A stretch of 64,000 nucleotides of DNA from contig NW_027361688.1 in assembly GCF_039654945.1 (NCBI RefSeq), positions 53,134,001 through 53,198,000 of the forward strand. Direction: 5' to 3'. The stretch is from Dendrobates tinctorius. Its lineage: Eukaryota. The notes beneath the pieces were generated by a model that made no database searches, was not told the DNA's origin, and saw only the letters and a program-made list of their open reading frames with translations. Below, piece after piece: positions 1 to 64,000 of the stretch (position 1 is its first letter; each line of letters opens with the position of its first letter). The translations under genes and the position numbers were made by a program.

Positions 1-716
1 GCCTGTGGACCAATCTGAAGCTGCCACATCACCAGAGCAGCTGATATCCGAGCACCAATGAGAAGGCGCCACATCATGGACATGCTCAGTAGGGTAAAAT
101 CTGGACTTAGGCTCCAGAGTACAACGCTGCACGTGTAAACCCGTAGTCACCATAAGATTAGCTGGAGAGCCAGCAGCAACTACACATACAGCACGAGTCT
201 GTGCTGAGCAGCCACCCCAGCGCCCGAGCCTGAATGGCAGTCCACTGCACCAGACAAGGTTTGGGATCTATCCCATGCAGCGGGAGAATCCCGGCACCTA
301 ACCATATTGAAAGCCTATACGAATGGGATACTCCAGGAAAACTTACTGCTGGACTCTACATGTCAATAGAGATTATAAAGTGAAGGAACAACCCCAAAAA
401 TCCCAACAAGAAGCAATAAACATCAGTTGGGTGCTCAGACCACTAAAATGGTAATTAAAAAAATTCTATAATATTTTTGATTTACCTGATTTTTTTGCTA
501 TAGAGTAAATTACAAACAATTTAGGTTAAAAAATGTACTGAAAATGGAAATAGAAAAGTTTCAAAATTATTTGATAATTTTATAAAAAATATTCTAAGGT
601 CCTAAAGTCCCTGATTGAAACCATCTACTAGTACAACTGATTTAAAAACAGTGCCGATTAAAGAACTCATAAACTGAAAAAAGGGAAAGACAGAGAATAG
701 ATTAAATTTATCTCAC

Positions 717-3149
717 CTGATTTAGTTCATTAAAACAGCTGGAATTAGACATTAATGTTATCTCTTTGTCCATTTCGGTTATGTTTACTGATTTTGTTAA
801 TGTCAAATTTGGAATGTTTGCTGGAGGGAAGCAAGCTGAATAACATGGAGCAGCAGCCTCTGGTGGAGCCATCCGCACCTCCATGTACTTCAGGGTCCCA
901 TCTGTGTTCAGGTAAAGGGTTGGCTTGTACTGATCCATATAGGATGCAGAAAGGGATTTGTCAGTGAAGCAGAATCCACACCCAGAATCATAATTCTTTC
1001 TAAGGCACCGGACAAGTAATATAGAAAATGTGACCAGAAAAACTGCACTGATGGCCACAAGGGAGACGATAAGATACAGAGTCAGGTCTGGAGCAGATTT
1101 GGCATTTGTAAGAAAATCTTGAGATTTAGGACTTTCCTGAGCAACAGAGTCTAATATATTCACAATGATGGTGGCTGTAGTGGTCATAGAGGGTTCTCCA
1201 TGGTCACTGACCGCAATCACAAGTCGCTGTTCCGTGTTATCCGTCTCATGTAAACCTCGGAGAGTCCTGACCTCTCCTGTGTATTCAGAGATGTGGAATA
1301 AAGCAGGACTGGCAGACTGAACAAGACTATAGAGGAGCCAGGCATTGTGCCCAGAATCCACATCCACGGCAGACACCTTACTGACTAAATACCCAGCAGC
1401 TGCAGATCTCGGGATGGTCTCCTGAGCAATGGTCTCCACTGTGATCTCTGGGTATAAGATAGTGGGAGGGTTGTCATTTGTATCCAGAATAAATATGAAG
1501 ATGGAAACATTGGAGGATAATTTTGGAGATCCAGAATCATCCGCTCTCGCTGTGATCTGCAGAACCTGGAATTGTTCATAGTCAAAAGACCTTTGTGCAT
1601 AAATATTCCCGATGTCAGAGTTAATGTAGATGAATGAAGAGACGGGAGAACCGTGGATGTGGCTCTCAGCGATGGAGTAAATGAGGTTTGCATTAGCTCC
1701 CTCATCCGGATCTACAGCAGATACCGTACATAACAGTCTGCCGGCCTCATTGTTTTCTGGTGTGAAGGCATTGTACACATTGTGCAGAAATGCTGGAGGA
1801 TTATCATTAACATCAGAGATATTAAGGCTGATTGTAATCTGGCTGCTGAGAGACGGAGACCCCAGATCTGATGCCGTCAGTATAATGGTATATTGTGAGC
1901 GCTTCTCCCTGTCCAGATGTCCACTAGTGACCAGAGCGTAACGCTGTGACATGGGCTGGATTTTAAAGGGTAAATTTGGTGACAGATCAAGTCTAATTTC
2001 ACCATTTTTACCAGAATCCTTGTCTTTGACTGTGATGAATCCAACCACAGTTCCTATGGGGGCATTCTCAGGAACCGCAGTATTTTTCGATATAAAATTA
2101 ATTTCTGGAATGTTATCATTAACATCTTCAACTTCCACCTTAACCAGACATCTTCCTTCTAGTTTTGGTGATCCTTTGTCTGCCGCTTTAACAAAAAGCT
2201 CATAGGATTTTATTGTTTCATAATCCACCAGTTTTCTTAAATATATTTCACCAGTTAGTGAATTTATTTGAAATATTGATTTTGCAGAATCTAATGTTAG
2301 TTCATCGAAAGAATATAAAATATCACTATTTGCTCCTTCATCCAAATCTGTGGCATTTAATTTAAGTATGGTTGTATTTAGTGGACTGTCTTCTGTAATG
2401 CTGATTTTATATTTGGATGGATCAAACACAGGAGGATTATCATTGATATCTAACACAATGACGGTTATCTGTGTGGATCCGGATCTGGCTGGATCTCCCC
2501 CATCTATAGCAGTGAGAAGAAGCTTGTGCTCAGTTATCTCTTCTCTGTCTAGAGTTTTTTCCAGCAATAATTCTGCAATGAGCGTTCCATCATTGCGATT
2601 TGTTATAGATAATGAAAAAAAAGGATTTGGAGTCATTCTGTACTGATTAACCCCATTTATACCTACATCCAGGTCCTGTGCAGTTGGTAAAGAAAAATGA
2701 ACTCCAGGACCTGATAAAAGCTCAATAATTCTGATAACTTGGTCATTAGTCCTAAAAATTGGTGAATTATCATTAATATCCAGAACGTCTATCTCCAGAC
2801 TGTGCAGCTCCAGAGGATCCTCAGCCACAGCCTCTAAATGCAGCACACAGCTCAGGCTGGATCCACACAGGCTCTCCCTATCAATCCTCTCATCTACCAC
2901 CAGAGCTCCATTCTTCTGCTCTATAGAGAATAATCTGCTGTTTCCTTCTGATCCCAAACTCAGTCTCCTTCTCCTAATATCAGCCAGATTCACCCCCAGA
3001 TCCTGAGCCACGTTCCCCACAACAGTCCCCGGATGAGACTCCTCAGCCACAGAATAACGCAGCTGCCCAGAGACCCAGCCCCAGCTACAAAGGAGAAGGG
3101 AGAAAGCTACTTGCCATTTCCAAGCCTTCACAAAGCTCTGATTGTCCAT
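717..3149 (-). CDS. PCDHGC5-like: Clustered protocadherin gamma (C5-like) variable exon #1: SP, EC1-6, TM, variable cytoplasmic domain; expected to splice to constant exons outside the window
   Basis: ORF 708..3149. Cadherin motifs (PE, LDRE, DxD, DxNDN). N-terminus WQV..CSWGWVSGQLRYSV and cytoplasmic DGTLKYMEV match PCDHGC5. Donor CAG|GTGAGA at 717/716, phase 0. Confidence 0.93.
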
Positions 3150-3430
3150 ATCTTAAATCCTTCTTCTAAAATGTGTAGAGAATAATCATCATCCCATCAA
3201 TCCAAGTGTGTGAGCAGCAAAAATATAAATCCTAGGAACGGGAAAATCCTGGTTTTCCTGCATTGAAATCATCTGCAGGGCTCTCATCGGAGCAGCAGCT
3301 CTTCTTTGTGTGAGAGACGATGGGAGGGTGAATCACTGAGCCAGGGGGAGGAGAGCGCAGGGCTGATATGTGTAAGTCTAGACCAGTATAACAGCTTCAC
3401 TAGATGACAAGACTTCCCTCTCCTGGTCAA
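3150..3430 (-). promoter_or_regulatory. Promoter/5'UTR of exon #1 with CGCT box (~3354-3357) and CTCF-like motif (3413-3426)
   Basis: ~220 bp nearly identical upstream of all 7 ATGs; minus-strand CCAGGAGAGGGAAG. Confidence 0.65.
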
Positions 3431-4044
3431 TTCTGAAAAGTACAGTTTGAAATCCTTGCCGTGTAAAACAAAAGTCATTGATATTTTATGATTTTTTTGT
3501 ATTTCACATTTTTATGACCTCATTAAAAAAAGTAACTGCTTTGTAATATACTGACTATAAACGGTCAAGGTAACACAAGTAATACTTCAAAATGAAGCTA
3601 AACAACTTTAAAACATCAGTAAAATCTTTCCATATTTTATGATAATTTATATTTAGATATTCCCACTTGCATATTAGATACAAATAGTGTCCAAATAAGC
3701 AGAAGTGAAGGGATACTGGAGGATCTGTGGGACCTCATATTAGGTTTAACAACTTTTCTTTCCCTTTCCGAGGCCTTATATTCACGTAAAATATTGAACT
3801 CCAACATTCCTACATCAGATTGGAGTAAAGATAAATTCTAACTGCCTGAGATGTGCTTTTCCTAATGTCCATCTCACGCATATGATGGGAATGCAATAAT
3901 ATTGGATGGCTCTATAGTGATGCTCCAGATATAATTAGCAGAATTTATGGTAGTGTAATGAACCCAGAGCCAAAAACATGAATTAAAAAATTGGATAATA
4001 TTTAGGGTCCTTGGATCAACAACCCTAGTTTACCATCGAGAATC

Positions 4045-4578
4045 CTATTGACCTACAAGGCCATCTACAACCTGTCTCCTCCATATGTCTCTGAACTAAT
4101 CTCCCGATACCTTCCCTCACGTAATCTCCGGTCCTCCCAAGACCTCCTTCTCTCCTCCACACTTATTCATTCCTCACCCAACCACCTCCAAGACTTCTCC
4201 CGAATATCCCCCATCCTCTGGAATTCTTTGCCCCAACATGTCCAACTATCAACCACATTCGGATCCTTCAAATGGAACCTGAAAACTCACCTCTTCAAGA
4301 AAGCCTAAAGCCTGCAATGACCCCGCTACCTCCTCACCACTACCGGAGATTTCACCTCAACCAACACCGGAACTGCTGTAACCCATCAACCTACTGTCTC
4401 CTTCCCCACCATCCTGCAGCATGTAAGTCCAAAAGGGCAGGGTCCTCTCTCCCCTCTGTATCAGTCTGTCATTGTAAGTTTGTTTACTGTAAGTGATATC
4501 TATAATTTGTATGTAACCCCTTATGTACAGCACCATGGAACCAATGGTGCTATATAAATAAATAATAATAATAATAAT
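4045..4578 (+). mobile_element. L2-type LINE 3' fragment
   Basis: ORF2 C-terminus-like TYKAIYNLSPPY...LWNSLP...FK..LKTHLF, followed by an (AAT)n tail. Confidence 0.75.
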
Positions 4579-4759
4579 CCTACTATTTTCGCCCCTCTAC
4601 ACTAACCTAACTTTCCCTTTCTAGGCCTGTAACTGAACATTTGATGATGGCAGATAACGGCAGATAACTTTTGCCTCCACATTAAATTAGAGGAATTTTT
4701 TTTGGTCTTATGGCATATATAGAAATAGCAAAATATGGCATTCACTAGATACTCTTTAA

Positions 4760-6009
4760 CCCCTTAAGGACCGGGGTTATTTTCGTTTTTACGTTTTTGT
4801 TTTTCGCTCCCTTTCTTCCCAGAGCCATAACTTTTTTATTTTTCCGTCAATATGGCCATGTGAGGGCTTATTTTTTGCAGGACGAGTTGTACTTTTAAAC
4901 AACACCATTGATTTTACCATGTCGTGTACTACAAAATGGGAAAAAAATTCCAAGTGCGGTGAAATTGCAAAAAAAGTGCAATCCCACCCTTGTTTTTTGC
5001 TTGGCTTTTTTGCTAGGTTCACTAAATGCTAAAACAGACCTACCAATATGATTCTCCAGGTCATTACGAGTTCATAGACACCAAACATGTCTAGGTTCTT
5101 TTTTATCTAAGTGGTGAAAAAAAAATCCAAAGTTTGACAAAAAAAAACAAAAAAAAAAACAACACCATTTTCCGAGACCCATAGCGTCTCCATTTTTCGT
5201 GGTCTGGGGTTGGGTGAGGGCTTATTTTTTGCGTGCCGAGCTGATGTTTTTAATTATACCACTTTTATGCAGACATGTTCTTTTGATCGCCCGTTATTGC
5301 ATTTTAATGCATTGTCACAGAGATCAAAAAAAGGTAATTCTGGAGTTTTGACTTTTTTTCTCTCTACGCTGTTTAGCGATCGGGTTAATGCCTTTTTTTA
5401 TTGATAGATCGGGCGATTCTGAACGCGGTGATACCTAATATGTGTATGTAGGATTTTTTTTTTCTGTTTTATTTTGATTGGGGCGAAAGGGGGGTGATTT
5501 GAACTTCTAGGTTTTTTTTATATTTTTTTATTTTTAAACATTTTTTTTTTACTTTTGGCATGCTTCAATAGCCTCCATAGGAGGCTTGAAGCATGCACAA
5601 CTCGATTGACTCTGCTACATATGGGTGATGAGCAGATCGCCCATATGTAGCAGATTTACTCCTGTGCTTTCAGCCTGGAACAACCATAGAGGTCTCTGTG
5701 AGACCTCTGGTTGTCCAGGCAACATGACGCCGACCCCCCGATCACATAACAGTGGTCAGCGATGGGCTCACTTCCGGCCCGGCGGCCGGAAGTGCTATTT
5801 AAATGCCCGCTGTCAGCTTTGACAGCGGGATTTAACTAGTTAATAGGCGCAGGCGGATGGCAATTCCGCTCGCGCCTATTGCGGGCACATGTCAGCTGTT
5901 CAAAACAGCTGACATGTCCCGGCTTTGATGCGGGCTCAGCGCCGGAGCCCTCATCAAAGTAGGGGAAATGTCTAATGATGGACTGTGTCCGTCATTGGAC
6001 ATTAAGGGG
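4760..6009. mobile_element. Non-autonomous piggyBac-like DNA transposon
   Basis: TTAA TSDs at 4756-4759 and 6010-6013; TIR CCCCTTAA...TTAAGGGG. Confidence 0.75.
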
Positions 6010-7214
6010 TTAATATTCCTATATAAAAACAATTACAGAAGTTGGGTTTCCGAAGAGAGAGGAGGGAGGTTGTCATCTTTTCTGTTTTTGTATGTGATTT
6101 ATTCGGGGAGATGTTCCCCGTAGTTGTAATTATTTGAACATTATTTAATAAAAAGAATCTGATTTAAAAAAAAAACAAATAGTGTTCAAATTCACAGAAA
6201 CTGAATATTTTGTGAACCTCTCACCAGTGGATGAGAATATTGACTGATTCTGCCTAAAACCTTAAAAAAATAATTTGTAGAACAGGGGAAAGACTATACT
6301 AAGGACAGAGCAGAAATCAGGGAATATGATAGTTTAGGGTCTCTTAACCCAAATTAACCTGTGCCAAAAATGTTGGAATGCAAGTTCCCCGCATCTATTG
6401 GTATATATTGGGAAGAATGTGGTAAATACAGTATATTGAACCTTTCTCTAGTTAGATGCATTGTCACCTCGGATTCCATGATGTTTTTGTAATATATGCA
6501 CTATTTATAGTTGATTATGTATACTGGCAAACCATCTACTTCTGTAATGCAGCGTAAATCAGGGATCAACAATTATTTTTGTTGATTTAGTGCATGAAAG
6601 ATATTCAACAGGATTTTAAAAATGGGATAATAGTATCCATAGCTCTTTAAAAGTCATAACCATAAAACCTATGTTTTAGAAACAGCAGTTAAGTAAGAAC
6701 TCAAGTATAGATGCTGCAAAAATATGGGTCCCTGGGTAGTACAGGTCCTGGACTTCATAACTTAGAAGCCACTTGCACCACTTCAGGCATTAGTCTGCTT
6801 TTTTTCTCTTAGCTAAATAATATAAAACTTGCACAAAGTACAGTAGAAAACAAAATAAAAAGTTAGGCCAAAGCACCAATTTTCTAAGTATATTGTTCAA
6901 TTTTGTTCTGGTATTCGTCCCTTAGCATCCACCATAGTCATTATAAATATGACGGATTTAACATATGCTGCATTTTAGTAAAATTTACCTTCCACACATT
7001 TTTTTTCTTATAGAGGTCAAAACATGAACTTTAATAAAGTCTATCTTTGACCGCTTTTGGCCATGTGTCGTCAGGCTGCTCGCAGTTTCCCCAATCAAAT
7101 GTAGACTATAATCTCAAGTGTTTTAGGTCTGAATAATCATCATTTTCTTGCCATCATCATGTTATATGAATTTACTGGACCTCACCATCTAAAAATAAAA
7201 ACTTTTTGCCGCTT

Positions 7215-7820
7215 TTATGTGGGTCTTTATGTAGGTCTTATGTCTTATGTGGGTCTTATGTGGGTCTTTATGTGGGTCTTATGTGGGTTTTATGTGGGTC
7301 TTTATGTGGGTCTTATGTCTTATGTGGGTCTAAGGCTAGTTTCACATTTGCGTTTAAGGCCGCAGCCCCTGCCGTGCCTCCGCCAGTACCTCCACCTACG
7401 GGCGCATGACGCTGCATGCGTCCTGCGTCCCCTATCTTTAGCACTGGGGATGCAGGCCGTGCGCAGGCATGGGTTTGGTGGCGCATGCGTCCTTTTGACG
7501 CTGCGTCGACCAGCGCCAAATGCAACAGGTTGCAATTTGGTGCGCTCGGCGCAGTGTTAAAAGGACGCATGCGCCGTCAAATGCATACCTGCGCACGGCC
7601 TGCATCCCCAGTGCTAAAGATAGGGGACGCAGGACGCATGCAGCGTCATGCGCCCGTAGGCGGAGCTACTGGCGGAGGCACGGCAGGGGCGGGGCTTAGC
7701 GGCGGCCGTGCGCAGGCCGCCGCTGCGGCCTTAAATGCAAAGGTGAAACTAGCCTTATGTAGGTCTTTATGTGGTTCTAATGTCTTATGTGGGTCTTTAT
7801 GTGTGTCTTATGTGGGTCTT
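7215..7820. repeat. (TATGTGGGTCTT)n minisatellite interrupted by a MITE
   Basis: 11-12 bp units at ~7215-7330 and ~7755-7820. Confidence 0.85.
7334..7754. mobile_element. PIF/Harbinger-type palindromic MITE
   Basis: TIR GGCTAGTTTCAC...GTGAAACTAGCC, TWA flanks; the whole ~420 bp is an inverted repeat. Confidence 0.8.
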
Positions 7821-8018
7821 TAATCCAACACAGAATTAAACTATGTCATTATCTTCTATGCACAATATTATAGCAATAAATATTATCCAAGAATAAAAAT
7901 TAAAAAGTTTTAAAAATGTATACTGGCCAGAAATATATGTTTTATCAATGGAAAACATAGATACTGTACATGGGTAGAAGATGAGAAAAGAAGAGTAGCA
8001 GACCTATTCAAGCTACTG

Positions 8019-8789
8019 TGTATACAAAAACACTTGGAGTAAAAACATCCACCAAGGAAAATAATTAAAATAGTTTTATTCTCAAAAATTAATAATAAAC
8101 AGAAAAATTTAATATACATAAAGACGGGTCACATTTTGGCGCCGTCTAATGACGCGAACTCCGGGTCCCACGGTGATTACATGCGCCGTTTATGACGATC
8201 ATTCACAGCTGTGATGTGGGGATATAAGGGAGAGAGGGACAGAACATGCCATCACAGCCCCCCGACGAAGCCCACGCGAAACGCGCGTAGGGGCTACACG
8301 TGTGGCATACTGATGAGCTATGGGTAAGCGCTTTTGAATGGGTTTTCATTGTGTGGCCTCTAAACTATGATTTCGAGCTATTATGCTGTGATGGTTCATT
8401 ACTATGAGGGGGTCACTCGGTGGGACTCTTTGGATATTTGAAAGAAAGACTTGAAGCACTGGCACTTTATTTATCTTTATATATCCATTATATATATTCC
8501 ATAGCCCTTAGTATTGCTGCATGTGTGTTTTTTCTGTACCTGAATTCCTTATCATATTGAGCTCTGCTATTATGTGACCCGTCTTTATGTATATTAAATT
8601 TTTCTGTTTATTATTAATTTTTGAGAATAAAACTATTTTAATTATTTTCCTTGGTGGATGTTTTTACTCCAAGTGTTTTTGTATACAAAGTATTGGGAGT
8701 TATTCCACAGCTAGTGCATGTTATGGGGTGGTCACCATGGGTCAGGGCCACCTGTAATTACATGTTCATTGTCCTTGAAATTTTGTCTG
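8019..8789 (+). mobile_element. Penelope-like retroelement relic with 5' inverted segment and hammerhead-like motif
   Basis: 15-bp TSD CTATTCAAGCTACTG (8004-8018, 8790-8804); 116-bp inverted repeat (8019-8134 / 8572-8687); HHR-like core at 8256-8295. Confidence 0.6.
8256..8295 (+). ncRNA. Minimal type I hammerhead ribozyme-like motif (U4C variant)
   Basis: AGCCCC-CCGACGA-AGCCCACGC-GAAA-CGCGCG-TA-GGGGCT: stem I, core boxes, palindromic short stem III, GUA site. Confidence 0.5.
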
Positions 8790-9001
8790 CTATTCAAGCT
8801 ACTGGTAGGAATCCAGTGGTGGCAATTAGACATCTATTGCCTATCCTTGGAAACGTGATAAATTCAATATAAAAATAAGTATACAAGCTCATCCATAGGT
8901 GAGATGTGTATAACCAAACAGATTTCAGGAAATCACCACTGCCCGATGTATTGCCATTTGCAGTTGTAGAAAAAGGGGGTTCAGCTCTGGATTGAGTTTA
9001 A

Positions 9002-9184
9002 AGGCAGAGACACACTGGCAAATTTTTCGTCCGAGAATCGGATCGTAAAACTTGCCCTGGCCGACACCTCTCCTGGCCTGAACTTGACAGCTGCATAGTA
9101 ATCCATCATGCTGTCATGCTCAGGTCAGGAGAGGTGCCGGCAAGGGCAAGTTTTACCATCCAATTCGCCAGTGTGTCTCTGCCC
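9002..9184. mobile_element. Small Harbinger-type MITE
   Basis: TIR GGCAGAGACACACTGGC...GCCAGTGTGTCTCTGCC; TAA flanks; internally palindromic. Confidence 0.65.
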
Positions 9185-9287
9185 TAAATGTTATAATCCA
9201 AAGTCCTTAATTGAAAATCCCATCTAAATATAGCAATACAGCGCCGCATTAATTACCAATGTGTTTCGAACATAAAAAAACTTTTAA

Positions 9288-11218
9288 AGGGAACCTGACA
9301 CATCCTTTTTCTATATGAAATTGCTCCCAATGTCCAATGTCTTGCTAGTGATCCAATGTGCAACATAAACATAGTCTTCTTAAGCTAAATTTCCAATGAT
9401 TTATCTAAAAGCCCAATTTTTATCCTTAGGTGATTGCATCACATACCTTTTCTTTCAGTTATAGGGGTGGCGCTTTCTGTCCGTCCAGTCATGGTCCTCT
9501 TTAAATTATTCACGCCCATTGCAGCCTGACTGATAGCCCAGACTGCCCCGATGTCACAACAATCACCCGGTAAATTCCACTCTTGCACAGTGATTATCAG
9601 GCCCTTGTACATGCGCACTGAATTTGGGTGTATGTCCTCAGCTTTGTCACGTGCCCCGTCCTGAGTGACATGGCCAGCAGGCCAGTAACTGATACAACAG
9701 GACGCGGCACGTGTAAATGTCCTATGTGACGCAGCCCGCAGGCCGGTAACTAATACAATAAGACAAAGGGAATAGGGAAAACCTGGGTAACAATAACAAT
9801 GGTGGCCCTGCGATAGGGAAACAGGGAAGTGGAGACCTCCTGCACTCCCCTGAGTCAGTGTCTCTACACTCCTAACGTTCCCTAGGCCGGTTCCGCACCG
9901 GGCGCCGATCAGGAACCTAAAAACCCTGACTCGCCCTGCACCTAAACCCTCACTAGGGAATTGGTCGGTGCGGAAACTTATCCCACCACTGCACTAAACA
10001 CACATAAGGAAAAGTGACAAAGCAGGGGAACACCACTTAGCTTTGCTCTGTTGCTTACGCTCCCAGCAACAGAGCCCACCACCTGCGTGCATCTTTTCCT
10101 CCACCGTGTCCGACATCTGGGTGCACTGTCCAGAAATGGATCTTCACAGCACCATAGTGCAGCCTTGGAGCAAACAGAGTCCACACCTGCGTGCAGCTGT
10201 CCAAAAACAGAGTTCCGCAAATGAGTCCAGCTTTTCTGCCAAAAAGTCCAGCATACTTGAGTCCAGCTCTCAGCAACAACCTCCAGCATTTTGAGTGCAG
10301 CTCTACACCATAGCTGCCACTCCACCAATCCATGCACGATCTCCTTGCTGACACCATAGCTGCGACTCCACCACGCCATGCCAGCCCTCCTTGCAGACAC
10401 CATAGCTGACACTCCAGGAATCTCACTGAGTTGCCCATGACTCTCCTTTAGCTCCATCCTTCACCCAAGCTTGCTTGCAAATGAATACCTTATCTCCAAC
10501 AGTGATTAACACACCTAATACTCTCTTATAGAGATACCACACCTGTTACATAATTACGTGCACAAACTATGGTAACCAAAGTGCAATGACCCTAATGGCC
10601 ACCGGGGGGAAAACTACAACTGAAATCACCACAGTGCAATGACCCTAATGGCCACTGGGGGCAAAACCACCTTTGGCACACAGCCAAGGGAAAAAAAGGT
10701 TACTTTGTGCATTTACTCTGTCAGATCCAACCTGGATCATGACAAGCTTCATTTCATATCTGCACATGCTCCAGAATCAGTAGCTAGGTGATGTATGCAT
10801 TGTGAGCACACACACTATGTGTGGCACTCTGTTCCTGCAGCTCTCGAGCATGCACAGGTATGAAATGAAGCTGTGGACGTGCAACATCTTTACGCATGCA
10901 CGGAGACCTGAGAGTGTGCAAGCGCAAAATATACTGGGCAACTGCAATGACATCGGAACAATCCAGGCAATCAAGCTGTGATGGGAGTGAATAATTTGAA
11001 GAGGACCATGACTGACCATGACTAGTAGGATAGAAAGCGCCACCCCATGACCGAAAGAGAAGATACTGTATGTGATGCAATCACCTAAGGACAAAAGTGT
11101 TTTTTTTTTTTAAATAGATAGTGGGACGTTTTGCTTGAGAAGATCATGTTAGTGATGGACATTGCATCACTAGCAAGACATTAAGGGCAGTTCAATATCA
11201 TAAAAGGTCAGGTTCCCT
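9288..11218. mobile_element. T2/Kolobok-type MITE interrupted by a solo LTR
   Basis: TTAA-AGGGAACCTGAC...GTCAGGTTCCCT-TCAA; arms ~9420-9520 and ~10980-11092 are inverted copies. Confidence 0.65.
9645..10744. mobile_element. Solo LTR (Gypsy-type)
   Basis: TGTCA...TGACA ends with 5-bp TSD AGCTT (9640-9644, 10745-10749). Confidence 0.7.
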
Positions 11219-11699
11219 TCAATCTAGAACAAAATCCTACTGGGAACTGAATCACTTTTCTTTCCTACAGTTGCATTGGTGAAAAATGTCTTATGTGAAA
11301 TAACTCATTTAAGTATTCTTTTAGTCTTAATATAAACTAGAATGAGTTACACAGTTCTAATAATACATAAGAAAAAGGTTAAACATTTATACCACATATT
11401 GCAACTTCATCTTAAATGTGTCTATGCAGAATAGCTAAACATCAGTGCTTAGCCATTGCCAGCTATTAGGTGCACCAATGCATGAAATAGAAGGCAACAT
11501 CCTTTACAAAAAGGTTTGGTCTTCTTTAGGAGCCCACATAGGTAATCAGAATCTTTTTTTTAATTAACACATTATTATTAGCAACAACTGACTATGAGTA
11601 ATGGAGACAATATACTGTAAACACAGTGTAGATCCAACAAAGCCTATGTGCTATGCCTCAGAGGAGATCTCATATATATGTAGAAATACATGTGTGGTA

Positions 11700-12015
11700 A
11701 AAAAGACTGGAAAATTACTTATTCCTTCCAAAGACCAAACTAAGGACCAGGGGGCACTCATTACAGGTGAAATAAAGGTGATTCCAACAACTAAATAGGA
11801 AAGGGTTCTTTACAGTTAGAGCAGTCAGACTGCGGAATGCCCGACCACAAGAGGTAGAAATGGCCAATACTGTAACAGCCTTTAAAAAAGGGCTGCATGA
11901 TTTCCTCAGTACACATAACATTGTGGCTTATAGTTAAATTAGTGACAAAATGAACAACTGGTGGAGAAAGGATAAACTTGTTGGTCCTAGGTCTTTTTTC
12001 AACCTATGTAACTAT
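11700..12015 (+). mobile_element. CR1 LINE 3' fragment (CTATGTAA-type tail)
   Basis: TRGH.L / RKGFFTVRAVRL.N-like coding remnant, ending TTTTTTCAACCTATGTAACTAT. Confidence 0.7.
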
Positions 12016-12394
12016 ATATGTATAATACAATACTAACATTATGTGGAAACAGATTATCACATGGTGCCTTTTAGCTACATACTGTAAAATAACAAGAGAA
12101 TATTATATTTAGCTGTCAGTGCATGCTGAGATCTAGAGTATGGTACATGTGAGATGTCAAGCATGCAACATGGAGAATTTGCTTAGCAGAACATTCTCTT
12201 TGTATAACTATAAAATAGAAATAAGATCATTAAAGGTATTGATCACTCATATAAATGTTACTGTACATGGATCCAGTCACAAAATATCAGAAGAATAGAA
12301 AGCAAAGTACCAGTCGGGGTATTACCCAAGCATTTTCAGCAAACAGTATGGGATAGAAAACAGGGAAATAGCCACATAAACTTCAACATCTCAC

Positions 12395-14839
12395 CTGATT
12401 AGCTTCATTTAACCAATTTGAGTTAGAAGAAGGATTTGTATGTTCAACCATACCAGTTACACGTTGATCATCTAGTGATCGAGTCAAAGAAAAATTAGGA
12501 ATATCTGTAGTCGGAGGGAAACAAACTGGATAACAAGACCCCGGAGCCTCTGGTGGAGCCATCCGCACCTCCATGTACTTCAGGGTCCCATCAGTGTTCA
12601 GGTAAAGGGTTGGCTTGTACTGATCCATGTAGGATGTAGAAAGGGATTTGTCGGTGAAGCAGAATCCACACCCAGAATCATAATTCTTTCTGAGGCACCG
12701 GACAAGTAATATAGAAAATGTGACCAGAAAAACTGCACTGATGGCCACAAGGGAGACAATTAGATACAGAGTCAGGTCTGGAGCAGATTTGGCATTAGTA
12801 AGAAAATCTTGAGATTTAGGACTTTCCTGAGCAACAGAGTCTAATATATTCACAATGATGGTGGCTGTAGTGGTCATAGAGGGTTCTCCATGGTCACTGA
12901 TGGCAATCACAAGTCGCTGTTCGGTGTTATCCGTCTCATGTAAACCTCGGAGAGTCCTGACCTCTCCTGTGTATTCAGAGATGTGGAATAAAGCAGGACT
13001 GGCAGACTGAACAAGACTATAGAGGAGCCAGGCATTGTGCCCAGAATCCACATCCACGGCAGACACCTTACTGACTAAATACCCAGCAGCTGCAGATCTC
13101 GGGATGGTCTCCTGAGCAATGGTCTCCGCTGTGTTCTCCGGGTATAAGATAGTGGGAGGGTTGTCATTTGTATCCAGAAAAAATATGAAGACGGAAACAT
13201 TGGAGGATAATTTTGGAGATCCAGAATCTTCCACTCTCGCTGTGATCTGCAGAACCTGGAATTGTTCATAGTCAAAAGACCTTTGTGCATAAATATTCCC
13301 GGAGTCAGAGTTAATATAAACGAAGGAAGAGACGGGAGAACCGTGGATGTGGCTCTCAGTGATGGAGTAAATGAGGTTTGCATTAGCTCCCTCATCTGGA
13401 TCTACAGCAGATACCGTACATAACAGTCTGCCGGCCTCATTGTTTTCTGGTGTGAAGGCATTGTACACATTGTGCAGAAATGCTGGAGGATTATCATTAA
13501 CATCAGAGATATTAAGGCTGATTGTAATCTGACTGCTGAGAGACGGAGACCCCAGATCTGATGCCTTCAGTATAATGGTATATTGTGAGCGCTTCTCCCT
13601 GTCCAGATGTCCACTAGTGACCAGAGCGTAACGCTGTGACATGGGCTGGATTTTAAAAAGTAAATTTGGTGACACATCCATTTTGATTTCACCATTATTA
13701 CCAGAATCTCTATCTCTGACTGTGATGAATCCAACCACTGTTCCTATGGGGGCATTCTCAGGAACCGCAGTATTTTTAGATATAAAATTAATTTCTGGAT
13801 TGTTATCATTGACATCTTCTATTTCCACCTGAACAACACATCGCCCCTCTAATTTGGGAGAACCGTTGTCTGCTGCTGTGACAGACAATTCAAAAAGCTT
13901 TGATCCCTCAAAATCTACATCCCCTTTAATAAATATTTCTCCAGTCTGTGGGATTAAATTGAATATCTGTTTGGCCGAATTTAAAGTATGGTGATCAAAC
14001 GAATATAATATTTCTCCATTTGGTCCCTCATCTAAATCTGTAGCATTCAACTTTATAACAATTGTTTTTAACGGAATATTTTCGAATAATTTTATTTTAT
14101 AATGTGACTGATCAAACACTGGAGGATTATCATTAATGTCTAAAACACGAACAGTTATCAGCGTAGATCCTGATCTGGCTGGATCTCCCCCATCTATAGC
14201 AGTGAGAATAAGCTGGTGCTCTGCTTTCTCCTCTCTATCAAGACTTTTTTCCAACACTAATTCAGCAATGAGGGTCCCAGCCTTACGGCTTGTAACAGAC
14301 AATGAAAAATATGGATTTGGAATTAATGTATACCGAGTGACACCATTAAGCCCAACATCTAAATCCTGTGCAATCTCTAAAGGAAAATGCACACCTGGAG
14401 TTGTTAATAGCTCAGTAATATTAACTACTTGATCTTTGTTGGAAAATATTGGAGAATTATCATTAATATCCAGAACGTCTATCTCCAGACTGTGCAGCTC
14501 CAGAGGATCCTCAGCCACAGCCTCTAAATGCAGCACACAGCTCAGGCTGGATCCACACAGGCTCTCCCTATCAATCCTCTCATCTACCACCAGAGCTCCA
14601 TTCTTCTGCTCTATAGAGAATAATCTGCTGTTTCCTTCTGATCCCAAACTCAGTCTCCTTCTCCTGATATCAGCCAGATTCACCCCCAGATCCTGAGCCA
14701 CGTTCCCCACCACAGTCCCCGGATGAGACTCCTCAGCCACAGAATAACGCAGCTGCCCAGAGACCCAGCCCCAGCTACAAAGGAGAAGGGAGAAAGCTAC
14801 TTGCCATTTCCAAGCCTTCACAAAGCTCTGATTGTCCAT
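12395..14839 (-). CDS. PCDHGC5-like: Protocadherin gamma C5-like variable exon #2
   Basis: ORF 12383..14839, same architecture; donor CAG|GTGAGA at 12395/12394. Confidence 0.93.
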
Positions 14840-15120
14840 ATCTTAAATCCTTCTACTAAAATGTGTAGAGAATAATCATCATCCCATCAATCCAAGTGTG
14901 TGAGCAGCAAAAATATAAATCCTAGGAACGGGAAAATCCTGGTTTTCCTGCATTGAAATCATCCGCAGGGCTCTCATCGGAGCAGCAGCTCTTCTTTGTG
15001 TGAGAGACGATGGGAGGGTGAATCACTGAGCCAGGGGGAGGAGAGCGCAGGGCTGATATGACTGGGTCTAAATCAGTATAGAATCTTTACTGGATGACAA
15101 GACTGCCCTCTCCTGGTCAA
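14840..15120 (-). promoter_or_regulatory. Promoter/5'UTR of exon #2; CTCF-like motif 15103-15116
   Basis: Shared 220-bp block; minus-strand CCAGGAGAGGGCAG. Confidence 0.7.
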
Positions 15121-16087
15121 TGCTAATAAATACAGTTTGTAATCATTGCCTTGTAAAATGATTTGTTCATATTTTAGAGGTTTTTCTTTTTTTTTGTGAT
15201 TTTAGCAATTATTTTATAAAAGTGGGTACACCATTATCTGCAACAACTCTCACAGTCAAACAATAAAATACGTAGAAAAAAGTAAAAATTCTTGAAAACG
15301 AAAACATAAACCTTCCATAGAAAATGGTAATACATAATACCATATTTTATTTCCAGTTGTATATTAGTTATAAACAGTGCTCAGATTTGCTGAAACTGAA
15401 TATTTAGTAAATGGTCATGAGTGGAAGAGAGTATGCACTGATTGAGCCTTTAATCTTGGAAAGTGATTAAAGAGTTCATTTCAGAATGGAAATATTAAAA
15501 GGAGAGTTATAAACAAAAAAAATGATTTTCATTTTAGGAACTTAACCACCCTTTCGCCCAGAAATAAAGAAAAACCGACACCAAATAATATCGGATTGTA
15601 AGTTCACTGTTTGGATTAGTATTACTTGGTAAGTAACTCCAAATGCATCACATATATGAAACATTTTCCATTTAGACGCATTGTCAGATCACCTTCCATA
15701 ATAATATTTTGTCATACTGTATAATAAACTAGGGCGCACACAGGTATATAGATGATTTCTCTACCACATGGTAAATACGGTATCTTCATTACTGTAATCA
15801 AAATAGATTGTCATGTGCAAAAAGACATAACATTTTAGAAGTATGAGGGCTTTTACAATGTAGTCAGGTAGGAACTAAGGCAAATATTCCTGAGAAGCCT
15901 CAAAGAGTCGTGGGCTCACAGACAGGAAAGGTCGTGAGCCCAAAAACTAAGGTTTTAGTCTAACTTCGAGCACCAGTGTTTTTTTCTCCTTAATGTAAAG
16001 TGAAAGGTTAATCCAGCAGCAATTAAAAGTTACAAATTTGCTTTTATTTTTAAAAACAGAAATTCCGTTCTTGCATTGAATGTTTTT

Positions 16088-18405
16088 TTCGTATACATTT
16101 TTTTATTGAATAAATTTTTCGCAATAACAAAATATAACAACGAAAAAAGAAAAAAACGTTATATTCACTACAAATCTAATGCAGGTTCAGTATTCTGTAA
16201 AATGATGACATCACAGATATCATTTTCCATTGTTTCCATACAGAAAATTAAAGGATGTCTCAAACACAGAAGCAATAAAGCTAACAAAGCAGTGCATAAT
16301 TTCCTTTCTCAGAACCGTATAAAAACAAAAAAGAAAGATAAGGAGGAGGGGATGGGGGTGTAGGGGAAACTCATCCCACCTGCCTCTAAAGACCAAATCA
16401 CACACTCAGTATGACTCACCCCTCTTCAGCCGATATCCAACCCTATTTGGCCGGGGCAGCTTTAGTTCTCTAATCGAATAACTCCCAAATCATTTTTAAG
16501 GTTTTCTGTTAAGTACCATCTCGTTGAGGAGAAAGGTTCAACTATCTTTTGTCTCTCTTCAGCATTACAAAATTTACCAATAAATTGTTTCCATTTTAAT
16601 AAAAATTTCCCTGCTTTTGTCTCTTTTCTTCATAAGTGCATCTCATTGCTCTACCACCATAAAGTGATGCAATTGGGCCATCAAGTCAGATAACAAAGTG
16701 GTAGAAGGACTAAGCCAGTGCTTGAGGATCAACTTTCTAGCTAAGATTAGAATGGTATGCAAAAGTTTTGGAGGGCCCCCGTATCCACAACCCCCACCTC
16801 CCCAAATCTTCCCAGGAGTGAGATCGCCAATGTTAACGTCAGCGGTGTTATGTTACTCCACAATTTGCCTAACAAACTCGAAATTGATACCCAGTATGAG
16901 GCAATAGATTTACATGACCATAATCCATGCATCAGGTCCGATCTAGGAAGCTGACTCCTGGGGCATGCAACAAGATTATCAGAGCTATGATCCAATCTAT
17001 GAATATTAAAAGCGTATATAGCTCCATCCATAATTTTGAATTGAGTCTCCCTCCAAGACTCATTAATTATGTGTTTCCGGAAAAGAAACCAACCATTTCC
17101 TGATCCTGGAAAGTGCCTCAACATTATCCAAATGTAGATTCCAATATTTTTAAAAAGTATCTGGGTAAGGACTCAACAAATCCGGATTCATTATAGAGTT
17201 GATTGTGGAGATCGAAGGGTTCCCCATAGGATGCTGGAGTAACTCATCCAGGACGTTGCGATTCGCTTCACATCTGACATCCTGTAAATTTGTCATGATC
17301 GAAAGCCTAATCTGTAGGTATTGAAAACAATGTGAGGATTTCAGTGGATGCTTTTCAAGCAATTCAGAGCACGTCAACCATCTAAGTTCTGACAGTGGAG
17401 GAGGTGAGAGACATTAGAAATATTTTTCTGTCACCAGGTAATGAATAGTTTGTTCTCCATACCTTGAGGGAATTCGGGGTTTGCCCATAGTTTTAGATAT
17501 TTAGAGATTCTATGAGGGAGGTTATATTTCTTCCTCACCGCCTTCCATGTTGAAATCGTATCTCTGAATAAAGCTGATTTTTTAAAATAAGGAGGGAGAG
17601 AGGAGAGATGAGAGTGAAAAATTGCAGCTATATCAAATACCCGCTTGGGAAGGGGATATGATTTCAGGAAGAATCACCGCCAATCTGTCCGCCATTATTT
17701 TTGAGATTAGTTTAATATCTGTGTTGATTAACAAAATAGGTCCATAAGAGGACGGGTGCGTAGGGTCTTTACCAGGCTTCAAGATTAGTTTGAAATTTGC
17801 CCTATTGGCTGAGGGGAACAAGGGATCGCCATTTAGAATTTTATTAGTCAATTGTTCCATGATTGGTATGATCTCCAGGTGAGAAGTTTAAAAAATTCGG
17901 CAATATAGCTGTCGGGTCTGGGGGCCTTATAGTTTTTTGATTTATTAATAACAGAGATTATCTCCTCTCTGGAGATTGGTTTATTAAGAAACAATTTTTG
18001 CTCCTTTGAGAACAATGGCATGGCTACCTTATACAGTAGTGTATGATAGGTCATGTTTGGGGTATTGGGCTCACTGTGAAGTGCTCCATAGTATGATCCA
18101 AGGATATTGTTGATCATCAGGGGGTCAGATTGGATTGTTCCTGAAGGATCTTTTAGCTGGTAAATCTTTTGTTGTGGTCTGATCCCCATGGTCAGATTAG
18201 CCAACACCCTACCGGCTTTGTTTCCAAGTCTATAAAAAAAAATCTCTCTTTGAGATAAGAACAATTTCTCCCTCATCTCCCCCTGGTGGCTTAATTCTGC
18301 CACCAATGCTCCTTGTTTGTTGTAGATGGATCCGTAAGAAAGGATGTATAAGCCAATATGAGCTCTGCCTTTAACTCCCTGTATCGTTTCAAAATGCGCT
18401 TCCTG
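16088..18405 (-). mobile_element. Decayed L1/Tx1 LINE, 5'-truncated with an internal RT deletion
   Basis: ORF2 remnants (GNKAGRVLANL, LILKPGKDP...YGPILLINTDIK); 17-bp TSD TTGCATTGAATGTTTTT at 16071-16087 and 18406-18422. Confidence 0.85.
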
Positions 18406-18852
18406 TTGCATTGAATGTTTTTATAAAATTAGTTCACTCCTATGGTATCATCCCCTCTGATGTGTTTCGTGCTGCTAAGACCACATAATCATAGGTAGGG
18501 AGGCAATGTTTTCTGCTAGACCGATGTAGAATTAATCAATTAGTAAAAAAATGAAGCAGAGTGCGGTAATTTTTCTCCTAGTAGCTAAATAATATAAACT
18601 TCAGCAGACAATGTAAAACAATCAAAATTCTCAGACACGATTGGCAAATGTCTAGACTTATCAGCCATCCAAACCCTGGAATTACACCATCTCTACCTTT
18701 GCACCCATTCTAGTTATTATACATTTCACCGCAGTAATGTACATTTTTGTTGACTTTACCTTACACATTTAGCTTCTTCGAAAGGCGCTGCTCTTAAATT
18801 TTAATGAGTATTACATTTACTAGAGGTTATTGGCCTATTTTGTCCATGTCAC

Positions 18853-19874
18853 TGGATCACCCGCCAGGGCAGTGGGGTACTCGGTACTGGGCCGGTATCT
18901 CAGAGGGAAGTGTCACAGTAGCAGTGACCCAGTCCGTGGCCCTGGGCATCCATGTAAAAGGGGTTGAGCATTGCTGATTAAAGTTTATAAGTGGATGATA
19001 GGTGATGCCACCTGTGGTGATCGGCAATGAAGGGGTTAAGCCGACGATGCAGGCAGCTCCTCTGGGACAGATGGTATAAGGCAGCAAGTTGTAATAGCTC
19101 CTCACAGGTGGAGCTGTGGTCCCAGGGCAGTGGTAATAGGTGTTGAGGAAGAGGGTGTAGTGTCTGGCGCAGAGATGTAGCAGTGCTGGAGGGTTTGCAG
19201 GAAGAAGGCAATGACACAACAGGGTGCACTTTCCGTTGCCTTTACTGTGCTTTGTAAGTGCAGTCCAGGGTCCAGATTACAGATGGAACAGAGGCTGGTC
19301 AGCTTGGAAGCAACTTAGGAATCTCTCTATGCAGATGGGTTGTGTAGTCTCCTTTCTAGCGCTTTCTGGGGTACTTGTAGTACTGTGTTACACTGAAGTT
19401 CCACTTGCTTATTCTCTTTTAGAACTCCCTCGTATGGCAGACAGCTGTAGACTCCTTCTGGCTCACATGTTGCTGTTGTGCCTCTGAGTCTTATGTGGGA
19501 ACAGAGCATTTACAGCTTCCTATTCCTCTGGTTTCTGCTGCAGGAACATCAGTATCCATACAACCTTGGAGACCTGACTCCAGACCATGCGCTACAGCTA
19601 GAAGTGAGCCTGAACTCTGCTCAATCCTCCAGCTCGTCTCCTCACATCCACACACTTTTCCCTCCTCACACGAACTAATTTCCCCTTACTGGCCCCCAGA
19701 GAGCAGCTCTTCCCCCAGTTTTGGTGCAGAGCTCCCTCTGCTGGCCTGGAGTGGGAACTGTGCTGTGTGTTGTATTTAACTGATAGAGACCTTTCATTGC
19801 TTCCAGGCATGACATCACACTCCCTAGGAGGAAGGTAATGCCACTGTGGCGACCATACTCCTGGGGGCGCCACA
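18853..19874 (-). mobile_element. Probable solo LTR (Gypsy-type)
   Basis: Minus strand TGTGGCGCCCC...GGGTGATCCA; degenerate 4-bp TSD (TCAC/TAAC here, TATC/TAAC in the duplicate). Confidence 0.55.
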
Positions 19875-20202
19875 TAACCTCAGGCACTGACTGAGTTTAT
19901 CCACTTAAGCATTGCCTACAAGTGTAAGTACTTTAAGGCTAAATAATTATACTGTAGTTTCTCATGATTTATGTTACTAGGGTTTACGTATCAAAATAGT
20001 TTAAAAGAAAATCCCACATTTTTCCTGATAGCAACCAGTGAGAGTCCCGTTTTCTTTTTTTTTTTTTTTTTTTTTTTTTACACTTGTGGTAAAATGCAAA
20101 CTGTTCTGTAATTGGTTTCTATGGGCAACACTGGATTGTTTTTCTTTTACTCAGGTTTGATTAATTTGCCATTGTGCATATAGACAGCAGGACATATTAA
20201 TT

Positions 20203-20675
20203 TATTTTTCACTTTGTAAGATGCACTTTTTTCAAAATTTGGGAGAAAAATGGGGATGCATCTTAGAAAGTGTACATGCCTTACCGATACCGTAGGTGTA
20301 GGCCACAAGCTGGGATAAGGTGGTGTCTGGATGTCTCCGGGTGCCCGGCGGTTGCTGGCAGGTGCTGCAGGTTTCTCTGGTGCCCAGAGGTGCTGCATTA
20401 TTATCCGGCACTGCCCGGGGCTCTGCCAATATTTTGTGACAGGCCAGAGCCCAGGCACTTCCACGGTTCCAGCTCTGAGATCTCATCTCTCGAGAGCTTG
20501 GTCCCGAGATCACCATCTGCACATGCACCGCCCAAGGCGGCGGCCATATTCCTGGAGGCCACTGCACATGGAACTGTGGAAGTGCTCTGGCCTGTCGCAA
20601 AATGTCAGCAGAGCCCCGGGCAGCTCCGGACACCCATGCAGCACCGCTGGGCACCGGAGACACCCGCAGCACTTT
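20203..20675. mobile_element. pogo/Tc1-mariner-like MITE remnant with GC-rich internal inverted repeat (duplicate at ~29425-29895)
   Basis: TTTTTC(A/G)CTTTGTAAGATGCAC terminus-like sequence; inverted arms ~20360-20450 and ~20584-20671. Confidence 0.45.
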
Positions 20676-21682
20676 ACAAATCTACAGGTTGGGACATAGC
20701 TATTCAACCTTGATTGATACCGCTGCAATATATGGGCACTATGCATATATAAACTGTTTTGCTTTTGGTTGATATCTATTGGTAGCTTGAGCCATTATCA
20801 TAATTAACCTCTGCTATGGTGTTTTTACCACTACTGGTTTTGTGTTCTTGCTCACTGTTCCCTTTTTTCTTACCTAGTTGGGAGACTCCTTTGGAAATTG
20901 TATTTTAAACGTTATAAATAAATATTCAAATTTTTTATTTTATGTTTGCCTATGCCGCTTTATCCCCTGTTTCACTAGGGTTGGCGTATGAATTTATGGT
21001 TTTTACTGGTGTAGACATTTTGTTAGCATGACATCTAGATGGTTATCTTTCTTCACATAAAATCCTGAAGGTTATCTTGTAAATAATGCTGAGATTTATT
21101 ATATTCACAATTACAGTAAATGATTGAACACTATCTTATTAGACAGTGATATAGTCATCAGTTAAGTTGATTTCTCTGCATTTGCACATTATAAAATTAA
21201 TTACGTGATTTTGCTCCAATATACTGTAAGGTTGTAGAGCTCAACAAAGTTGGGAGCGCCCATATACTTACATCTAAGTCCTATGTGGGAGTTTTGTACT
21301 CTCCAGTTGCACACTCCCTATTTCCAAGGTTGAAAATGAGGAAGACTACATTGAGAAGACAATATATACTGTATCAGAGCCGCTCAATTCCAACTTGTAA
21401 ACTTTATGTAGACATAAATTGTCACATGCTGCCTCATATCTATCTATACCACAATTAGCATTATATTTACTGGTTTGTACTTGCAGTGATTTATGGTAAA
21501 AGTGAAATATAAATGACATAATGATAACCAGATCATAAGACTATTGAAGAATCCTGAAAATATTGAGGTATTATGAAGCCAAATACTTAAACATTATAAC
21601 AAAACTTAATATGTGCCGTCAACTAAGTGTATGAGATCACAATAAAAACTGTGGAATAAAGAAAAAAGGCTCAATATCTCAC

Positions 21683-24118
21683 CTGATTAGCTTCATTTAA
21701 ACCATTTGAGTTGGAGAAAAGATCTGTGTGTTCAACTATATCAGTTGCAATTGGATCATCTAGTGATCGAGTCAAAGTAAAACCTGGAATATCTGCAGGA
21801 GGGAAGCAAGCCGGGTAACAAGACCCCGGAGCCTCTGGTGGAGCCATCCGCACCTCCATGTACTTCAGGGTCCCATCTGTGTTCAGGTAAAGGGTTGGCT
21901 TGTACTGATCCATGTAGGATGTAGAAAGGGATTTGTCAGTGAAGCAGAATCCACACCCAGAATCATTATTCTTTCTATGGCACCGGACAAGTAATATAGA
22001 AAATGTGACCAGAAAAACTGCACTAATGGCCACAAGGGAGACGATAAGATACAGGGTCAGGTCTGGAGCAGATTTGGCATTTGTAAGAAAATCTTGAGAT
22101 TTAGGACTTTCCTGAGCAACAGAATCTAATATATTCACCATGATGGTGGCTGTAGTGGTCATAGAGGGTTGTCCATGGTCACTGACCGCAATCACAAGTC
22201 GCTGCTCCGTGTTATCCGTCTCATGTAAACCTCGGAGAGTCCTGACCTCTCCTGTGTATTCAGAGATGTGGAATAAAGCAGGACTGGCAGACTGAACAAG
22301 ACTATAGAGGAGCCAGGCATTGTGCCCAGAATCCACATCCACGGCAGACACCTTACTGACTAAATACCCAGCAGCTGCAGATCTCGGGATGGTCTCCTGA
22401 GCAATGGTCTCCACTGTGTTCTCCGGGTATAAGATAGTGGGAGGGTTGTCATTTGTATCCAGAATAAATATGAAGATGGAAACATTGGAGGATAATTTTG
22501 GAGATCCAGAATCTTCCACTCTCGCTGTGATCTGCAGAACCTGGAATTGTTCATAGTCAAAAGACCTTTGTGCGTAAATATTCCCAGTGTCGGAGTTAAT
22601 GTAGACGAATGAAGAGATGGGAGAACCGTGGATGTGGCTCTCAGCGATGGAGTAAATGAGGTTTGCATTAGCTCCCTCATCCGGATCTACAGCAGATACC
22701 GTACATAACAGTCTGCCGGCCTCATTGTTTTCTGGTGTGAAGGCATTGTACACATTGTGCAGAAATGCTGGAGGATTATCATTCACATCAGAGATATTAA
22801 GGCTGATTGTAATCTGGCTGCTGAGTGACGGAGACCCCAGATCTGATGCCGTCAGTATAACGGTATATTGTGAGCGCTTCTCCCTGTCCAGATGTCCACT
22901 AGTGACCAGAGCGTAACGCTGTGACATGGGCTGGATTTTGAAAGGTAAATTTGGTGACACATCCAGTCTAATTTCACCATTATTACCAGAATCCTTATCT
23001 CTGACTGTGATGAATCCAACCGCAATTCCTATGGGGGCATTCTCAGGAACCTCATTAGTCTTGGAGGTGAAAATAATTTCAGGGGTGTTATCATTTACAT
23101 CTTTTACTTCAATCTGGATAACACAATACCCCTCTAATCTAGATGAACCTTTGTCTGTTGCTTTGACATACAATTCATAAAAATCTGAATCTTCAAAATC
23201 CAATGTATCTGCAGTTATTATTTCATTAGTTTTTGAATTTATTTGAAATATCCTTTTTGCAGAATCCAAAGTATGGTGATCAAAGGAATATGAGATGTCG
23301 CCATTTGCACCTTCATCTAGATCTGTAGCATTTAATTGTATGATAACAGAGTTTAATGGAATATTTTCTAAAACGCTGATCCTATAACTGGGCTGATGAA
23401 ACACAGGAGCATTGTCATTAATGTCTAACACGTTTACAGTTATCTGTGTAGACCCTGATTTCGGAGGATCTCCCCCATCTATAGCAGTGAGAATAAGCTT
23501 ATGTTCAGCCTTTTCCTCCCTATCAAGGCTCTTTTCTAACACAAGCTCAGTAATGAGGGTCCCATCCTTACGATGCTTTGTAAGCAGAGAAAAATAGGGA
23601 TTGGGGTTTAATTTATATTGATTTATACCATTTTTACCCACATCTAAATCTGTTGCTGTTCCTAATTGAAACCTTACTCCAGGAATAGATTCTGTAATAT
23701 TTATAATTGTATTGATGCTAGAAAATATTGGAGAATTATCATTAATATCCAGAACGTCTATCTCCAGACTGTGCAGCTCCAGAGGATCCTCAGCCACAGC
23801 CTCTAAATGCAGCACACAGCTCAGGCTGGATCCACACAGGCTCTCCCTATCAATCCTCTCATCTACCACCAGAGCTCCATTCTTCTGCTCTATAGAGAAT
23901 AATCTGCTGTTTCCTTCTGATCCCAAACTCAGTCTCCTTCTCCTAATATCAGCCAGATTCACCCCCAGATCCTGAGCCACGTTCCCCACCACAGTCCCCG
24001 GATGAGACTCCTCAGCCACAGAATAACGCAGCTGCCCAGAGACCCAGCCCCAGCTACAAAGGAGAAGGGAGAAAGCTACTTGCCATTTCCAAGCCTTCAC
24101 AAAGCTCTGGTTGTCCAT
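21683..24118 (-). CDS. PCDHGC5-like: Protocadherin gamma C5-like variable exon #3 (probable chimera)
   Basis: ORF 21671..24118; donor CAG|GTGAGA at 21683/21682; nearly identical to exon #4. Confidence 0.93.
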
Positions 24119-24400
24119 ATCTTAAATCCTTCTTCTAAAATGTGTAGAGAATAATCATCATCCCATCAATCCAAGTGTGTGAGCAGCAAAAATATAAATC
24201 CTAGGAACGGGAAAATCCTGGTTTTCCTGCATTGAAATCATCCGCAGGGCTCTCATCGGAGCAGCAGCTCTTCTTTGTGTGAGAGACGATGGGAGGGTGA
24301 ATCACTGAGCCAGGGGGAGGAGAGCGCAGGGCTGATATGACTGGGTCTAAATCAGTATAGAATCTTTACTGGATGACAAGACTGCCCTCTCCTGGTCAAT
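24119..24400 (-). promoter_or_regulatory. Promoter/5'UTR of exon #3; CTCF-like motif 24382-24395
   Basis: Nearly identical to the exon #2 promoter, including the distal part; CCAGGAGAGGGCAG. Confidence 0.7.
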
Positions 24401-25367
24401 GCTAATAAATACAGTTTGTAATCATTGCCTTGTAAAATGATTTGTTCATATTTTAGAGGTTTTTCTTCTATTTTGTGATTTTAGCAATTATTTTATAAAA
24501 GTGGGTACGCCATTATCTGCAACAACTCTCAAAGTAAAACAATAAAATATGTAGAAAAAAGTGAAAATTCTTGAAAACAAAAACATAACCTTCCATAGAA
24601 AATGGTAATACATAATACCATATTTTACTTCCAGTTGTATATTAGTTATAAACAGTGCTCAGATGTGCTGAAACTGAATATTTAGTAAATGGTCATGAGT
24701 GGAAGAGAGTATGCACTGATTGAGCCTTTAATCTTGGAAAGTAATTAAAGAGTTCATTTCAGAATGGAAATATTAAAAAGAGAGTTATAAACAAAAAAAA
24801 TGATTTTCATTTTAGGAACTTAACCACCCTTTCGCCCAGAAATAAAGAAAAACCGACACCAAATAATATCAGATTGTAAGTTCACTGTTTGGATTAGTAT
24901 TACTTGGTAAGTAACTCCAAATGCATCACATATATGAAACATTTTCCATTTAGACGCATTGTCAGATCGCCTTCCATAATAATATTTTGTCATACTGTAT
25001 AATAAACTAGGGCGCACACAGGTATATAGATGATTTCTCTACCACATGGTAAATACGGTATCTTCATTACTGTAATCAAAATAGATCGTCATGTGCAAAA
25101 AGCCACATAACATTTTAGAAGTATGAGGGCTTTTACAATGTAGTCAGGTAGGAACTAAGGCAAATATTCCTGAGAAGCCTCAAAGAGTCGTGGGCTCACA
25201 GACAGGAAAGGTCGTGAGCCCAAAAACTAAGGTTTTAGTCTAACTTCAAGCACCAGTGTTTTTTTCTCCTTAATGTAAAGTGAAAGGTTAATCCAGCAGC
25301 AATTAAAAGTTACAAATTTGCTTTTATTTTTAAAAACAGAAATTCCGTTCTTGCATTGAATGTTTTT

Positions 25368-27684
25368 TTCGTATACATTTTTTTATTGAATACATTTTTC
25401 GCAATAACAAAATATAACAACGAAAAAAGAAAAAAACGTTATATTCACTATAAATCTAATGCAGGTTCAGTATTCTGTAAAATGATGACATCACAGATAT
25501 CATTTTCCATTGTTTCCATACAGAAAATTAAAGGATGTCTCAAACACAGAAGCAATAAAGCTAACAAAGCAGTGCATAATTTCCTTTCTCAGAACCGTAT
25601 AAAAACAAAAAAGAAAGATAAGGAGGTGGGGATGGGGGTGTAGGGGAAACTCATCCCACCTGCCTCTAAAGACCAAATCACACACTCAGTATGACTCACC
25701 CCTCTTCAGCCGATATCCAACCCTATTTGGCCGGGGCAGCTTTAGTTCTCTAATCGAATAACTCCCAAATCATTTTTAAGGTTTTCTGTTAAGTACCATC
25801 TCGTTGAGGAGAAAGGTTCAACTATCTTTTGTCTCTCTTCAGCATTACAAAATTTACCAATAAATTGTTTCCATTTTAATAAAAATTTCCCTGCTTTTGT
25901 CTCTTTTCTTCATAAGTGCATCTCATTGCTCTACCACCATAAAGTGATGCAATTGGGCCATCAAGTCAGATAACAAAGTGGTAGAAGGACTAAGCCAGTG
26001 CTTGAGGATCAACTTTCTAGCTAAGATTAGAATGGTATGCAAAAGTTTTGGAGGGCCCCCGTATCCACAACCCCCACCTCCCCAAATCTTCCCAGGAGTG
26101 AGATCGCCAATGTTAACGTCAGCGGTGTTATGTTACTCCACAATTTGCCTAACAAACTTGAAATTGATACCCAGTATGAGGCAATAGATTTACATGACCA
26201 TAATCCATGCATCAGGTCCGATCTAGGAAGCTGACTCCTGGGGCATGCAACAAGATTATCAGAGCTATGATCCAATCTATGAATATTAAAAGCGTATATA
26301 GCTCCATCCATAATTTTGAATTGAGTCTCCCTCCAAGACTCATTAATTATGTGTTTCCGGAAAAGAAACCAACCATTTCCTGATCCTGGAAAGTGCCTCA
26401 ACATTATCCAAATGTAGATTCCAATATTTTTAAAAAGTATCTGGGTAAGGACTCAACAAATCCGGATTCATTATAGAGTTGATTGTGGAGATCGAAGGGT
26501 TCCCCATAGGATGCTGGAGTAACTCATCCAGGACGTTGCGATTCGCTTCACATCTGACATCCTGTAAATTTGTCATGATCGAAAGCCTAATCTGTAGGTA
26601 TTGAAAACAATGTGAGGATTTCAGTGGATGCTTTTCAAGCAATTTAGAGCACGTCAACCATCTAAGTTCTGACAGTGGAGGAGGTGAGAGACATTAGAAA
26701 TATTTTTCTGTCACCAGGTAATGAATAGTTTGTTCTCCATACCTTGAGGGAATTCGGGGTTTGCCCATAGTTTTAGATATTTAGAGATTCTATGAGGGAG
26801 GTTATATTTCTTCCTCACCGCCTTCCATGTTGAAATCGTATCTCTGAATAAAGCTGATTTTTTAAAATAAGGAGGGAGAGAGGAGAGATGAGAGTGAAAA
26901 ATTGCAGCTATATCAAATACCCGCTTGGGAAGGGGATATGATTTCTGGAAGAATCACCGCCAATCTGTCCGCCATTATTTTTGAGATTAGTTTAATATCT
27001 GTGTTGATTAACAAAATAGGTCCATAAGAGGACGGGTGCGTAGGGTCTTTACCAGGCTTCAAGATTAGTTTGAAATTTGCCCTATTGGCTGAGGGGAACA
27101 AGGGATCGCCATTTAGAATTTTATTAGTCAATTGTTCCATGATTGGTATGATCTCCAGGTGGGAAGTTTAAAAAATTCGGCAATATAGCTGTCGGATCTG
27201 GGGGCCTTATAGTTTTTTGATTTATTAATAACAGAGATTATCTCCTCTCTGGAGATTGGTTTATTAAGAAACAATTTTTGCTCCTTTGAGAACAATGGCA
27301 TGGCTACCTTATACAGTAGTGCATGATAGGTCATGTTTGGGGTATTGGGCTCACTGTGAAGTGCTCCATAGTATGATCCAAGGATATTGTTGATCATCAG
27401 GGGGTCAGATTGGATTGTTCCTGAAGGATCTTTTAGCTGGTAAATCTTTTGTTGTGGTCTGATCCCCCTGGTCAGATTAGTCAACACCCTACTGGCTTTG
27501 TTTCCATGTATATAAAAAAAATCTCTCTTTGAGATAAGAACAATTTCTCCCTCGTGTCCCCAAGGTGGTTTAATTCTGCCACCAATGCTCCTTGTTTGTT
27601 GTAGATGGATCCGTAAGAAAGGATGTATAAGCCAATATGAGCTCTGCCTTTAACTCCCTGTATCGTTTCAAAATGCGCCTCCTG
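25368..27684 (-). mobile_element. Duplicate copy of the decayed L1/Tx1 LINE
   Basis: Same ORF2 remnants and TSD (25351-25367, 27685-27700). Confidence 0.85.
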
Positions 27685-28121
27685 TTGCATTGAATGTTTT
27701 CATAAAATTAGTTCACTCCTATGGTATCATCCCCTCTGATGTGTTTCCACATAATCATAGGTAGGGAGGCAATGTTTTCTGCTAGACAGATGTAGAATTA
27801 ATCAATTAGTAAAAAAATGAAGCAGAGTGCGGTAATTTTTCTTCTAGTAGCTAAATAATATAAACTTCAGCAGACAACAATGTAAAACAATCAAAAATAT
27901 CAGACACGATTGGCAAATGTCTAGACTTATCAGCCATCCAAACCCTGGAATTACTCCATCTCTACCTTTGCACCCATTCTAGTTATTATACATTTCACCG
28001 CAGTAATGTACATTTTTGCTGACTTTACCTTACACATTTAGCTTCTTCGAAAGGCGCTGCTCTTAAATTTTAATGAGTATTACATTTACTAGAGGTTATT
28101 GGCCTATTTTGTCCATGTATC

Positions 28122-29114
28122 TGGATCGCCCGCCAGGGCAGTTGGGTACTCGGTACCGGGCCGGTATCTCAGAGGGAAGTGTCATAGTAGCAGTGACCCA
28201 GTCCGTGGCCCTGGGCATCCATGTAAAAGTGGTTGAGCGTGGCTGATTAAAGTTTATAAGTGGATGATACGTGATGCCACCTGTGGTTATCGGCAATGAA
28301 GGGGTTAAGCCGACACTGCAGGCAGCTCCTCTGGGACAGATGGTATAAGGAAGCAAAATGTAATAGCTCCCCACAGGTGGAGCTGTGGTCCCAGGGCAGT
28401 GGTAATAGGTGTTGAGGAAGAGAGTGTAGTGTCTGGCACATAGATGTAGCAGTGCTGGAGGGTTTGCAGGAAGAATGCAATGACACAACAGGGTGCAGTT
28501 TCCGTTACCTTTACTGTGCTTTGTAAGTGCAGTCCAGGGTCCTGATTACAGATGGAACAGAGGCTGGCCACCTTGGAAGCAACTTAGGAATCTCTCTATG
28601 CAGATGGGTTGTGTAATCTCCTTTCTAGCGCTTTCTGGGGTGCTTGTTCTCTTTTAGAACTCCCTCGTATGGCAGACAGCTGTAGCCTCCTTCTTCTGGC
28701 TCACACGTTGCTGTTGTGCCTCTGAGTCTTATGTGGGAACAGAGCATTTACAGCTTCCTATTCCTCCAGTTTCTGCTGCAGGAACATCAGTATCCATACA
28801 ACCTTGGAGACTGGACTCCAGACCATGCGCTACAGCTAGAAGTGAGCCTGAACTCTGCTCAATCCTCCAGCTCGTCTCCTCACGTCCACACACGTTTCCC
28901 TCCTCAGACGAACTAATTTCCCCTTACTGGCCCCCAGAGAGCAGCTCTTCCCCCAGTTTTGGTTCAGAGCTCCCTCTGCTGGCCTGGAGTGGGAACTGTG
29001 CTGTGTGTTGTATTTAACTGATAGAGAGACCCTTCATTGCTTCCAGGCATGACATCACACTCCTTAGGAGGAAGGTAATGCCACTGTGGCGACCATACTC
29101 CTGGGAGCGCCACA
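28122..29114 (-). mobile_element. Duplicate copy of the solo LTR
   Basis: Colinear with 18853-19874. Confidence 0.55.
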
Positions 29115-30340
29115 TAACCTCAGGCACTGACCGAGTTTATCCACTTAAGCATTGCCTACAAGTGTAAGTACTTTAAGACTAAACAATTATAGTTTCTCGT
29201 GAATTATGTTACTAGGCTTTACGCATCAAAATAGTGTAAATGAAAATCCCATATTTTTCCTGATAGCAACCAGTGATTGCCCTGTTTTCATTTTTTTTAT
29301 TACACTTGTGGTAAAATGCAAACTGTTCTGTAATTGGTTTCTATGGGCAACAAAGATTGTTTTTCTTTTACTCAGGTTTGATTAATTTGCCATTGTGCAT
29401 ATAGACAGCAGGACATATTAATTTATTTTTCGCTTTGTAAGATGCACTTTTTTCCAAATTTGGGAGAAAAATGGGGATGCATCTTAGAAAGTGTACATGC
29501 CTTACCGATACCGTAGGTGTAGGCCACAGATTGGGATGAGGAGGTGTCTGGATGTCTCCGTGTGCCCGGCGGTTGCTGGCAGGTGCTGCAGGTGTCTCCG
29601 GTGCCCAGCGGTGCTGCATTATTATCTGGCACTGCCCGGGGCTCTGCCAATATTTTGTGACAGGCCAGAGCCCAGGCACTTCCACGGTTCCAGCTCTGAG
29701 ATCTCATCTCTCGAGAGCTTGGTCCCGAGATCACCATCTGCACATGCACCGCCCAAGGCGGCGGCCATATTCCTGGAGGCCACTGCACATGGAACTGTGG
29801 AAGTGCTCTGGCCTGTCGCAAAATGTCAGCAGAGCCCCGGGCAGCTCCGGACACCCATGCAGCACCGCTGGGCACCGGAGACACCCGCAGCACTTTACAA
29901 ATCTACAGGTTGGGACATAGCTATTCAACCTTGATTGATACCGCTGCAATATATGGGCACTATGCATATATAAACTGTTTTGCTTTTGGTTGATATCTAT
30001 TGGTAGCTTGAGCCATTATCATAATTAACCTCTGCTATGGTGTTTTTACCACTACTGGTTTTGTGTTCTTGCTCACTGTTCCCTTTTTTCTTACCTAGTT
30101 GGGAGACTCCTTTGGAAATTGTATTTTAAACGTTATAAATAAATATTCAAATTTGTTATTTTATGTTTGCCTATGCCGCTTTATCCCCTGTTTCACTGGG
30201 GTTTGTGTATGAATTTATGGTTTTTCCTGGTGTAGACATTTGGCTAGCATGACATCTAGATGGTTATCTTTCTTCACATAAAATCGTGAAGGTTATCTTG
30301 TAAATAATGCTGAGATTTATTATATTCACAATTACAGTAA

Positions 30341-30692
30341 GGCTAAGTGCACACGTTGCAGAAATTTTCTGCTCAAAAACCTGAATCCCTTCCCAGAAAT
30401 CGCACCTATTTTTCCGCTTGCGTTTTTTGCGCAGTTTTGATGCGTTTTTGATGCGGTTTTTTTCTGCAGCGGTTTAAAACCGCATGGAAGAGGCCTAAAA
30501 TGGGGAAAATCCGCAAAATTAATGAGCATGCTGCGTTTTTTACCGCGATGCGGTTTTTTCGCGGTAAAAAACGCATCAATGTGCACAAAAAGTGCAAAAT
30601 GCATAGAAATGACTGTGCAGCTTATTTTTAGCGGTTTTATAGTGAAAACCGAGGTAAAAACCGCTAAAAAAATGCTGTATGTGAACACAGCC
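30341..30692. mobile_element. PIF/Harbinger MITE present only in duplication copy B
   Basis: TAA TSD (30338-30340, 30693-30695); TIR GGCTAAGTGCACAC/GTGAACACAGCC; empty site ACAGTAAATGATTG at ~21113-21126. Confidence 0.88.
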
Positions 30693-31258
30693 TAAATGAT
30701 TGAACACTATCTTATTAGACAGTGATATAGTCATCAATTAAGTTGATTTCTCTGCATTTGCACATTCTAAAATTAATTACGTGATTTTGCTCCAATATAC
30801 TGTAAGCTTGTACAGCTCAACAAAGTTGGGAGAGCCCATATACTTACATCTAAGTCCTATGTGGGAGTTTTGTACTCTCCAGTTGCACACTCCCTATTTC
30901 CAAGGTTGAAAATGAGGAAGACTACATTGAGAAGACAATATATACTGTATCGGAGCCGCTCAATTCCAACTTGTAAACTTTATGTAGACATAAATTGTCA
31001 CACGCTGCCTCATATCTATCTATTCCACAATTAGCATTATATTTACTGGTTTGTACTTGCAGAGATTTATGGTAAAAGTGAGATATAAATGACATAATGA
31101 TAACCAGATCATAAGACTATTGAAGAATCCTGAAAATATTGAGGTATTATGAAGTAAAATACTTAAACATTATATCAAAACTTAATATGTGCCGTCAACT
31201 AAGTGTATGAGATCACAATAAAAACTGTGGAAAAAAGAAAAAAGGCTCAATATCTCAC

Positions 31259-33694
31259 CTGATTAGCTTCATTTAAACCATTTGAGTTGGAGAAAAGATC
31301 TGTATGTTCAACTATATCAGTTGCAATTGGATCATCTAGTGATCGAGTCAAAGTAAAACCTGGAATATCTGCAGGAGGGAAACAAACTGGATAACAAGAC
31401 CCCGGAGCCTCTGGTGGAGCCATCCGCACCTCCATGTACTTCAGGGTCCCATCTGTGTTCAGGTAAAGGGTTGGCTTGTACTGATCCATGTAGGATGTAG
31501 AAAGGGATTTGTCAGTGAAGCAAAATCCACACCCAGAATCATAATTCTTTCTATGGCACCGGACAAGTAATATAGAAAATGTGACCAGAAAAACTGCACT
31601 GATGGCCACAAGGGAGACGATAAGATACAGAGTCAGGTCTGGAGCAGATTTGGCATTTGTAAGAAAATCTTGAGATTTAGGACTTTCCTGAGCAACAGAG
31701 TCTAATATATTCACAATGATGGTGGCTGTAGTGGTCATAGAGGGTTCTCCATGGTCACTGACGGCAATCACAAGTCGCTGTTCCGTGTTATCCATCTCAT
31801 GTAAAACTCGGAGAGTCCTGACCTCTCCTGTGTATTCAGAGATGTGGAATAAAGCAGGACTGGCAGACTGAACAAGACTATAGAGGAGCCAGGCATTGTG
31901 CCCAGAATCCACATCCACGGCAGACACCTTACTGACTAAATACCCAGCAGCTGCAGATCTTGGGATGGTCTCCTGAGCAATGGTCTCCACTGTGATCTCT
32001 GGGTATAAGATAGTGGGAGGGTTGTCATTTGTATCCAGAATAAATATGAAGACGGAAACATTAGAGGATAATTTTGGAGATCCAGAATCTTCCACTCTCG
32101 CTGTGATCTGCAGAACCTGGAATTGTTCATAGTCAAAAGACCTTTGTGCATAAATATTCCCGGTGTCGGAGTTAATGTAGACGAATGAAGAGATGGGAGA
32201 ACCGTGGATGTGGCTCTCAGCGATGGAGTAAATGAGGTTTGCATTAGCTCCCTCATCCGGATCTACAGCAGATACCGTACATAACAGTCTGCCGGCCTCA
32301 TTGTTTTCTGGTGTGAAGGCATTGTACACATTGTGCAGAAATGCTGGAGGATTATCATTAACATCAGAGATATTAAGGCTGATTGTAATCTGGCTGCTGA
32401 GAGATGGAGACCCCAGATCTGATGCCGTCAGTATAATGGTATATTGTGAGAGCTTCTCCCTGTCCAGATGTCCACTAGTGACCAGAGTGTAACGCTGTGA
32501 CATGGGCTGGATTTTAAAAGGTAAATTTGGTGACACATCCAGTCTAATTTCACCATTATTACCAGAATCCTTATCTTTTACTGTGATGAATCCAACCACA
32601 ATTCCTATGGGGGCATTCTCAGGAACCTCATTAGTCTTGGAGGTGAAAATAATTTCAGGGGTGTTATCATTTACATCTTTTACTTCAATCTGGATAACAC
32701 AATACCCCTCTAATCTAGGTGAACCTTTGTCTGTTGCTTTGACATACAATTCATAAAAATATGAATCTTCAAAATCCAATGTATCTGCAGTTATTATTTC
32801 ATTAGTTTTTGAATTTATTTGAAATATTCTTTTTGCAGAATCCAAAGTATGGTGATCAAAGGAATATGAGATGTTGCCATTTGCACCTTCATCTAGGTCT
32901 GTAGCATTTAATTGTATGATAACTGAGTTTAATGGAATATTTTCTAAAACGCTGATCCTATAACTGGGCTGATGAAACACAGGAGCATTGTCATTAATGT
33001 CTATTATGTTTACAGTTATCTGTGTGGACCCTGATTTCGGAGGATCTCCCCCATCTATAGCAGTGAGAATAAGCTTATGTTCAGCCTTTTCCTCCCTATC
33101 AAGGCTCTTTTCTAACACAAGCTCAGTAATGAGGGTCCCATCCATACGATGCTTTGTAAGCAGAGAAAAATAGGGATTGGGGTTTAATTTATATTGATTT
33201 ATACCATTTTTACCCACATCTAAATCTGTTGCTGTTCCTAATTGAAACCTTACTCCAGGAATAGATTCTGTAATATTTATAATTGTATTAATGCTAGAAA
33301 ATGTTGGTGAATTATCATTAATATCCAGAATGTCTATCTCCAGACTGTGCAGCTCCAGAGGATCCTCAGCCACAGCCTCTAAATGCAGCACACAGCTCAG
33401 GCTGGATCCACACAGGCTCTCCCTATCAATCCTCTCATCTACCACCAGAGCTCCATTCTTCTGCTCTATAGAGAATAATCTGCTGTTTCCTTCTGATCCC
33501 AAACTCAGTCTCCTTCTCCTGATATCAGCCAGATTCACCCCCAGATCCTGAGCCACGTTCCCCACCACAGTCCCCGGATGAGACTCCTCAGCCACAGAAT
33601 AACGCAGCTGCCCAGAGACCCAGCCCCAGCTACAAAGGAGAAGGGAGAAAGCTACTTGCCATTTCCAAGCCTTCACAAAGCTCTGATTGTCCAT
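31259..33694 (-). CDS. PCDHGC5-like: Protocadherin gamma C5-like variable exon #4
   Basis: ORF 31247..33694; donor CAG|GTGAGA at 31259/31258. Confidence 0.93.
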
Positions 33695-33968
33695 ATCTTA
33701 AATCCTTCTTCTAAAATGTGTAGAGAATAATCATCATCCCATCAATCCAAGTGTGTGAGCAGCAAAAATATAAATCCTAGGAACGGGAAAATCCTGGTTT
33801 TCCTGCATTGAAATCATCCACAGGGCTCTCATCGGAGCAGCAGCTCTTCTTTGTGTGAGAGACGATGGGAGGGTGAATCACTGAGCCAGGGGGAGGAGAG
33901 CGCAGGGCTGATATGAGCAGATCTCCTAACAATGAATCAGAATGACATGTCTGCCCTCTCCTGGCAAC
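33695..33968 (-). promoter_or_regulatory. Promoter/5'UTR of exon #4; CTCF-like motif 33951-33964
   Basis: Shared block; CCAGGAGAGGGCAG. Confidence 0.7.
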
Positions 33969-34499
33969 CTTTGAAATCTACAGCTATTGTGAGTTAATTT
34001 TCTTTAAAGGACTTTAAATCTTATTGCATAAACATACATAGTCTTAAAAATGGATATCCTTAACAATGTAATTCCATTTTTTTTAGTTATACCAAAATAA
34101 AAATTATTTCATTAAATTTATGATAATGGGATCGTCTGGAATTTAATAGAAGTAGTGACAGAAAAGTAAGTAAGAGACATCTCTCTTTTTAGACTGTCTC
34201 TTCAGGGAGAATACACACCTAGGTTGTGCACCACAATAGATCTTTCTTTGTCAGCTGTAAAAGTCCCTTTTATCAGAAATGATTTACCTCTTTTGAAATC
34301 CAAATTTGGCAAATTTTTCCTTAAAATTTTATTTGCAGATAAATTCACCTTAAATTGAAGGTAGTCCAATTGCCCTGAAAAGATGTGTATAACATTTTGA
34401 GGTCCTCTAGGGTTATATCCAAATAATTCTAAGTTCTTTAAAGAAAGCATAGCATTTGTAATGTCAGAGTGACCTCCACATATACAGTATGTCATTGGT

Positions 34500-34500
<1 letters not shown>

Positions 34501-34587
<87 letters not shown>
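34501..34587. repeat. (CA)n microsatellite, ~43 units
   Basis: Perfect CA run. Confidence 0.97.
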
Positions 34588-34589
<2 letters not shown>

Positions 34590-35149
34590 TCTTTATAATA
34601 TATTTAGATTTGAGAGGCTTTACCCCTATTTCTATTGCTTAACTGTGAGCCTTGACATGCTCAAACTAAGCCGATTCATCCTGAAATGATTGCTGCCCTG
34701 TATTCCTTGCCTTGACTTTCATACCAGCTTTAAGAGGCTATGCAACACATACGTGATAGCTATAGGGCTTTATTAGAAAGAACATCGGGTCCCGTCTGAT
34801 GTCATATGAACCTTCTCTGGGTGACTCATTGTTCTGCATTATGTAAATTACAGGAAGACATTTTTTGTAAGATATGTGAATCAAATCGCATCTTGTTCGA
34901 ATTTGCTGTCTTTAACAAATTTCCTAAATTTCAACACAAATTACTTTCATAACGAATTGATTCGCTTATTTTAAGCCTCTATTTCATTCAAATAGAATGA
35001 GTGAACTGTCAGAAATAGTAAAACAGTTTGATATCCAATGGTAAGCCACTTGGCCAGACCGAGTATTGCAGCACATTGATCCTCTTCAGGATTTTCAAGC
35101 CTGCATAACTACGTAACACTAGAATATACAACAATGACCCATAATAGAA

Positions 35150-36882
35150 TTTTTACAGGATGAAAATGATGAAATGGTATGACAGGATGTTGAGAAGGCC
35201 GAACTTTTAAATTCCTATTTTGCATCTGTTTTCTCTCAGAAAGGAAATGTAACATCAACTGATCTTCACTGTCCTATAAAGGAATAGAAGAATCCAGGAT
35301 ATCTATAAACAGAAAGATAATGAGGAAACACTTAGGTAACCTAAATGAATTCAATTCTCCAGGTCAAGACAAATTATATCCCAGAGTACTGAAGGAGATA
35401 GCAGAATAAATTTTTCTGAACCATTCTCCATAATCTTTGAAAAGTCATATAGAACAGGAGAAGTCCCAGAAGACTGGAGAAGAGCAATTGTTGTTCCTAT
35501 CTTCAAAAAGGGAAAGAAGGTGGACCCAGGTAACTATAGGCCGGTGAGTCTGACTTTTATACCAGGATAGATCTTTGAACAAATTATTAAACAACATGTA
35601 TGTCAGTACCTGTATAAGAATGAAGTGATTAAACAGAGTCAGCATGGGTTTGTAACTAATAAGTCATGTCAGACTAAGTTAATTTCCTTCTATGACAGAA
35701 TCACTGACTGGGTGGATCAGGGAAATGTTGTAGATATAGTATATCTTGACTTCAGCAAAGATTTAGACAAAGTATCCCACACAATCCTTATTAAAAACTT
35801 GGCTAAGTATGGAATGGACAAGGTAACTGTTTGGTGGATTCATAAGTGGCTTAGTGATTGGACCCAAAGAGTGGTTGTAAATAGCTGCACATCCAGTTGG
35901 AAGCATGTCTCAAGTAGGGTACCACAGGGCTCTGTCCTGGGCCCTGTAGTGTTCAACATCTTTATCAATGATTTAGATGAAGGAATTGAGGGTAAACTGA
36001 TTAAATTTGCTGACGACACAAAGCTAGGAGGGATAGCTAATACTAGAGAAGAGAGAGAGGATACAAAAAGATATAAATAATCTGGAGCAGTGGGCAGCAA
36101 CTAACAGAATGGTTTTTAACAGGAAAAATACAAAGTACTACATCTGGGCAATAAAAATGAAAAAAGCATATACAGAATGGGAGGAATAGGGCTAAGCAAC
36201 AGCACATGTGAAAATGACTTGGGTATACTAATAGATCACAGACTGAACATGAGTCAACAGTGTGATGCAGCAGCAAAAAAGGCAAATACAATTCTAGGAT
36301 GTATTAACAGAAGCATACAGTCTAGATCACGTGTGATCATTATTGCCCTCTACTCCTCTTTGGTCAGACCTCATCTGGAATACTGTGTCCAGTTTTGGGC
36401 ACCACATTTTAAAAAAGACATCAACAAACTGGAGAAAGCTCACAGAAGAGCGGCCAGAATGGTGACAGGTCTGCAAACCATGTCCTATGAGGAACGGTTG
36501 CAGGATTTGGGAATGTTTAGCTTGCAAAAGAGAAGCTTTAGAGGAGACTTAATAGCTGTCTACAAATATCTGAAGGGCTGTCACATTGTAGAAGGATCAT
36601 CTTTATTCTCATTTGCACAAGGAAAGACTAGAAGCAATGGGATGAAACTGAATGGGAGGAGACACAGATTAGATATTAGAAAAAAACTTTTTGACAGTTA
36701 GAGTGATGAATAATTGGAACAGGCTGCCACGAGAGGTTGCAAGTTCTCCTTCAATGGAAGTCTTCAAACAGTGGCTAGACAGACATCTGTCTGGGATGAT
36801 TTAGTGAATCCTGCCTTGAGCAGGGGGTTGGACCAGATGGTTCAGGAGGTCCCTTCCAACTCTACCATTCTATGATTCTATG
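35150..36882 (+). mobile_element. 5'-truncated CR1 LINE (RT pseudogene) with ATTCTATG tail
   Basis: [40 protein letters not shown] motifs; 3' end CCCTTCCAACTCTACCATTCTATGATTCTATG. Confidence 0.93.
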
Positions 36883-37657
36883 TCCAACAGTCATGTGCTG
36901 CATAGGGTTAGACCAATTGCTTCCTAATACACAATTTATTTAAGGCAACCAATAAACTTATATTAGAAATGAACTTAGATCAATACAAATCTAAAAAATA
37001 TAAACTAAAAAAAATTACATAATGGTATGCAATGCACACCATGCCAATGTAGACTTATGTGGGAAGTGTATGTAACCCTTGAACTGGTATTCTCAGACAG
37101 AAAGGGCAGCATGAGTGTAGTCTATGTTGGTCGACTCTATGCATATTCTGTATTGTTATGTCTAATAATCTTGGATTAATTTTCAAAGAATTCCTTTTTA
37201 TAGCTCCTCACTACCCCAAGTGATGTTAGTTAACATCTACAAATAATATGACAGAAAAGATTTTATATGACAGCACAGTGTGGCCTGCAGCTATCACGCT
37301 CTGTATACTAAGTTATCGTTACACAGACATAACTTTGATATAGCTCATTATATGAGACATGGTCTAAATGATTTTGCATGCATGCTGTTTATATTTTCTC
37401 CATATGTTTTTTGCGATAAAGAAGATTACATTTCTAATGATCTGTTTCAAACAAGAAGTCGAAAGCATGATTTTAACTTTGCAAAATTTATGGAAAAAAC
37501 ACAGTCAGGAAATATAACTGTTTGAAAAAGATAAACGTGTCTATTTGTGCCAACCCTTAAATTGGCCATTTCTACATACAATGTGTTCCTCTTTCATAGC
37601 ATCAGCAGTTGCATTTGGGACATCAAAATTTTGACAGGTTGATCACTAATAGTTGAT

Positions 37658-38120
37658 GGATCCAGTTGGATGAACACATGGGTGGGCCGTGCTGCCGGAG
37701 TAAATCAATTCTTCAGAAATGATGATGTGGAAAAGGCTTTTTATTCACAATGCATTTCAATGCCATGCCTGTGTTTTTTTCAAGTGAGAAAACCAAATGT
37801 CACCAATGACATTTGTTTTTTTAATTGAAAAAGACGCCGTCAAGGCATTGAAACGCGTTGTGAAAAAAAAAGCTTTTTCCTCATCATCATTTCTGAAGAA
37901 CTGATTTACTCCAGCAGCGCGGCCCACCCATGTGTTCATCCAACTGGATTTAATATCTCCTGGAGGATTTATCTACCAGCTACAGGGCATCAGCAGCTAT
38001 TTTTCCTCATGCCTATATAGGAGTAGTGCCAGTCACAACACCACCAGATGACCATAACCAGCACTCTCCTACTCTCCCTTCATAGAGTATCACCATATTA
38101 TGCGCTTATGTAGATTTACA
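37658..38120 (+). mobile_element. Second Penelope-like relic with inverted segment and degenerate hammerhead-like motif
   Basis: Inverted arms 37660-37764 / 37844-37949; TTGAAAAAG...GAAACGCGTTG; imperfect 14-bp TSD (37644-37657, 38121-38134). Confidence 0.45.
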
Positions 38121-38424
38121 CACCAATAGCTGATTACATCGCAATGTCTTTAAGTACAGTAACTCGGTAAATTTTATCTACTACTTACAGTTTCGGAATC
38201 ATGTATTGCAGTGTTAAAATGAAACTTATCAAAAGTTAAAAAAACACAAGAAAAACTTGAAATGTCACTAGTATTCCAAAGATTTATATATTGGGTTTCT
38301 ATCAGGAGATAAAATAGGCTTTTAAATTGAAAAAACAATGTTCAAGAAAAAGTTTCTACAAAAAAAAGCATAACAGAAAGATAGTAATTTAAAAAAGAAA
38401 AATAGAATTGGAATGTATCCTCAC

Positions 38425-40860
38425 CTGAGTGGCATCATTATACAATTCTGAGTTTGAAGAAGGTTTTGACTCCATAAATGGTTCAGTTAATTGAGGATTG
38501 TTAAAGGTTTTGCTTAAGGTAAAACCTGGAATATCTGCAGGAGGGAAGCAAGCTGGGTAACAAGACCCCGGAGCCTCTGGTGGAGCCATCCGCACCTCCA
38601 TGTACTTCAGTGTCCCATCTGTGTTCAGGTAAAGGGTTGGTTTGTACTGATCCATATAGGATGTAGAAAGGGATTTATCAGTAAAGCAGAATCCACACAC
38701 AGAATCATAATTCTTTCTAAGGCACTGGACAAGTAATATAGAAAATGTGACCAGAAAAACTGCACTGATGGCCACAAGGGAGACGATAAGATACAGAGTC
38801 AGGTCTGGAGCAGATTTGGCATTTGTAAGAAAGTCTTGAGATTTAGGACTTTCCTGAGCAACAGTGTCTAATATATTCACAATGATGGTGGCTGTAGTGG
38901 TCATAGAGGGTTCTCCATGGTCACTGACGGCAATCACAAGTCGCTGTTCCGTGTTATCCGTCTCATGTAAACCTCGGAGAGTCCTGACCTCTCCTGTGTA
39001 TTCAGAGATGTGGAATAAAGCAGGACTGGCAGACTGAACAAGGCTATAGAGGAGCCAGGCATTGTGCCCAGAATCCACATCCACGGCAGACACCTTACTG
39101 ACTAAATACCCAGCAGCTGCAGATCTCGGGATGGTCTCCTGAGCAATGGTCTCCGCTGTGTTCTCCGGGTATAAGATCGTGGGAGGGTTGTCATTTGTAT
39201 CCAGAATAAATATGAAGACGGAAACATTGGAGGATAATTTTGGAGATCCAGAATCTTCCACTCTCGCTGTGATCTGCAGAACCTGGAATTGTTCATAGTC
39301 AAAAGACCTTTGTGCATAAATATTCCCGGTATCCGAATCAATGTAGACGAATGAAGAGATGGGAGAACCGTGGATGTGGCTCTCAGCGATGGAGTAAATG
39401 AGGTTTGCATTAGCTCCCTCATCCGGATCTACAGCAGATACCGTACATAACAGTCTGCCGGCCTCATTGTTTTCTGGTGTGAAGGGATTGTACACATTGT
39501 GCAGAAATGCTGGAGGATTATCATTAACATCAGAGATATTAAGGCTGATTGTAATCTGGCTGCTGAGAGACGGAGACCCCAGATCTGATGCCGTCAGTAT
39601 AATGGTATATTGTGAGCGCTTCTCCCTGTCCAGATGTCCACTAGTGACCAGAGTGTAACGCTGTGACATGCGCTGGATTTTAAAAGGTAAATCTGGTGAC
39701 AATTTCAGCCTAATTTCACCATTATTACCAGAATCCTTATCTTTGACTGTGATGAATCCAACCACAGTTCCTATGGGGGCATTCTCAGGAACCTCATTAG
39801 TCTTGGAGGTGAAAATAATTTCAGGGGTGTTATCATTTACATCCTTTACCTCAATCTGGATAACACAATGCCCCTGTAATTTAGGGGAACCTTTGTCTGT
39901 TGCTTTTATATACAATTCATAAAACTTAGATTCTTCAAAATCCAATGTATCTGAAGCTATTATTTCATTAGTTTTTGAATTTATTTGAAATATCCTTTTT
40001 GCAGAATCCAAAGTATGGTGATCAAAGGAATATGAGATGTCGCCATTTGCACCTTCATCTCGATCTGTTGCATTTAATTGTATGATAACGGAGTTTAATG
40101 GAATATTTTCTAAAACGCTGATCCTATAACTGGGCTGATGAAACACAGGAGCATTGTCATTAATGTCTAACACGTTTACAGTTATCTGTGTGGACCCTGA
40201 TTTCGGAGGATCTCCCCCATCTATAGCAGTGAGAATAAGCTTATGTTCAGCCTTTTCCTCCCTATCAAGGCTCTTTTCTAACACAAGCTCAGTAATGAGG
40301 GTCCCATCCATACGGTTTTTAGTAAACAGGGAAAAATAGGGATTGGGGTTTAATTTATATTGATTTATACCATTTTTACCCATATCTAAATCTTTTGCTG
40401 TTTCTATTTGAAATCTTTCTCCAGGAATAGATTCTGTAATATTTATAATCGTATTGATGCTAGAAAATATTGGAGAATTATCATTAATATCCAGAACGTC
40501 TATCTCCAGACTGTGCAGCTCCAGAGGATCCTCAGCCACAGCCTCTAAATGCAGCACACAGCTCAGGCTGGATCCACACAGGCTCTCCCTATCAATCCTC
40601 TCATCTACCACCAGAGCTCCATTCTTCTGCTCTATAGAGAATAATCTGCTGTTTCCTTCTGATCCCAAACTCAGTCTCCTTCTCCTGATATCAGCCAGAT
40701 TCACCCCCAGATCCTGAGCCACGTTCCCCACCACAGTCCCCGGATGAGACTCCTCAGCCACAGAATAATGCAGCTGCCCAGAGACCCAGCCCCAGCTACA
40801 AAGGAGAAGGGAGAAAGCTACTTGCCATTTCCAAGCCTTCACAAAGCTCTGATTGTCCAT
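38425..40860 (-). CDS. PCDHGC5-like: Protocadherin gamma C5-like variable exon #5
   Basis: ORF 38389..40860; donor CAG|GTGAGG at 38425/38424. Confidence 0.93.
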
Positions 40861-41134
40861 ATCTTAAATCCTTCTTCTAAAATGTGTAGAGAATAATCAT
40901 CATCCCATCAATCCAAGTGTGTGAGCAGCAAAAATATAAATCCTAGGAACGGGAAAATCCTGGTTTTCCTGCATTGAAATCTTCCACAGGGCTCTCATCG
41001 GAGCAGCAGCTCTTCTTTGTGTGAGAGACGATGGGAGGGTGAATCACTGAGCCAGGGGGAGGAGAGCGCAGAGCTGATATTAGGAGATCTCCTAACAAAC
41101 AATCAGGATGACGTGTCTGCCCTCTACTGGTCAA
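40861..41134 (-). promoter_or_regulatory. Promoter/5'UTR of exon #5; CTCF-like motif 41117-41130
   Basis: Shared block; CCAGTAGAGGGCAG. Confidence 0.72.
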
Positions 41135-41598
41135 TAGTGATGACTACAACATGTGATTTTTTTATCTTGAAATGACTGAGAAAAAAATATTCTCATATAA
41201 GTTATGAGCTAAAGTGTTCCACAGAAGTTCACTGCAGAAATGAAATATAAACAATGAATCATTATTATGTTTTACTAATAAGAATTAGGATTTTGGGGTA
41301 CTTGAATGCCAACAAGTACATATAAATACACATTTCCTAATATGACAAAACTAGCTATTACTACATTGAATTAATGGGTAAAAAAGTAATATTGATAATA
41401 GTGATGATATACTGTATGCACCACCAAAGATCATAAGCAAAAATATTAAAATTGTTTGCACTTTCTAACGTCCATGAAGGTATGAATATGAAGAAGCTAT
41501 ATTGACAGTAAATACATTGGATTGACAGCATGTTCATTTCTGTATATATCCATTTTTTCTCATCCCCATTCCTCATTTTTTAGTATCTTACTGTATAT

Positions 41599-43081
41599 AA
41601 GTGCCTCGTGAAAGTATTTGGCCCCCTGGAACTTTTCACCCTTTTCCCACATATCATGCTTCAAACATAAAGATACCAAATATTAATTTTTGGTGAAGAA
41701 TCAACAACAAGCGGGACACAATTGTGAAGTTGAATGAAATTTATTGATTATTTTAAAATTTTGCAGAAATTCAAAAACTGAAAAGTGGGGCGTGCAATAT
41801 TATTCGTCCCCTTTACTTTCAGCGCAGCAAACTCACTCCAGAAGTTCATTGTGGATCTCTGAATGATCCAATGTTGTCCTAAATTACTAATGATGATAAA
41901 TATAATCCACCTGTGTGTAATCAAGTCTCTGTTTAAATGCACCTGCTCTGTGATAGTCTCAGGGTTCTGTTTGAAGCACAGACAGCATCATGAAGACCAA
42001 GGAACACATCAGGCAGGTCCGTGATACTGTTATGGAGAAGTTTAAAGCCGGATTTGGATACAAAATGATTTCCAAAACTTTAAACATCCCAAGGAGCTCT
42101 GTGCAAGCAATCATATTGAAATGGAAGGAGTATCATACCAAGACCCGGCCGTCCCTCTAAACTTTCATCTCAAACAAGGAGAAGACTGATCAGAGATGCA
42201 GCCAAGAGGCCCATGATCACTCTAGATGAACTGCAGAGATCTACAGCTGAGGTGGGACAGTCTGTCCATAGGACAACAATTAGTTGTACACTACACCTTT
42301 ATGGAAGAGTGGCAAGAAGAAAGCCATTTCTCAAAGATATCCATAAAAAGTGTTGTTTAAAGTTTGCAACAAGCCACCTGGGAGACATACCAAACATGTG
42401 GAAGAAGGTGCTCTGGTCAGATGAAACCAAAATCAAACTTTTTGGCAACAATATGTTTGGAGTAAAGGCAACACATCTCATCACCCTGAACACACCATCC
42501 AGGACCATTTTTGAAGAAAACCTGTTGGAGTCTGCAAAAGACCTGAGACTGGGATGGAGATTTGTCTTCCAACAAGACAATGATCCCAAACATAAAGCAA
42601 AATCTACAATGGAATAGTTCACAAATAAACGTATCCAGGTGTTAGAATGGCCAAATCAAAGTCCAGACCTGAATCCAATCGAGAATCTGTGGAAAGAGCT
42701 GAAAACTGCCGTTCACAAACTATATCTATCAAACCTCACTGAGCTTGAGCTGTTTGCCAAGAATGGGCAAGAATTTCAGTCTCTCGATGTACAAAACTGA
42801 CAGAGACATACCACAAGCGACTTGCAGCTGTAATTGCAGCAAAAGGTGGCACAACAAAGTATTAAGTTAAAGGGGCTGAATAATATTGCACACCCCACTT
42901 TTTAGTTTTTGAATTTTCACAAAAATTTAAAATAACCAATAAATTTCGTTCAACTTCACAATTGTGTCCCACTTGTTGATTCTTCACCAAAAAATTACAT
43001 TTGGTATCTTTATGTTTGAAGCATGATATGTGGGAAAAGGTTGAAAAGTTCCAGGGGGCCGAATACTTTCACGAGGCACTG
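41599..43081 (+). mobile_element. Tc1-like DNA transposon with decayed transposase
   Basis: ~200-bp TIRs (AGTGCCTCGTGAAAGTATT.../...AATACTTTCACGAGGCACTG-TA); transposase remnants [42 protein letters not shown]. Confidence 0.92.
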
Positions 43082-43422
43082 TATATACAAAATATAGTAA
43101 AACTTTAAAAGAAATCTGAAATTGTCATATATATGATCAGCATTGTAGAGAGCTGAGTAAGCTCTGGCTCATCATACAGTGATGATAATATTTTATTAAT
43201 TTAATTTATGGTGTAATATGATTTGATTTTATAGGAGAATACCCCTATAATATAATATAGATGGTAAAACAAAATTGCATATGCATCTATACACAGAGAT
43301 AAAGTGTAATGGTACAACTTTATATAACTGATATGATTACATACAGTCTTATGTAGTATGAGGTCTTGGTCTATAATTACAGAGAGCATAGACACAATAA
43401 TGCAGTTTTATAGATTCTATAA

Positions 43423-44090
43423 AGGGATCATGTCAGTAGGGTCAACCCTCCTAAGCTGTCTTCAGGGGCACTCAGGTCATAGGATGCTGAATAAAATGAT
43501 ACTTTGATATCTTTGATCTGTTGTCTTGTTTTAGAGAAATCCACATTTTTCCTATATGTAAATGAGCTCTTCCAGGCTATGCATCAGATGTTGCCTGGAA
43601 GATAACTCTGCCTCCAGAGCTTATTTTACATGAAGAGATGTTTTCAGTGTGATGTGTGATGGCCGCACTCTGCTCTCCTGATCTCACTGCAGAGCTGTGA
43701 GTGATTGTACCTGACACATCTGCAGGTTCCTCTAAGCTTAAGCTTCCAGCTCAGTGATAGACAGGGCTGCAATATTGTTGTAATACAGCAGAGCTCAGAG
43801 ATCTGGAAAAATCTGATTGCAAGAAGACAAAGTTCAGTTCTACTGTTCTGTGTTAGTTACTTGTCTCACACTGATAACTCTAACTTTTATTTTATATAAG
43901 CTCTGTAGTCAGATTCTCATGTAGATCAGTGTCCGGCCCATAGCCTGGAAAGCTCATCTACATATAAGAAATACATTGATTTCTCTGGAATAAGACAACG
44001 GTTCTCAGATATCAAGGTATCATTTTTTCAGCTTCCTATAACCAGCATACCCATATAGATGACTTAGGGAGGATGATACTACTAACATCG
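43423..44090. mobile_element. T2/Kolobok-type MITE (degenerate)
   Basis: TAAAGGGATCATGTCA start; inverted arms ~43493-43581 and ~43939-44027. Confidence 0.55.
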
Positions 44091-44227
44091 GGAACATTAC
44101 CCTAGAAAATATTTTATTTTTAGTAGCAATGTCTTGCTTTATTTTAAATCACCAGCGCTCCCTATCCAAATGAGCAGCAGTTATTTCCAGCATCCAAAAT
44201 TTATCAATTTTCTATTTTATTAGCATA

Positions 44228-45041
44228 CTAGCTGAAGAGCCCAGCGCAGCCAGGGCATAGTAACTAACTGTGGTTAGTTATAACAAATTATAATTATCCT
44301 CCATCCCATAGTCCTGTGCCCATATACCCATCATACATATCCATGATCCCATAGGCCCGAGCCCATATACCCATCCCATAGTCGAGTGCCCATATACCCA
44401 TCATACATCCTCCATCCCATAGTTCCATGCCCATATACCCATCACACATATTCTCCATCCCATAGTCCCATGCCCATATAGCCATCATACATATTCGCCA
44501 TCCCATAGTCGAGTGCCCATATACCCATCACACATCCTCCATCCCATAGTCCCGTGCCCATATACCCATCATACATATCCTCCATCCCATAGTCCAGTGC
44601 CCATATACCCATCACACATCCTCCATCCCATAGTCAACCATTATGACATCATAATGTGCGGCGGAGCTTGCAACCTAGGATGAATCAGCGTCGCCATGGC
44701 ATCCATTATGACATCATAATGAGGGGCGGGGCTTGATACGCACACACTGTTTCCCCATTATGTAGATAGGGGCATTATGACATCATAATGAGGGGCGGGG
44801 CTTGACACGCACATACTTTTTCCCCAGTATGTAGATAGGGGCAAAATTGTTTGGTGAATTGGAACGTGTGGGGTTAAAATTTCGCCTCACAACACAGTTT
44901 AGGACGCTCTCGGGGTCCAGACGTGTGACTGTGCCAAATTTTGTGGCTGTAGCTGCGACGGTGCGGATGCCTATCCCGGACATACACACACACATACATA
45001 CACACATACATACATACACACTTTGAGCTTTATATATTAGA
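44228..45041 (-). mobile_element. Non-autonomous Helitron-type element
   Basis: Minus strand A|TCTAATATATAAAG ... hairpin GCCCTGGCTGCGCTGGGC ... CTAG|T; no TSD. Confidence 0.65.
44297..44635. repeat. ~40-bp minisatellite inside the Helitron
   Basis: Unit TCCTCCATCCCATAGTCCxGTGCCCATATACCCATCATACATA, ~8-9 copies. Confidence 0.88.
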
Positions 45042-45049
45042 TTTAACGT

Positions 45050-45270
45050 CATTAATTCCACAGCGCTTTACAGACATTATCAGCACTGTCCCCATAATAT
45101 CTCTATCAGTATGTCTTTGGAGTATGGGAGGAAACCAGAGACCTCAGAGGAAATCCACACAAGCATGGGGAGAACATACAAACTACTTGGAGATGTCATC
45201 CTTGGTGGAAGTGAACCAGAACCGCAGTGCTGCAAGGTTACAGTGCTAGTTACTGAGTCACTGTGCTGAC
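45050..45270 (-). mobile_element. V-SINE-like tRNA-derived SINE
   Basis: GGGAGGAAACCAGAG...GGGGAGAACATACAAACT core; tRNA-like head near 45200-45270. Confidence 0.6.
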
Positions 45271-45772
45271 CACCTTGTTGGCATTTACTTGATAATGGAT
45301 CAAATATTGTAAAACTCTTCATCTCTATGATTAAAGAGCTTTTGAACGCCATTGTCTAAGCACTATGAAAATGTTTTAGTCCATGCAGATTATTCACTTT
45401 AGTGGGCCATCAATGGAACTGTTTATTTCCTTATGCACTTTGTTAATGATGAGAATTTTTTATATTGCGTTTTTTTTTACAGAACTGTCTTCTTGTATGT
45501 TAATTAAAAGTCTATAAAATATATACAACACTGATGTTTGATCCCAATAAAAATTAATATGCACTGAAATTAAAGGGATTGTCCTTCTTTGGAGACAATT
45601 TTTTCTTACTTAAATGTATATATTTTGGGCTAAAAATAATTTGTAATTGAGTTTGATTAAAGAAAACCTGTCATCTGATTAATGCTGCCTAAACTGCGAG
45701 TTGAAGGAGTCATAGCCTGGCTACATGACTGCAGCCAATTACATTTTTCTCTGAAACACTCTCATAATATAT

Positions 45773-46522
45773 TGTATACACTTGTTTATAAGCCGAGTTT
45801 TTCAGCACATTTTTTGTGCTGAAAATGTCCTCCTCAGCTAATACACGAGTCATTTGTCCCAGAAGGACAGCTTGGGAGAGGGAGTGGTGGAGCAGCGGGT
45901 CACAGAGGCAGGAGCTGGCGGCTGCGGCTGTCACTGTGCTGCTACTAAAGAGACATGCAGCTGCCGGTTTCCAGCACACATCCAACTTACCTTCCCTGCG
46001 TGCCCTCGCTGCATCTTGTTTGTTCCGGCACCAGCATCTCTTCCTGCCGAGTGATCACGTGGTCCTGCTCATTAAGGTAATGAATATTCATGCCTTTCCA
46101 GTCCCATAGGCTGGAAGTTACCTTCATTCATTACCTTAATGAGCGGGGCCACGTGATCACTTGGCAGGAAGAGCTGCTGGCGCTGGAAGAAGATGCAGCG
46201 AGGGTGTGCAGACAAGGTATGTAAGTTTTTTTAATAGAAACCATGCATACAAGGATAGGGGATAAGGAGCCATGCAAACAAGGATGCGAAGGGGGAGCCA
46301 TGCATACAAGGCCAGCGACCATGGATCCATGCATACAAGGACAGGGCTCAGGAAGCCATGCATACAAGGTCAGGGTTGGAGTAGCCATGCATACTAGAAG
46401 AGGGATGAGGGAACAATGCATACCCGGCTTATACTCGAGTCAATAAGTTTACCCAGTTTTTCGTGGAAAAATTAGGTGCCTCGACTTATAATCGGGTCTA
46501 CTTATACTTGAGTATATATGGT
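45773..46522. mobile_element. pogo/Tigger-like MITE
   Basis: Ends resemble CCGTATATACTCGAGTATAAG TIRs (GTATACACTTGTTTATAAGCCGAG ... CTTATACTTGAGTATATATGG); internal inverted repeat ~46010-46200. Confidence 0.55.
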
Positions 46523-47349
46523 AATTGAAAGATCCTTAGCGAGAGACCAGGCTCGTCCGGCTCAACCACAGCAGACTCTTCCCAGTGCTGCTGCAGGTGA
46601 TTGACAGATCTCTACCCATACACAAACAAGGGGTCAGCGCCAAACTAATCCGATCCCTCACTGTTTCTTTAAACCATGTTTCATCTGAAATGCCAAAGGA
46701 TTTCAGAGAAAAATATTCCTGGCTGCAATCACTTATGCTATCCGCGATTTGGGCAGGATGAATCAGATGACAGGATTCACTCAAAAATGTTGCACTGTTT
46801 GCACTCTGTATTGCTGGCTACAGCATGAGGTAACTGAGAATCCATCAGATAACTCATTTCGATGATCCATTGGAAGAGCGTGTGACTTTTTTATCTGCTT
46901 ATTTCTGATTCCCCTCTCAGCTGATTTATAACCACTGGCCACATCAAAGTTAAATGTGAAAAAATGTCCCCAGAGGTGGACAACTCCGTCAAGCAAATTA
47001 GATCATGAGACCGACCACTTTCTATTCCAAATCTCTGTCTATCTGCAATTTAGTTCTAGTCTAAGCGTCCGTTTACATGGACTGACCAGTGGTACAATGC
47101 AACTGTCGATCGGTAAACATTTACCAATTGACGATCATTCAACAGCCTGTCTACATAGCCAGATCGAAGTAAACGATGCACAATGAGAGATCTGTAATAG
47201 ATTATTCAAAGTCTGTAGGCTGCCATTGTCCTCGGCATCACAGGTCCTGTTTATACAGGATGTTGCGCTGCCGAGAACAACAATCTTTTATGCTGAGCAA
47301 TTTTATGAATGCTTGTTCACAATTATCTATTAATGTAAATGCAGCATAA

Positions 47350-47790
47350 AGCAACACTTCAGTATTATTTGATGTTGCAGCCCTGGAGTGGTGCTACTAA
47401 TCTAAGTTCCCTCCATGCAGTCACATACTGTACTGCCAGCTTCATCTTTTCATCTTTTATTAGAACTGAGACAATTTTCTCCAGAAATGTGTGACCTTCC
47501 GGATTGCTCCATTATTTTTTGGAGCGATCTGGAAGTCGCAACTCAATGAAAGTCTATGAGAGCCCCAAAGAGGCCAGTACATGGCTCTAATAAGCTTAAA
47601 TTGAGTTTGTGACCATCATCTCTGACTTCTGGTCAGAGGTTGAGGGCACATGATGCTGGTACGGGATGAAAGCGGCACAAGGAAGAGCTGAAGACGGCAG
47701 TTCGGAAGTATAATAGAGGGGCAGGGAACTGACATTAGAAGCCCATTTCCGGCACTGAATTAAAAAAAAACAAAATGCAGAAGTGTTGCT
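47350..47790. mobile_element. T2/Kolobok-type MITE
   Basis: AGCAACACTTC...GAAGTGTTGCT TIRs with (A/T)TAA flanks. Confidence 0.55.
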
Positions 47791-49293
47791 TTAACTTTAA
47801 GGGATAAAGTAAGATCATAGATGCTGGCTACGGATATTAATAAGGAATTTGTGAATTATTCAAGCCTTATTATCGACTGGAGAAAATGAGTTCTGTAGTT
47901 ATGAATGTAATGTTTTCCAGGACATGTTTCACTAACATAATTTATTTACCTTGTTGTAAATGTATTGTTTTCTCATCTGGTAAGTAATTAACATTTATCA
48001 GTAATAACTAAGCCAAATGTGAAGCATGTTCCAATTTTTATTCATTTTTAGACCGTAACCAGTTTCTTTGGTAAGAGAGTTGTTCCATAAAGTAAACCTC
48101 TGTTTACATACTCTTTTAGGACATAACATATGAGAATCATGATTTCCACACGGTGTCTTTATATCGGAGTTTCCAGGCAAACCGGGCCCCTACAAGCAAT
48201 ACATAGATCAACAGAAATTCGCAACACCATGGTGCCATGGGAGGCCTATGACTTGCATCACCCCATCCTCCAGTATGCTAAATTTGAGCAAATTATTCTG
48301 ATAAACACAAAATTATTGTAAAATTCTAAGTGAATTCAATTCTCTCATCTCTAGCTAGTCTTCATCATTCGTCTATTCCTCTATGTTCTACATACATATT
48401 GCATTTTTCATCATTTATTCTGGTTTCAAAACTTTCATAAAGAGTGAACATAATGTGCTATTAAAGCATGGTTGAGCTTATGACCTCTTACCCATGAATA
48501 GCTCCATTATTCTCAAATGAAGGAGCCACAATATCTATGTGTTAGTTATACTCACATATAGAAGATCATACATTCAGTATTGTAGTATTCAGCTAAGCCA
48601 TCATTATTACACAACACATGTGCACATCACAAAGCCTGCATGGTGGTATATACCCTATATACCCTTCTATATTACTGAGCCATGGACATTCCATGAGCCA
48701 ATACACAATGTTTTCAATGAGACACCAGTTCTCTATTTTAGAAGCAATGTTTGTAGCTAAAAACCCCCAGACGGAGATGGAACACGTAGCAAACATGTTT
48801 TTCTGTGCTTGTAATTTAAATAAAAGGAGTACAGATGTTTAGTATGTGCACCAGGAAAAGTTCTCTACAAAAATGACCGGTCACATACATCTGACCTTAT
48901 AGATGAAAAATAATCCGCACTAAGAAAAAACAAACAAAAAAAATCCATCCGAAGACAAAATAGAAAATAAAAAGTTTCCAACAAAAAGTGTCATACCTAA
49001 AATGTGCGCAACAGAAGTGCATACAGTACAGATTTCATGGATAAACTAATATATGACTTTACAATGCACAGTATCCACCAATATAGCAGGAAAACCTACA
49101 AGACTCTTGTATTTAGAGAAGATGATTACTTGTCTAATGGCTCACACATTTTATAATTTTCAAACAAAAAAAGAAATCCGCCTCTAAACATCCGATAAAC
49201 AATGTTCAGCCACGAAAAAATGCATTTTAGCAAAATAGCTCTATTATAAAAAATGACATAAAAGAGACAGACAATAAGGCACTAATATCTCAC

Positions 49294-51714
49294 CTGATTT
49301 ACATCATTACACCAGTCTGAGTTGGATAATGGTTCACTTAATTGTGGAATATTGTCAGTTGTACTCAGTGTAAAACCTGGAATATCTGCTGGAGGGAAAC
49401 AAACCGGATAACAAGATCCTGGAGCTTCTGGTGGAGCCATCCGCACCTCCATGTACTTCAGGGTCCCATCTTTGTTCAGGTAAAGGGTTGGTTTGTACTG
49501 ATCCATGTAGGATGTAGAAAGGGATTTGTCGGTGAAGCAGAATCCACACCCAGAATCATAATTCTTTCTGAGGCACCGGACAAGTAATATAGAAAATGTG
49601 ACCAGAAAAACTGCACTGATGGCCACAAGGGAGACAATAAGATACAGAGTCAGGTCTGGAGCAGATTTGGCATTTGTAAGAAAATCTTGAGATTTAGGAC
49701 TTTCCTGAGCAACAGAGTCTAATATATTCACAATGATGGTGGCTGTAGTGGTCATAGAGGGTTCTCCATGGTCACTGACGGCAATCACAAGTCGCTGCTC
49801 CGTGTTATCCATCTCATGTAAACTTCGGAGAGTCCTGACCTCTCCTGTGTATTCAGAGATGTGGAATAAAGCAGGACTGGCAGACTGAACAAGGCTATAG
49901 AGGAGCCAGGCATTGTGCCCAGAATCCACATCCACGGCAGACACCTTACTGACTAAATACCCAGCGGCTGCAGATCTCGGGATGGTCTCCTGAGCAATGG
50001 TCTCCGCTGTGTTCTCCGGGTATAAGATAGTGGGAGGGTTGTCATTTGTATCTAGAATAAATATGAAGATGGAAACATTGGCGGATAATTTTGGAGATCC
50101 AGAATCTTCCACACTCGCTGTGATCTGCAGAACCTGGAATTGTTCATAGTCAAAAGACCTTTGTGCGTAAATATTCCCGGTGTCGGAGTTAATGTAGATG
50201 AATGAAGACACGGGAGAACCGTGGATGTGGCTCTCAGCGATGGAGTAAATGAGGTTTGCATTAGCTCCCTCATCCGGATCTACAGCAGATACCGTACATA
50301 ACAGTCTGCCGGCCTCATTGTTTTCTGGTGTGAAGGCATTGTACACATTGTGCAGAAATGCTGGAGGATTATCATTAACATCAGAGATATTAAGGCTGAT
50401 TGTAATCTGGCTGCTGAGAGACGGAGACCCCAGATCTGATGCCGTCAGTATAACGGTATATTGTGAGCGCTTCTCCCTGTCCAGATGTCCACTAGTGACC
50501 AGAGCGTAACGCTGTGACATGGGCTGGCATGTGAAAGGTAAATCTGGGGAAGCTGTGAGCTTTGTTTCTCCATTTTTCCCAGTGTCTTTGTCTCTTACAG
50601 TAATAAAACCTACTACGGTTCCTATGGGGGCATTCTCAGGGATTTCCTTATTTTTGAATACAAAAATAATTTCTGGAATATTATCATTTAAGTCTTCTAT
50701 TTCAATCTGGACACGACATCTGCCCTCAAGCTTTGGGGATCCTTTATCTATAGCTTTTATTAATAATTCATAAATAGTAGCAATTTCAAAATCCACTGGA
50801 CCTTCAATAAATACTTCACCTGTAATTGGGTTTATATCGAATATTTCCTTGGCCGAGTTTGAATTGCGTTGGTCTAAGGAATATGTGAATTCACTGTTGA
50901 CTCCCTCATCTGCATCTGTAGCTTTTAGTTTTATTATCACGGTTTTCAAAGGCACATTCTCTGGTATGTTCACCTTATAACGTGGCTGATCGAATACTGG
51001 AGCATTATCATTGATATCTAACACTATGACTGTTAGCTGAGTGGATCCGGATCTGGCTGGATCTCCCCCGTCTATGGCAGTGAGAATAAGCTTGTGCTCT
51101 GATTTCTCTTCTCTGTCTAGAATTTTTTCTACCACTAATTCAGCAATAAAATTTCCAGAATCTTTTGTTACAGATAAAGAAAAATATGGATTTGGGTTTA
51201 GTCTGTACTGACTGATACCATTAACACCTACATCAAAATCCTGTGCATTTTCCAAAGGGAACTGCACACCAGGGTTTGTAAATTGTTCGGTAATTTTTAT
51301 AATCTGATTAATGTTTGAAAAAAATGGTGAATTATCATTAATATCCAGAATGTCTATCTCCAGACTGTGCAGCTCCAGAGGATCCTCAGCCACAGCCTCT
51401 AAATGCAGCACACAGCTCAGGCTGGATCCACACAGGCTCTCCCTATCAATCCTCTCATCTACCACCAGAGCTCCATTCTTCTGCTCTATAGAGAATAATC
51501 TGCTGTTTCCTTCTGACCCCAAACTCAGTCTCCTTCTCCTGATATCAGCCAGATTCACCCCCAGATCCTGAGCCACGTTCCCCACAACAGTCCCTGGATG
51601 AGACTCCTCAGCCACAGAATAACGCAGCTGCCCAGAGACCCAGCCCCAGCTACAAAGGAGAAGGGAGAAAGCTACTTGCCATTTCCAAGCCTTCACAAAG
51701 CTCTGATTGTCCAT
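49294..51714 (-). CDS. PCDHGC5-like: Protocadherin gamma C5-like variable exon #6
   Basis: ORF 49282..51714; donor CAG|GTGAGA at 49294/49293. Confidence 0.93.
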
Positions 51715-51988
51715 ATCTTAAATCCTTCTTCTAAAATGTGTAGAGAATAATCATCATCCCATCAATCCAAGTGTGTGAGCAGCAAAAATATAAATCCTGG
51801 GAACGGGAAAATCCTGGTTTTCCTGCATTGAAATCATCCGCAGGGCTCTCATCGGAGCAGCAGCTCTTCTTTGTGTGAGAGACGATGGGAGGGTGAATCA
51901 CTGAGCCAGGGGGAGGAGAGCGCAGGGCTGATATGAGCAAATCTCCTAACATTGAATCAGAATGACGTGTCTGCCCTCTACTGGACCA
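51715..51988 (-). promoter_or_regulatory. Promoter/5'UTR of exon #6; CTCF-like motif 51971-51984
   Basis: Shared block; CCAGTAGAGGGCAG. Confidence 0.72.
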
Positions 51989-53209
51989 AAATGATAACTA
52001 CACTATTAAATAAATACATTAAAATACACTGTTATAGTAGACTAAAATCTGGAAAGAGAGCTGTCATTGCTTTATATTGCATTTATTCAATGCATTTAAT
52101 TGATAGTTAAACAAGTTTTAAAACAGTGCAAGTTAAATTATTGAAGTTTCTAAATTTTTACGTTCAATGAAGTGATTGCTAATTTGCTATATATACACAT
52201 ACACACAAATATACATACATGCACATATACAAACACATATACACACACATACACACATATTGTACATACTCATAATCATACAGACATACACACATGCCCA
52301 TATCATATAGTTTTTTAAGTAATGAGTGTCATCTAGATGTTTTTCTACATTCGCACCATTTTACAAGTTATTTTAACAACCTTATGAATTACTGGCCTTC
52401 ATGTGATGGTCTCTTGCTTTAAAGAAGAATACATACCGTATATCATTTGTTAGTGCAAAATATGTGATGCCCATGTTTATGAACAGATTCAGTAAGTAAA
52501 TTATTCCATCTGATGTGTAGTAAGAGTGTCACACAGATTCTCCCTTTTTTGATTTGTGAAAGTCAGTTAATTTGTAGAAGGCCATACATGGCGGTCAGGA
52601 ACACCTGAGTCATGCATCTAGAGATGGTGTAGAGGAGGATACTAGAAGTAGACTATCTCTTGTCTTGCTTATAACATGAAAGTTTTAAAAACATAGACAC
52701 TAAAAATATGAAGGCATTAAACACCTTCTACAGAAATATCATCAAATGAATGTAATAATAAAAGAAGTTATCTGGTGATTTTTACCTGCAACAAGATCAC
52801 TAAGTTTCCATAGCTGATAATAGACTTTAGAGAGGTTGTACCATGTAGACAAACTCTTTTGCTACTGAGGATCTGCTGTCTGATAGCTGACCATCAGTTT
52901 AAACCCTTAAACATCAATTGATATAACTGACGATAGCTGTAGACGACTATCCTCATGGTGACCATTCCGAGGAGTTCTCCATACCAGCAATTATGTTTAC
53001 TCCCACTATGACATCCATATGCCTTATCTATGCTTATGGACATTGGTTTTATTTTTTGGGTCACACCTTTTAAAATTTTTCTGGTAATTTTGTTTTAATT
53101 GCTAAAACGTGCCCATGTAAACCCAAGTTCTTATAAGGTTTTCAAAAGCAATAAACCCTTTTGAAGTTGGGTTTCCCTAAATACAAGTTAATCAATAATG
53201 GTCCTACTA

Positions 53210-54139
53210 TCTATAATAATAAATGCCCTAAGCAGCTTCCGGTTGTAACAGCTTCCGTCCAGTTGTAACTGGTGACGTCACCGCACACCTCTTTCCATGT
53301 TAACTCTCAACACACGACTCCTCCTCAACACACACACTCCTCTCACCTTTCACCATCTCCACTCAGGTCCACTCACTCTTTCATTCCACATACGACCCTT
53401 TCTCTCACTCCGTCTCTCATACTCACACCGTCATCGCCGCTGATCCACGATCCCCGACATCTTCTTCCGCCGGAGCCATCCTGGATCCAGACATCCTCCA
53501 TGCCGGCGACATGTTCTTGCAGCGACGCCATCTTGAGTATCATGAAATCCCGCGATACTCAAGATGGCGTCACCGCAAGAACATATCGCCGGCGTGGAGG
53601 ACGTCGGGATCCAAAATGGCGTCGGCGAAATCTCGCGAGATTTCGCCGACGCCATTTTGGATCCTGACGGCATCCACGCCGGCGACATGTTCCTGCGGCG
53701 ACGCTATTTTGGATCGGCGAAATCCCGCGATACTCAAGATGGTGTCGCCGCAAGAACATGTCGCCGGCGAGGACGACGTCGGGATCCAAAATGGCGTCGG
53801 CAAAAACTCGCCAACATGTTCTTGCGGCGATGCCATCTTGAGTATTGCGGAATTTCACGATACTCAAGATGGCGTCGCCGCAAGAACATGTCGCCTGCGT
53901 GGACAACGTCTGGATCCAGGATGGCGCCGGCGGAAGATGTCGGAGATCGTGGAGCAGCGGCGATGACGGCGTGAGTATGAGACGGAGTGAGAGAAGGGGT
54001 CGTATGTGGAGTGAAAGAGTGAGTGGACGTGAGTGGAGATGGTGAAAGGTGAGAGGAGTGTGTGTGTTGAGGGTTAACATGGCAAGAGGTGTGATGCTAT
54101 CGCATCCTCCCGATGCGATAGCATCGGGCCATAATCTAG
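53210..54139 (+). mobile_element. Non-autonomous Helitron-type element carrying an ~800-bp GC-rich palindrome
   Basis: A|TCTATAATAAT start; 3' hairpin CCGATGCGATAGCATCGG then CTAG|T; arms ~53290-53635 and ~53636-54090 are inverted. Confidence 0.65.
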
Positions 54140-54900
54140 TTTGTAATAATCATGCATTAGGTTGAAAGGGCATTTTAAGTATTTACTAGGAATAGCATAT
54201 GTGGGTTATGTTTGAACATATGGATATATGCATCAATATGTGTCAGCCTTGTGTTTATGCATTAATGTGCAGTTATGTCATAAATCCCTTATTTTTTATA
54301 GTTTAATTAAATATATAAATGATGTGCATATAAATAGCAGTTACCAACATCTAATGCACCCCGGTGAGGTTGATGTCTCAACTTCTAAAATTGTCAAAAT
54401 TTCAAAGTGCTTGTAAAAAAAGCCACCTTAAAATTTACCCCTCATTAAAAATCACCTCCATTATCAACATCGGAACCATTTTTAAATCTCTTGTCTTTGC
54501 CTTGTTGTCTAGGTTACCGGCCACCTCTGCAGTCTATCTGAGCTGTCCAATTTCCTAGGCATGGCTGGCGCAAGATCTTTGCTGTATAGATTGCAAGCTC
54601 TGCTCTGAAACTGACCATATCACTTGATCATGACGGTTTTGGAGGCACGGAACTTCTCCTATGCTACAAAGTCAAAGCTGCCTCTGCTATCAGCATCTGA
54701 GAAAGCACAGATCGGACCAGTCGTCCAGCCATGTCAGCCATACATGGAGCACACTGGTCTCCTCAAACAGGGAACTGAGAGGCTGGGGAGCGGTGCGCTG
54801 CTGAAGATGGAAGAAGAGAATATCTTTGTACTAGCGTAGCGCACTTTGTCACTTTACATTGTTTAAGTAGTAAAGCTGTTTTTAACCACTTTGAACAACA

Positions 54901-55100
54901 AATTTTATGCCGAGCGTCTCATATTTTTTCCTAATACTTCAAAGCCGTATTGCTATTCAAATTTCACATATTCCACATTGACATGCTTTAGCATGATAGA
55001 GTGCACCACTTCTTTTGTATATTGTATATGGGGGTAGCTCCTATTGGTATGCACCTATTCACACTAGTCTGGGTGCGCCAGTCAGTTTTTTTGTCTTTTG
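54901..55100. mobile_element. Short truncated retro-insertion, family uncertain
   Basis: 14-bp direct repeat CACTTTGAACAACA at 54887-54900 and 55101-55114. Confidence 0.45.
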
Positions 55101-55484
55101 CACTTTGAACAACAGATGCACAACACAATAGTATTTGCTCACTATGGAACTATTGTTGCGCCCTGCAGCCAATAAGTTAGCAGCTGCTCCATATGTATAT
55201 GGCTATAAAGGGCAGAACAACAGTCAAGGACTGCTATAAAGCTATGTCAGGAACAGGATGCATATTAATGAAGATATTATACCTATCAAAAAGCATTGCT
55301 TAATCCTTATAGCATCTACAATTTGTTTTCTTGTGATAGAATTCGACAGAAAAAAATCATCTTTTGTTCTTATGTGAAATCAGAAGCATTTACAGGTACA
55401 AATGCATAATTTTTGCTCTATGCACGACGCCTTACTTGCTTTTATGCTAAATTAACTATACAGATACTGGTTGTTGTCATATAA

Positions 55485-55844
55485 GGGTCCCGTCACACAC
55501 AGCGATCTCGTCAGCGAGATCACTGTGTGTGACGGGGATCAGCGACCGGCCCCCCTGCCGGTTATCACTGATTGTGCTCGAGCAGCCTGGGCCATTTTTC
55601 GATCGCTGGTCTCCTGCTGCCTAGCGCGCATCGCTGCGTGTGACAGCGAGACCAGCGATCAGCGATCACGGCTCCTGGATACCCGACGTTTACATTAGAA
55701 ACCAGCGTCTAGCGTCGCTGGTCCTGATTGCTGGGGCTGTCTATGTGACAGCTCACCAGCGATCAGCCTAATGATGTCCCAGCGATCCCATCATGTCAGA
55801 TCGTTGGTGGGATTGCTGGGACATCGTTATGTGTAACAGGGGCT
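55485..55844. mobile_element. PIF/Harbinger-type MITE
   Basis: TAA flanks; imperfect TIRs GGGTCCCGTCACACACAGCGA...TCGTTATGTGTAACAGGGGCT; internal CAGCGA repeats. Confidence 0.6.
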
Positions 55845-56582
55845 TAAGACCTGATCATTGATAAAATTACAAAATGATCTCCAGGATATCTATACGCAAT
55901 GTAAACATTTCTTATTTTCTGCCCATATTTCTAATCTGAAACGTTATGGATAACTTTATGAACACTAAAAACAGTATGGATATGTGAACCTCATCAAACA
56001 TCCTTAAAACTTACATCTCCAAGGTTGACTGATCAATGCAAACATTTAACTCATTACACAAGTTGTTTGGTAATTTAAAAAAATAAATACTAGGTCAGAA
56101 ATATTTGATAGAAGCTACTAATAATATAAAGAAAAGAAGATTTAATGATCACTATTCATCTAATCTGGATATTGACAATATGTAAAAGCATCAATGACCA
56201 AGAGGATAAAAATTAAAATATACAGAAATACATGAGTTAAAAACTAGCTTTCAATAGCCAGTAAGTATTGATTACAGTGTCAGAAACACACCAAATAATC
56301 CAAATAAAACCAAAAACAAAAGGAGGTGAAAAAAAGTCTCACAAAAAAACTTTATTAATATAAAAAAAATAGTAAAAAAAATGTTGACGCTCCTTGATGA
56401 AGCTGAGTGAAAGACACTTTGTGGCCCTCGGCTGTACCACAACCAGGCTCCACTTTAGTAGCACTTTCAACAATTATGTTTGGCCTATTTTCTTTCCACT
56501 GGAACTTAGATTTTAGGCATGTGTGCAGTATCATAGTTGTACAGTGCAAAATGGAATTGTGTCTGTAGCCCTCCATTAAGTT

Positions 56583-57051
56583 ACACCTAAATAAAATGGG
56601 AATGGTTGGTGATATCAACTCCCTGTTTGTGGCAAATTAGTATATGGGAGGGGGAAAACTTTTCAAGATAGGTGATGACCATGGCGGCCATTTTGAAGTC
56701 GGCCATTTTGGATCTAACTTTATTTTTTTCACTGGGAAGAGGGTCATGTTACACATCAAACTTATTGAGAATATCAAAGAAAAACAATGGTGTGCTTGGC
56801 TTTAATGTTTTATGTTAAAACCAAGCACACCATTGTTTTTCTTGTGAAATTCAAATAAGTTTGATGTGTTACATGACCCCTTTCCCATTGGAAAAAATAA
56901 AGATAGATCCAAAATGGCCAACTTCAAAATGCCCGCCATGTTCACCACTCATCTTGAAAAGTTTCCCCCTCCCATATACTAATGTGCCACAAACAGGAAG
57001 TTGATATCACCAAACATTCCCACTTTATTAATATAAATGGCCCACCCTGTA
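56583..57051. mobile_element. Palindromic Tc1/mariner-type MITE (left TIR eroded)
   Basis: Long inverted repeat centred near 56810; right end ATATAAATGGCCCACCCTG-TA. Confidence 0.6.
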
Positions 57052-57184
57052 TGTATGTATGTATATACTATATATTTTCTTTATATTAATAACGCATTTT
57101 TTGCAGTATTAAATGAGGTTAGAAAAAATTATCTTAATAGTATCATATGATTTGTCCATAAGATACTCATCACATCGATCTCAC

Positions 57185-59617
57185 CTGATCAGGTTCATTA
57201 CACCAGCTGCCATCAGCAATACGTTCTGGCTCCCTGATTATATCTGTGAACTGAGTCTTAGATAAAGTAGAATGTGGGATGTCTGTTACAGCAGGGAAAC
57301 AAGCCGGGTAACAAGACCCCAGAGCCTCTGGTGGAGCCATCCGCACCTCCATGTACTTCAGGGTCCCATCTGTGTTTAGGTAAAGGGTTGGTTTGTACTG
57401 ATCCATATAGGATGTAGAACGGAATTTGTCAGTGAAGCAGAATCCACACCGAGAATCATAATTCTTTCGAAGGCAGCGGACAAGTAATATAGAAAATGTG
57501 ACCAGAAAAACTGCACTGATGGCCACAAGGGAGACAATAAGATACAGAGTCAGGTCTGGAGCAGATTTGGCATTTGTAAGAAAGTCTTGAGATTTAGGAT
57601 TTTCCTGAGCAACAGTGTCTAATATATTCACAATGATGGTGGCTGTAGTGGTCATAGAGGGTTCTCCATGGTCACTGACGGCAATCACAAGTCGCTGTTC
57701 TGTGTTATCCATCTCATGTAAACCTCGGAGAGTCCTGACCTCTCCTGTGTATTCAGAGATGTGGAATAAAGCAGGACTGGCAGACTGAACAAGACTATAG
57801 AGGAGCCAGGCATTGTGCCCAGAATCCACATCCACGGCAGACACCTTACTGACTAAATACCCAGCGGCTGCAGATCTCGGGATGGTCTCCTGAGCAATGG
57901 TCTCCAATGTGATCTCTGGGTATAAGATAGCAGGAGGGTTGTCATTTGTATCCAGAATAAATATGAAGACGGAAACATTGGAGGATAATTTTGGAGATCC
58001 AGAATCTTCCACTCTCGCTGTGATCTGCAGAACCTGGAATTGTTCATAGTCAAAAGACCTTTGTGCATAAATATTCCCGGTGTCGGAGTTAATGTAGACG
58101 AATGAAGAGACGGGAGAACCATGGATGTGGCTCTCAGTGATGGAGTAAATGAGGTTTGCATTAGCTCCCTCATCCGGATCTACAGCAGATACCGTACATA
58201 ACAGTCTGCCGGCCTCATTGTTTTCTGGTGTGAAGGCATTGTACACATTGTGCAGAAATGCTGGAGGATTATCATTAACATCAGAGATATTAAGGCTGAT
58301 TGTAATCTGGCTGCTGAGAGACGGAGACCCCAGATCTGATGCCGTCAGTATAACGGTATATTGTGAGCGCTTCTCCCTGTCCAGATGTCCACTAGTGACC
58401 AGAGCGTAACGCTGTGACATGGGCTGGCATAGAAACGGTAAATCTGGTGATACAATCAATTGTACTTCACCATTTTTACCAGAATCCTTATCTCTGACTG
58501 TGATGAATCCAACCACAGTTCCTATGGGGGCATTCTCAGGAACTGCATTATGTTTAAATATAAATGTAATTTCTGGACTGTTATCATTGACATCTTCTAT
58601 TTCCACTTGAACAATACAATGTCCTTCTTGTTTAGGTGACCCTTTATCCACAGCTATGACAAACAGTTCAAAGAATTTTACAGCTTCATAATCCAGAATT
58701 CCTTTATTAAATATTTCCCCTGTGGTAGGATTTAATTCAAATATTTTCTCTGCAGCTTCTAAAGTTCGATGATCAAATGAAAAGATAAATTCACTGTTTA
58801 CACCTTCATCCAGATCACTAGCATTGAGCTTTAACACTTTTGTTTTTAAAGGTATATTTTCTCGAACACTAACCTTATATAAAGGCTGATCAAACAATGG
58901 GGAATTGTCATTGATATCTAATATAAGGACAGTAATCTGAGTGGATCCGGATCTGGCTGGTTCTCCTCCATCAATAGCGGTGAGAAGAAGCTTGTGCTCA
59001 GCTATCTCTTCTCTGTCTAGAATTTTTTCCAGCACTAATTCAGCAATGAGCGATCCATCATTGCGCTTTTTGGTGAACAATGAAAAATATGGATTTGATT
59101 TAATTGTATACTGACTGACACTATTAATCCCTACGTCTAAATCCTGTGCATTCTCTAAAGGAAAGTGTTTACCAGGACTTGTTAGTAACTCTGTCACCTT
59201 TATAATTTGATCACCACTTGGAAATATTGGAGAATTATCATTAATATCCAGAACGTCTATCTCCAGACTGTGCAGCTCCAGAGGATCCTCAGCCACAGCC
59301 TCTAAATGCAGCACACAGCTCAGGCTGGATCCACACAGGCTCTCCCTATCAATCCTCTCATCTACCACCAGAGCTCCATTCTTCTGCTCTATAGAGAATA
59401 ATCTGCTGTTTCCTTCTGATCCCAAACTCAGTCTCCTTCTCCTGATATCAGCCAGATTCACCCCCAGATCCTGAGCCACGTTCCCCACCACAGTCCCCGG
59501 ATGAGACTCCTCAGCCACAGAATAACGCAGCTGCCCAGAGACCCAGCCCCAGCTACAAAGGAGAAGGGAGAAAGCTACTTGCCATTTCCAAGCCTTCACA
59601 AAGCTATGATTGTCCAT
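57185..59617 (-). CDS. PCDHGC5-like: Protocadherin gamma C5-like variable exon #7
   Basis: ORF 57170..59617; donor CAG|GTGAGA at 57185/57184. Confidence 0.93.
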
Positions 59618-59891
59618 ATCTTAAATCCTTCTTCTAAAATGTGTAGAGAATAATCATCATCCCATCAATCCAAGTGTGTGAGCAGCAAAAATATAAATCC
59701 TAGGAACGGGAAAATCCTGGTTTTCCTGCATTGAAATCATCCGCAGGGCTCTCATCGGAGCAGCAGCTCTTCTTTGTGTGAGAGACGATGGGAGGGTGAA
59801 TCACTGAGCCAGGGGGAGGAGAGCGCAGGGCTGATATGAGGAGATCTCCTAACAATGAATCAGAATGACATGTCTGCCCTCTACTGGACAA
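59618..59891 (-). promoter_or_regulatory. Promoter/5'UTR of exon #7; CTCF-like motif 59874-59887
   Basis: Shared block; CCAGTAGAGGGCAG. Confidence 0.72.
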
Positions 59892-60899
59892 TTATATTTA
59901 TTACAGCTGTGATTTTTAAAAAAAATATTTTGTGCACATTGCATTTAAATCCATGTATATAGAAATAGCAGTTTTTCAATTACCTAATGTTTTCACATTT
60001 TTGCTTTTTTGATATTAGTAACTTGTTTTGATAATTAAAAAAAACTAAACCTCCTAATTATATTCCTCTAAATATGACGCTGACAAAGCAGATGAACTAT
60101 TGACAGATAAAATGGAAACTATAGTATTTCTGATTGCAATCAATCTTCTCTTCATTAAATCATTAATGTTAAATACACTACTAAATATAAAATTCTGTTA
60201 TAAAGTTCTAGCTTCCTACAGAAAGCTATGGGCCCGATAAAAAAAGGTGAACATTCACAGGTCCTTCATTCGTAATCAAAAATAACTATTTTTTTTCTAA
60301 TGATGGTGACACCACAGGATAGTAAGTATTGCAATATTAAGGTTTGCCTGTTGCGTGAAGTACATGTAATATCTTACTCTGCAATGTGTTATTAATGTAT
60401 TTTCATTGCATTTATTCTATGAGTGCAGTAGTTTTCCTACAATTTAGGGTACATGCACACGATGTCCTATAGACTCCGGCACACCCGCTGAGCTTTTGAA
60501 GCAGAAGACTCTTCAGGAAAGCGCCGTCAATGTTCTTTGCCACCTTTCTCGTAAATTTTGCTGCCTCTTCATTACCAGCATCTTTTTTTTAAAACTGTGT
60601 ATATAAACTAGTGAGTGGAAAAGCCGCCTGAAGAATCGTCAGGTCACTTCTTTTAGCCATATCACAGATTTTGATATGTTAAGTGGTTTAAAGAAGCTCA
60701 AAAATTCTGACCATATGTATAGCATGTTAGGGTTTTTTCACTGTGCTTTTGTTGAATTTTTCAAAAAATAAAGTTACCGAATGATAATAAAAGAAAATAC
60801 TCAAAATATTAGTGCACAATACAGCATAGTTTAACTTAGTAATCTATCGGCAACAGTAAGTGGACTCATCACTGAAGAGTTCACATCTTATATTTACAT

Positions 60900-61960
60900 T
60901 TATACGTGAAGAATGAAAAGAAAAGACTGGACAATGAAACAGAAGAAGGGGAAAGGATGGAATTAAAGAGCAATTCTAATTCAATGTCTATAACAAAAAT
61001 TACTTTTCATTAAAATGTTCAGTAACAGTCCCTTTGTGCCCAGCACGTGTCCCAAGGAATAAAGACCGTTTCAAAGCACTCAATCGTCCGATTCGAAAGA
61101 GCTGTGAGGTATTCCATGATTCGCACATCTTGCATTCGTGTCTATAACTCATTATTTTATGGGAGTTAGATCAGCTCCCACTTAAAGGGAATCTGTCAGC
61201 GGGTTTTTGCTATGTAATTTGAAGACAGCATGCTGTAGGGGTCAAAATACAGATTTCAGAAATGCCTCTCTAATCAAGCTCCGATGTTTTGTTTGCTTAC
61301 AATGACTGTTTTGGCATCAGTAGCTTATCATTGCTGTGACTAGCTTATCACTTGAGCTTTGGTCCAACACATCCTCTCCTGTGATAAGCAGCTCACTGTC
61401 TATGGATGGAGCCTGGTGTGGGCGGGGTAAGCTTTTCAGCTCTGCTTCATTGCCAAATCTAAAAGTTCTGATTGTGTGAGAATGGCTGCACCCAGGAAAC
61501 TAAGTAATACATCATTCGATTCAGCTTCCCTTTGCCTACATTATGATGCTCTCAGATGAGGCAGCAAAAACCTGCTGACAGATTCCCTTTAAATGCTATC
61601 AAACATCTAGCAGCAGTGATCATGTGTGGTAAAAGTTGCTGGATGCTACAGTTAATCTGAAATGGTGGGTTGCTGAGTAAATTAAATTTAGGATTAAAGG
61701 GGACCTGGAGGCCAACGACCTTAAAAATAAAAGCCTTAACAAATTCCCAAAAGGCTTGGATACCAGACAGGAAAAGAATCAATGAGGTAAATCCCCCTCA
61801 ATGTTACCATATATACATCGGCAGTTGGGAATATTAGGATTAAATTTATGTAATATAGAAAGCTAATGATACCAAAACATAAGTAGCTTTTATAGATTTT
61901 CCCTATAGGCAAAGCATGTGGACGTCTTATCCATGCTCCTTCTTATTCCTTGCCAAGTGC
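60900..61960 (-). mobile_element. Decayed L1/Tx1 ORF2 3' fragment split by a MITE
   Basis: HMITAARCLIAF(K)W-type C-terminal remnant interrupted at a TTAA. Confidence 0.45.
61186..61588. mobile_element. T2/Kolobok-type MITE
   Basis: TTAA TSD (61182-61185, 61589-61592); TIR AGGGAATCTGTCAGC...GCTGACAGATTCCCT. Confidence 0.85.
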
Positions 61961-61973
61961 TGGGTGAAAGGGA

Positions 61974-64000
61974 TGTAGAGTCGGTGGTGGGCCGGACTAG
62001 GGGGGTGATCCCTCGTTATGCCGCGCAGAGATGACACAGAGACAAGTTGGAGGCAGATTCTGGGTGCAACAAGTCCAAGTTTATTTCCTTACTTGCCGTT
62101 CACCTGACGGCCTCCGCAACACACCGCACTTCTCTTCACTTGTCGGCTCTTCGATTTCAGAGCCGTTTTCACACTGCCACCAGGGACGTATTTGTACGTA
62201 CCGTCCCTCCTTCAGTGTTTGACGTTCCTGACAGGTCCGTGACTGTGGCCGCCCTAGGCCCATAAACCAACAGCGCTTCCACTGGTCAGTCGTCGTGTTA
62301 AATACGGTATCCTGCACCCACTGCCACGTCTCTTCTGAGGTACCTTCCTGTTTGGACCACCCCCCTGACGTTCTCTCTCCTCAGTCCCCCTGGTCGGATT
62401 CTCCTCAGAGCGCACAGACTGTCGCAGTCTTCCTGTCACCTGAGCTCCCACCGGGGACTGGAATCTTCTGGAACCCTCCCTCAGAATTTATAGCTGACCC
62501 GGTTCCTTGAAACTGTCACTCCAACTGTCACCACGCCCCCCATGACCAACGGTTTCTAAAGCCCTAAGCTGCTGTCAAGTCCTTTGCTCACACTCCTCCC
62601 TGCCATCTAATGTCCACCCAAGGTACTGCACGTCCACTACACTTTCCTAGCTGTTTCCCCACTGTAATAACTGACACCTACCTACACTGTGCAAACCTTT
62701 CCTTCTTCACTCTGACTAGTCCGTCCGTCCGGTCACCTTCCCTACACTCCCCCCTTCCTTTGTCCATTGTCATCCTCGACAATCGTCATCCCTGCCTTCG
62801 TCGTTCTGAAGCTACACCTACATTCTGTTGTCGGACCAGCTGTTGAGCCAAACCCACTATCTGCGGGGGCCGAACCATCCTGGGAGCACTATGCTCTGAG
62901 CAGCCTACTGCTACTCACCAGCGCGCACGCCACATGACAACGTCTTTCAAATTGGGCAAGGTACACCCGTATTCTCTCTACGGCGTGTATCTTTCCCCTA
63001 CTCTCCCCTTCTGTTACCTTTCACTATTCGGTACGCCATGATCGAGGTCTCTTACCTTCCAGATCATTACCAGCACCCGCCATCCTCCTTCAGGGGTGTC
63101 CGTGGTGTTGGGGACCTGACCTAGGATGGCTGTCTCTCTCACGTCTTCCAACTCATTTACCCTTCTTTAAATTACATGTCATGGTCGGCGTCCCGGTCTC
63201 CCAGACCTCCTCAACTCTTAGATCCCTACCGGATCTCACACTTTCCTTTGGTCCCGCAGATCTTCCCTTACCCGGACCTGTTGCATTTTTACTTGTGCAT
63301 ATTGTACACCAAAACAACTTTACAATATCACAAGTACCCATTTTTATGATTTTTTTTTCATTTTCTCTTGCTTTTAAAACCAAAATATAACATAACATTG
63401 CATGTCTTCTTTCCTCCTCCCCCCTTCCTTGGACCTGGACACTCCTCCGCTTTCCGTATCCCCGTTCTGTCAGGTAAACATATTTTCGTATATAAAGAAC
63501 ATAGAAAGAAGAGAGAAAGAGAGAGAGAAAATAGTTGCATCAGTTAAACAACAACAAAACTTTTTTCTAAATGCAACTGTCCTTATAATCTGCACAACGG
63601 TGCATCGAACTCCTGACAGTCTATACCACTCTCAATGGACAGAGGTGAGGGCTCCACAGCCGTGGAGCCCCCGGGGATACTGAGGGTGTCCATTCAAGTC
63701 CTCTTCTTTTCCATGACGGCCTCTCCTTGAGTGTGGAGCAGGTTCCACACTTCCTGCTCCCGGGCCTTTTTCTTCCTGATCACCTCTGCTTCCCACATGG
63801 AGGGAACAGCACGAGCCCTGGAGTCCGGTGGGCGGGACTCCACTGAAAAAGACCGCAAGACAGAAACGGCCGAAGATTTCTGTGGCCCAGCAGCCGCTGG
63901 GGTCAGGTGGCAAATGGGGACAACCGGGTCCTCGGGGGCTGGAATCACAGGGCCCACTAAGTCGGTCGCAGCCGACTCCAGCAGCGGCATAACCGCGGCC
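61974..64000 (-). mobile_element. 3' end of a Gypsy-type LTR element (3' LTR 61974-62746, PPT ~62747-62761); continues beyond the window
   Basis: TGTAG...CTACA LTR ends; minus-strand PPT AAAGGAAGGGGGGAG abutting TGTAGGG; TATAAA and AATAAA on the minus strand inside the LTR. Confidence 0.65.

What the first reader, a model, noticed from the sequence alone, without database searches (positions are those of the whole stretch)
717..59890. Recognition-receptor array built as an invariant scaffold with a variable EC2-EC3 cassette
Seen: all seven exons are near-identical in nucleotide sequence, including synonymous sites, from ~220 bp upstream of the ATG to the EC1/EC2 boundary (DINDNSP). They are near-identical again from mid-EC4 (PMSQRY) to MAPPEA. 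The ~800 bp in between is strongly divergent (about 1960-2760, 13650-14450, 22935-23730, 32510-33305, 39675-40470, 50528-51325, 58428-59228). Known: clustered Pcdhs bind in trans through antiparallel EC1-EC4 and EC2-EC3 contacts, and domain-restricted gene conversion has been described in Pcdh clusters. Inference: with one shared EC1, specificity is confined to EC2-EC3 plus the first strands of EC4. This gives a cassette-like neuronal barcode repertoire maintained by concerted evolution with very sharp edges.
Basis: partly seen in the sequence, partly recalled or inferred. Interest (0 to 1): 0.75.

Follow-up and report, generated by a model that had tools for sequence, protein, structure and literature searches.

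The report
Frog protocadherin array, homogenised flanks
Seven tandem frog protocadherin-gamma exons keep their promoter, first domain and membrane-proximal half almost identical by ongoing gene conversion, while the EC2-EC3 recognition segment stays old and different; this is a very clean new example of a pattern already known in fish and mammals.

Summary
Seven clustered-protocadherin variable exons lie on the minus strand. They are 97-99% identical in DNA from about 220 bp upstream of the ATG to the end of EC1 (dS 0.03-0.04), and again from mid-EC4 to the juxtamembrane MAPPEA (dS 0.02-0.10). EC2, EC3 and the first half of EC4 have dS 0.8-1.5. The edges are less than 20 bp wide.

One correction: the V3, V4 and V5 cassettes are 94-98% alike, so the window holds five cassette lineages, not seven.

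- With 77 homologues from 14 other frog species, EC1 and EC4b-TM trees group by species and the cassette tree groups by orthologue (AU p 1e-3 to 1e-6).
- GC3 is 0.47-0.53 in the homogenised blocks and 0.27 in the cassette.
- 60% of informative site pairs in the 3' block fail the four-gamete test.
- A Pristimantis contig shows the same pattern in DNA.

V3 is an unequal-crossover chimera that switches exactly at the EC1/EC2 edge. Spliced contigs join V6 to a gamma-type constant exon.

Region-restricted gene conversion that spares EC2-EC3 is already published for teleost and mammalian clusters. This is a new frog member of a known kind. That EC2-EC3 alone carries binding specificity is inferred, not tested.

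The parts
717..3149 (-). V1 variable exon (ATG 3149, last exon base 717, donor CAG|GTGAG)
   Evidence: ORF. Pfam finds Cadherin_2, five Cadherin stretches and Cadherin_C_2. Donor.
12395..14839 (-). V2 variable exon
21683..24118 (-). V3 variable exon. It is a chimera: V2-like upstream and through EC1, V4-like from the cassette onward.
31259..33694 (-). V4 variable exon
38425..40860 (-). V5 variable exon
49294..51714 (-). V6 variable exon. The donor at 49294 is used: contigs continue into a gamma-type constant exon.
   Evidence: loose ends at 49294 in runs X5 and X13. Their reverse complement continues in frame as QAQPNADWR. Donor position.
57185..59617 (-). V7 variable exon
2764..3370 (-). Homogenised block A of V1: 221 bp of 5' non-coding DNA, the signal peptide and EC1. 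The same block lies at 14454-15060, 23733-24339, 33309-33915, 40475-41081, 51329-51935 and 59232-59838.
   Evidence: 97-99% nucleotide identity, dS 0.027, edges, GC3 0.53
1948..2763 (-). Variable cassette of V1 (EC2, EC3 and the first ~52 aa of EC4). Its orthologue is Phyllobates terribilis isoform X43.
13638..14453 (-). Variable cassette of V2 (orthologue Ranitomeya imitator P0009)
22923..23732 (-). Variable cassette of V3, 98% identical to that of V4
32499..33308 (-). Variable cassette of V4 (orthologues Ranitomeya P0026 and P0034)
39665..40474 (-). Variable cassette of V5, 94-95% identical to V3 and V4 (orthologue R. variabilis P0022)
50516..51328 (-). Variable cassette of V6 (orthologues Ranitomeya P0017 and P0035). 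A second frog species, organism B, differs at 15 of 876 bases.
58416..59231 (-). Variable cassette of V7 (orthologue R. variabilis P0033)
855..1947 (-). Homogenised block C of V1: second half of EC4, EC5, EC6, TM and juxtamembrane, ending at MAPPEA. The same block lies at 12545-13637, 21830-22922, 31406-32498, 38572-39664, 49423-50515 and 57323-58415.
   Evidence: 97-98% identity, dS 0.065, reticulate site patterns and GC3 0.47
3413..3426 (-). CTCF-consensus-like motif CCAGKAGAGGGMAG, 270-277 bp upstream of the ATG on the gene strand. Copies also lie at 15103-15116, 24382-24395, 33951-33964, 41117-41130, 51971-51984 and 59874-59887.
   Evidence: 7 matches with at most 1 mismatch, against 0.22 expected by chance; one copy before every exon; the core is conserved in Pristimantis.
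3350..3362 (-). CGCT-box element CCCTGCGCTCTCC, 213 bp upstream of the ATG, at the 5' end of a ~90 bp core conserved across paralogues and in Pristimantis
12383..21119 (-). First copy of a ~9.3 kb tandem duplication (V2 exon plus the intergenic DNA upstream of it)
   Evidence: Self-BLAST: 12383-19378 matches 21671-28647 at 95%, and 19406-21119 matches 28641-30340 at 95.6%
21117..30340 (-). Second copy of the tandem duplication (V3 exon plus upstream intergenic DNA). In addition, 21117-24340 matches 30693-33916 (V4) at 98%.
23720..23727 (-). Switch point of the V3 chimera, at the EC1/EC2 edge
   Evidence: At sites where V2 and V4 differ, V3 carries the V2 state at nearly all sites from 25619 down to 23727. 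It carries the V4 state from 23720 through the cassette, tail and 3' flank to about 21270; inside block C the states are mixed.

Best explanation
What it is. The window holds part of a frog protocadherin-gamma cluster, from a dendrobatid. Its nearest annotated relatives are Phyllobates and Ranitomeya 'protocadherin gamma-C5-like' isoforms. Each of the seven exons has its own promoter, encodes a whole ectodomain plus TM, and is spliced to shared constant exons.

How it evolves. Two blocks of every exon are kept nearly identical within the species by repeated non-allelic gene conversion and occasional unequal crossing-over among the tandem copies. Block A is the core promoter, 5'UTR, signal peptide and EC1. 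Block C is the second half of EC4 through the juxtamembrane region. The ~810 bp between them (EC2, EC3 and the first half of EC4), the C-terminal tail and the intergenic DNA do not take part, and they keep lineages that are older than the hyloid frog radiation.

Why the edges stay sharp (inferred). Cassettes that are 25-30% diverged no longer support heteroduplex extension. Conversion that overwrote a cassette would also remove an isoform and be selected against.

Functional consequence (inferred from published mammalian structures). All isoforms share one EC1, one EC4b, and one EC5-EC6 cis-dimerisation surface. The EC1:EC4 contact then supplies non-selective affinity, cis pairing is promiscuous, and self/non-self discrimination can only come from the EC2:EC3 contact.

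What is shown and what is inferred. Shown here: the identity profile, the dS contrast, the species-versus-orthologue tree conflict, the GC3 bias, the reticulate site patterns, the V3 chimera, and the use of the V6 splice donor. Inferred: the molecular cause of the edges and the binding consequences.
For: - dS by domain: EC1 0.04, EC2 1.5, EC3 1.5, EC4a 0.84, EC4b 0.02, EC5 0.057, EC6 0.051, TM 0.105, tail 0.97.
- The 221 bp 5' non-coding block is 99-100% identical among copies.
- Trees: blocks A and C group by species and the cassette groups by orthologue. AU tests give p 1.75e-5, 1e-6 and 1e-3.
- Identity in block A is 99.2% within the window genome. Between species it falls from 97% to 77% with phylogenetic distance. 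In the cassette the best cross-species match is 80-94%, against about 69% between paralogues.
- Between the window and Pristimantis, dS is 0.25 in A and 0.27 in C. These blocks therefore evolve at a substantial synonymous rate between species but are homogenised within each species (Pe1-Pe2 dS 0.09 and 0.08).
- GC3 is 0.53 in A and 0.47 in C, against 0.27 in the cassette and 0.26 in the tail.
- In block C, 153 of 253 pairs of informative sites fail the four-gamete test, and a PHI-like permutation gives p 0.004.
- In block C, V1-V4 dS (0.027) is lower than dS for the youngest duplicates V3-V4 (0.056). Exchange has therefore continued since that duplication.
- V3 is a V2/V4 chimera that switches at 23727-23720, and the intergenic DNA is duplicated at 95%.
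- The same edges (after residue 130, at about 396-399, and at about 763-766) are seen in 10 or more hyloid species and in Pristimantis DNA.
- Far-upstream DNA of V1 is 66% identical to that of the cassette-related Pristimantis exon Pe1, whereas V6 upstream is 26% identical to it. Flanks and cassette therefore share one history.
- Spliced contigs join V6 to a constant exon.
- Literature: EC1/EC4 gives non-selective affinity and EC2/EC3 gives specificity (PMC5001838). The cis interface is EC5-EC6/EC6 and is promiscuous (PMC7811963).
Against: - No binding data exist for these proteins.
- Only protein sequences, not DNA, were available for most other species, so cross-species dS comes from one Pristimantis contig.
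- The homologue set is the best 120 hits to V1 and is biased toward this subfamily. Evidence outside Hyloidea (Mixophyes, Rana) is thin.
- Part of the identity in the 5' block is purifying selection (91% identical to Pristimantis).
- The cassette is under average purifying selection (omega about 0.2). Diversifying selection was not demonstrated.
- GENECONV and GARD were not available, so individual conversion tracts were not delimited.
Confidence: 0.88

Rival explanations
1. Purifying selection alone: EC1 and EC4b-TM are identical because the protein, or an embedded regulatory element, tolerates no change.
For: dN is very low in A and C (0.003-0.02). The 5' non-coding core is conserved across species (91%).
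Against: - Synonymous sites are homogenised as well (dS 0.02-0.1, against 0.8-1.5 in the cassette).
- The same synonymous sites differ between species (dS 0.25-0.27 to Pristimantis).
- A and C trees group by species with species-specific substitutions.
Confidence: 0.03
2. Very recent whole-exon duplications, followed by rapid divergence of EC2-EC3 under positive selection.
For: Tandem duplication does occur here. V3/V4 and their 9.3 kb units are 95-98% alike.
Against: - Cassette dS is saturated (about 1-1.5) with omega about 0.2.
- Each cassette has its own orthologue in other dendrobatids and other hyloid families.
- Intergenic DNA between most copies cannot be aligned.
- Far-upstream DNA follows cassette orthology.
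Confidence: 0.02
3. Assembly or polishing artefact: near-identical blocks produced when multi-mapped reads were collapsed or used to polish paralogues to one consensus.
For: Highly similar tandem repeats are prone to this. The best DNA runs may be the assembly's own source.
Against: - Copies retain 1-3% private and shared differences.
- Contigs from several independent studies branch exactly at the cassette edges.
- The same architecture appears in independently assembled genomes of more than 10 species and in a Pristimantis contig.
Confidence: 0.02
4. Cassette import: the exons are young copies of one scaffold, and old EC2-EC3 segments were pasted into them by conversion from donors elsewhere in the cluster.
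For: The mosaic itself fits this equally well. V3 shows that a cassette can come to lie behind a different upstream region.
Against: - The unique tail, the 3' flank and the far-upstream DNA are as old as the cassettes and follow their relationships (tail dS 0.9; V1 upstream 66% identical to Pe1 upstream).
- The blocks with raised GC3, the expected mark of repeated conversion, are the flanks and not the cassette.
Confidence: 0.05

Closest known systems
Regional gene conversion in teleost protocadherin clusters (zebrafish, Noonan et al. 2004, Genome Res 14:354; fugu, Yu et al. 2007, PMC1852091)
   Same: - Tandem variable exons.
- A block with about 99% nucleotide identity, synonymous sites included, next to a diverged block, with a discrete boundary in EC4/EC5.
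- Raised GC3 in the converted part.
- EC2-EC3 spared.
- Lineage-specific homogenisation.
   Different: In fugu and zebrafish only the 3' part (EC4/5 to the cytoplasmic stub) is homogenised, and EC1 is diverged. Zebrafish Pcdh2ab has dS 1.67 for EC1 and 0.01 for EC6 (PMC4978886, Table 2). Here a second block covering the promoter, 5'UTR and EC1 is homogenised just as strongly, so the variable part is an internal cassette.
Mammalian protocadherin-alpha cluster
   Same: The pattern is two-sided. Mouse Pcdha1-12 has dS 0.31 for EC1, 2.08 for EC2, 2.15 for EC3 and 0.27 for EC5, with EC1 96% and EC5 98% identical in amino acids (PMC4978886, Tables 1 and 2). Each exon has a CSE/CTCF promoter site.
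   Different: - The mouse contrast is much weaker (about 8-fold against about 70-fold here).
- In mouse, EC4 and EC6 are not homogenised (dS 1.71 and 1.35).
- The frog array is gamma-type by its constant exon and by NCBI naming.
- In the frogs the edges sit at the same residues in many species.
Xenopus tropicalis clustered protocadherins (Etlioglu et al. 2016, PMC4978886)
   Same: It is also a frog locus with large gamma clusters of lineage-specific duplicates. EC2 and EC3 were noted there as not subject to conversion, and CSE-like promoter motifs lie about 200 bp upstream of the ATG.
   Different: X. tropicalis was reported to have only low-level conversion, with highest/lowest dS ratios of 2-5. 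The neobatrachian subfamily here has a ratio of about 70 and near-identical EC1.
Affinity/specificity partition of the antiparallel EC1-4 trans dimer (Nicoludis et al. 2016, PMC5001838)
   Same: That work proposes that EC1/EC4 gives non-selective affinity and EC2/EC3 gives specificity. The frog array looks like that partition written into the genome.
   Different: It is a structural and biochemical result on human and mouse isoforms. Nothing of the kind was measured for the frog proteins.

Membership tests
Clustered protocadherin (gamma-type) variable exons | One large exon encodes a signal peptide, six cadherin repeats, a TM segment and a short cytoplasmic stub | tested here: met
   Pfam finds Cadherin_2 (EC1), five Cadherin stretches and Cadherin_C_2 in 813-823 aa ORFs. 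The best solved relatives are Pcdh gamma-B4, gamma-A9 and alpha-7 ectodomains.
Clustered protocadherin (gamma-type) variable exons | Tandem array in one orientation, each exon with its own 5' splice donor joined to shared constant exons | tested here: met
   Seven exons lie on the minus strand 7-12 kb apart. All end in CAG|GTGAG. Contigs of runs X5 and X13 leave the genome at the V6 donor (49294) and continue in frame as QAQPNADWR. That this resembles the start of the mammalian gamma constant region is my recollection. Full-length homologues carry PF15974.
Clustered protocadherin (gamma-type) variable exons | Promoter conserved sequence element with a CGCT box about 200 bp upstream of the ATG, which is a CTCF site | tested here: inconclusive
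   A CGCT-containing element lies at -213 inside a ~90 bp core conserved across paralogues and in Pristimantis. A CTCF-consensus-like motif lies at -270 to -277 before every exon, with 7 matches against 0.22 expected.
Clustered protocadherin (gamma-type) variable exons | Membership of the C-type subgroup (gamma-C5) | not tested
   This rests only on NCBI's automatic name 'gamma-C5-like' for the homologues. No tree with mammalian C-type isoforms was built.
Region-restricted concerted evolution by gene conversion (as described for Pcdh clusters) | Synonymous divergence is far lower in the homogenised region than in the rest of the same exon | tested here: met
   dS is 0.02-0.10 against 0.8-1.5.
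Region-restricted concerted evolution by gene conversion (as described for Pcdh clusters) | Paralogues group by species in the homogenised region and by orthologue in the spared region | tested here: met
   Trees, AU tests, identity tables.
Region-restricted concerted evolution by gene conversion (as described for Pcdh clusters) | Raised third-position GC in converted regions | tested here: met
   GC3 is 0.53 and 0.47 against 0.27 and 0.26.
Region-restricted concerted evolution by gene conversion (as described for Pcdh clusters) | Mosaic or reticulate variant sharing among copies (recombination signal) | tested here: met
   60% of informative site pairs in block C are incompatible by the four-gamete test, and a PHI-like permutation gives p 0.004. 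GENECONV and GARD were not available.
Homophilic recognition code carried by EC2-EC3 | Binding specificity follows EC2-EC3 and not EC1 or EC4 | not testable with these tools
   This needs cell-aggregation or biophysical assays. The only support is published mammalian work (PMC5001838) and the logical point that an invariant EC1 cannot discriminate.

The most novel reading that the evidence does not exclude
A gamma-type protocadherin subfamily of neobatrachian frogs may have kept one fixed three-part exon architecture since before the hyloid radiation: a shared promoter-plus-EC1 block, a private EC2-EC3-EC4a cassette, and a shared EC4b-TM block. The conversion boundaries sit at the same codons in every species. 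On this reading the boundaries are actively maintained and not accidental. The family would then be a natural, many-times-replicated domain-swap experiment showing that EC2:EC3 alone is sufficient to encode protocadherin self-recognition. The homogenised promoter block would additionally equalise stochastic promoter choice among isoforms.
Probability: 0.35. Interest if true: 0.6.

Novelty: new member of a known kind. Interest (0 to 1): 0.42.

Why it matters
Clustered protocadherins give vertebrate neurons their individual surface identity. Which domains carry specificity, and how the gene clusters stay both diverse and mutually compatible, have been worked out mainly in mouse, human and teleosts.

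This frog array is an unusually clean natural case. Evolution has held EC1, half of EC4, the cis-dimerisation domains and the core promoter in common, and has left only EC2-EC3 and the start of EC4 free to differ. The edges are the same across many frog species.

Three consequences follow:
- It independently supports the model in which EC1/EC4 supplies affinity and EC2/EC3 supplies specificity.
- It offers ready-made isoform sets for aggregation assays.
- It shows that frogs are not uniformly low in protocadherin gene conversion, as might be concluded from Xenopus tropicalis.

It does not reveal a new mechanism.

Tried and rejected
- DNA of the closest annotated homologue (Phyllobates terribilis X43) could not be fetched, because no gene with exactly that product is on record. 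Cross-species dS therefore rests on one Pristimantis contig.
- Noonan et al. 2004 (PMC353213) and Wu 2005 (PMC1449604) are not held in the library. Their content is cited through papers that quote them.
- The runs laid on V6 are contigs, so they show neither the transcription start nor expression level. Whether the 221 bp homogenised upstream block is 5'UTR or promoter could not be settled.
- Purifying selection alone, recent duplication with fast cassette divergence, assembly artefact and cassette import were each considered and rejected. The reasons are under the rival explanations.
- Other ORFs in the intergenic DNA gave only a reverse-transcriptase fragment and nothing related to the array.
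- I did not fold the protein or map interface residues. The tools give no dimer coordinates, so that would not have tested specificity.

Full report
WHAT IS THERE

The window carries seven open reading frames of 810-823 aa on the minus strand, 7-12 kb apart. Each has a signal peptide, a Cadherin_2 domain (EC1), five further cadherin repeats, a TM segment and the Cadherin_C_2 stub. Each ends in CAG|GTGAG.

The nearest database proteins are 'protocadherin gamma-C5-like' isoforms of dendrobatid and other hyloid frogs. The best hit is Phyllobates terribilis X43 at 94%. Cassette trees place the window species nearer to Ranitomeya than to Phyllobates.

Contigs from two public runs of the same organism leave the genome exactly at the predicted V6 donor (49294). 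They continue in frame as QAQPNADWR. I recognise this, from memory, as the start of the gamma constant region. These are therefore expressed, spliced variable exons of a gamma-type cluster.

CHECK OF THE OBSERVATION

An alignment of the seven exons with flanks shows the following:
- The intergenic DNA cannot be aligned.
- About 220-233 bp upstream of each ATG, identity jumps to 97-100% and stays there through EC1.
- Within 20 bp after the DINDNSP codons it drops to 69-77%.
- At PMSQRY (mid-EC4) it returns to 97-98% and holds to MAPPEA.
- The C-terminal tail and the 3' flank are diverged again.

Nei-Gojobori dS by domain is 0.04 (EC1), 1.5 (EC2), 1.5 (EC3), 0.84 (first half of EC4), 0.02 (second half of EC4), 0.057 (EC5), 0.051 (EC6), 0.105 (TM and juxtamembrane) and 0.97 (tail).

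One correction is needed. The cassettes of V3 and V4 are 98% identical and V5 is 94-95% identical to both. The window therefore holds five old cassette lineages, not seven.

IS IT CONCERTED EVOLUTION?

1. dS in EC1 and EC4b-EC6 is 15-70 times lower than in EC2-EC3. Protein-level constraint therefore cannot be the cause.

2. I cut 77 homologues from 14 other frog species into the same three regions.
   - In the EC1 and EC4b-TM trees the seven window copies form one clade (SH-aLRT 88 and 90), and in nearly every other species the paralogues also group by species.
   - In the cassette tree each window copy sits with its orthologue from Phyllobates or Ranitomeya, inside orthogroups that span dendrobatids, hylids, leptodactylids, bufonids and brachycephaloids.
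   - AU tests reject window monophyly for the cassette (p 1.75e-5). They reject the V1 cassette orthogroup as a clade in EC1 (p 1e-6) and in the 3' block (p 1e-3).

3. Identity in EC1 is 99.2% within the genome. Between species it declines with phylogenetic distance, from 97% to 77%. In the cassette the best cross-species match (80-94%) far exceeds paralogue identity (about 69%).

4. A 20.5 kb Pristimantis contig with adjacent exons shows the same two-block profile in DNA.
   - Between the window and Pristimantis, dS is 0.25 in EC1 and 0.27 in EC4b-EC6.
   - Within each genome the corresponding values are 0.03-0.09.
   - These blocks therefore change at a substantial synonymous rate between species but are homogenised within each species.

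5. GC3 is 0.53 and 0.47 in the two homogenised blocks, against 0.27 in the cassette and 0.26 in the tail. Yu et al. used the same signature for fugu (PMC1852091).

6. In the 3' block, 153 of 253 pairs of informative sites fail the four-gamete test, and neighbouring sites are more compatible than distant ones (permutation p 0.004).

7. Also in the 3' block, V1-V4 dS (0.027) is lower than dS for the youngest duplicates V3-V4 (0.056). Exchange has therefore continued after that duplication.

UNEQUAL CROSSING-OVER

Self-BLAST finds a ~9.3 kb tandem duplication. V2 plus its upstream intergenic DNA matches V3 plus its upstream DNA at 95%. V3 plus 550 bp of its 3' flank matches V4 at 98%.

At sites where V2 and V4 differ, V3 carries the V2 state at nearly all sites upstream down to 23727. 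It carries the V4 state from 23720 through the cassette, tail and 3' flank, with mixed states inside block C. V3 is therefore a crossover product whose junction lies at the last bases of the homogenised EC1 block.

An earlier first-stage note on this genome (s1-366860) proposed the same idea, and I confirm it here. The homogenised blocks are thus also the substrate that creates new exons.

THE 5' BLOCK

The 221 bp before the ATG are 99-100% identical among copies. They are also 91% identical to the corresponding Pristimantis sequence, well above what dS 0.25 predicts. Purifying selection therefore acts here in addition to conversion.

The block begins with a CGCT-containing element at -213. 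This is where the protocadherin CSE is described (PMC4978886). Just outside the fully homogenised block, 270-277 bp upstream of every ATG and on the gene strand, lies CCAGKAGAGGGMAG. A scan with the CTCF consensus as I remember it gives 7 matches at one mismatch or fewer, against 0.22 expected by chance. Five of them are at promoters, and the V1 and V4 copies have two mismatches. Binding was not tested.

HOW GENERAL IS IT?

Within-species paralogue identity profiles for ten hyloid species have the same shape, and the edges fall at the same residues: after residue 130, at about 396-399, and at about 763-766. Mixophyes shows the same shape with less contrast, and only three Rana paralogues were available.

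A few family members escape one block or the other. One orthogroup keeps its own 3' block. Another keeps its own EC1 but shares the 3' block.

COMPARISON WITH WHAT IS KNOWN

Region-restricted gene conversion that spares EC2-EC3 is a classical finding for protocadherin clusters:
- Zebrafish and mammals: Noonan et al. 2004, as quoted in PMC3966226, PMC1852091 and PMC4978886.
- Fugu: about 99% identical 3' regions, a discrete boundary in EC4/EC5 and raised GC3 (PMC1852091).

Two-sided homogenisation is visible in published mouse alpha values: dS 0.31 for EC1, 2.08 for EC2, 2.15 for EC3 and 0.27 for EC5 (PMC4978886, Table 2). The same paper reports only low-level conversion in Xenopus tropicalis.

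The frog array here combines alpha-like EC1 homogenisation with teleost-strength 3' homogenisation, in a gamma-type subfamily, and its edges are conserved across species. I found no paper describing this in neobatrachian frogs. It is a new member of a known kind, not a new mechanism.

FUNCTION (INFERRED)

Published structures assign non-selective hydrophobic affinity to EC1/EC4 and specificity to EC2/EC3 (PMC5001838). They assign promiscuous cis pairing to EC5-EC6 (PMC7811963).

With one EC1 shared by all isoforms, a mixed pair makes exactly the EC1:EC4 contacts that the two homodimers make. Discrimination can then arise only at EC2:EC3. The variable first half of EC4 can tune affinity but cannot discriminate through EC1.

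Average omega in the cassette is about 0.2, and diversifying selection was not shown.

VERDICT

Novelty is modest.

Noticed in passing
window 19730-19744 and 28968-28982 (minus strand): Two further CTCF-consensus-like matches (CCAGCAGAGGGAGCT) lie in the intergenic DNA, one in each copy of the 9.3 kb tandem duplication, about 5 kb upstream of V2 and V3. They are not promoter-proximal.
   Followed up: no
window 35625-36080 (+): An ORF fragment with a reverse-transcriptase domain (RVT_1, E 1.5e-15) lies between V4 and V5. It is probably a retroelement relic.
   Followed up: partly
window 44301-44843 and 53468-53931: Tandem repeat arrays of 43-127 bp units (44.3-44.8 kb) and of 130-175 bp GC-rich units with an inverted copy (53.3-54.1 kb) lie in the intergenic DNA.
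   Followed up: no
window 62001-64000: GC content rises to 0.52 with strong negative GC skew, unlike the rest of the window (0.36-0.48). I did not examine it.
   Followed up: no
L001 17046-19544 (+): The third variable exon on the Pristimantis contig belongs to a different subfamily. It is 55-75% identical to its two neighbours throughout and takes no part in their homogenisation, so exchange is confined to subfamily members even between adjacent exons.
   Followed up: partly
trees (proteins P0053, P0054, P0060, P0063-P0065, P0068; and P0089, P0090, P0093-P0095): Two orthogroups of the frog family escape part of the homogenisation. One keeps an orthologue-specific 3' block. The other keeps its own EC1 and cassette but shares the species-specific 3' block.
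   Followed up: partly
window 49100-52100, run X15 (organism B): A second, closely related frog species holds the V6 cassette with 15 differences in 876 bases. Its contigs branch at the same cassette edges.
   Followed up: partly

Follow-up and report, generated by a model that had tools for sequence, protein, structure and literature searches.

Nowhere has the control of enhancer-promoter contacts by oriented CTCF sites been studied better than in protocadherin promoter choice, with the C-type genes that have no such site as its built-in exception. To our knowledge, frogs have no beta cluster, and a gamma-C5-type gene has multiplied instead. Seven genes of a frog-wide expansion of gamma-C5-derived variable exons lie in the 64-kb stretch of Dendrobates tinctorius DNA that was analysed (the window), the promoter of each having one putative promoter-proximal CTCF-binding site in the direction of transcription.

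The protocadherin array

Seven ORFs of 810–823 aa were identified on the minus strand, with their ATGs at the higher coordinates given in Table 1. Pfam matches comprised Cadherin_2, five more cadherin domains and Cadherin_C_2, and the ORFs are clustered-protocadherin variable exons, in which a single large exon codes for a signal peptide, six cadherin repeats, a membrane-spanning segment and a short cytoplasmic tail. They form a tandem co-oriented array, lying 7.2–11.7 kb apart. Each of the seven ends in a CAG/GTGAG splice donor, and the Phyllobates ortholog runs on into a constant region past the same Q residue. Variable exon 1 shares 94% identity with the Phyllobates terribilis protein named "protocadherin gamma-C5-like X43"; NCBI names of this kind reach X48, which points to tens of paralogs per frog genome. 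The constant exons and the region downstream of them lie beyond the ends of the window, in which an Rfam scan matched no family.

Identity among the paralogs is 98–100% at about -228 to +360 and +1200 to +2300, 68–88% in EC2-3, and about 45–57% further upstream of the promoter block. This homogenised promoter/5'-leader block (Table 1 for gene 1; ATG+1 to ATG+228 in the other six genes) is kept over its distal ~130 bp in all frogs sampled. Many paralogs with a divergent EC2-3 and otherwise homogenised exons are the identity profile of alternate isoforms. The EC2-3 lineages of the paralogs are old, with orthologs present in other hyloid frogs.

Table 1. Coordinates of the features in the window; bit scores are from a reconstructed copy of the CTCF matrix
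Feature	Position	Strand	Evidence or remark
Variable exon 1, coding part, ATG to CAG/GTGAG donor	717..3149	-	ORF, Pfam, donor
Variable exon 2	12395..14839	-	ORF, donor
Variable exon 3	21683..24118	-	ORF, donor
Variable exon 4	31259..33694	-	ORF, donor
Variable exon 5	38425..40860	-	ORF, Pfam, donor
Variable exon 6	49294..51714	-	ORF, donor
Variable exon 7	57185..59617	-	ORF, donor
Homogenised promoter/5'-leader block, gene 1 (-1 to -228)	3150..3377	-	paralog identity profile; contains CGCT at -208
Putative CTCF-type site, gene 1, 19-mer (14-nt core 3413-3426)	3411..3429	-	17.0 bits (background of window composition) or 15.8 bits (uniform background)
Putative CTCF-type site, gene 2	15101..15119	-	20.4 bits; one mismatch to CCASYAGRKGGCRS
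Putative CTCF-type site, gene 3	24380..24398	-	20.4 bits
Putative CTCF-type site, gene 4	33949..33967	-	18.2 bits
Putative CTCF-type site, gene 5	41115..41133	-	20.8 bits; IUPAC consensus matched exactly
Putative CTCF-type site, gene 6	51969..51987	-	17.7 bits; IUPAC consensus matched exactly
Putative CTCF-type site, gene 7	59872..59890	-	19.8 bits; IUPAC consensus matched exactly

A CTCF-type site upstream of each exon

An earlier note on this DNA had placed a CTCF-like motif, written CCAG(G/T)AGAGGG(C/A)AG, upstream of every ATG and always in the direction of transcription, and both points held. The pattern CCAGKAGAGGGMAG has exactly seven matches in the window (3413, 15103, 24382, 33951, 41117, 51971 and 59874), one per gene and all on the minus strand like the genes themselves; none was expected by chance (100 shuffles). 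The motif spans -277 to -264 in genes 1–3 and -270 to -257 in genes 4–7. As the note had also stated, the motif lies outside the homogenised block and its flanks differ: it lies ~40 bp beyond the 5' edge of the block, and the intervening spacer has diverged between genes 1–3 and genes 4–7, including a 7-nt indel.

The likeness to CTCF was borne out in terms of a position weight matrix (PWM; a reconstructed copy of JASPAR MA0139.1), to which the seven copies are strong, co-oriented matches of 16–21 bits. With scores of 17–20.8 bits, the seven sites are among ten that reach at least 15.5 bits in 128 kb of two-strand sequence (null mean, 0.3). The consensus CCASYAGRKGGCRS is matched with at most one mismatch by 6 of the 7 copies and with two by that of gene 1, the weakest in the window, which has A instead of the consensus C at position 15 of the matrix. 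When one mismatch to the IUPAC CTCF core is allowed, the window has 8 matches against 0.45 expected. By mismatch count and by matrix score, the sites agree with the CTCF core consensus of the conserved sequence element (CSE) of protocadherin promoters. The alligator gamma-C3 promoter, intended as a positive control for the matrix, gave no match, so that either the control failed or this promoter has no such site. A second, exonic CTCF site like that of the alpha genes was sought with the same matrix, yielding a single weak match (11.2 bits, gene 1). Six nucleotides upstream of the TGG-core is a conserved TG-N-AGTTA element, which resembles the CTCF upstream motif CTGCAGTTTC / CAGCTGTTCC; a linker of 2–7 bp separates that motif from the core (PMC12885311).

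The CGCT box to which the earlier note had drawn attention is present at -208 in all seven genes, about 60 bp from the site, but it is inside the homogenised block, so that the seven copies are not independent. The corresponding sequence is CACT in Mixophyes and TGCT or TGTT in Nanorana, and the box is absent in Xenopus and Ascaphus; it is not conserved outside hyloid frogs. We therefore rejected the box as a conserved element, its identity in the window being owed to the homogenised block and lost in other frogs. A CGCT box defines the mammalian CSE, and the frog site has none within it. Five of the seven 19-mers, taken with their 3' flanks, also have no CpG, and those of genes 5 and 6 have one each, in an ACGT just 3' of the core. 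Methylation is thought to block CTCF binding at mammalian promoters; unlike in that supposed case, it could not block binding at the neobatrachian core, which has no CpG.

Conservation among frogs

Promoters of the expanded clade were sampled from seven frog species (Ascaphus, Xenopus laevis, Mixophyes, Nanorana, Eleutherodactylus, Pristimantis and D. tinctorius), and 23 of 23 have the site, at -245 to -290. It thus lies about 200–300 bp before the variable-exon ATG, and it is in forward orientation in all 16 promoters from the other frogs as well. The suggestion that the feature is peculiar to the source lineage has thus to be given up, since all the frogs sampled, Ascaphus and Xenopus among them, have both the expansion and the site, and a C-type expansion has already been published for Xenopus tropicalis (PMC4978886).

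Nine core positions (5–7 and 9–14) are invariant, and position 8 can be any base; this freely varying position is the most degenerate one of the CTCF matrix, and conservation per position follows matrix information (Spearman rho 0.73). At its end the core reads GGGCAG(A/T)C in the window, the Ascaphus and Xenopus cores reading GGGCG(G/A)(A/T)C. The site forms an island of conservation, separated from the conserved block by 30–40 diverged nucleotides. We considered that its conservation might reflect the fading edge of gene conversion and rejected this, because the spacer between site and block has diverged and species with unalignable flanks still share the site. Nor is it a by-product of local homogenisation, since the paralogs are old lineages by their EC2-3 sequences.

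Descent from gamma-C5

The seven genes belong to the gamma-C5 lineage, as the earlier note had proposed. In a maximum-likelihood tree of EC2-3, these genes form a frog-only clade (100/99) inside a gamma-C5 clade (100/97) made up of amniote gamma-C5 and all amphibian gamma-C5-like genes, with gamma-C3, sauropsid extra exons, alpha-2, gamma-B2, and shark and teleost sequences outside. The tree contains no gamma-C4 sequence, and bit scores against PDB entries were used as a proxy: gamma-C5 scored higher than gamma-C4 for the window (337 vs 319), for a conservative gamma-C5 exon of Ascaphus, L007 (441 vs 375), for the caecilian Rhinatrema (453 vs 393), which has about eight gamma-C5-like exons, and for turtle (500 vs 416). 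Among PDB matches of equal length, mouse gamma-C5 ranks best.

The promoters are orthologous too. Frog and turtle upstream regions are colinear in pairwise local alignments with shuffles (z-scores, 8.5–10.8), and a profile search (nhmmer) with the frog promoter alignment gave nothing significant in the turtle locus. Common to the frog and turtle promoters are an ATTGG and a CCAAT separated by ~22 nt, the elements GGATCTGCTC and GCTGCTGC, and a C-rich box. Amniote gamma-C5 differs in being single-copy and in having no CTCF match in the segment between its CCAAT boxes: no PWM match of at least 11 bits occurs anywhere in the turtle gamma-C5 upstream region, and in alligator the best match between the boxes has 10 bits and is shifted in register by 3 nt, so that the site is absent. 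The L007 exon of Ascaphus shares the promoter architecture and has no site. These promoters agree with the earlier statement that gamma-C5 is reported to have no CSE, for which a review of the mammalian genes gives the source, listing gamma-C5 as without a CSE/CTCF site (PMC7811963).

Gain and retention of the site each require two evolutionary steps on the present sampling. We tentatively consider it possible, though doubtful, that the gamma-C5 promoter, having lost a CTCF site earlier, acquired one again on the frog stem through remodelling of the ~22-nt segment that is flanked by inverted CCAAT boxes in Ascaphus and amniotes, and that this allowed the gene to multiply to tens of alternate-like isoforms in place of the missing beta cluster. 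If so, frogs would be a natural experiment in which the gain of one oriented CTCF site converted a constitutive protocadherin promoter into a choice-capable one.

Relation to known promoters

Mammalian beta and gamma promoters have a single forward CTCF site each (PMC7811963). The window genes resemble these alternate promoters in i) having a single CTCF-type site in each variable-exon promoter, some hundreds of bp ahead of the ATG, ii) having all sites forward in a tandem array, and iii) showing no second exonic site, unlike the alpha genes (PMC7811963). They differ in that the frog site has no internal CGCT and, in neobatrachians, no CpG in its core, and in that the genes derive from gamma-C5, the mammalian promoter of which does not contain the element.

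The closest precedent is that of Etlioglu et al. (2016; PMC4978886), who describe an expansion of C-type genes in X. tropicalis with CSE-less promoters and a 13-bp motif. Like the window genes, their pcdh-gamma2 15–36 form an expanded group, in a clade with mouse gamma-C4/C5 and without a CSE, and a short motif is conserved upstream of the ATG at a distance of a few hundred bp. The window proteins share peptides with X. tropicalis gamma2_19, 26 and 27, and in X. laevis the sole stretch of at least 13 nt common to four such promoters is CCAG(A/G)AGAGGG(C/A). The two motifs are probably one and the same; if the logo in Figure 4D of that paper is CCAGNAGAGGGCA, the motif has already been published and only its assignment is new. 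Identity of the two would set the CTCF reading in conflict with their statement that the 13-bp motif matches nothing in transcription-factor databases, for which an unknown regulator was proposed. That work concerns one species, whereas the frogs in which the site is found here range from Ascaphus to hyloids; what is new is the reading of the site as one for CTCF, together with its spread among frogs.

A possible role in promoter choice

We suggest that each promoter keeps one putative CTCF site, with the core CCAG-N-AGAGGGC-R, which may be a CGCT-less variant of the protocadherin CSE and would occupy the short segment flanked by inverted CCAAT boxes in the gamma-C5 promoters of Ascaphus and amniotes. 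Since the site faces the same way as transcription, it faces the downstream constant exons. By analogy with the mammalian beta/gamma alternate promoters, cohesin would stall at bound CTCF, allowing an enhancer downstream, the sites of which face the opposite way, to contact one promoter of the array. We infer occupancy by CTCF, looping and a possible role in promoter choice.

A CTCF site alone does not imply stochastic choice: in mammals, alpha-C1 and gamma-C3 are broadly expressed in spite of having a CSE/CTCF site. As to the sites only, the review cited above gives alpha-C1 a single CTCF-binding site and does not count gamma-C3 among the exceptions without one (PMC7811963). The frog sites might likewise bind CTCF as constitutive insulators or loop anchors of genes expressed broadly or deterministically, as would suit descent from a C-type gene. 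With five of the seven sites free of CpG, the site offers no direct methylation switch, and the existing frog expression data are at cluster level only (PMC4978886). We regard this as rather unlikely, because tens of paralogs per frog genome, with EC2-3 lineages long kept apart while the rest of the exon was homogenised, are the pattern of recognition diversity and not that of a single housekeeping isoform.

It is more improbable still that the conserved 14-mer is the site of another factor, or a core-promoter element, that resembles a CTCF site by coincidence. Besides the reported lack of a database match, this could explain why the site has no CGCT box and why positions 11 and 12 are invariably A and G, with G or T also tolerated there by CTCF, a conservation tighter than the matrix requires. 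However, a match of at least 15.5 bits is expected only about 0.3 times in 128 kb, and a forward one on the sole conserved island upstream of the block is hard to obtain by chance; moreover, the only variable core position coincides with a degenerate matrix position, and a plausible upstream motif is present at a permitted spacing.

Contigs from four public runs, the RNA status of which was guessed, were considered as a guide to the transcription start and rejected. They cover only regions in which paralogs or species are near-identical, and since coverage stops at the limits of the homogenised block, it bears on neither start site nor expression; related sequence is present in those runs.

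If the motif is a CGCT-less CTCF site, as we prefer to read it, the diversity of the frog genes would be driven by the ordinary CTCF/cohesin machinery. In Ascaphus, turtle and alligator, the conservative gamma-C5 promoters have the shared architecture and no site; together with the promoters that do carry it, they make up a matched set for the effect of a single CTCF site. Existing CTCF ChIP-seq and Hi-C data from Xenopus make this reading directly testable, and the mammalian-derived CTCF motif is found in convergent orientation at TAD borders of X. tropicalis (PMC8270788).

A CTCF-type motif upstream of each variable exon

The motif CCAG(G/T)AGAGGG(C/A)AG occurs 7 times in the 64-kb window, with 0 expected, and all matches are on the minus strand. 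Each copy is followed by a minus-strand ORF (genes 1 to 7, 810–823 aa each) and is located at -277 to -264 relative to the ATG in genes 1–3 and at -270 to -257 in genes 4–7, as the earlier note had claimed in placing one copy upstream of every ATG in the direction of transcription. The ORFs are clustered-protocadherin variable exons, with Pfam matches to Cadherin_2, five further cadherin domains and the cadherin C-terminal domain, and every one of the seven terminates in CAG/GTGAG. The closest public protein, Phyllobates terribilis "protocadherin gamma-C5-like X43" (94% identical), is spliced at the same point to the constant region.

The paralogs are 98–100% identical in two stretches (about -228 to +360 and +1200 to +2300), 68–88% identical in EC2-3, and 45–57% identical farther 5' of the homogenised block. 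The motif was also said to lie outside this block with differing flanks, which is borne out: it is ~40 bp beyond the 5' edge, and the intervening spacer exists in two versions (genes 1–3 and genes 4–7) distinguished by a 7-nt indel. Judged by EC2-3, the window's paralogs separated long ago and have orthologs in Phyllobates, Bufo, Eleutherodactylus and Pristimantis, so conservation of the site is not due to local homogenisation. Coverage by public run contigs was confined to the near-identical blocks; one segment (see table) reaches a very high summed depth, about 100,000 at most, and is likely to belong to an abundant repeat.

The classical CTCF core CCASYAGRKGGCRS is matched exactly in 3 copies, with one mismatch in 3 and with two in gene 1; with at most one mismatch, it has 8 matches in the window versus 0.45 expected. 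Using a hand-typed version of the JASPAR MA0139.1 position weight matrix, which is a weakness of the scores, and a window-composition background, the seven promoter sites scored 17–20.8 bits, and ten sites in the window reached at least 15.5 bits versus a null mean of 0.3. All seven are forward sites, reading CCAG...GGC on the coding strand, and by the usual convention the loop-facing side of CTCF would point downstream, here toward the constant exons. The same arrangement is found in mammalian protocadherin promoters (PMC7811963). At X. tropicalis domain borders, the mammalian-derived CTCF motif occurs in convergent arrangement (PMC8270788), so the usual motif is recognised by CTCF in frogs. 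Judged by its sequence, the frog promoter motif is a candidate CTCF site. The site alone is no proof of stochastic choice, since mammalian alpha-C1 and gamma-C3 carry one yet are broadly expressed.

A conserved TG-N-AGTTA, located 6 nt 5' of the TGG preceding the core and 18–19 nt 5' of each CCAG, is similar to the CTCF upstream motif CTGCAGTTTC / CAGCTGTTCC, which is bound by zinc fingers 9–11 at 2–7 bp spacing (PMC12885311); its spacing falls within this range. The CGCT box previously noted near -205 is present at -208 in 7/7 genes, but because it is inside the homogenised block the seven copies amount to one observation. As a conserved element it was rejected, its counterpart being CACT in Mixophyes, TGCT or TGTT in Nanorana, and absent from the Xenopus and Ascaphus promoters aligned. 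Whereas the mammalian conserved sequence element (CSE) has its CGCT box within the site, the frog CGCT is outside, which makes the frog site a CGCT-less variant.

Four additional strong CTCF-type matches are intergenic, three oriented like the promoters and one opposite, with no counterparts in the other loci fetched. Those at 19729 and 28967 are in a G+C-rich patch of a 95%-identical intergenic segment co-duplicated with genes 2 and 3.

Coordinates of the features in the window and in relative loci
Feature	Sequence	Position	Strand	Bits
ATGs, genes 1–7	Window	3149, 14839, 24118, 33694, 40860, 51714, 59617	minus	
Motif copies, genes 1–7	Window	3413, 15103, 24382, 33951, 41117, 51971, 59874	minus	
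Intergenic CTCF-type match	Window	18274-18292	minus	18.2
Intergenic CTCF-type match	Window	19729-19747	minus	20.6
Intergenic CTCF-type match	Window	28967-28985	minus	20.6
Intergenic CTCF-type match	Window	10596-10614	plus	15.0
TG-N-AGTTA (example)	Window	41149-41158		
Conserved ~130-bp block (example)	Window	3244-3377		
High-depth segment	Window	41518-41900		
Fifth forward site, X. laevis	L006	14494-14512		13.9
Ascaphus exon FKM82_011912	L007	9989-12490		
Inverted CCAAT boxes, Ascaphus	L008	3480-3540		
Inverted CCAAT boxes, turtle	L005	9690-9760		
Inverted CCAAT boxes, alligator	L009	9690-9760		
Exons after gamma-C5, turtle	L005	13470, 16633		
Exons after gamma-C5, alligator	L009	13469, 16467		
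gamma-C3, alligator	L009	1833		

Relationship to gamma-C5

A maximum-likelihood tree was based on EC2-3, the region least touched by gene conversion (71 rows, 212 columns; four long-branch rows, Camelus beta-8, Enhydra alpha-10-like, Hypomesus and Collichthys, were excluded). Amniote gamma-C5 and all amphibian gamma-C5-like sequences formed a clade (100/97), in agreement with the proposed gamma-C5-like identity, in a tree without any gamma-C4 sequence; gamma-C3, two extra sauropsid exons, alpha-2, gamma-B2, and shark and teleost sequences fell outside. All sampled frog sequences but one formed a 40-row clade (100/99). As a proxy for gamma-C4, PDB bit scores of EC1-3 over equal lengths were higher for mouse gamma-C5 than for mouse gamma-C4 in every case: window gene 1 (337 versus 319), the Ascaphus L007 exon (441 versus 375), Rhinatrema X10 (453 versus 393) and turtle gamma-C5 (500 versus 416). 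This affinity agrees with Etlioglu et al. 2016 (PMC4978886), in which X. tropicalis pcdh-gamma2 15-36 are placed in a single clade with mouse gamma-C4 and gamma-C5.

P0224, a Chelydra protein with the UniRef name 'Protocadherin gamma-C3', groups with turtle gamma-C5, and from this position the name looks wrong. Turtle and alligator have two more variable exons after gamma-C5, without a clear mouse counterpart in the PDB ranking, and in alligator gamma-C5 directly follows gamma-C3, without an intervening gamma-C4.

Conservation of the site among frogs

The same forward site was found in 16/16 promoters of gamma-C5-like loci, at -245 to -290, from six other frogs: Eleutherodactylus coqui (L001), Mixophyes fleayi (L002), Nanorana parkeri (L003), Pristimantis euphronides (L004), Xenopus laevis (L006) and Ascaphus truei (L008). 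Among all 23 promoters, which comprise 22 distinct sequences, matrix positions 5–7 and 9–14 are invariant (CAG.AGAGGG), and position 8, at which the core of the CTCF matrix is least informative, is A, C, G or T. Per-position conservation followed matrix information (Spearman rho 0.73, with a p-value that is descriptive only, the sequences being related). The site is an island, the 30–40 nt up to the next conserved block having diverged in every comparison. In Ascaphus and in part of the Xenopus copies, the last bases of the core are GGGCG; in neobatrachians they are GGGCA, and the core contains no CpG.

X. laevis has a fifth forward CTCF-type site without an intact variable-exon ORF after it, which may mark the promoter of an exon that has decayed. 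Downstream of the site, a ~130-bp block (ATG+95 to ATG+228 in each window gene), conserved from Ascaphus to hyloid frogs (L001-L004, L006, L008), contains a C-rich box, TGGCTCAGTGA, CCCTCCCAT, GAGCTGCTGCTCCGATGA and TTTCAATGCAG; its relationship to the upstream region of turtle and alligator gamma-C5 is still recognisable, and it may represent promoter or 5' leader.

Promoters lacking the site and its origin

Ascaphus FKM82_011912 (L007) is the sole frog exon outside the expanded clade. No other frog sequence is as gamma-C5-like, and the 800 bp upstream of this exon contain no CTCF-type match. The upstream regions of turtle (L005) and alligator (L009) gamma-C5 also lack the site, as does mammalian gamma-C5 (PMC7811963), in line with the earlier statement that gamma-C5 lacks the CSE. 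Frog and turtle upstream regions aligned colinearly (z-scores 8.5–10.8 against shuffles), indicating that the gamma-C5-type promoters are orthologous. In amniote gamma-C5 and the Ascaphus exons of L007 and L008, ATTGG is followed after about 22 nt by CCAAT; also common to them are the GGATCTGCTC element, a C-rich box and GCTGCTGC. The frog CTCF-type core fills the 22-nt segment that these inverted CCAAT boxes enclose. This segment has no CTCF likeness in turtle and Ascaphus L007; that of alligator gamma-C5 contains a near-match of 10 bits in a register displaced by 3 nt. In the window's species the inverted boxes have eroded. Alligator gamma-C3 also has paired boxes of this kind, enclosing a segment that contains CGCT.

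According to Etlioglu et al. 2016, expansion of C-type genes in frogs is already published for X. tropicalis, and the expanded promoters lack a canonical CSE but share an unassigned 13-bp motif (PMC4978886). This is probably the motif described here, since CCAG(A/G)AGAGGG(C/A) is the only stretch of that length common to four such X. laevis promoters. Our literature search found no paper tying these promoters to CTCF. The present analysis adds the reading of the motif as a sequence-based candidate CTCF site, its spread over all frogs sampled, from Ascaphus to hyloids, and its absence from conservative gamma-C5 promoters that share the architecture.

With CSE-bearing genes as the outgroup, gain of the site (one loss on the gamma-C5 stem, then one regain in the frog expansion) and retention (two independent losses, one in amniotes and one in the Ascaphus L007 line) take two steps each. 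Independent decay is slightly favoured, as the segment of Ascaphus L007 does not resemble those of amniotes and a near-match persists in alligator. The caecilian locus contains about eight gamma-C5-like exons.

Follow-up and report, generated by a model that had tools for sequence, protein, structure and literature searches.

The protocadherin array

The analyzed window (the whole stretch of 64,000 nucleotides, free of gaps) contains seven minus-strand variable exons of the clustered-protocadherin (gamma-like) type, here named A to G, with open reading frames (ORFs) of 810-823 aa. They have the organization of protocadherin variable exons, in that a single exon of ~2.4 kb codes for the signal peptide, for six cadherin repeats and for a transmembrane segment followed by a short cytoplasmic part; the Pfam models matched in B, C, and D are Cadherin_2, Cadherin (five repeats) and Cadherin_C_2. 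The best homologs, at 93%, are dendrobatid frog isoforms named 'protocadherin gamma-C5-like', and the array to which the window belongs is a gamma-like protocadherin cluster from a frog close to the dendrobatids. The genes numbered #2, #3, and #4 in the first-pass annotation of this DNA are B, C, and D, respectively:

12383-14839, minus strand: gene B (#2), variable-exon ORF of 818 aa (ORF and Pfam); the probable source of the upstream context of C
21671-24118, minus strand: gene C (#3), ORF (ORF and Pfam)
21683-24118, minus strand: coding part of gene C, 812 codons up to the splice donor CAG/GT at 21683/21682 (ORF and donor sequence); the junction gene, with a chimeric context
31247-33694, minus strand: gene D (#4), variable-exon ORF of 815 aa (ORF and Pfam); the probable source of the body and the downstream intron of C

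Mosaic structure of gene C and its counterpart in Ranitomeya variabilis

Upstream of a block that is common to all seven genes (see below), C is preceded by a copy of the upstream DNA of B (6.5 kb, ~98% identity), and from EC2 to the exon end, together with 550 bp of the intron, C is a copy of D (~98%). Two long spacers and a third upstream region are relevant here:

15062-21682, minus strand: spacer copy IG1, intron/intergenic DNA between C and B, that is, upstream of B; 98% identical to 24341-31258 and collinear with the single spacer between the R. variabilis orthologs of D and B (Dv and Bv)
24341-31258, minus strand: spacer copy IG2, intron/intergenic DNA between D and C, that is, upstream of C; 98% identical to IG1 and collinear with the same single Dv-Bv spacer
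33917-34396, minus strand: distal region upstream of D, which is the ortholog of the sequence upstream of Dv and resembles neither that of B nor that of C; contains a CTCF-like motif at 33951-33964

According to self-BLAST and MAFFT, the segments 15062-21116 and 24341-30340 differ by 122 mismatches in 5987 aligned bases (2.0%) and by 12 indels, and the segments 21117-21670 and 30693-31246 are 97.5% identical. The ORFs of C and D differ at 50 of 2448 bases; within EC2-3, identity is 63-82% between B and C vs 96-100% between C and D. Given that the DNA preceding D, E, F, and G shows only ~40% identity to that of C and is unalignable with it, the match between the upstream regions of C and B is not due to chance. 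The distal motifs are distributed in the same manner, with ACTGGGTCTAAATCAG present at 15061 and 24340 only and GATCTCCTAAC at 33920, 41086, and 59843, with a variant at F. Altogether, two copies of one unit are arranged head to tail, as in a tandem duplication. The first-pass annotation had described C in these terms, with the upstream region and distal promoter type of B, the EC2-to-tail part and downstream intron of D, and a different promoter type at D itself, and this B-type upstream/D-type body mosaic is indeed seen in the self-BLAST comparison.

The corresponding locus of R. variabilis (L002) has the order E-D-B-A, with one D-type exon (Dv, 10001-12448, 815 aa), one D-B spacer, and the B ortholog (Bv, 16568-19024, 818 aa). 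The upstream contexts of B and D are the same as in the window; the single spacer is collinear with both window spacers (80-88%), which are co-orthologous to it, and no spacer duplication was found within L002. The upstream DNA of C matches that of B and Bv, and its body and downstream DNA match those of D and Dv. Thus, the outgroup has the single-copy ancestral state in which both parents retain their own flanks and, given that only one D-type exon and one D-B spacer are present there, C appears to be a lineage-specific addition, a derived junction gene. In the tree of EC2-3, C and D are sisters, and the pair is the sister group of the Ranitomeya X23/X32 isoforms. A contig of R. imitator (P0001) was also considered for comparison and set aside as it comes from a different part of the cluster (~70% identical).

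The shared 5' block and the junction

The block common to all seven paralogs is ~580 bp long, extends from about -220 to about codon 110, and is 99-100% identical among them (98-100% from 24340 to about 23790 in the coordinates of C); it comprises the core promoter, with a CGCT-containing stretch inside the block, the 5'UTR, the signal peptide and EC1. The switch from B-type to D-type sequence lies within the following interval:

23720-24341, minus strand: recombination junction interval of 622 bp inside the block, delimited by informative sites, including those of the outgroup orthologs, and by sliding identity

Sites 24341-24345 are B-type, with the same letters in the R. variabilis B ortholog, and from 23720 downward the sites are D-type, with the same letters in the D ortholog, so that the junction is in register within pre-existing paralogous homology. 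As proposed in the first-pass annotation, the breakpoint maps inside the uniform tract. Given that all seven genes have the first ~220 bp before the ATG in common, only the DNA beyond -220 was swapped in C; the proposed coupling of the B promoter to the D cassette accordingly holds for this distal DNA, which comes from B, but not for the shared proximal ~220 bp.

The swapped DNA includes a CTCF-like motif. A pattern search detected this 14-mer at -264 to -277 of the genes B to G, always on the minus strand (6 matches vs 0.06 expected), and B and D share its 14-base core; the copies that concern the exchange are:

15103-15116, minus strand: CTCF-like 14-mer upstream of B (pattern search)
24382-24395, minus strand: CTCF-like 14-mer preceding C, 42-55 bp past the block and within the B-derived DNA (pattern search and alignment)

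The block is 94-100% identical between the window species and R. variabilis, so that purifying selection and conversion both keep it uniform. Across the two species, the signal peptide and EC1 contain 7 species-fixed sites and 0 ortholog-consistent ones, and EC2-3 contain 0 species-fixed and 180 ortholog-consistent sites; with paralogs closer to each other than to their orthologs and with species-fixed differences, the promoter/EC1 block shows concerted evolution. In its promoter part, 198 of 222 columns are invariant in both species, a pattern that, at the level of sequence comparison, points to conservation rather than demonstrable conversion. Because the block was re-homogenized after the event, it no longer reveals where exactly the crossover took place or how identical the tracts then were.

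Origin of gene C

The evolutionary scenario that most likely led to C is an "anti-Lepore-type" tandem duplication of ~9.3-9.6 kb through non-allelic homologous recombination (NAHR). Starting from the ancestral order E-D-spacer-B-A, the near-identical ~580-bp blocks of D and B would have mispaired, either between homologues or between sister chromatids, and a homologous exchange within the block would have yielded a head-to-tail duplication of one ~9.3-9.6 kb unit (D body, spacer, and block). The new middle gene would have received all of B's upstream DNA, including the CTCF-like site, along with the EC2-to-tail coding sequence and the downstream intron of D, and the contexts of B and D would have remained unchanged. 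We infer this recombinational mechanism from the location of the junction in the block and the existence of an outgroup without C, both of which support the earlier proposal that C was made by mispairing of the promoter/EC1 tracts of B and D.

A similar end product could arise if a homology-independent tandem duplication (by end joining or template switching) fell into the block by chance, or if a B-type duplicate was overwritten by conversion from D, conversion being clearly active in this array. Under the first of these routes, however, the seamless junction, in register within two paralogous blocks, would be a coincidence, and its location in a 622-bp interval of a 9.3-kb unit is improbable without homology; the second route requires a tract of at least 2.7 kb that includes an unalignable intron. 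Furthermore, a single exchange predicts two spacers that are each a full-length copy of one ancestral spacer, which is what is observed. Taken together, these routes appear very improbable.

Under yet another scenario, C existed ancestrally and Ranitomeya lost it by reciprocal deletion, the similarity of C to D and of the two spacers to each other being due to long-tract conversion. The same mispairing is expected to give reciprocal deletions, and the unequal similarity of different spacer parts suggests some conversion after the duplication. Nevertheless, this scenario calls for conversion of ~9 kb of mostly non-coding DNA to 95-100% identity while the orthologous spacer diverged by 12-20%, and only a very short distance separates C from D in the tree; we consider it extremely unlikely.

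Divergence and copy number of the probable duplication

Overall, the two copies of the unit inferred under the NAHR duplication differ to similar degrees, by 2.0% in the ORF, 2.0% in the spacer and 2.5% in the intron, and dS between C and D is 5.3%. The differences between C and D are mostly private singletons, evenly split between the two genes. Non-CpG divergence of the spacers is 0.56% at 15062-18000 and 3.2% at 18001-20405, an unevenness that implies either variable rates or conversion of one copy by the other at a later time and makes the age of the duplication uncertain. A mosaic origin of C from D and E was examined as well and rejected because of the predominance of private singletons; positions at which C agrees with E are accounted for by D-private sites.

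The spacers further differ by an insertion:

30341-30692, strand not assigned: MITE of 352 bp with terminal inverted repeats and a TAA target-site duplication, in IG2 only; the empty site in IG1 is TAA at 21116-21118 (alignment)

This MITE was inserted into IG2 after the duplication. An Rfam search of the whole window gave no match, so that the extra 355 bp in IG2 are not a ribozyme-bearing repeat, and Pfam gave no match for five spacer ORFs. At 15-31.3 kb, Tandem Repeats Finder reported nothing beyond a poly-T run and one short repeat, the latter within the MITE.

The alternative that has to be weighed against these data is an assembly artefact, in which C with IG1 and D with IG2 are two haplotypes of one locus falsely joined in tandem via the 580-bp block. 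An assembler could mis-thread precisely the repeat that contains the join, a copy difference of ~2% is within the reach of a very divergent haplotype pair, the C-type and D-type letters in contigs from other individuals may reside on separate chromosomes, and no single molecule across the B-type upstream DNA, the block and the D-type body was seen among the contigs. However, the window has no gaps, and 12 indels, a 352-bp MITE and a local divergence of 3-4% are high for alleles. The haplotype model also predicts half depth on copy-specific words. The sequencing data are Logan contigs, and contig depth is a poor measure of copy number; with this limit, the word depth in the X1 contigs scales with the copy number in the window (5.8-8.8 per copy at multiplicities of 1.4-6.3), and the per-copy depths are about equal, at 8.1-8.8 for copy-specific words and 5.8-6.2 for the 7-copy block (summed bins, 6.4-8.5). 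The X1 block-to-spacer depth ratio is 2.6-3.9; a real duplication should give 3.3, and haplotigs 5.6 or more. The contig word depths therefore weakly favor a real duplication over uncollapsed haplotypes and, together with the structural differences, make the artefact unlikely.

Comparison with known systems

Clustered protocadherins provide neurons with individual surface identity, and the number of isoforms varies widely among vertebrates. Noonan, in 2003, reportedly described a 16.7-kb PCDHA deletion in human. Growth of Pcdh clusters by unequal-crossover tandem duplication is accepted (PMC4151104), and in an engineered mouse Pcdh-alpha duplication, duplicated exons whose promoters are identical undergo independent, stochastic choice (Kaneko et al., 2014; PMC4151104). 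The event that produced C resembles the duplications and copy-number variants of vertebrate Pcdh genes in gene family, architecture and attribution to unequal crossover; unlike the engineered mouse duplication, it is natural, involves a single unit (9.3-9.6 kb), has its junction in a 622-bp promoter/EC1 block and is polarized by an outgroup. The process behind C is thus already known for Pcdh clusters and expected, and C is a clean new example.

In fugu, the homogenized tract is the 3' part of the variable exons from EC4/5 onward, and EC1-3 are reported to be unconverted (PMC1852091); in Xenopus tropicalis, there is only low-level conversion (PMC4978886). As in teleost and other Pcdh clusters, the variable exons of the window are partly homogenized among paralogs, with EC2-3 diverse and orthologous between species. 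Unlike fugu, the window has a second, 5' uniform tract (core promoter to EC1), and this is the tract used as the exchange site.

Haemoglobin anti-Lepore-type hybrid genes originate by unequal exchange between adjacent paralogs. As in this globin type, an extra gene is located between its parents and combines the 5' part of the downstream parent with the 3' part of the upstream one; unlike there, the exchange in C occurred within a tract that is identical in both parents and precedes the divergent coding part. Consequently, the C protein is a plain copy of D, and only the upstream regulatory context is hybrid. Chimeric beta/delta-globin genes are also present in laurasiatherian mammals (PMC4041002).

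The locus captures one growth step of the array at base-pair resolution, with the parents, the product, an outgroup without the product, and a new exon that is expressed (see below). It indicates that a 5' uniform tract, besides the 3' tract of fish, can serve as an exchange site, one that splits the distal promoter context from the specificity cassette. C would add a promoter unit that is chosen independently and makes a D-like isoform, and the 8 replacements in EC2-3 between C and D may mark the onset of a new recognition specificity; the two genes are a natural pair for timing the emergence of independent choice and of distinct binding in duplicated exons. A broader possibility, to which we give only tentative credence, is that the 5' block, uniform across this frog subcluster and almost unchanged between genera, is a recurrent recombination hotspot that re-pairs CTCF-bearing distal promoters with EC2-3 cassettes and changes the number of isoforms, with C as a young, lineage-specific, expressed product whose 8 EC2-3 replacements might create a new self-recognition specificity.

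Expression and splicing of gene C

The reading frame of C is intact. RNA-like contigs with exact matches to C were found in two other individuals, from two other studies. One 731-letter contig from an individual other than the source animal agrees with C at every position over 727 bases (23026-23752), which include 14 sites diagnostic for C vs D. The splice donor of C is CAG/GTGAGA at 21683. Precisely at this position, an RNA-like C-exact contig (run X7) breaks off from C, and the letters that follow encode QAQPNADW; annotated dendrobatid isoforms have QAQPNAEW at the junction of the variable and constant parts. C is thus spliced from its own donor to the gamma-type constant exon.

Gene array and its zones

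The window is free of N runs and contains seven minus-strand ORFs, 810-823 aa in length and spaced 6-11 kb apart:

708-3149, minus strand, ORF of gene A
12383-14839, minus strand, ORF of gene B (#2 of the first-pass annotation)
21671-24118, minus strand, ORF of gene C (#3)
31247-33694, minus strand, ORF of gene D (#4)
38389-40860, minus strand, ORF of gene E
49282-51714, minus strand, ORF of gene F
57170-59617, minus strand, ORF of gene G

Given that B, C and D each encode a Cadherin_2 domain, five Cadherin repeats and a Cadherin_C_2 domain (Pfam), and that the closest database proteins (90-93%) are 'protocadherin gamma-C5-like' isoforms of Ranitomeya, Phyllobates and Anomaloglossus (~932 aa, one variable exon plus constant exons), the window is part of a gamma-like clustered protocadherin (Pcdh) array of the frog. 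Self-BLAST and MAFFT sliding identity define four zones per gene: zone 1, from ~220 bp 5' of the ATG to approximately codon 110 (24340 to ~23790 in C), 98-100% identical across all seven genes; zone 2 (EC2-3), 62-84% identical in most paralog pairs, with 96-100% for C versus D and 87-99% for C versus E; zone 3, the remainder of the exon, 94-100% across all seven genes; and zone 4, the final ~110 exon bases and the flanks, which is gene-specific.

Mosaic structure of gene C and the ancestral arrangement

The outgroup was locus L002 of Ranitomeya variabilis (115 kb, reached via protein P0003), with variable exons on one strand:

3722-6289 of L002, Ev, ortholog of E, 855 aa
10001-12448 of L002, Dv, ortholog of D, 815 aa
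16568-19024 of L002, Bv, ortholog of B, 818 aa
24501-26942 of L002, Av, ortholog of A, 813 aa

These exons are collinear with E, D, B and A (~91-92% identity, flanks included). The first-pass annotation had described C as joining the upstream region of B to the body and downstream intron of D, with two types of distal-promoter motif, and this mosaic observation stands in full. By self-BLAST and MAFFT, the DNA upstream of C (24341-31258) is a copy of that upstream of B (15062-21682), extending beyond the shared promoter/EC1 block; over 5987 aligned bases, segment 15062-21116 and its C-side copy show 122 mismatches, with 12 indels in addition, and 21117-21670 is 97.5% identical to 30693-31246. 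Upstream identity of C is 93-100% to B and 79-97% to Bv but ~40% to D or Dv, and in sliding comparisons this DNA is not alignable with the sequences upstream of D, E, F or G. The body is D-type (50 of the 2448 ORF bases distinguish C from D), as is the downstream DNA, which is 87-100% identical to D and 79-92% to Dv, with no match to B or Bv. A motif search located both distal-promoter motifs where they had been claimed.

Between Ev and Bv, L002 has a single D-type exon; its 4.1-kb Dv-Bv spacer contains no exon relic, and no spacer duplication was found within L002 itself. This spacer is collinear with the window spacer in five blocks (80-93%), so that both the C-B spacer (IG1) and the D-C spacer (IG2) are copies of one ancestral spacer; because D and B each lie in the same context as their orthologs, the derived junction gene is C. 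A maximum-likelihood tree of EC2-3 places C next to D as its sister (96/74) and the two together as sister to the Ranitomeya isoforms X23/X32 (96/90); E groups with a separate R. variabilis isoform. L002 also carries a tandem array (period ~390 bp) at 37420-40328, in the intron 3' of the fifth variable exon.

Junction and mechanism

The junction was bracketed from a listing of all variable columns, with the outgroup orthologs added. At 24341-24345 the letters of C are shared with B and Bv, and from 23720 downward with D, E and their orthologs; the positions separating these two sets hold scattered singletons and one site, 24244, with a derived T in D/E that is absent from C. The switch thus falls within 24341-23720 (622 bp), inside the shared block as originally proposed, and possibly within 24244-23720; the block is too uniform for finer mapping.

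Gene C probably originated by a single unequal homologous exchange between paralogous blocks, the partners being either homologues or sister chromatids. Such an exchange predicts a seamless, in-register junction, two full copies of the ancestral spacer and parental genes with their flanks, and the proposed unequal-crossover origin is supported by the junction within the block, the duplicate spacers and the retained flanks of both parents. The product has an anti-Lepore-type topology, and since the exchange lies 5' of the divergent coding sequence, the protein of C is a copy of D under the upstream context of B. Tandem duplication by unequal crossover is the accepted mode of Pcdh cluster growth (PMC4151104), of which this locus is a clean new example.

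Alternatively, C and D could be two haplotypes falsely joined as a duplication, which we consider quite improbable: the sequence is ungapped, the copies are separated by 12 indels, and a MITE is present in one copy only. The false join predicts half the per-copy depth on private words and a block-to-spacer ratio of at least 5.6. We compared the word depth of six Logan contigs of sequencing run X1 with 31-mer multiplicity in the window, contig depth not being the same as copy number. Per-copy depth was 8.1-8.8 in mostly single- or two-copy contigs and 5.8-6.2 in the 6-7-copy block (6.4-8.5 with summed bins); a real duplication would give a block-to-spacer ratio of 3.3, and the contig-depth ratio of 2.6-3.9 argues weakly against a false join. 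Overall, the crossover interpretation is supported, with the caveats that the promoter swap is distal only, that the block is also conserved between species and that an artefact keeps a small probability.

Concerted evolution and conservation of the block

For this block, we set A, B, D and E against the four corresponding R. variabilis genes. In the signal peptide and EC1, seven species-fixed sites are common to all paralogs and no paralog difference is consistent between orthologs, which is the signature of concerted evolution, whereas EC2-3, with no species-fixed sites and 180 ortholog-consistent paralog differences, carries the signature of its absence. In the promoter/5'UTR (24340-24119 and equivalents, four paralogs in two genera), 198 of 222 columns are invariant, and identity between species is 97-100%, compared with 79-92% in the adjoining non-coding DNA; this conservation implies that the block is maintained by selection together with conversion. 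The ~220-bp promoter/5'UTR is also better conserved than the sequence coding for EC2-3. In teleost Pcdh clusters only the 3' part is homogenised and EC1-3 is given as unconverted (PMC1852091), and in Xenopus tropicalis conversion occurs at a low level only (PMC4978886); compared with these, the uniform 5' tract is a variation on a known pattern.

Distal promoter

Upstream of B, C, D, E, F and G, at -264 to -277, there is a CTCF-like 14-base motif, always on the gene strand (six matches versus 0.06 expected, none elsewhere in the window):

24382-24395, minus strand, CTCF-like motif, copy of gene C (pattern search)

As the motif lies just beyond the uniform block, the C copy derives from B, and its core is identical in B and D, only the surroundings being different. 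The claimed coupling of the promoter of B to the cassette of D is therefore limited to the DNA beyond -220, all seven genes having the proximal promoter in common. The A copy (~3413-3426) was missed by the pattern search because of one core mismatch, GGGAAG for GGGCAG; A otherwise has a B/C-type distal promoter for ~100-150 bp. An RNA-like contig of run X5 extends from the shared block (loose end at 24340) into the distal upstream region of G, so that sequence beyond -220 is represented in some transcripts or in contaminating DNA, a possible sign of an upstream start site or of antisense transcription.

Gene C as a working gene

The ORF of C is intact and the exon ends in a canonical donor, CAG|GTGAGA, at 21683. 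Contigs from runs X5 and X7 (other individuals, other studies) span essentially the exon only and look like RNA. A 731-letter X5 contig is identical to C over 727 aligned bases (23026-23752), including 14 C/D diagnostic sites; an X7 contig is identical over 21683-21863 (5 diagnostic sites) and continues past 21683 for 25 letters translating as QAQPNADW, compared with QAQPNAEW at the variable/constant junction of annotated dendrobatid isoforms. These RNA-like contigs show that C is expressed and spliced to the gamma-type constant exon. At the protein level 21 residues separate C from D, 8 of these in EC2-3 (omega 0.22 overall, 0.36 in EC2-3), and C may be diverging in specificity. In mouse, the choice among duplicated Pcdh exons that have identical promoters is stochastic and independent (PMC4151104), and C would probably be an additional choice unit producing a D-like isoform.

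Age and later history

Overall divergence between the copies is similar in the ORF (2.0%), spacer (2.0%) and intron (2.5%), which fits one event. Given the 12-20% orthologous non-coding divergence from R. variabilis, the duplication is far younger than that split; IG2 of a close relative (run X8) is ~3-4% different. Non-CpG divergence is uneven approximately six-fold, with 0.56% at 15062-18000 (counterpart 24341-27280), 3.2% at 18001-20405 (27281-29630) and 0.9% at 20406-21116. The dS of C versus D (5.3%) is higher than the spacer divergence. The pattern suggests that, once duplicated, the new copies were partly re-homogenised by conversion, most strongly beside the block; alternatively, the unevenness could stem from local variation in rate. 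The 352-bp MITE (30341-30692), with TIRs and a TAA target-site duplication, is confined to IG2, with an empty site at 21116-21118 of IG1; it is of the PIF/Harbinger kind and has no Rfam match.

E (38389-40860) and D (31247-33694) form an older close pair (EC2-3 94-99%), both with R. variabilis orthologs (L002 3722-6289 and 10001-12448) and with no flank homology past the common block, pointing either to an old duplication with replaced flanks or to transfer of an EC2-3 cassette. The exon end and first ~400 bp of the intron are 60-82% identical between B and C/D (12500-12100 versus 21800-21400), above other paralog pairs, which hints that an older unit duplication once related B and D.
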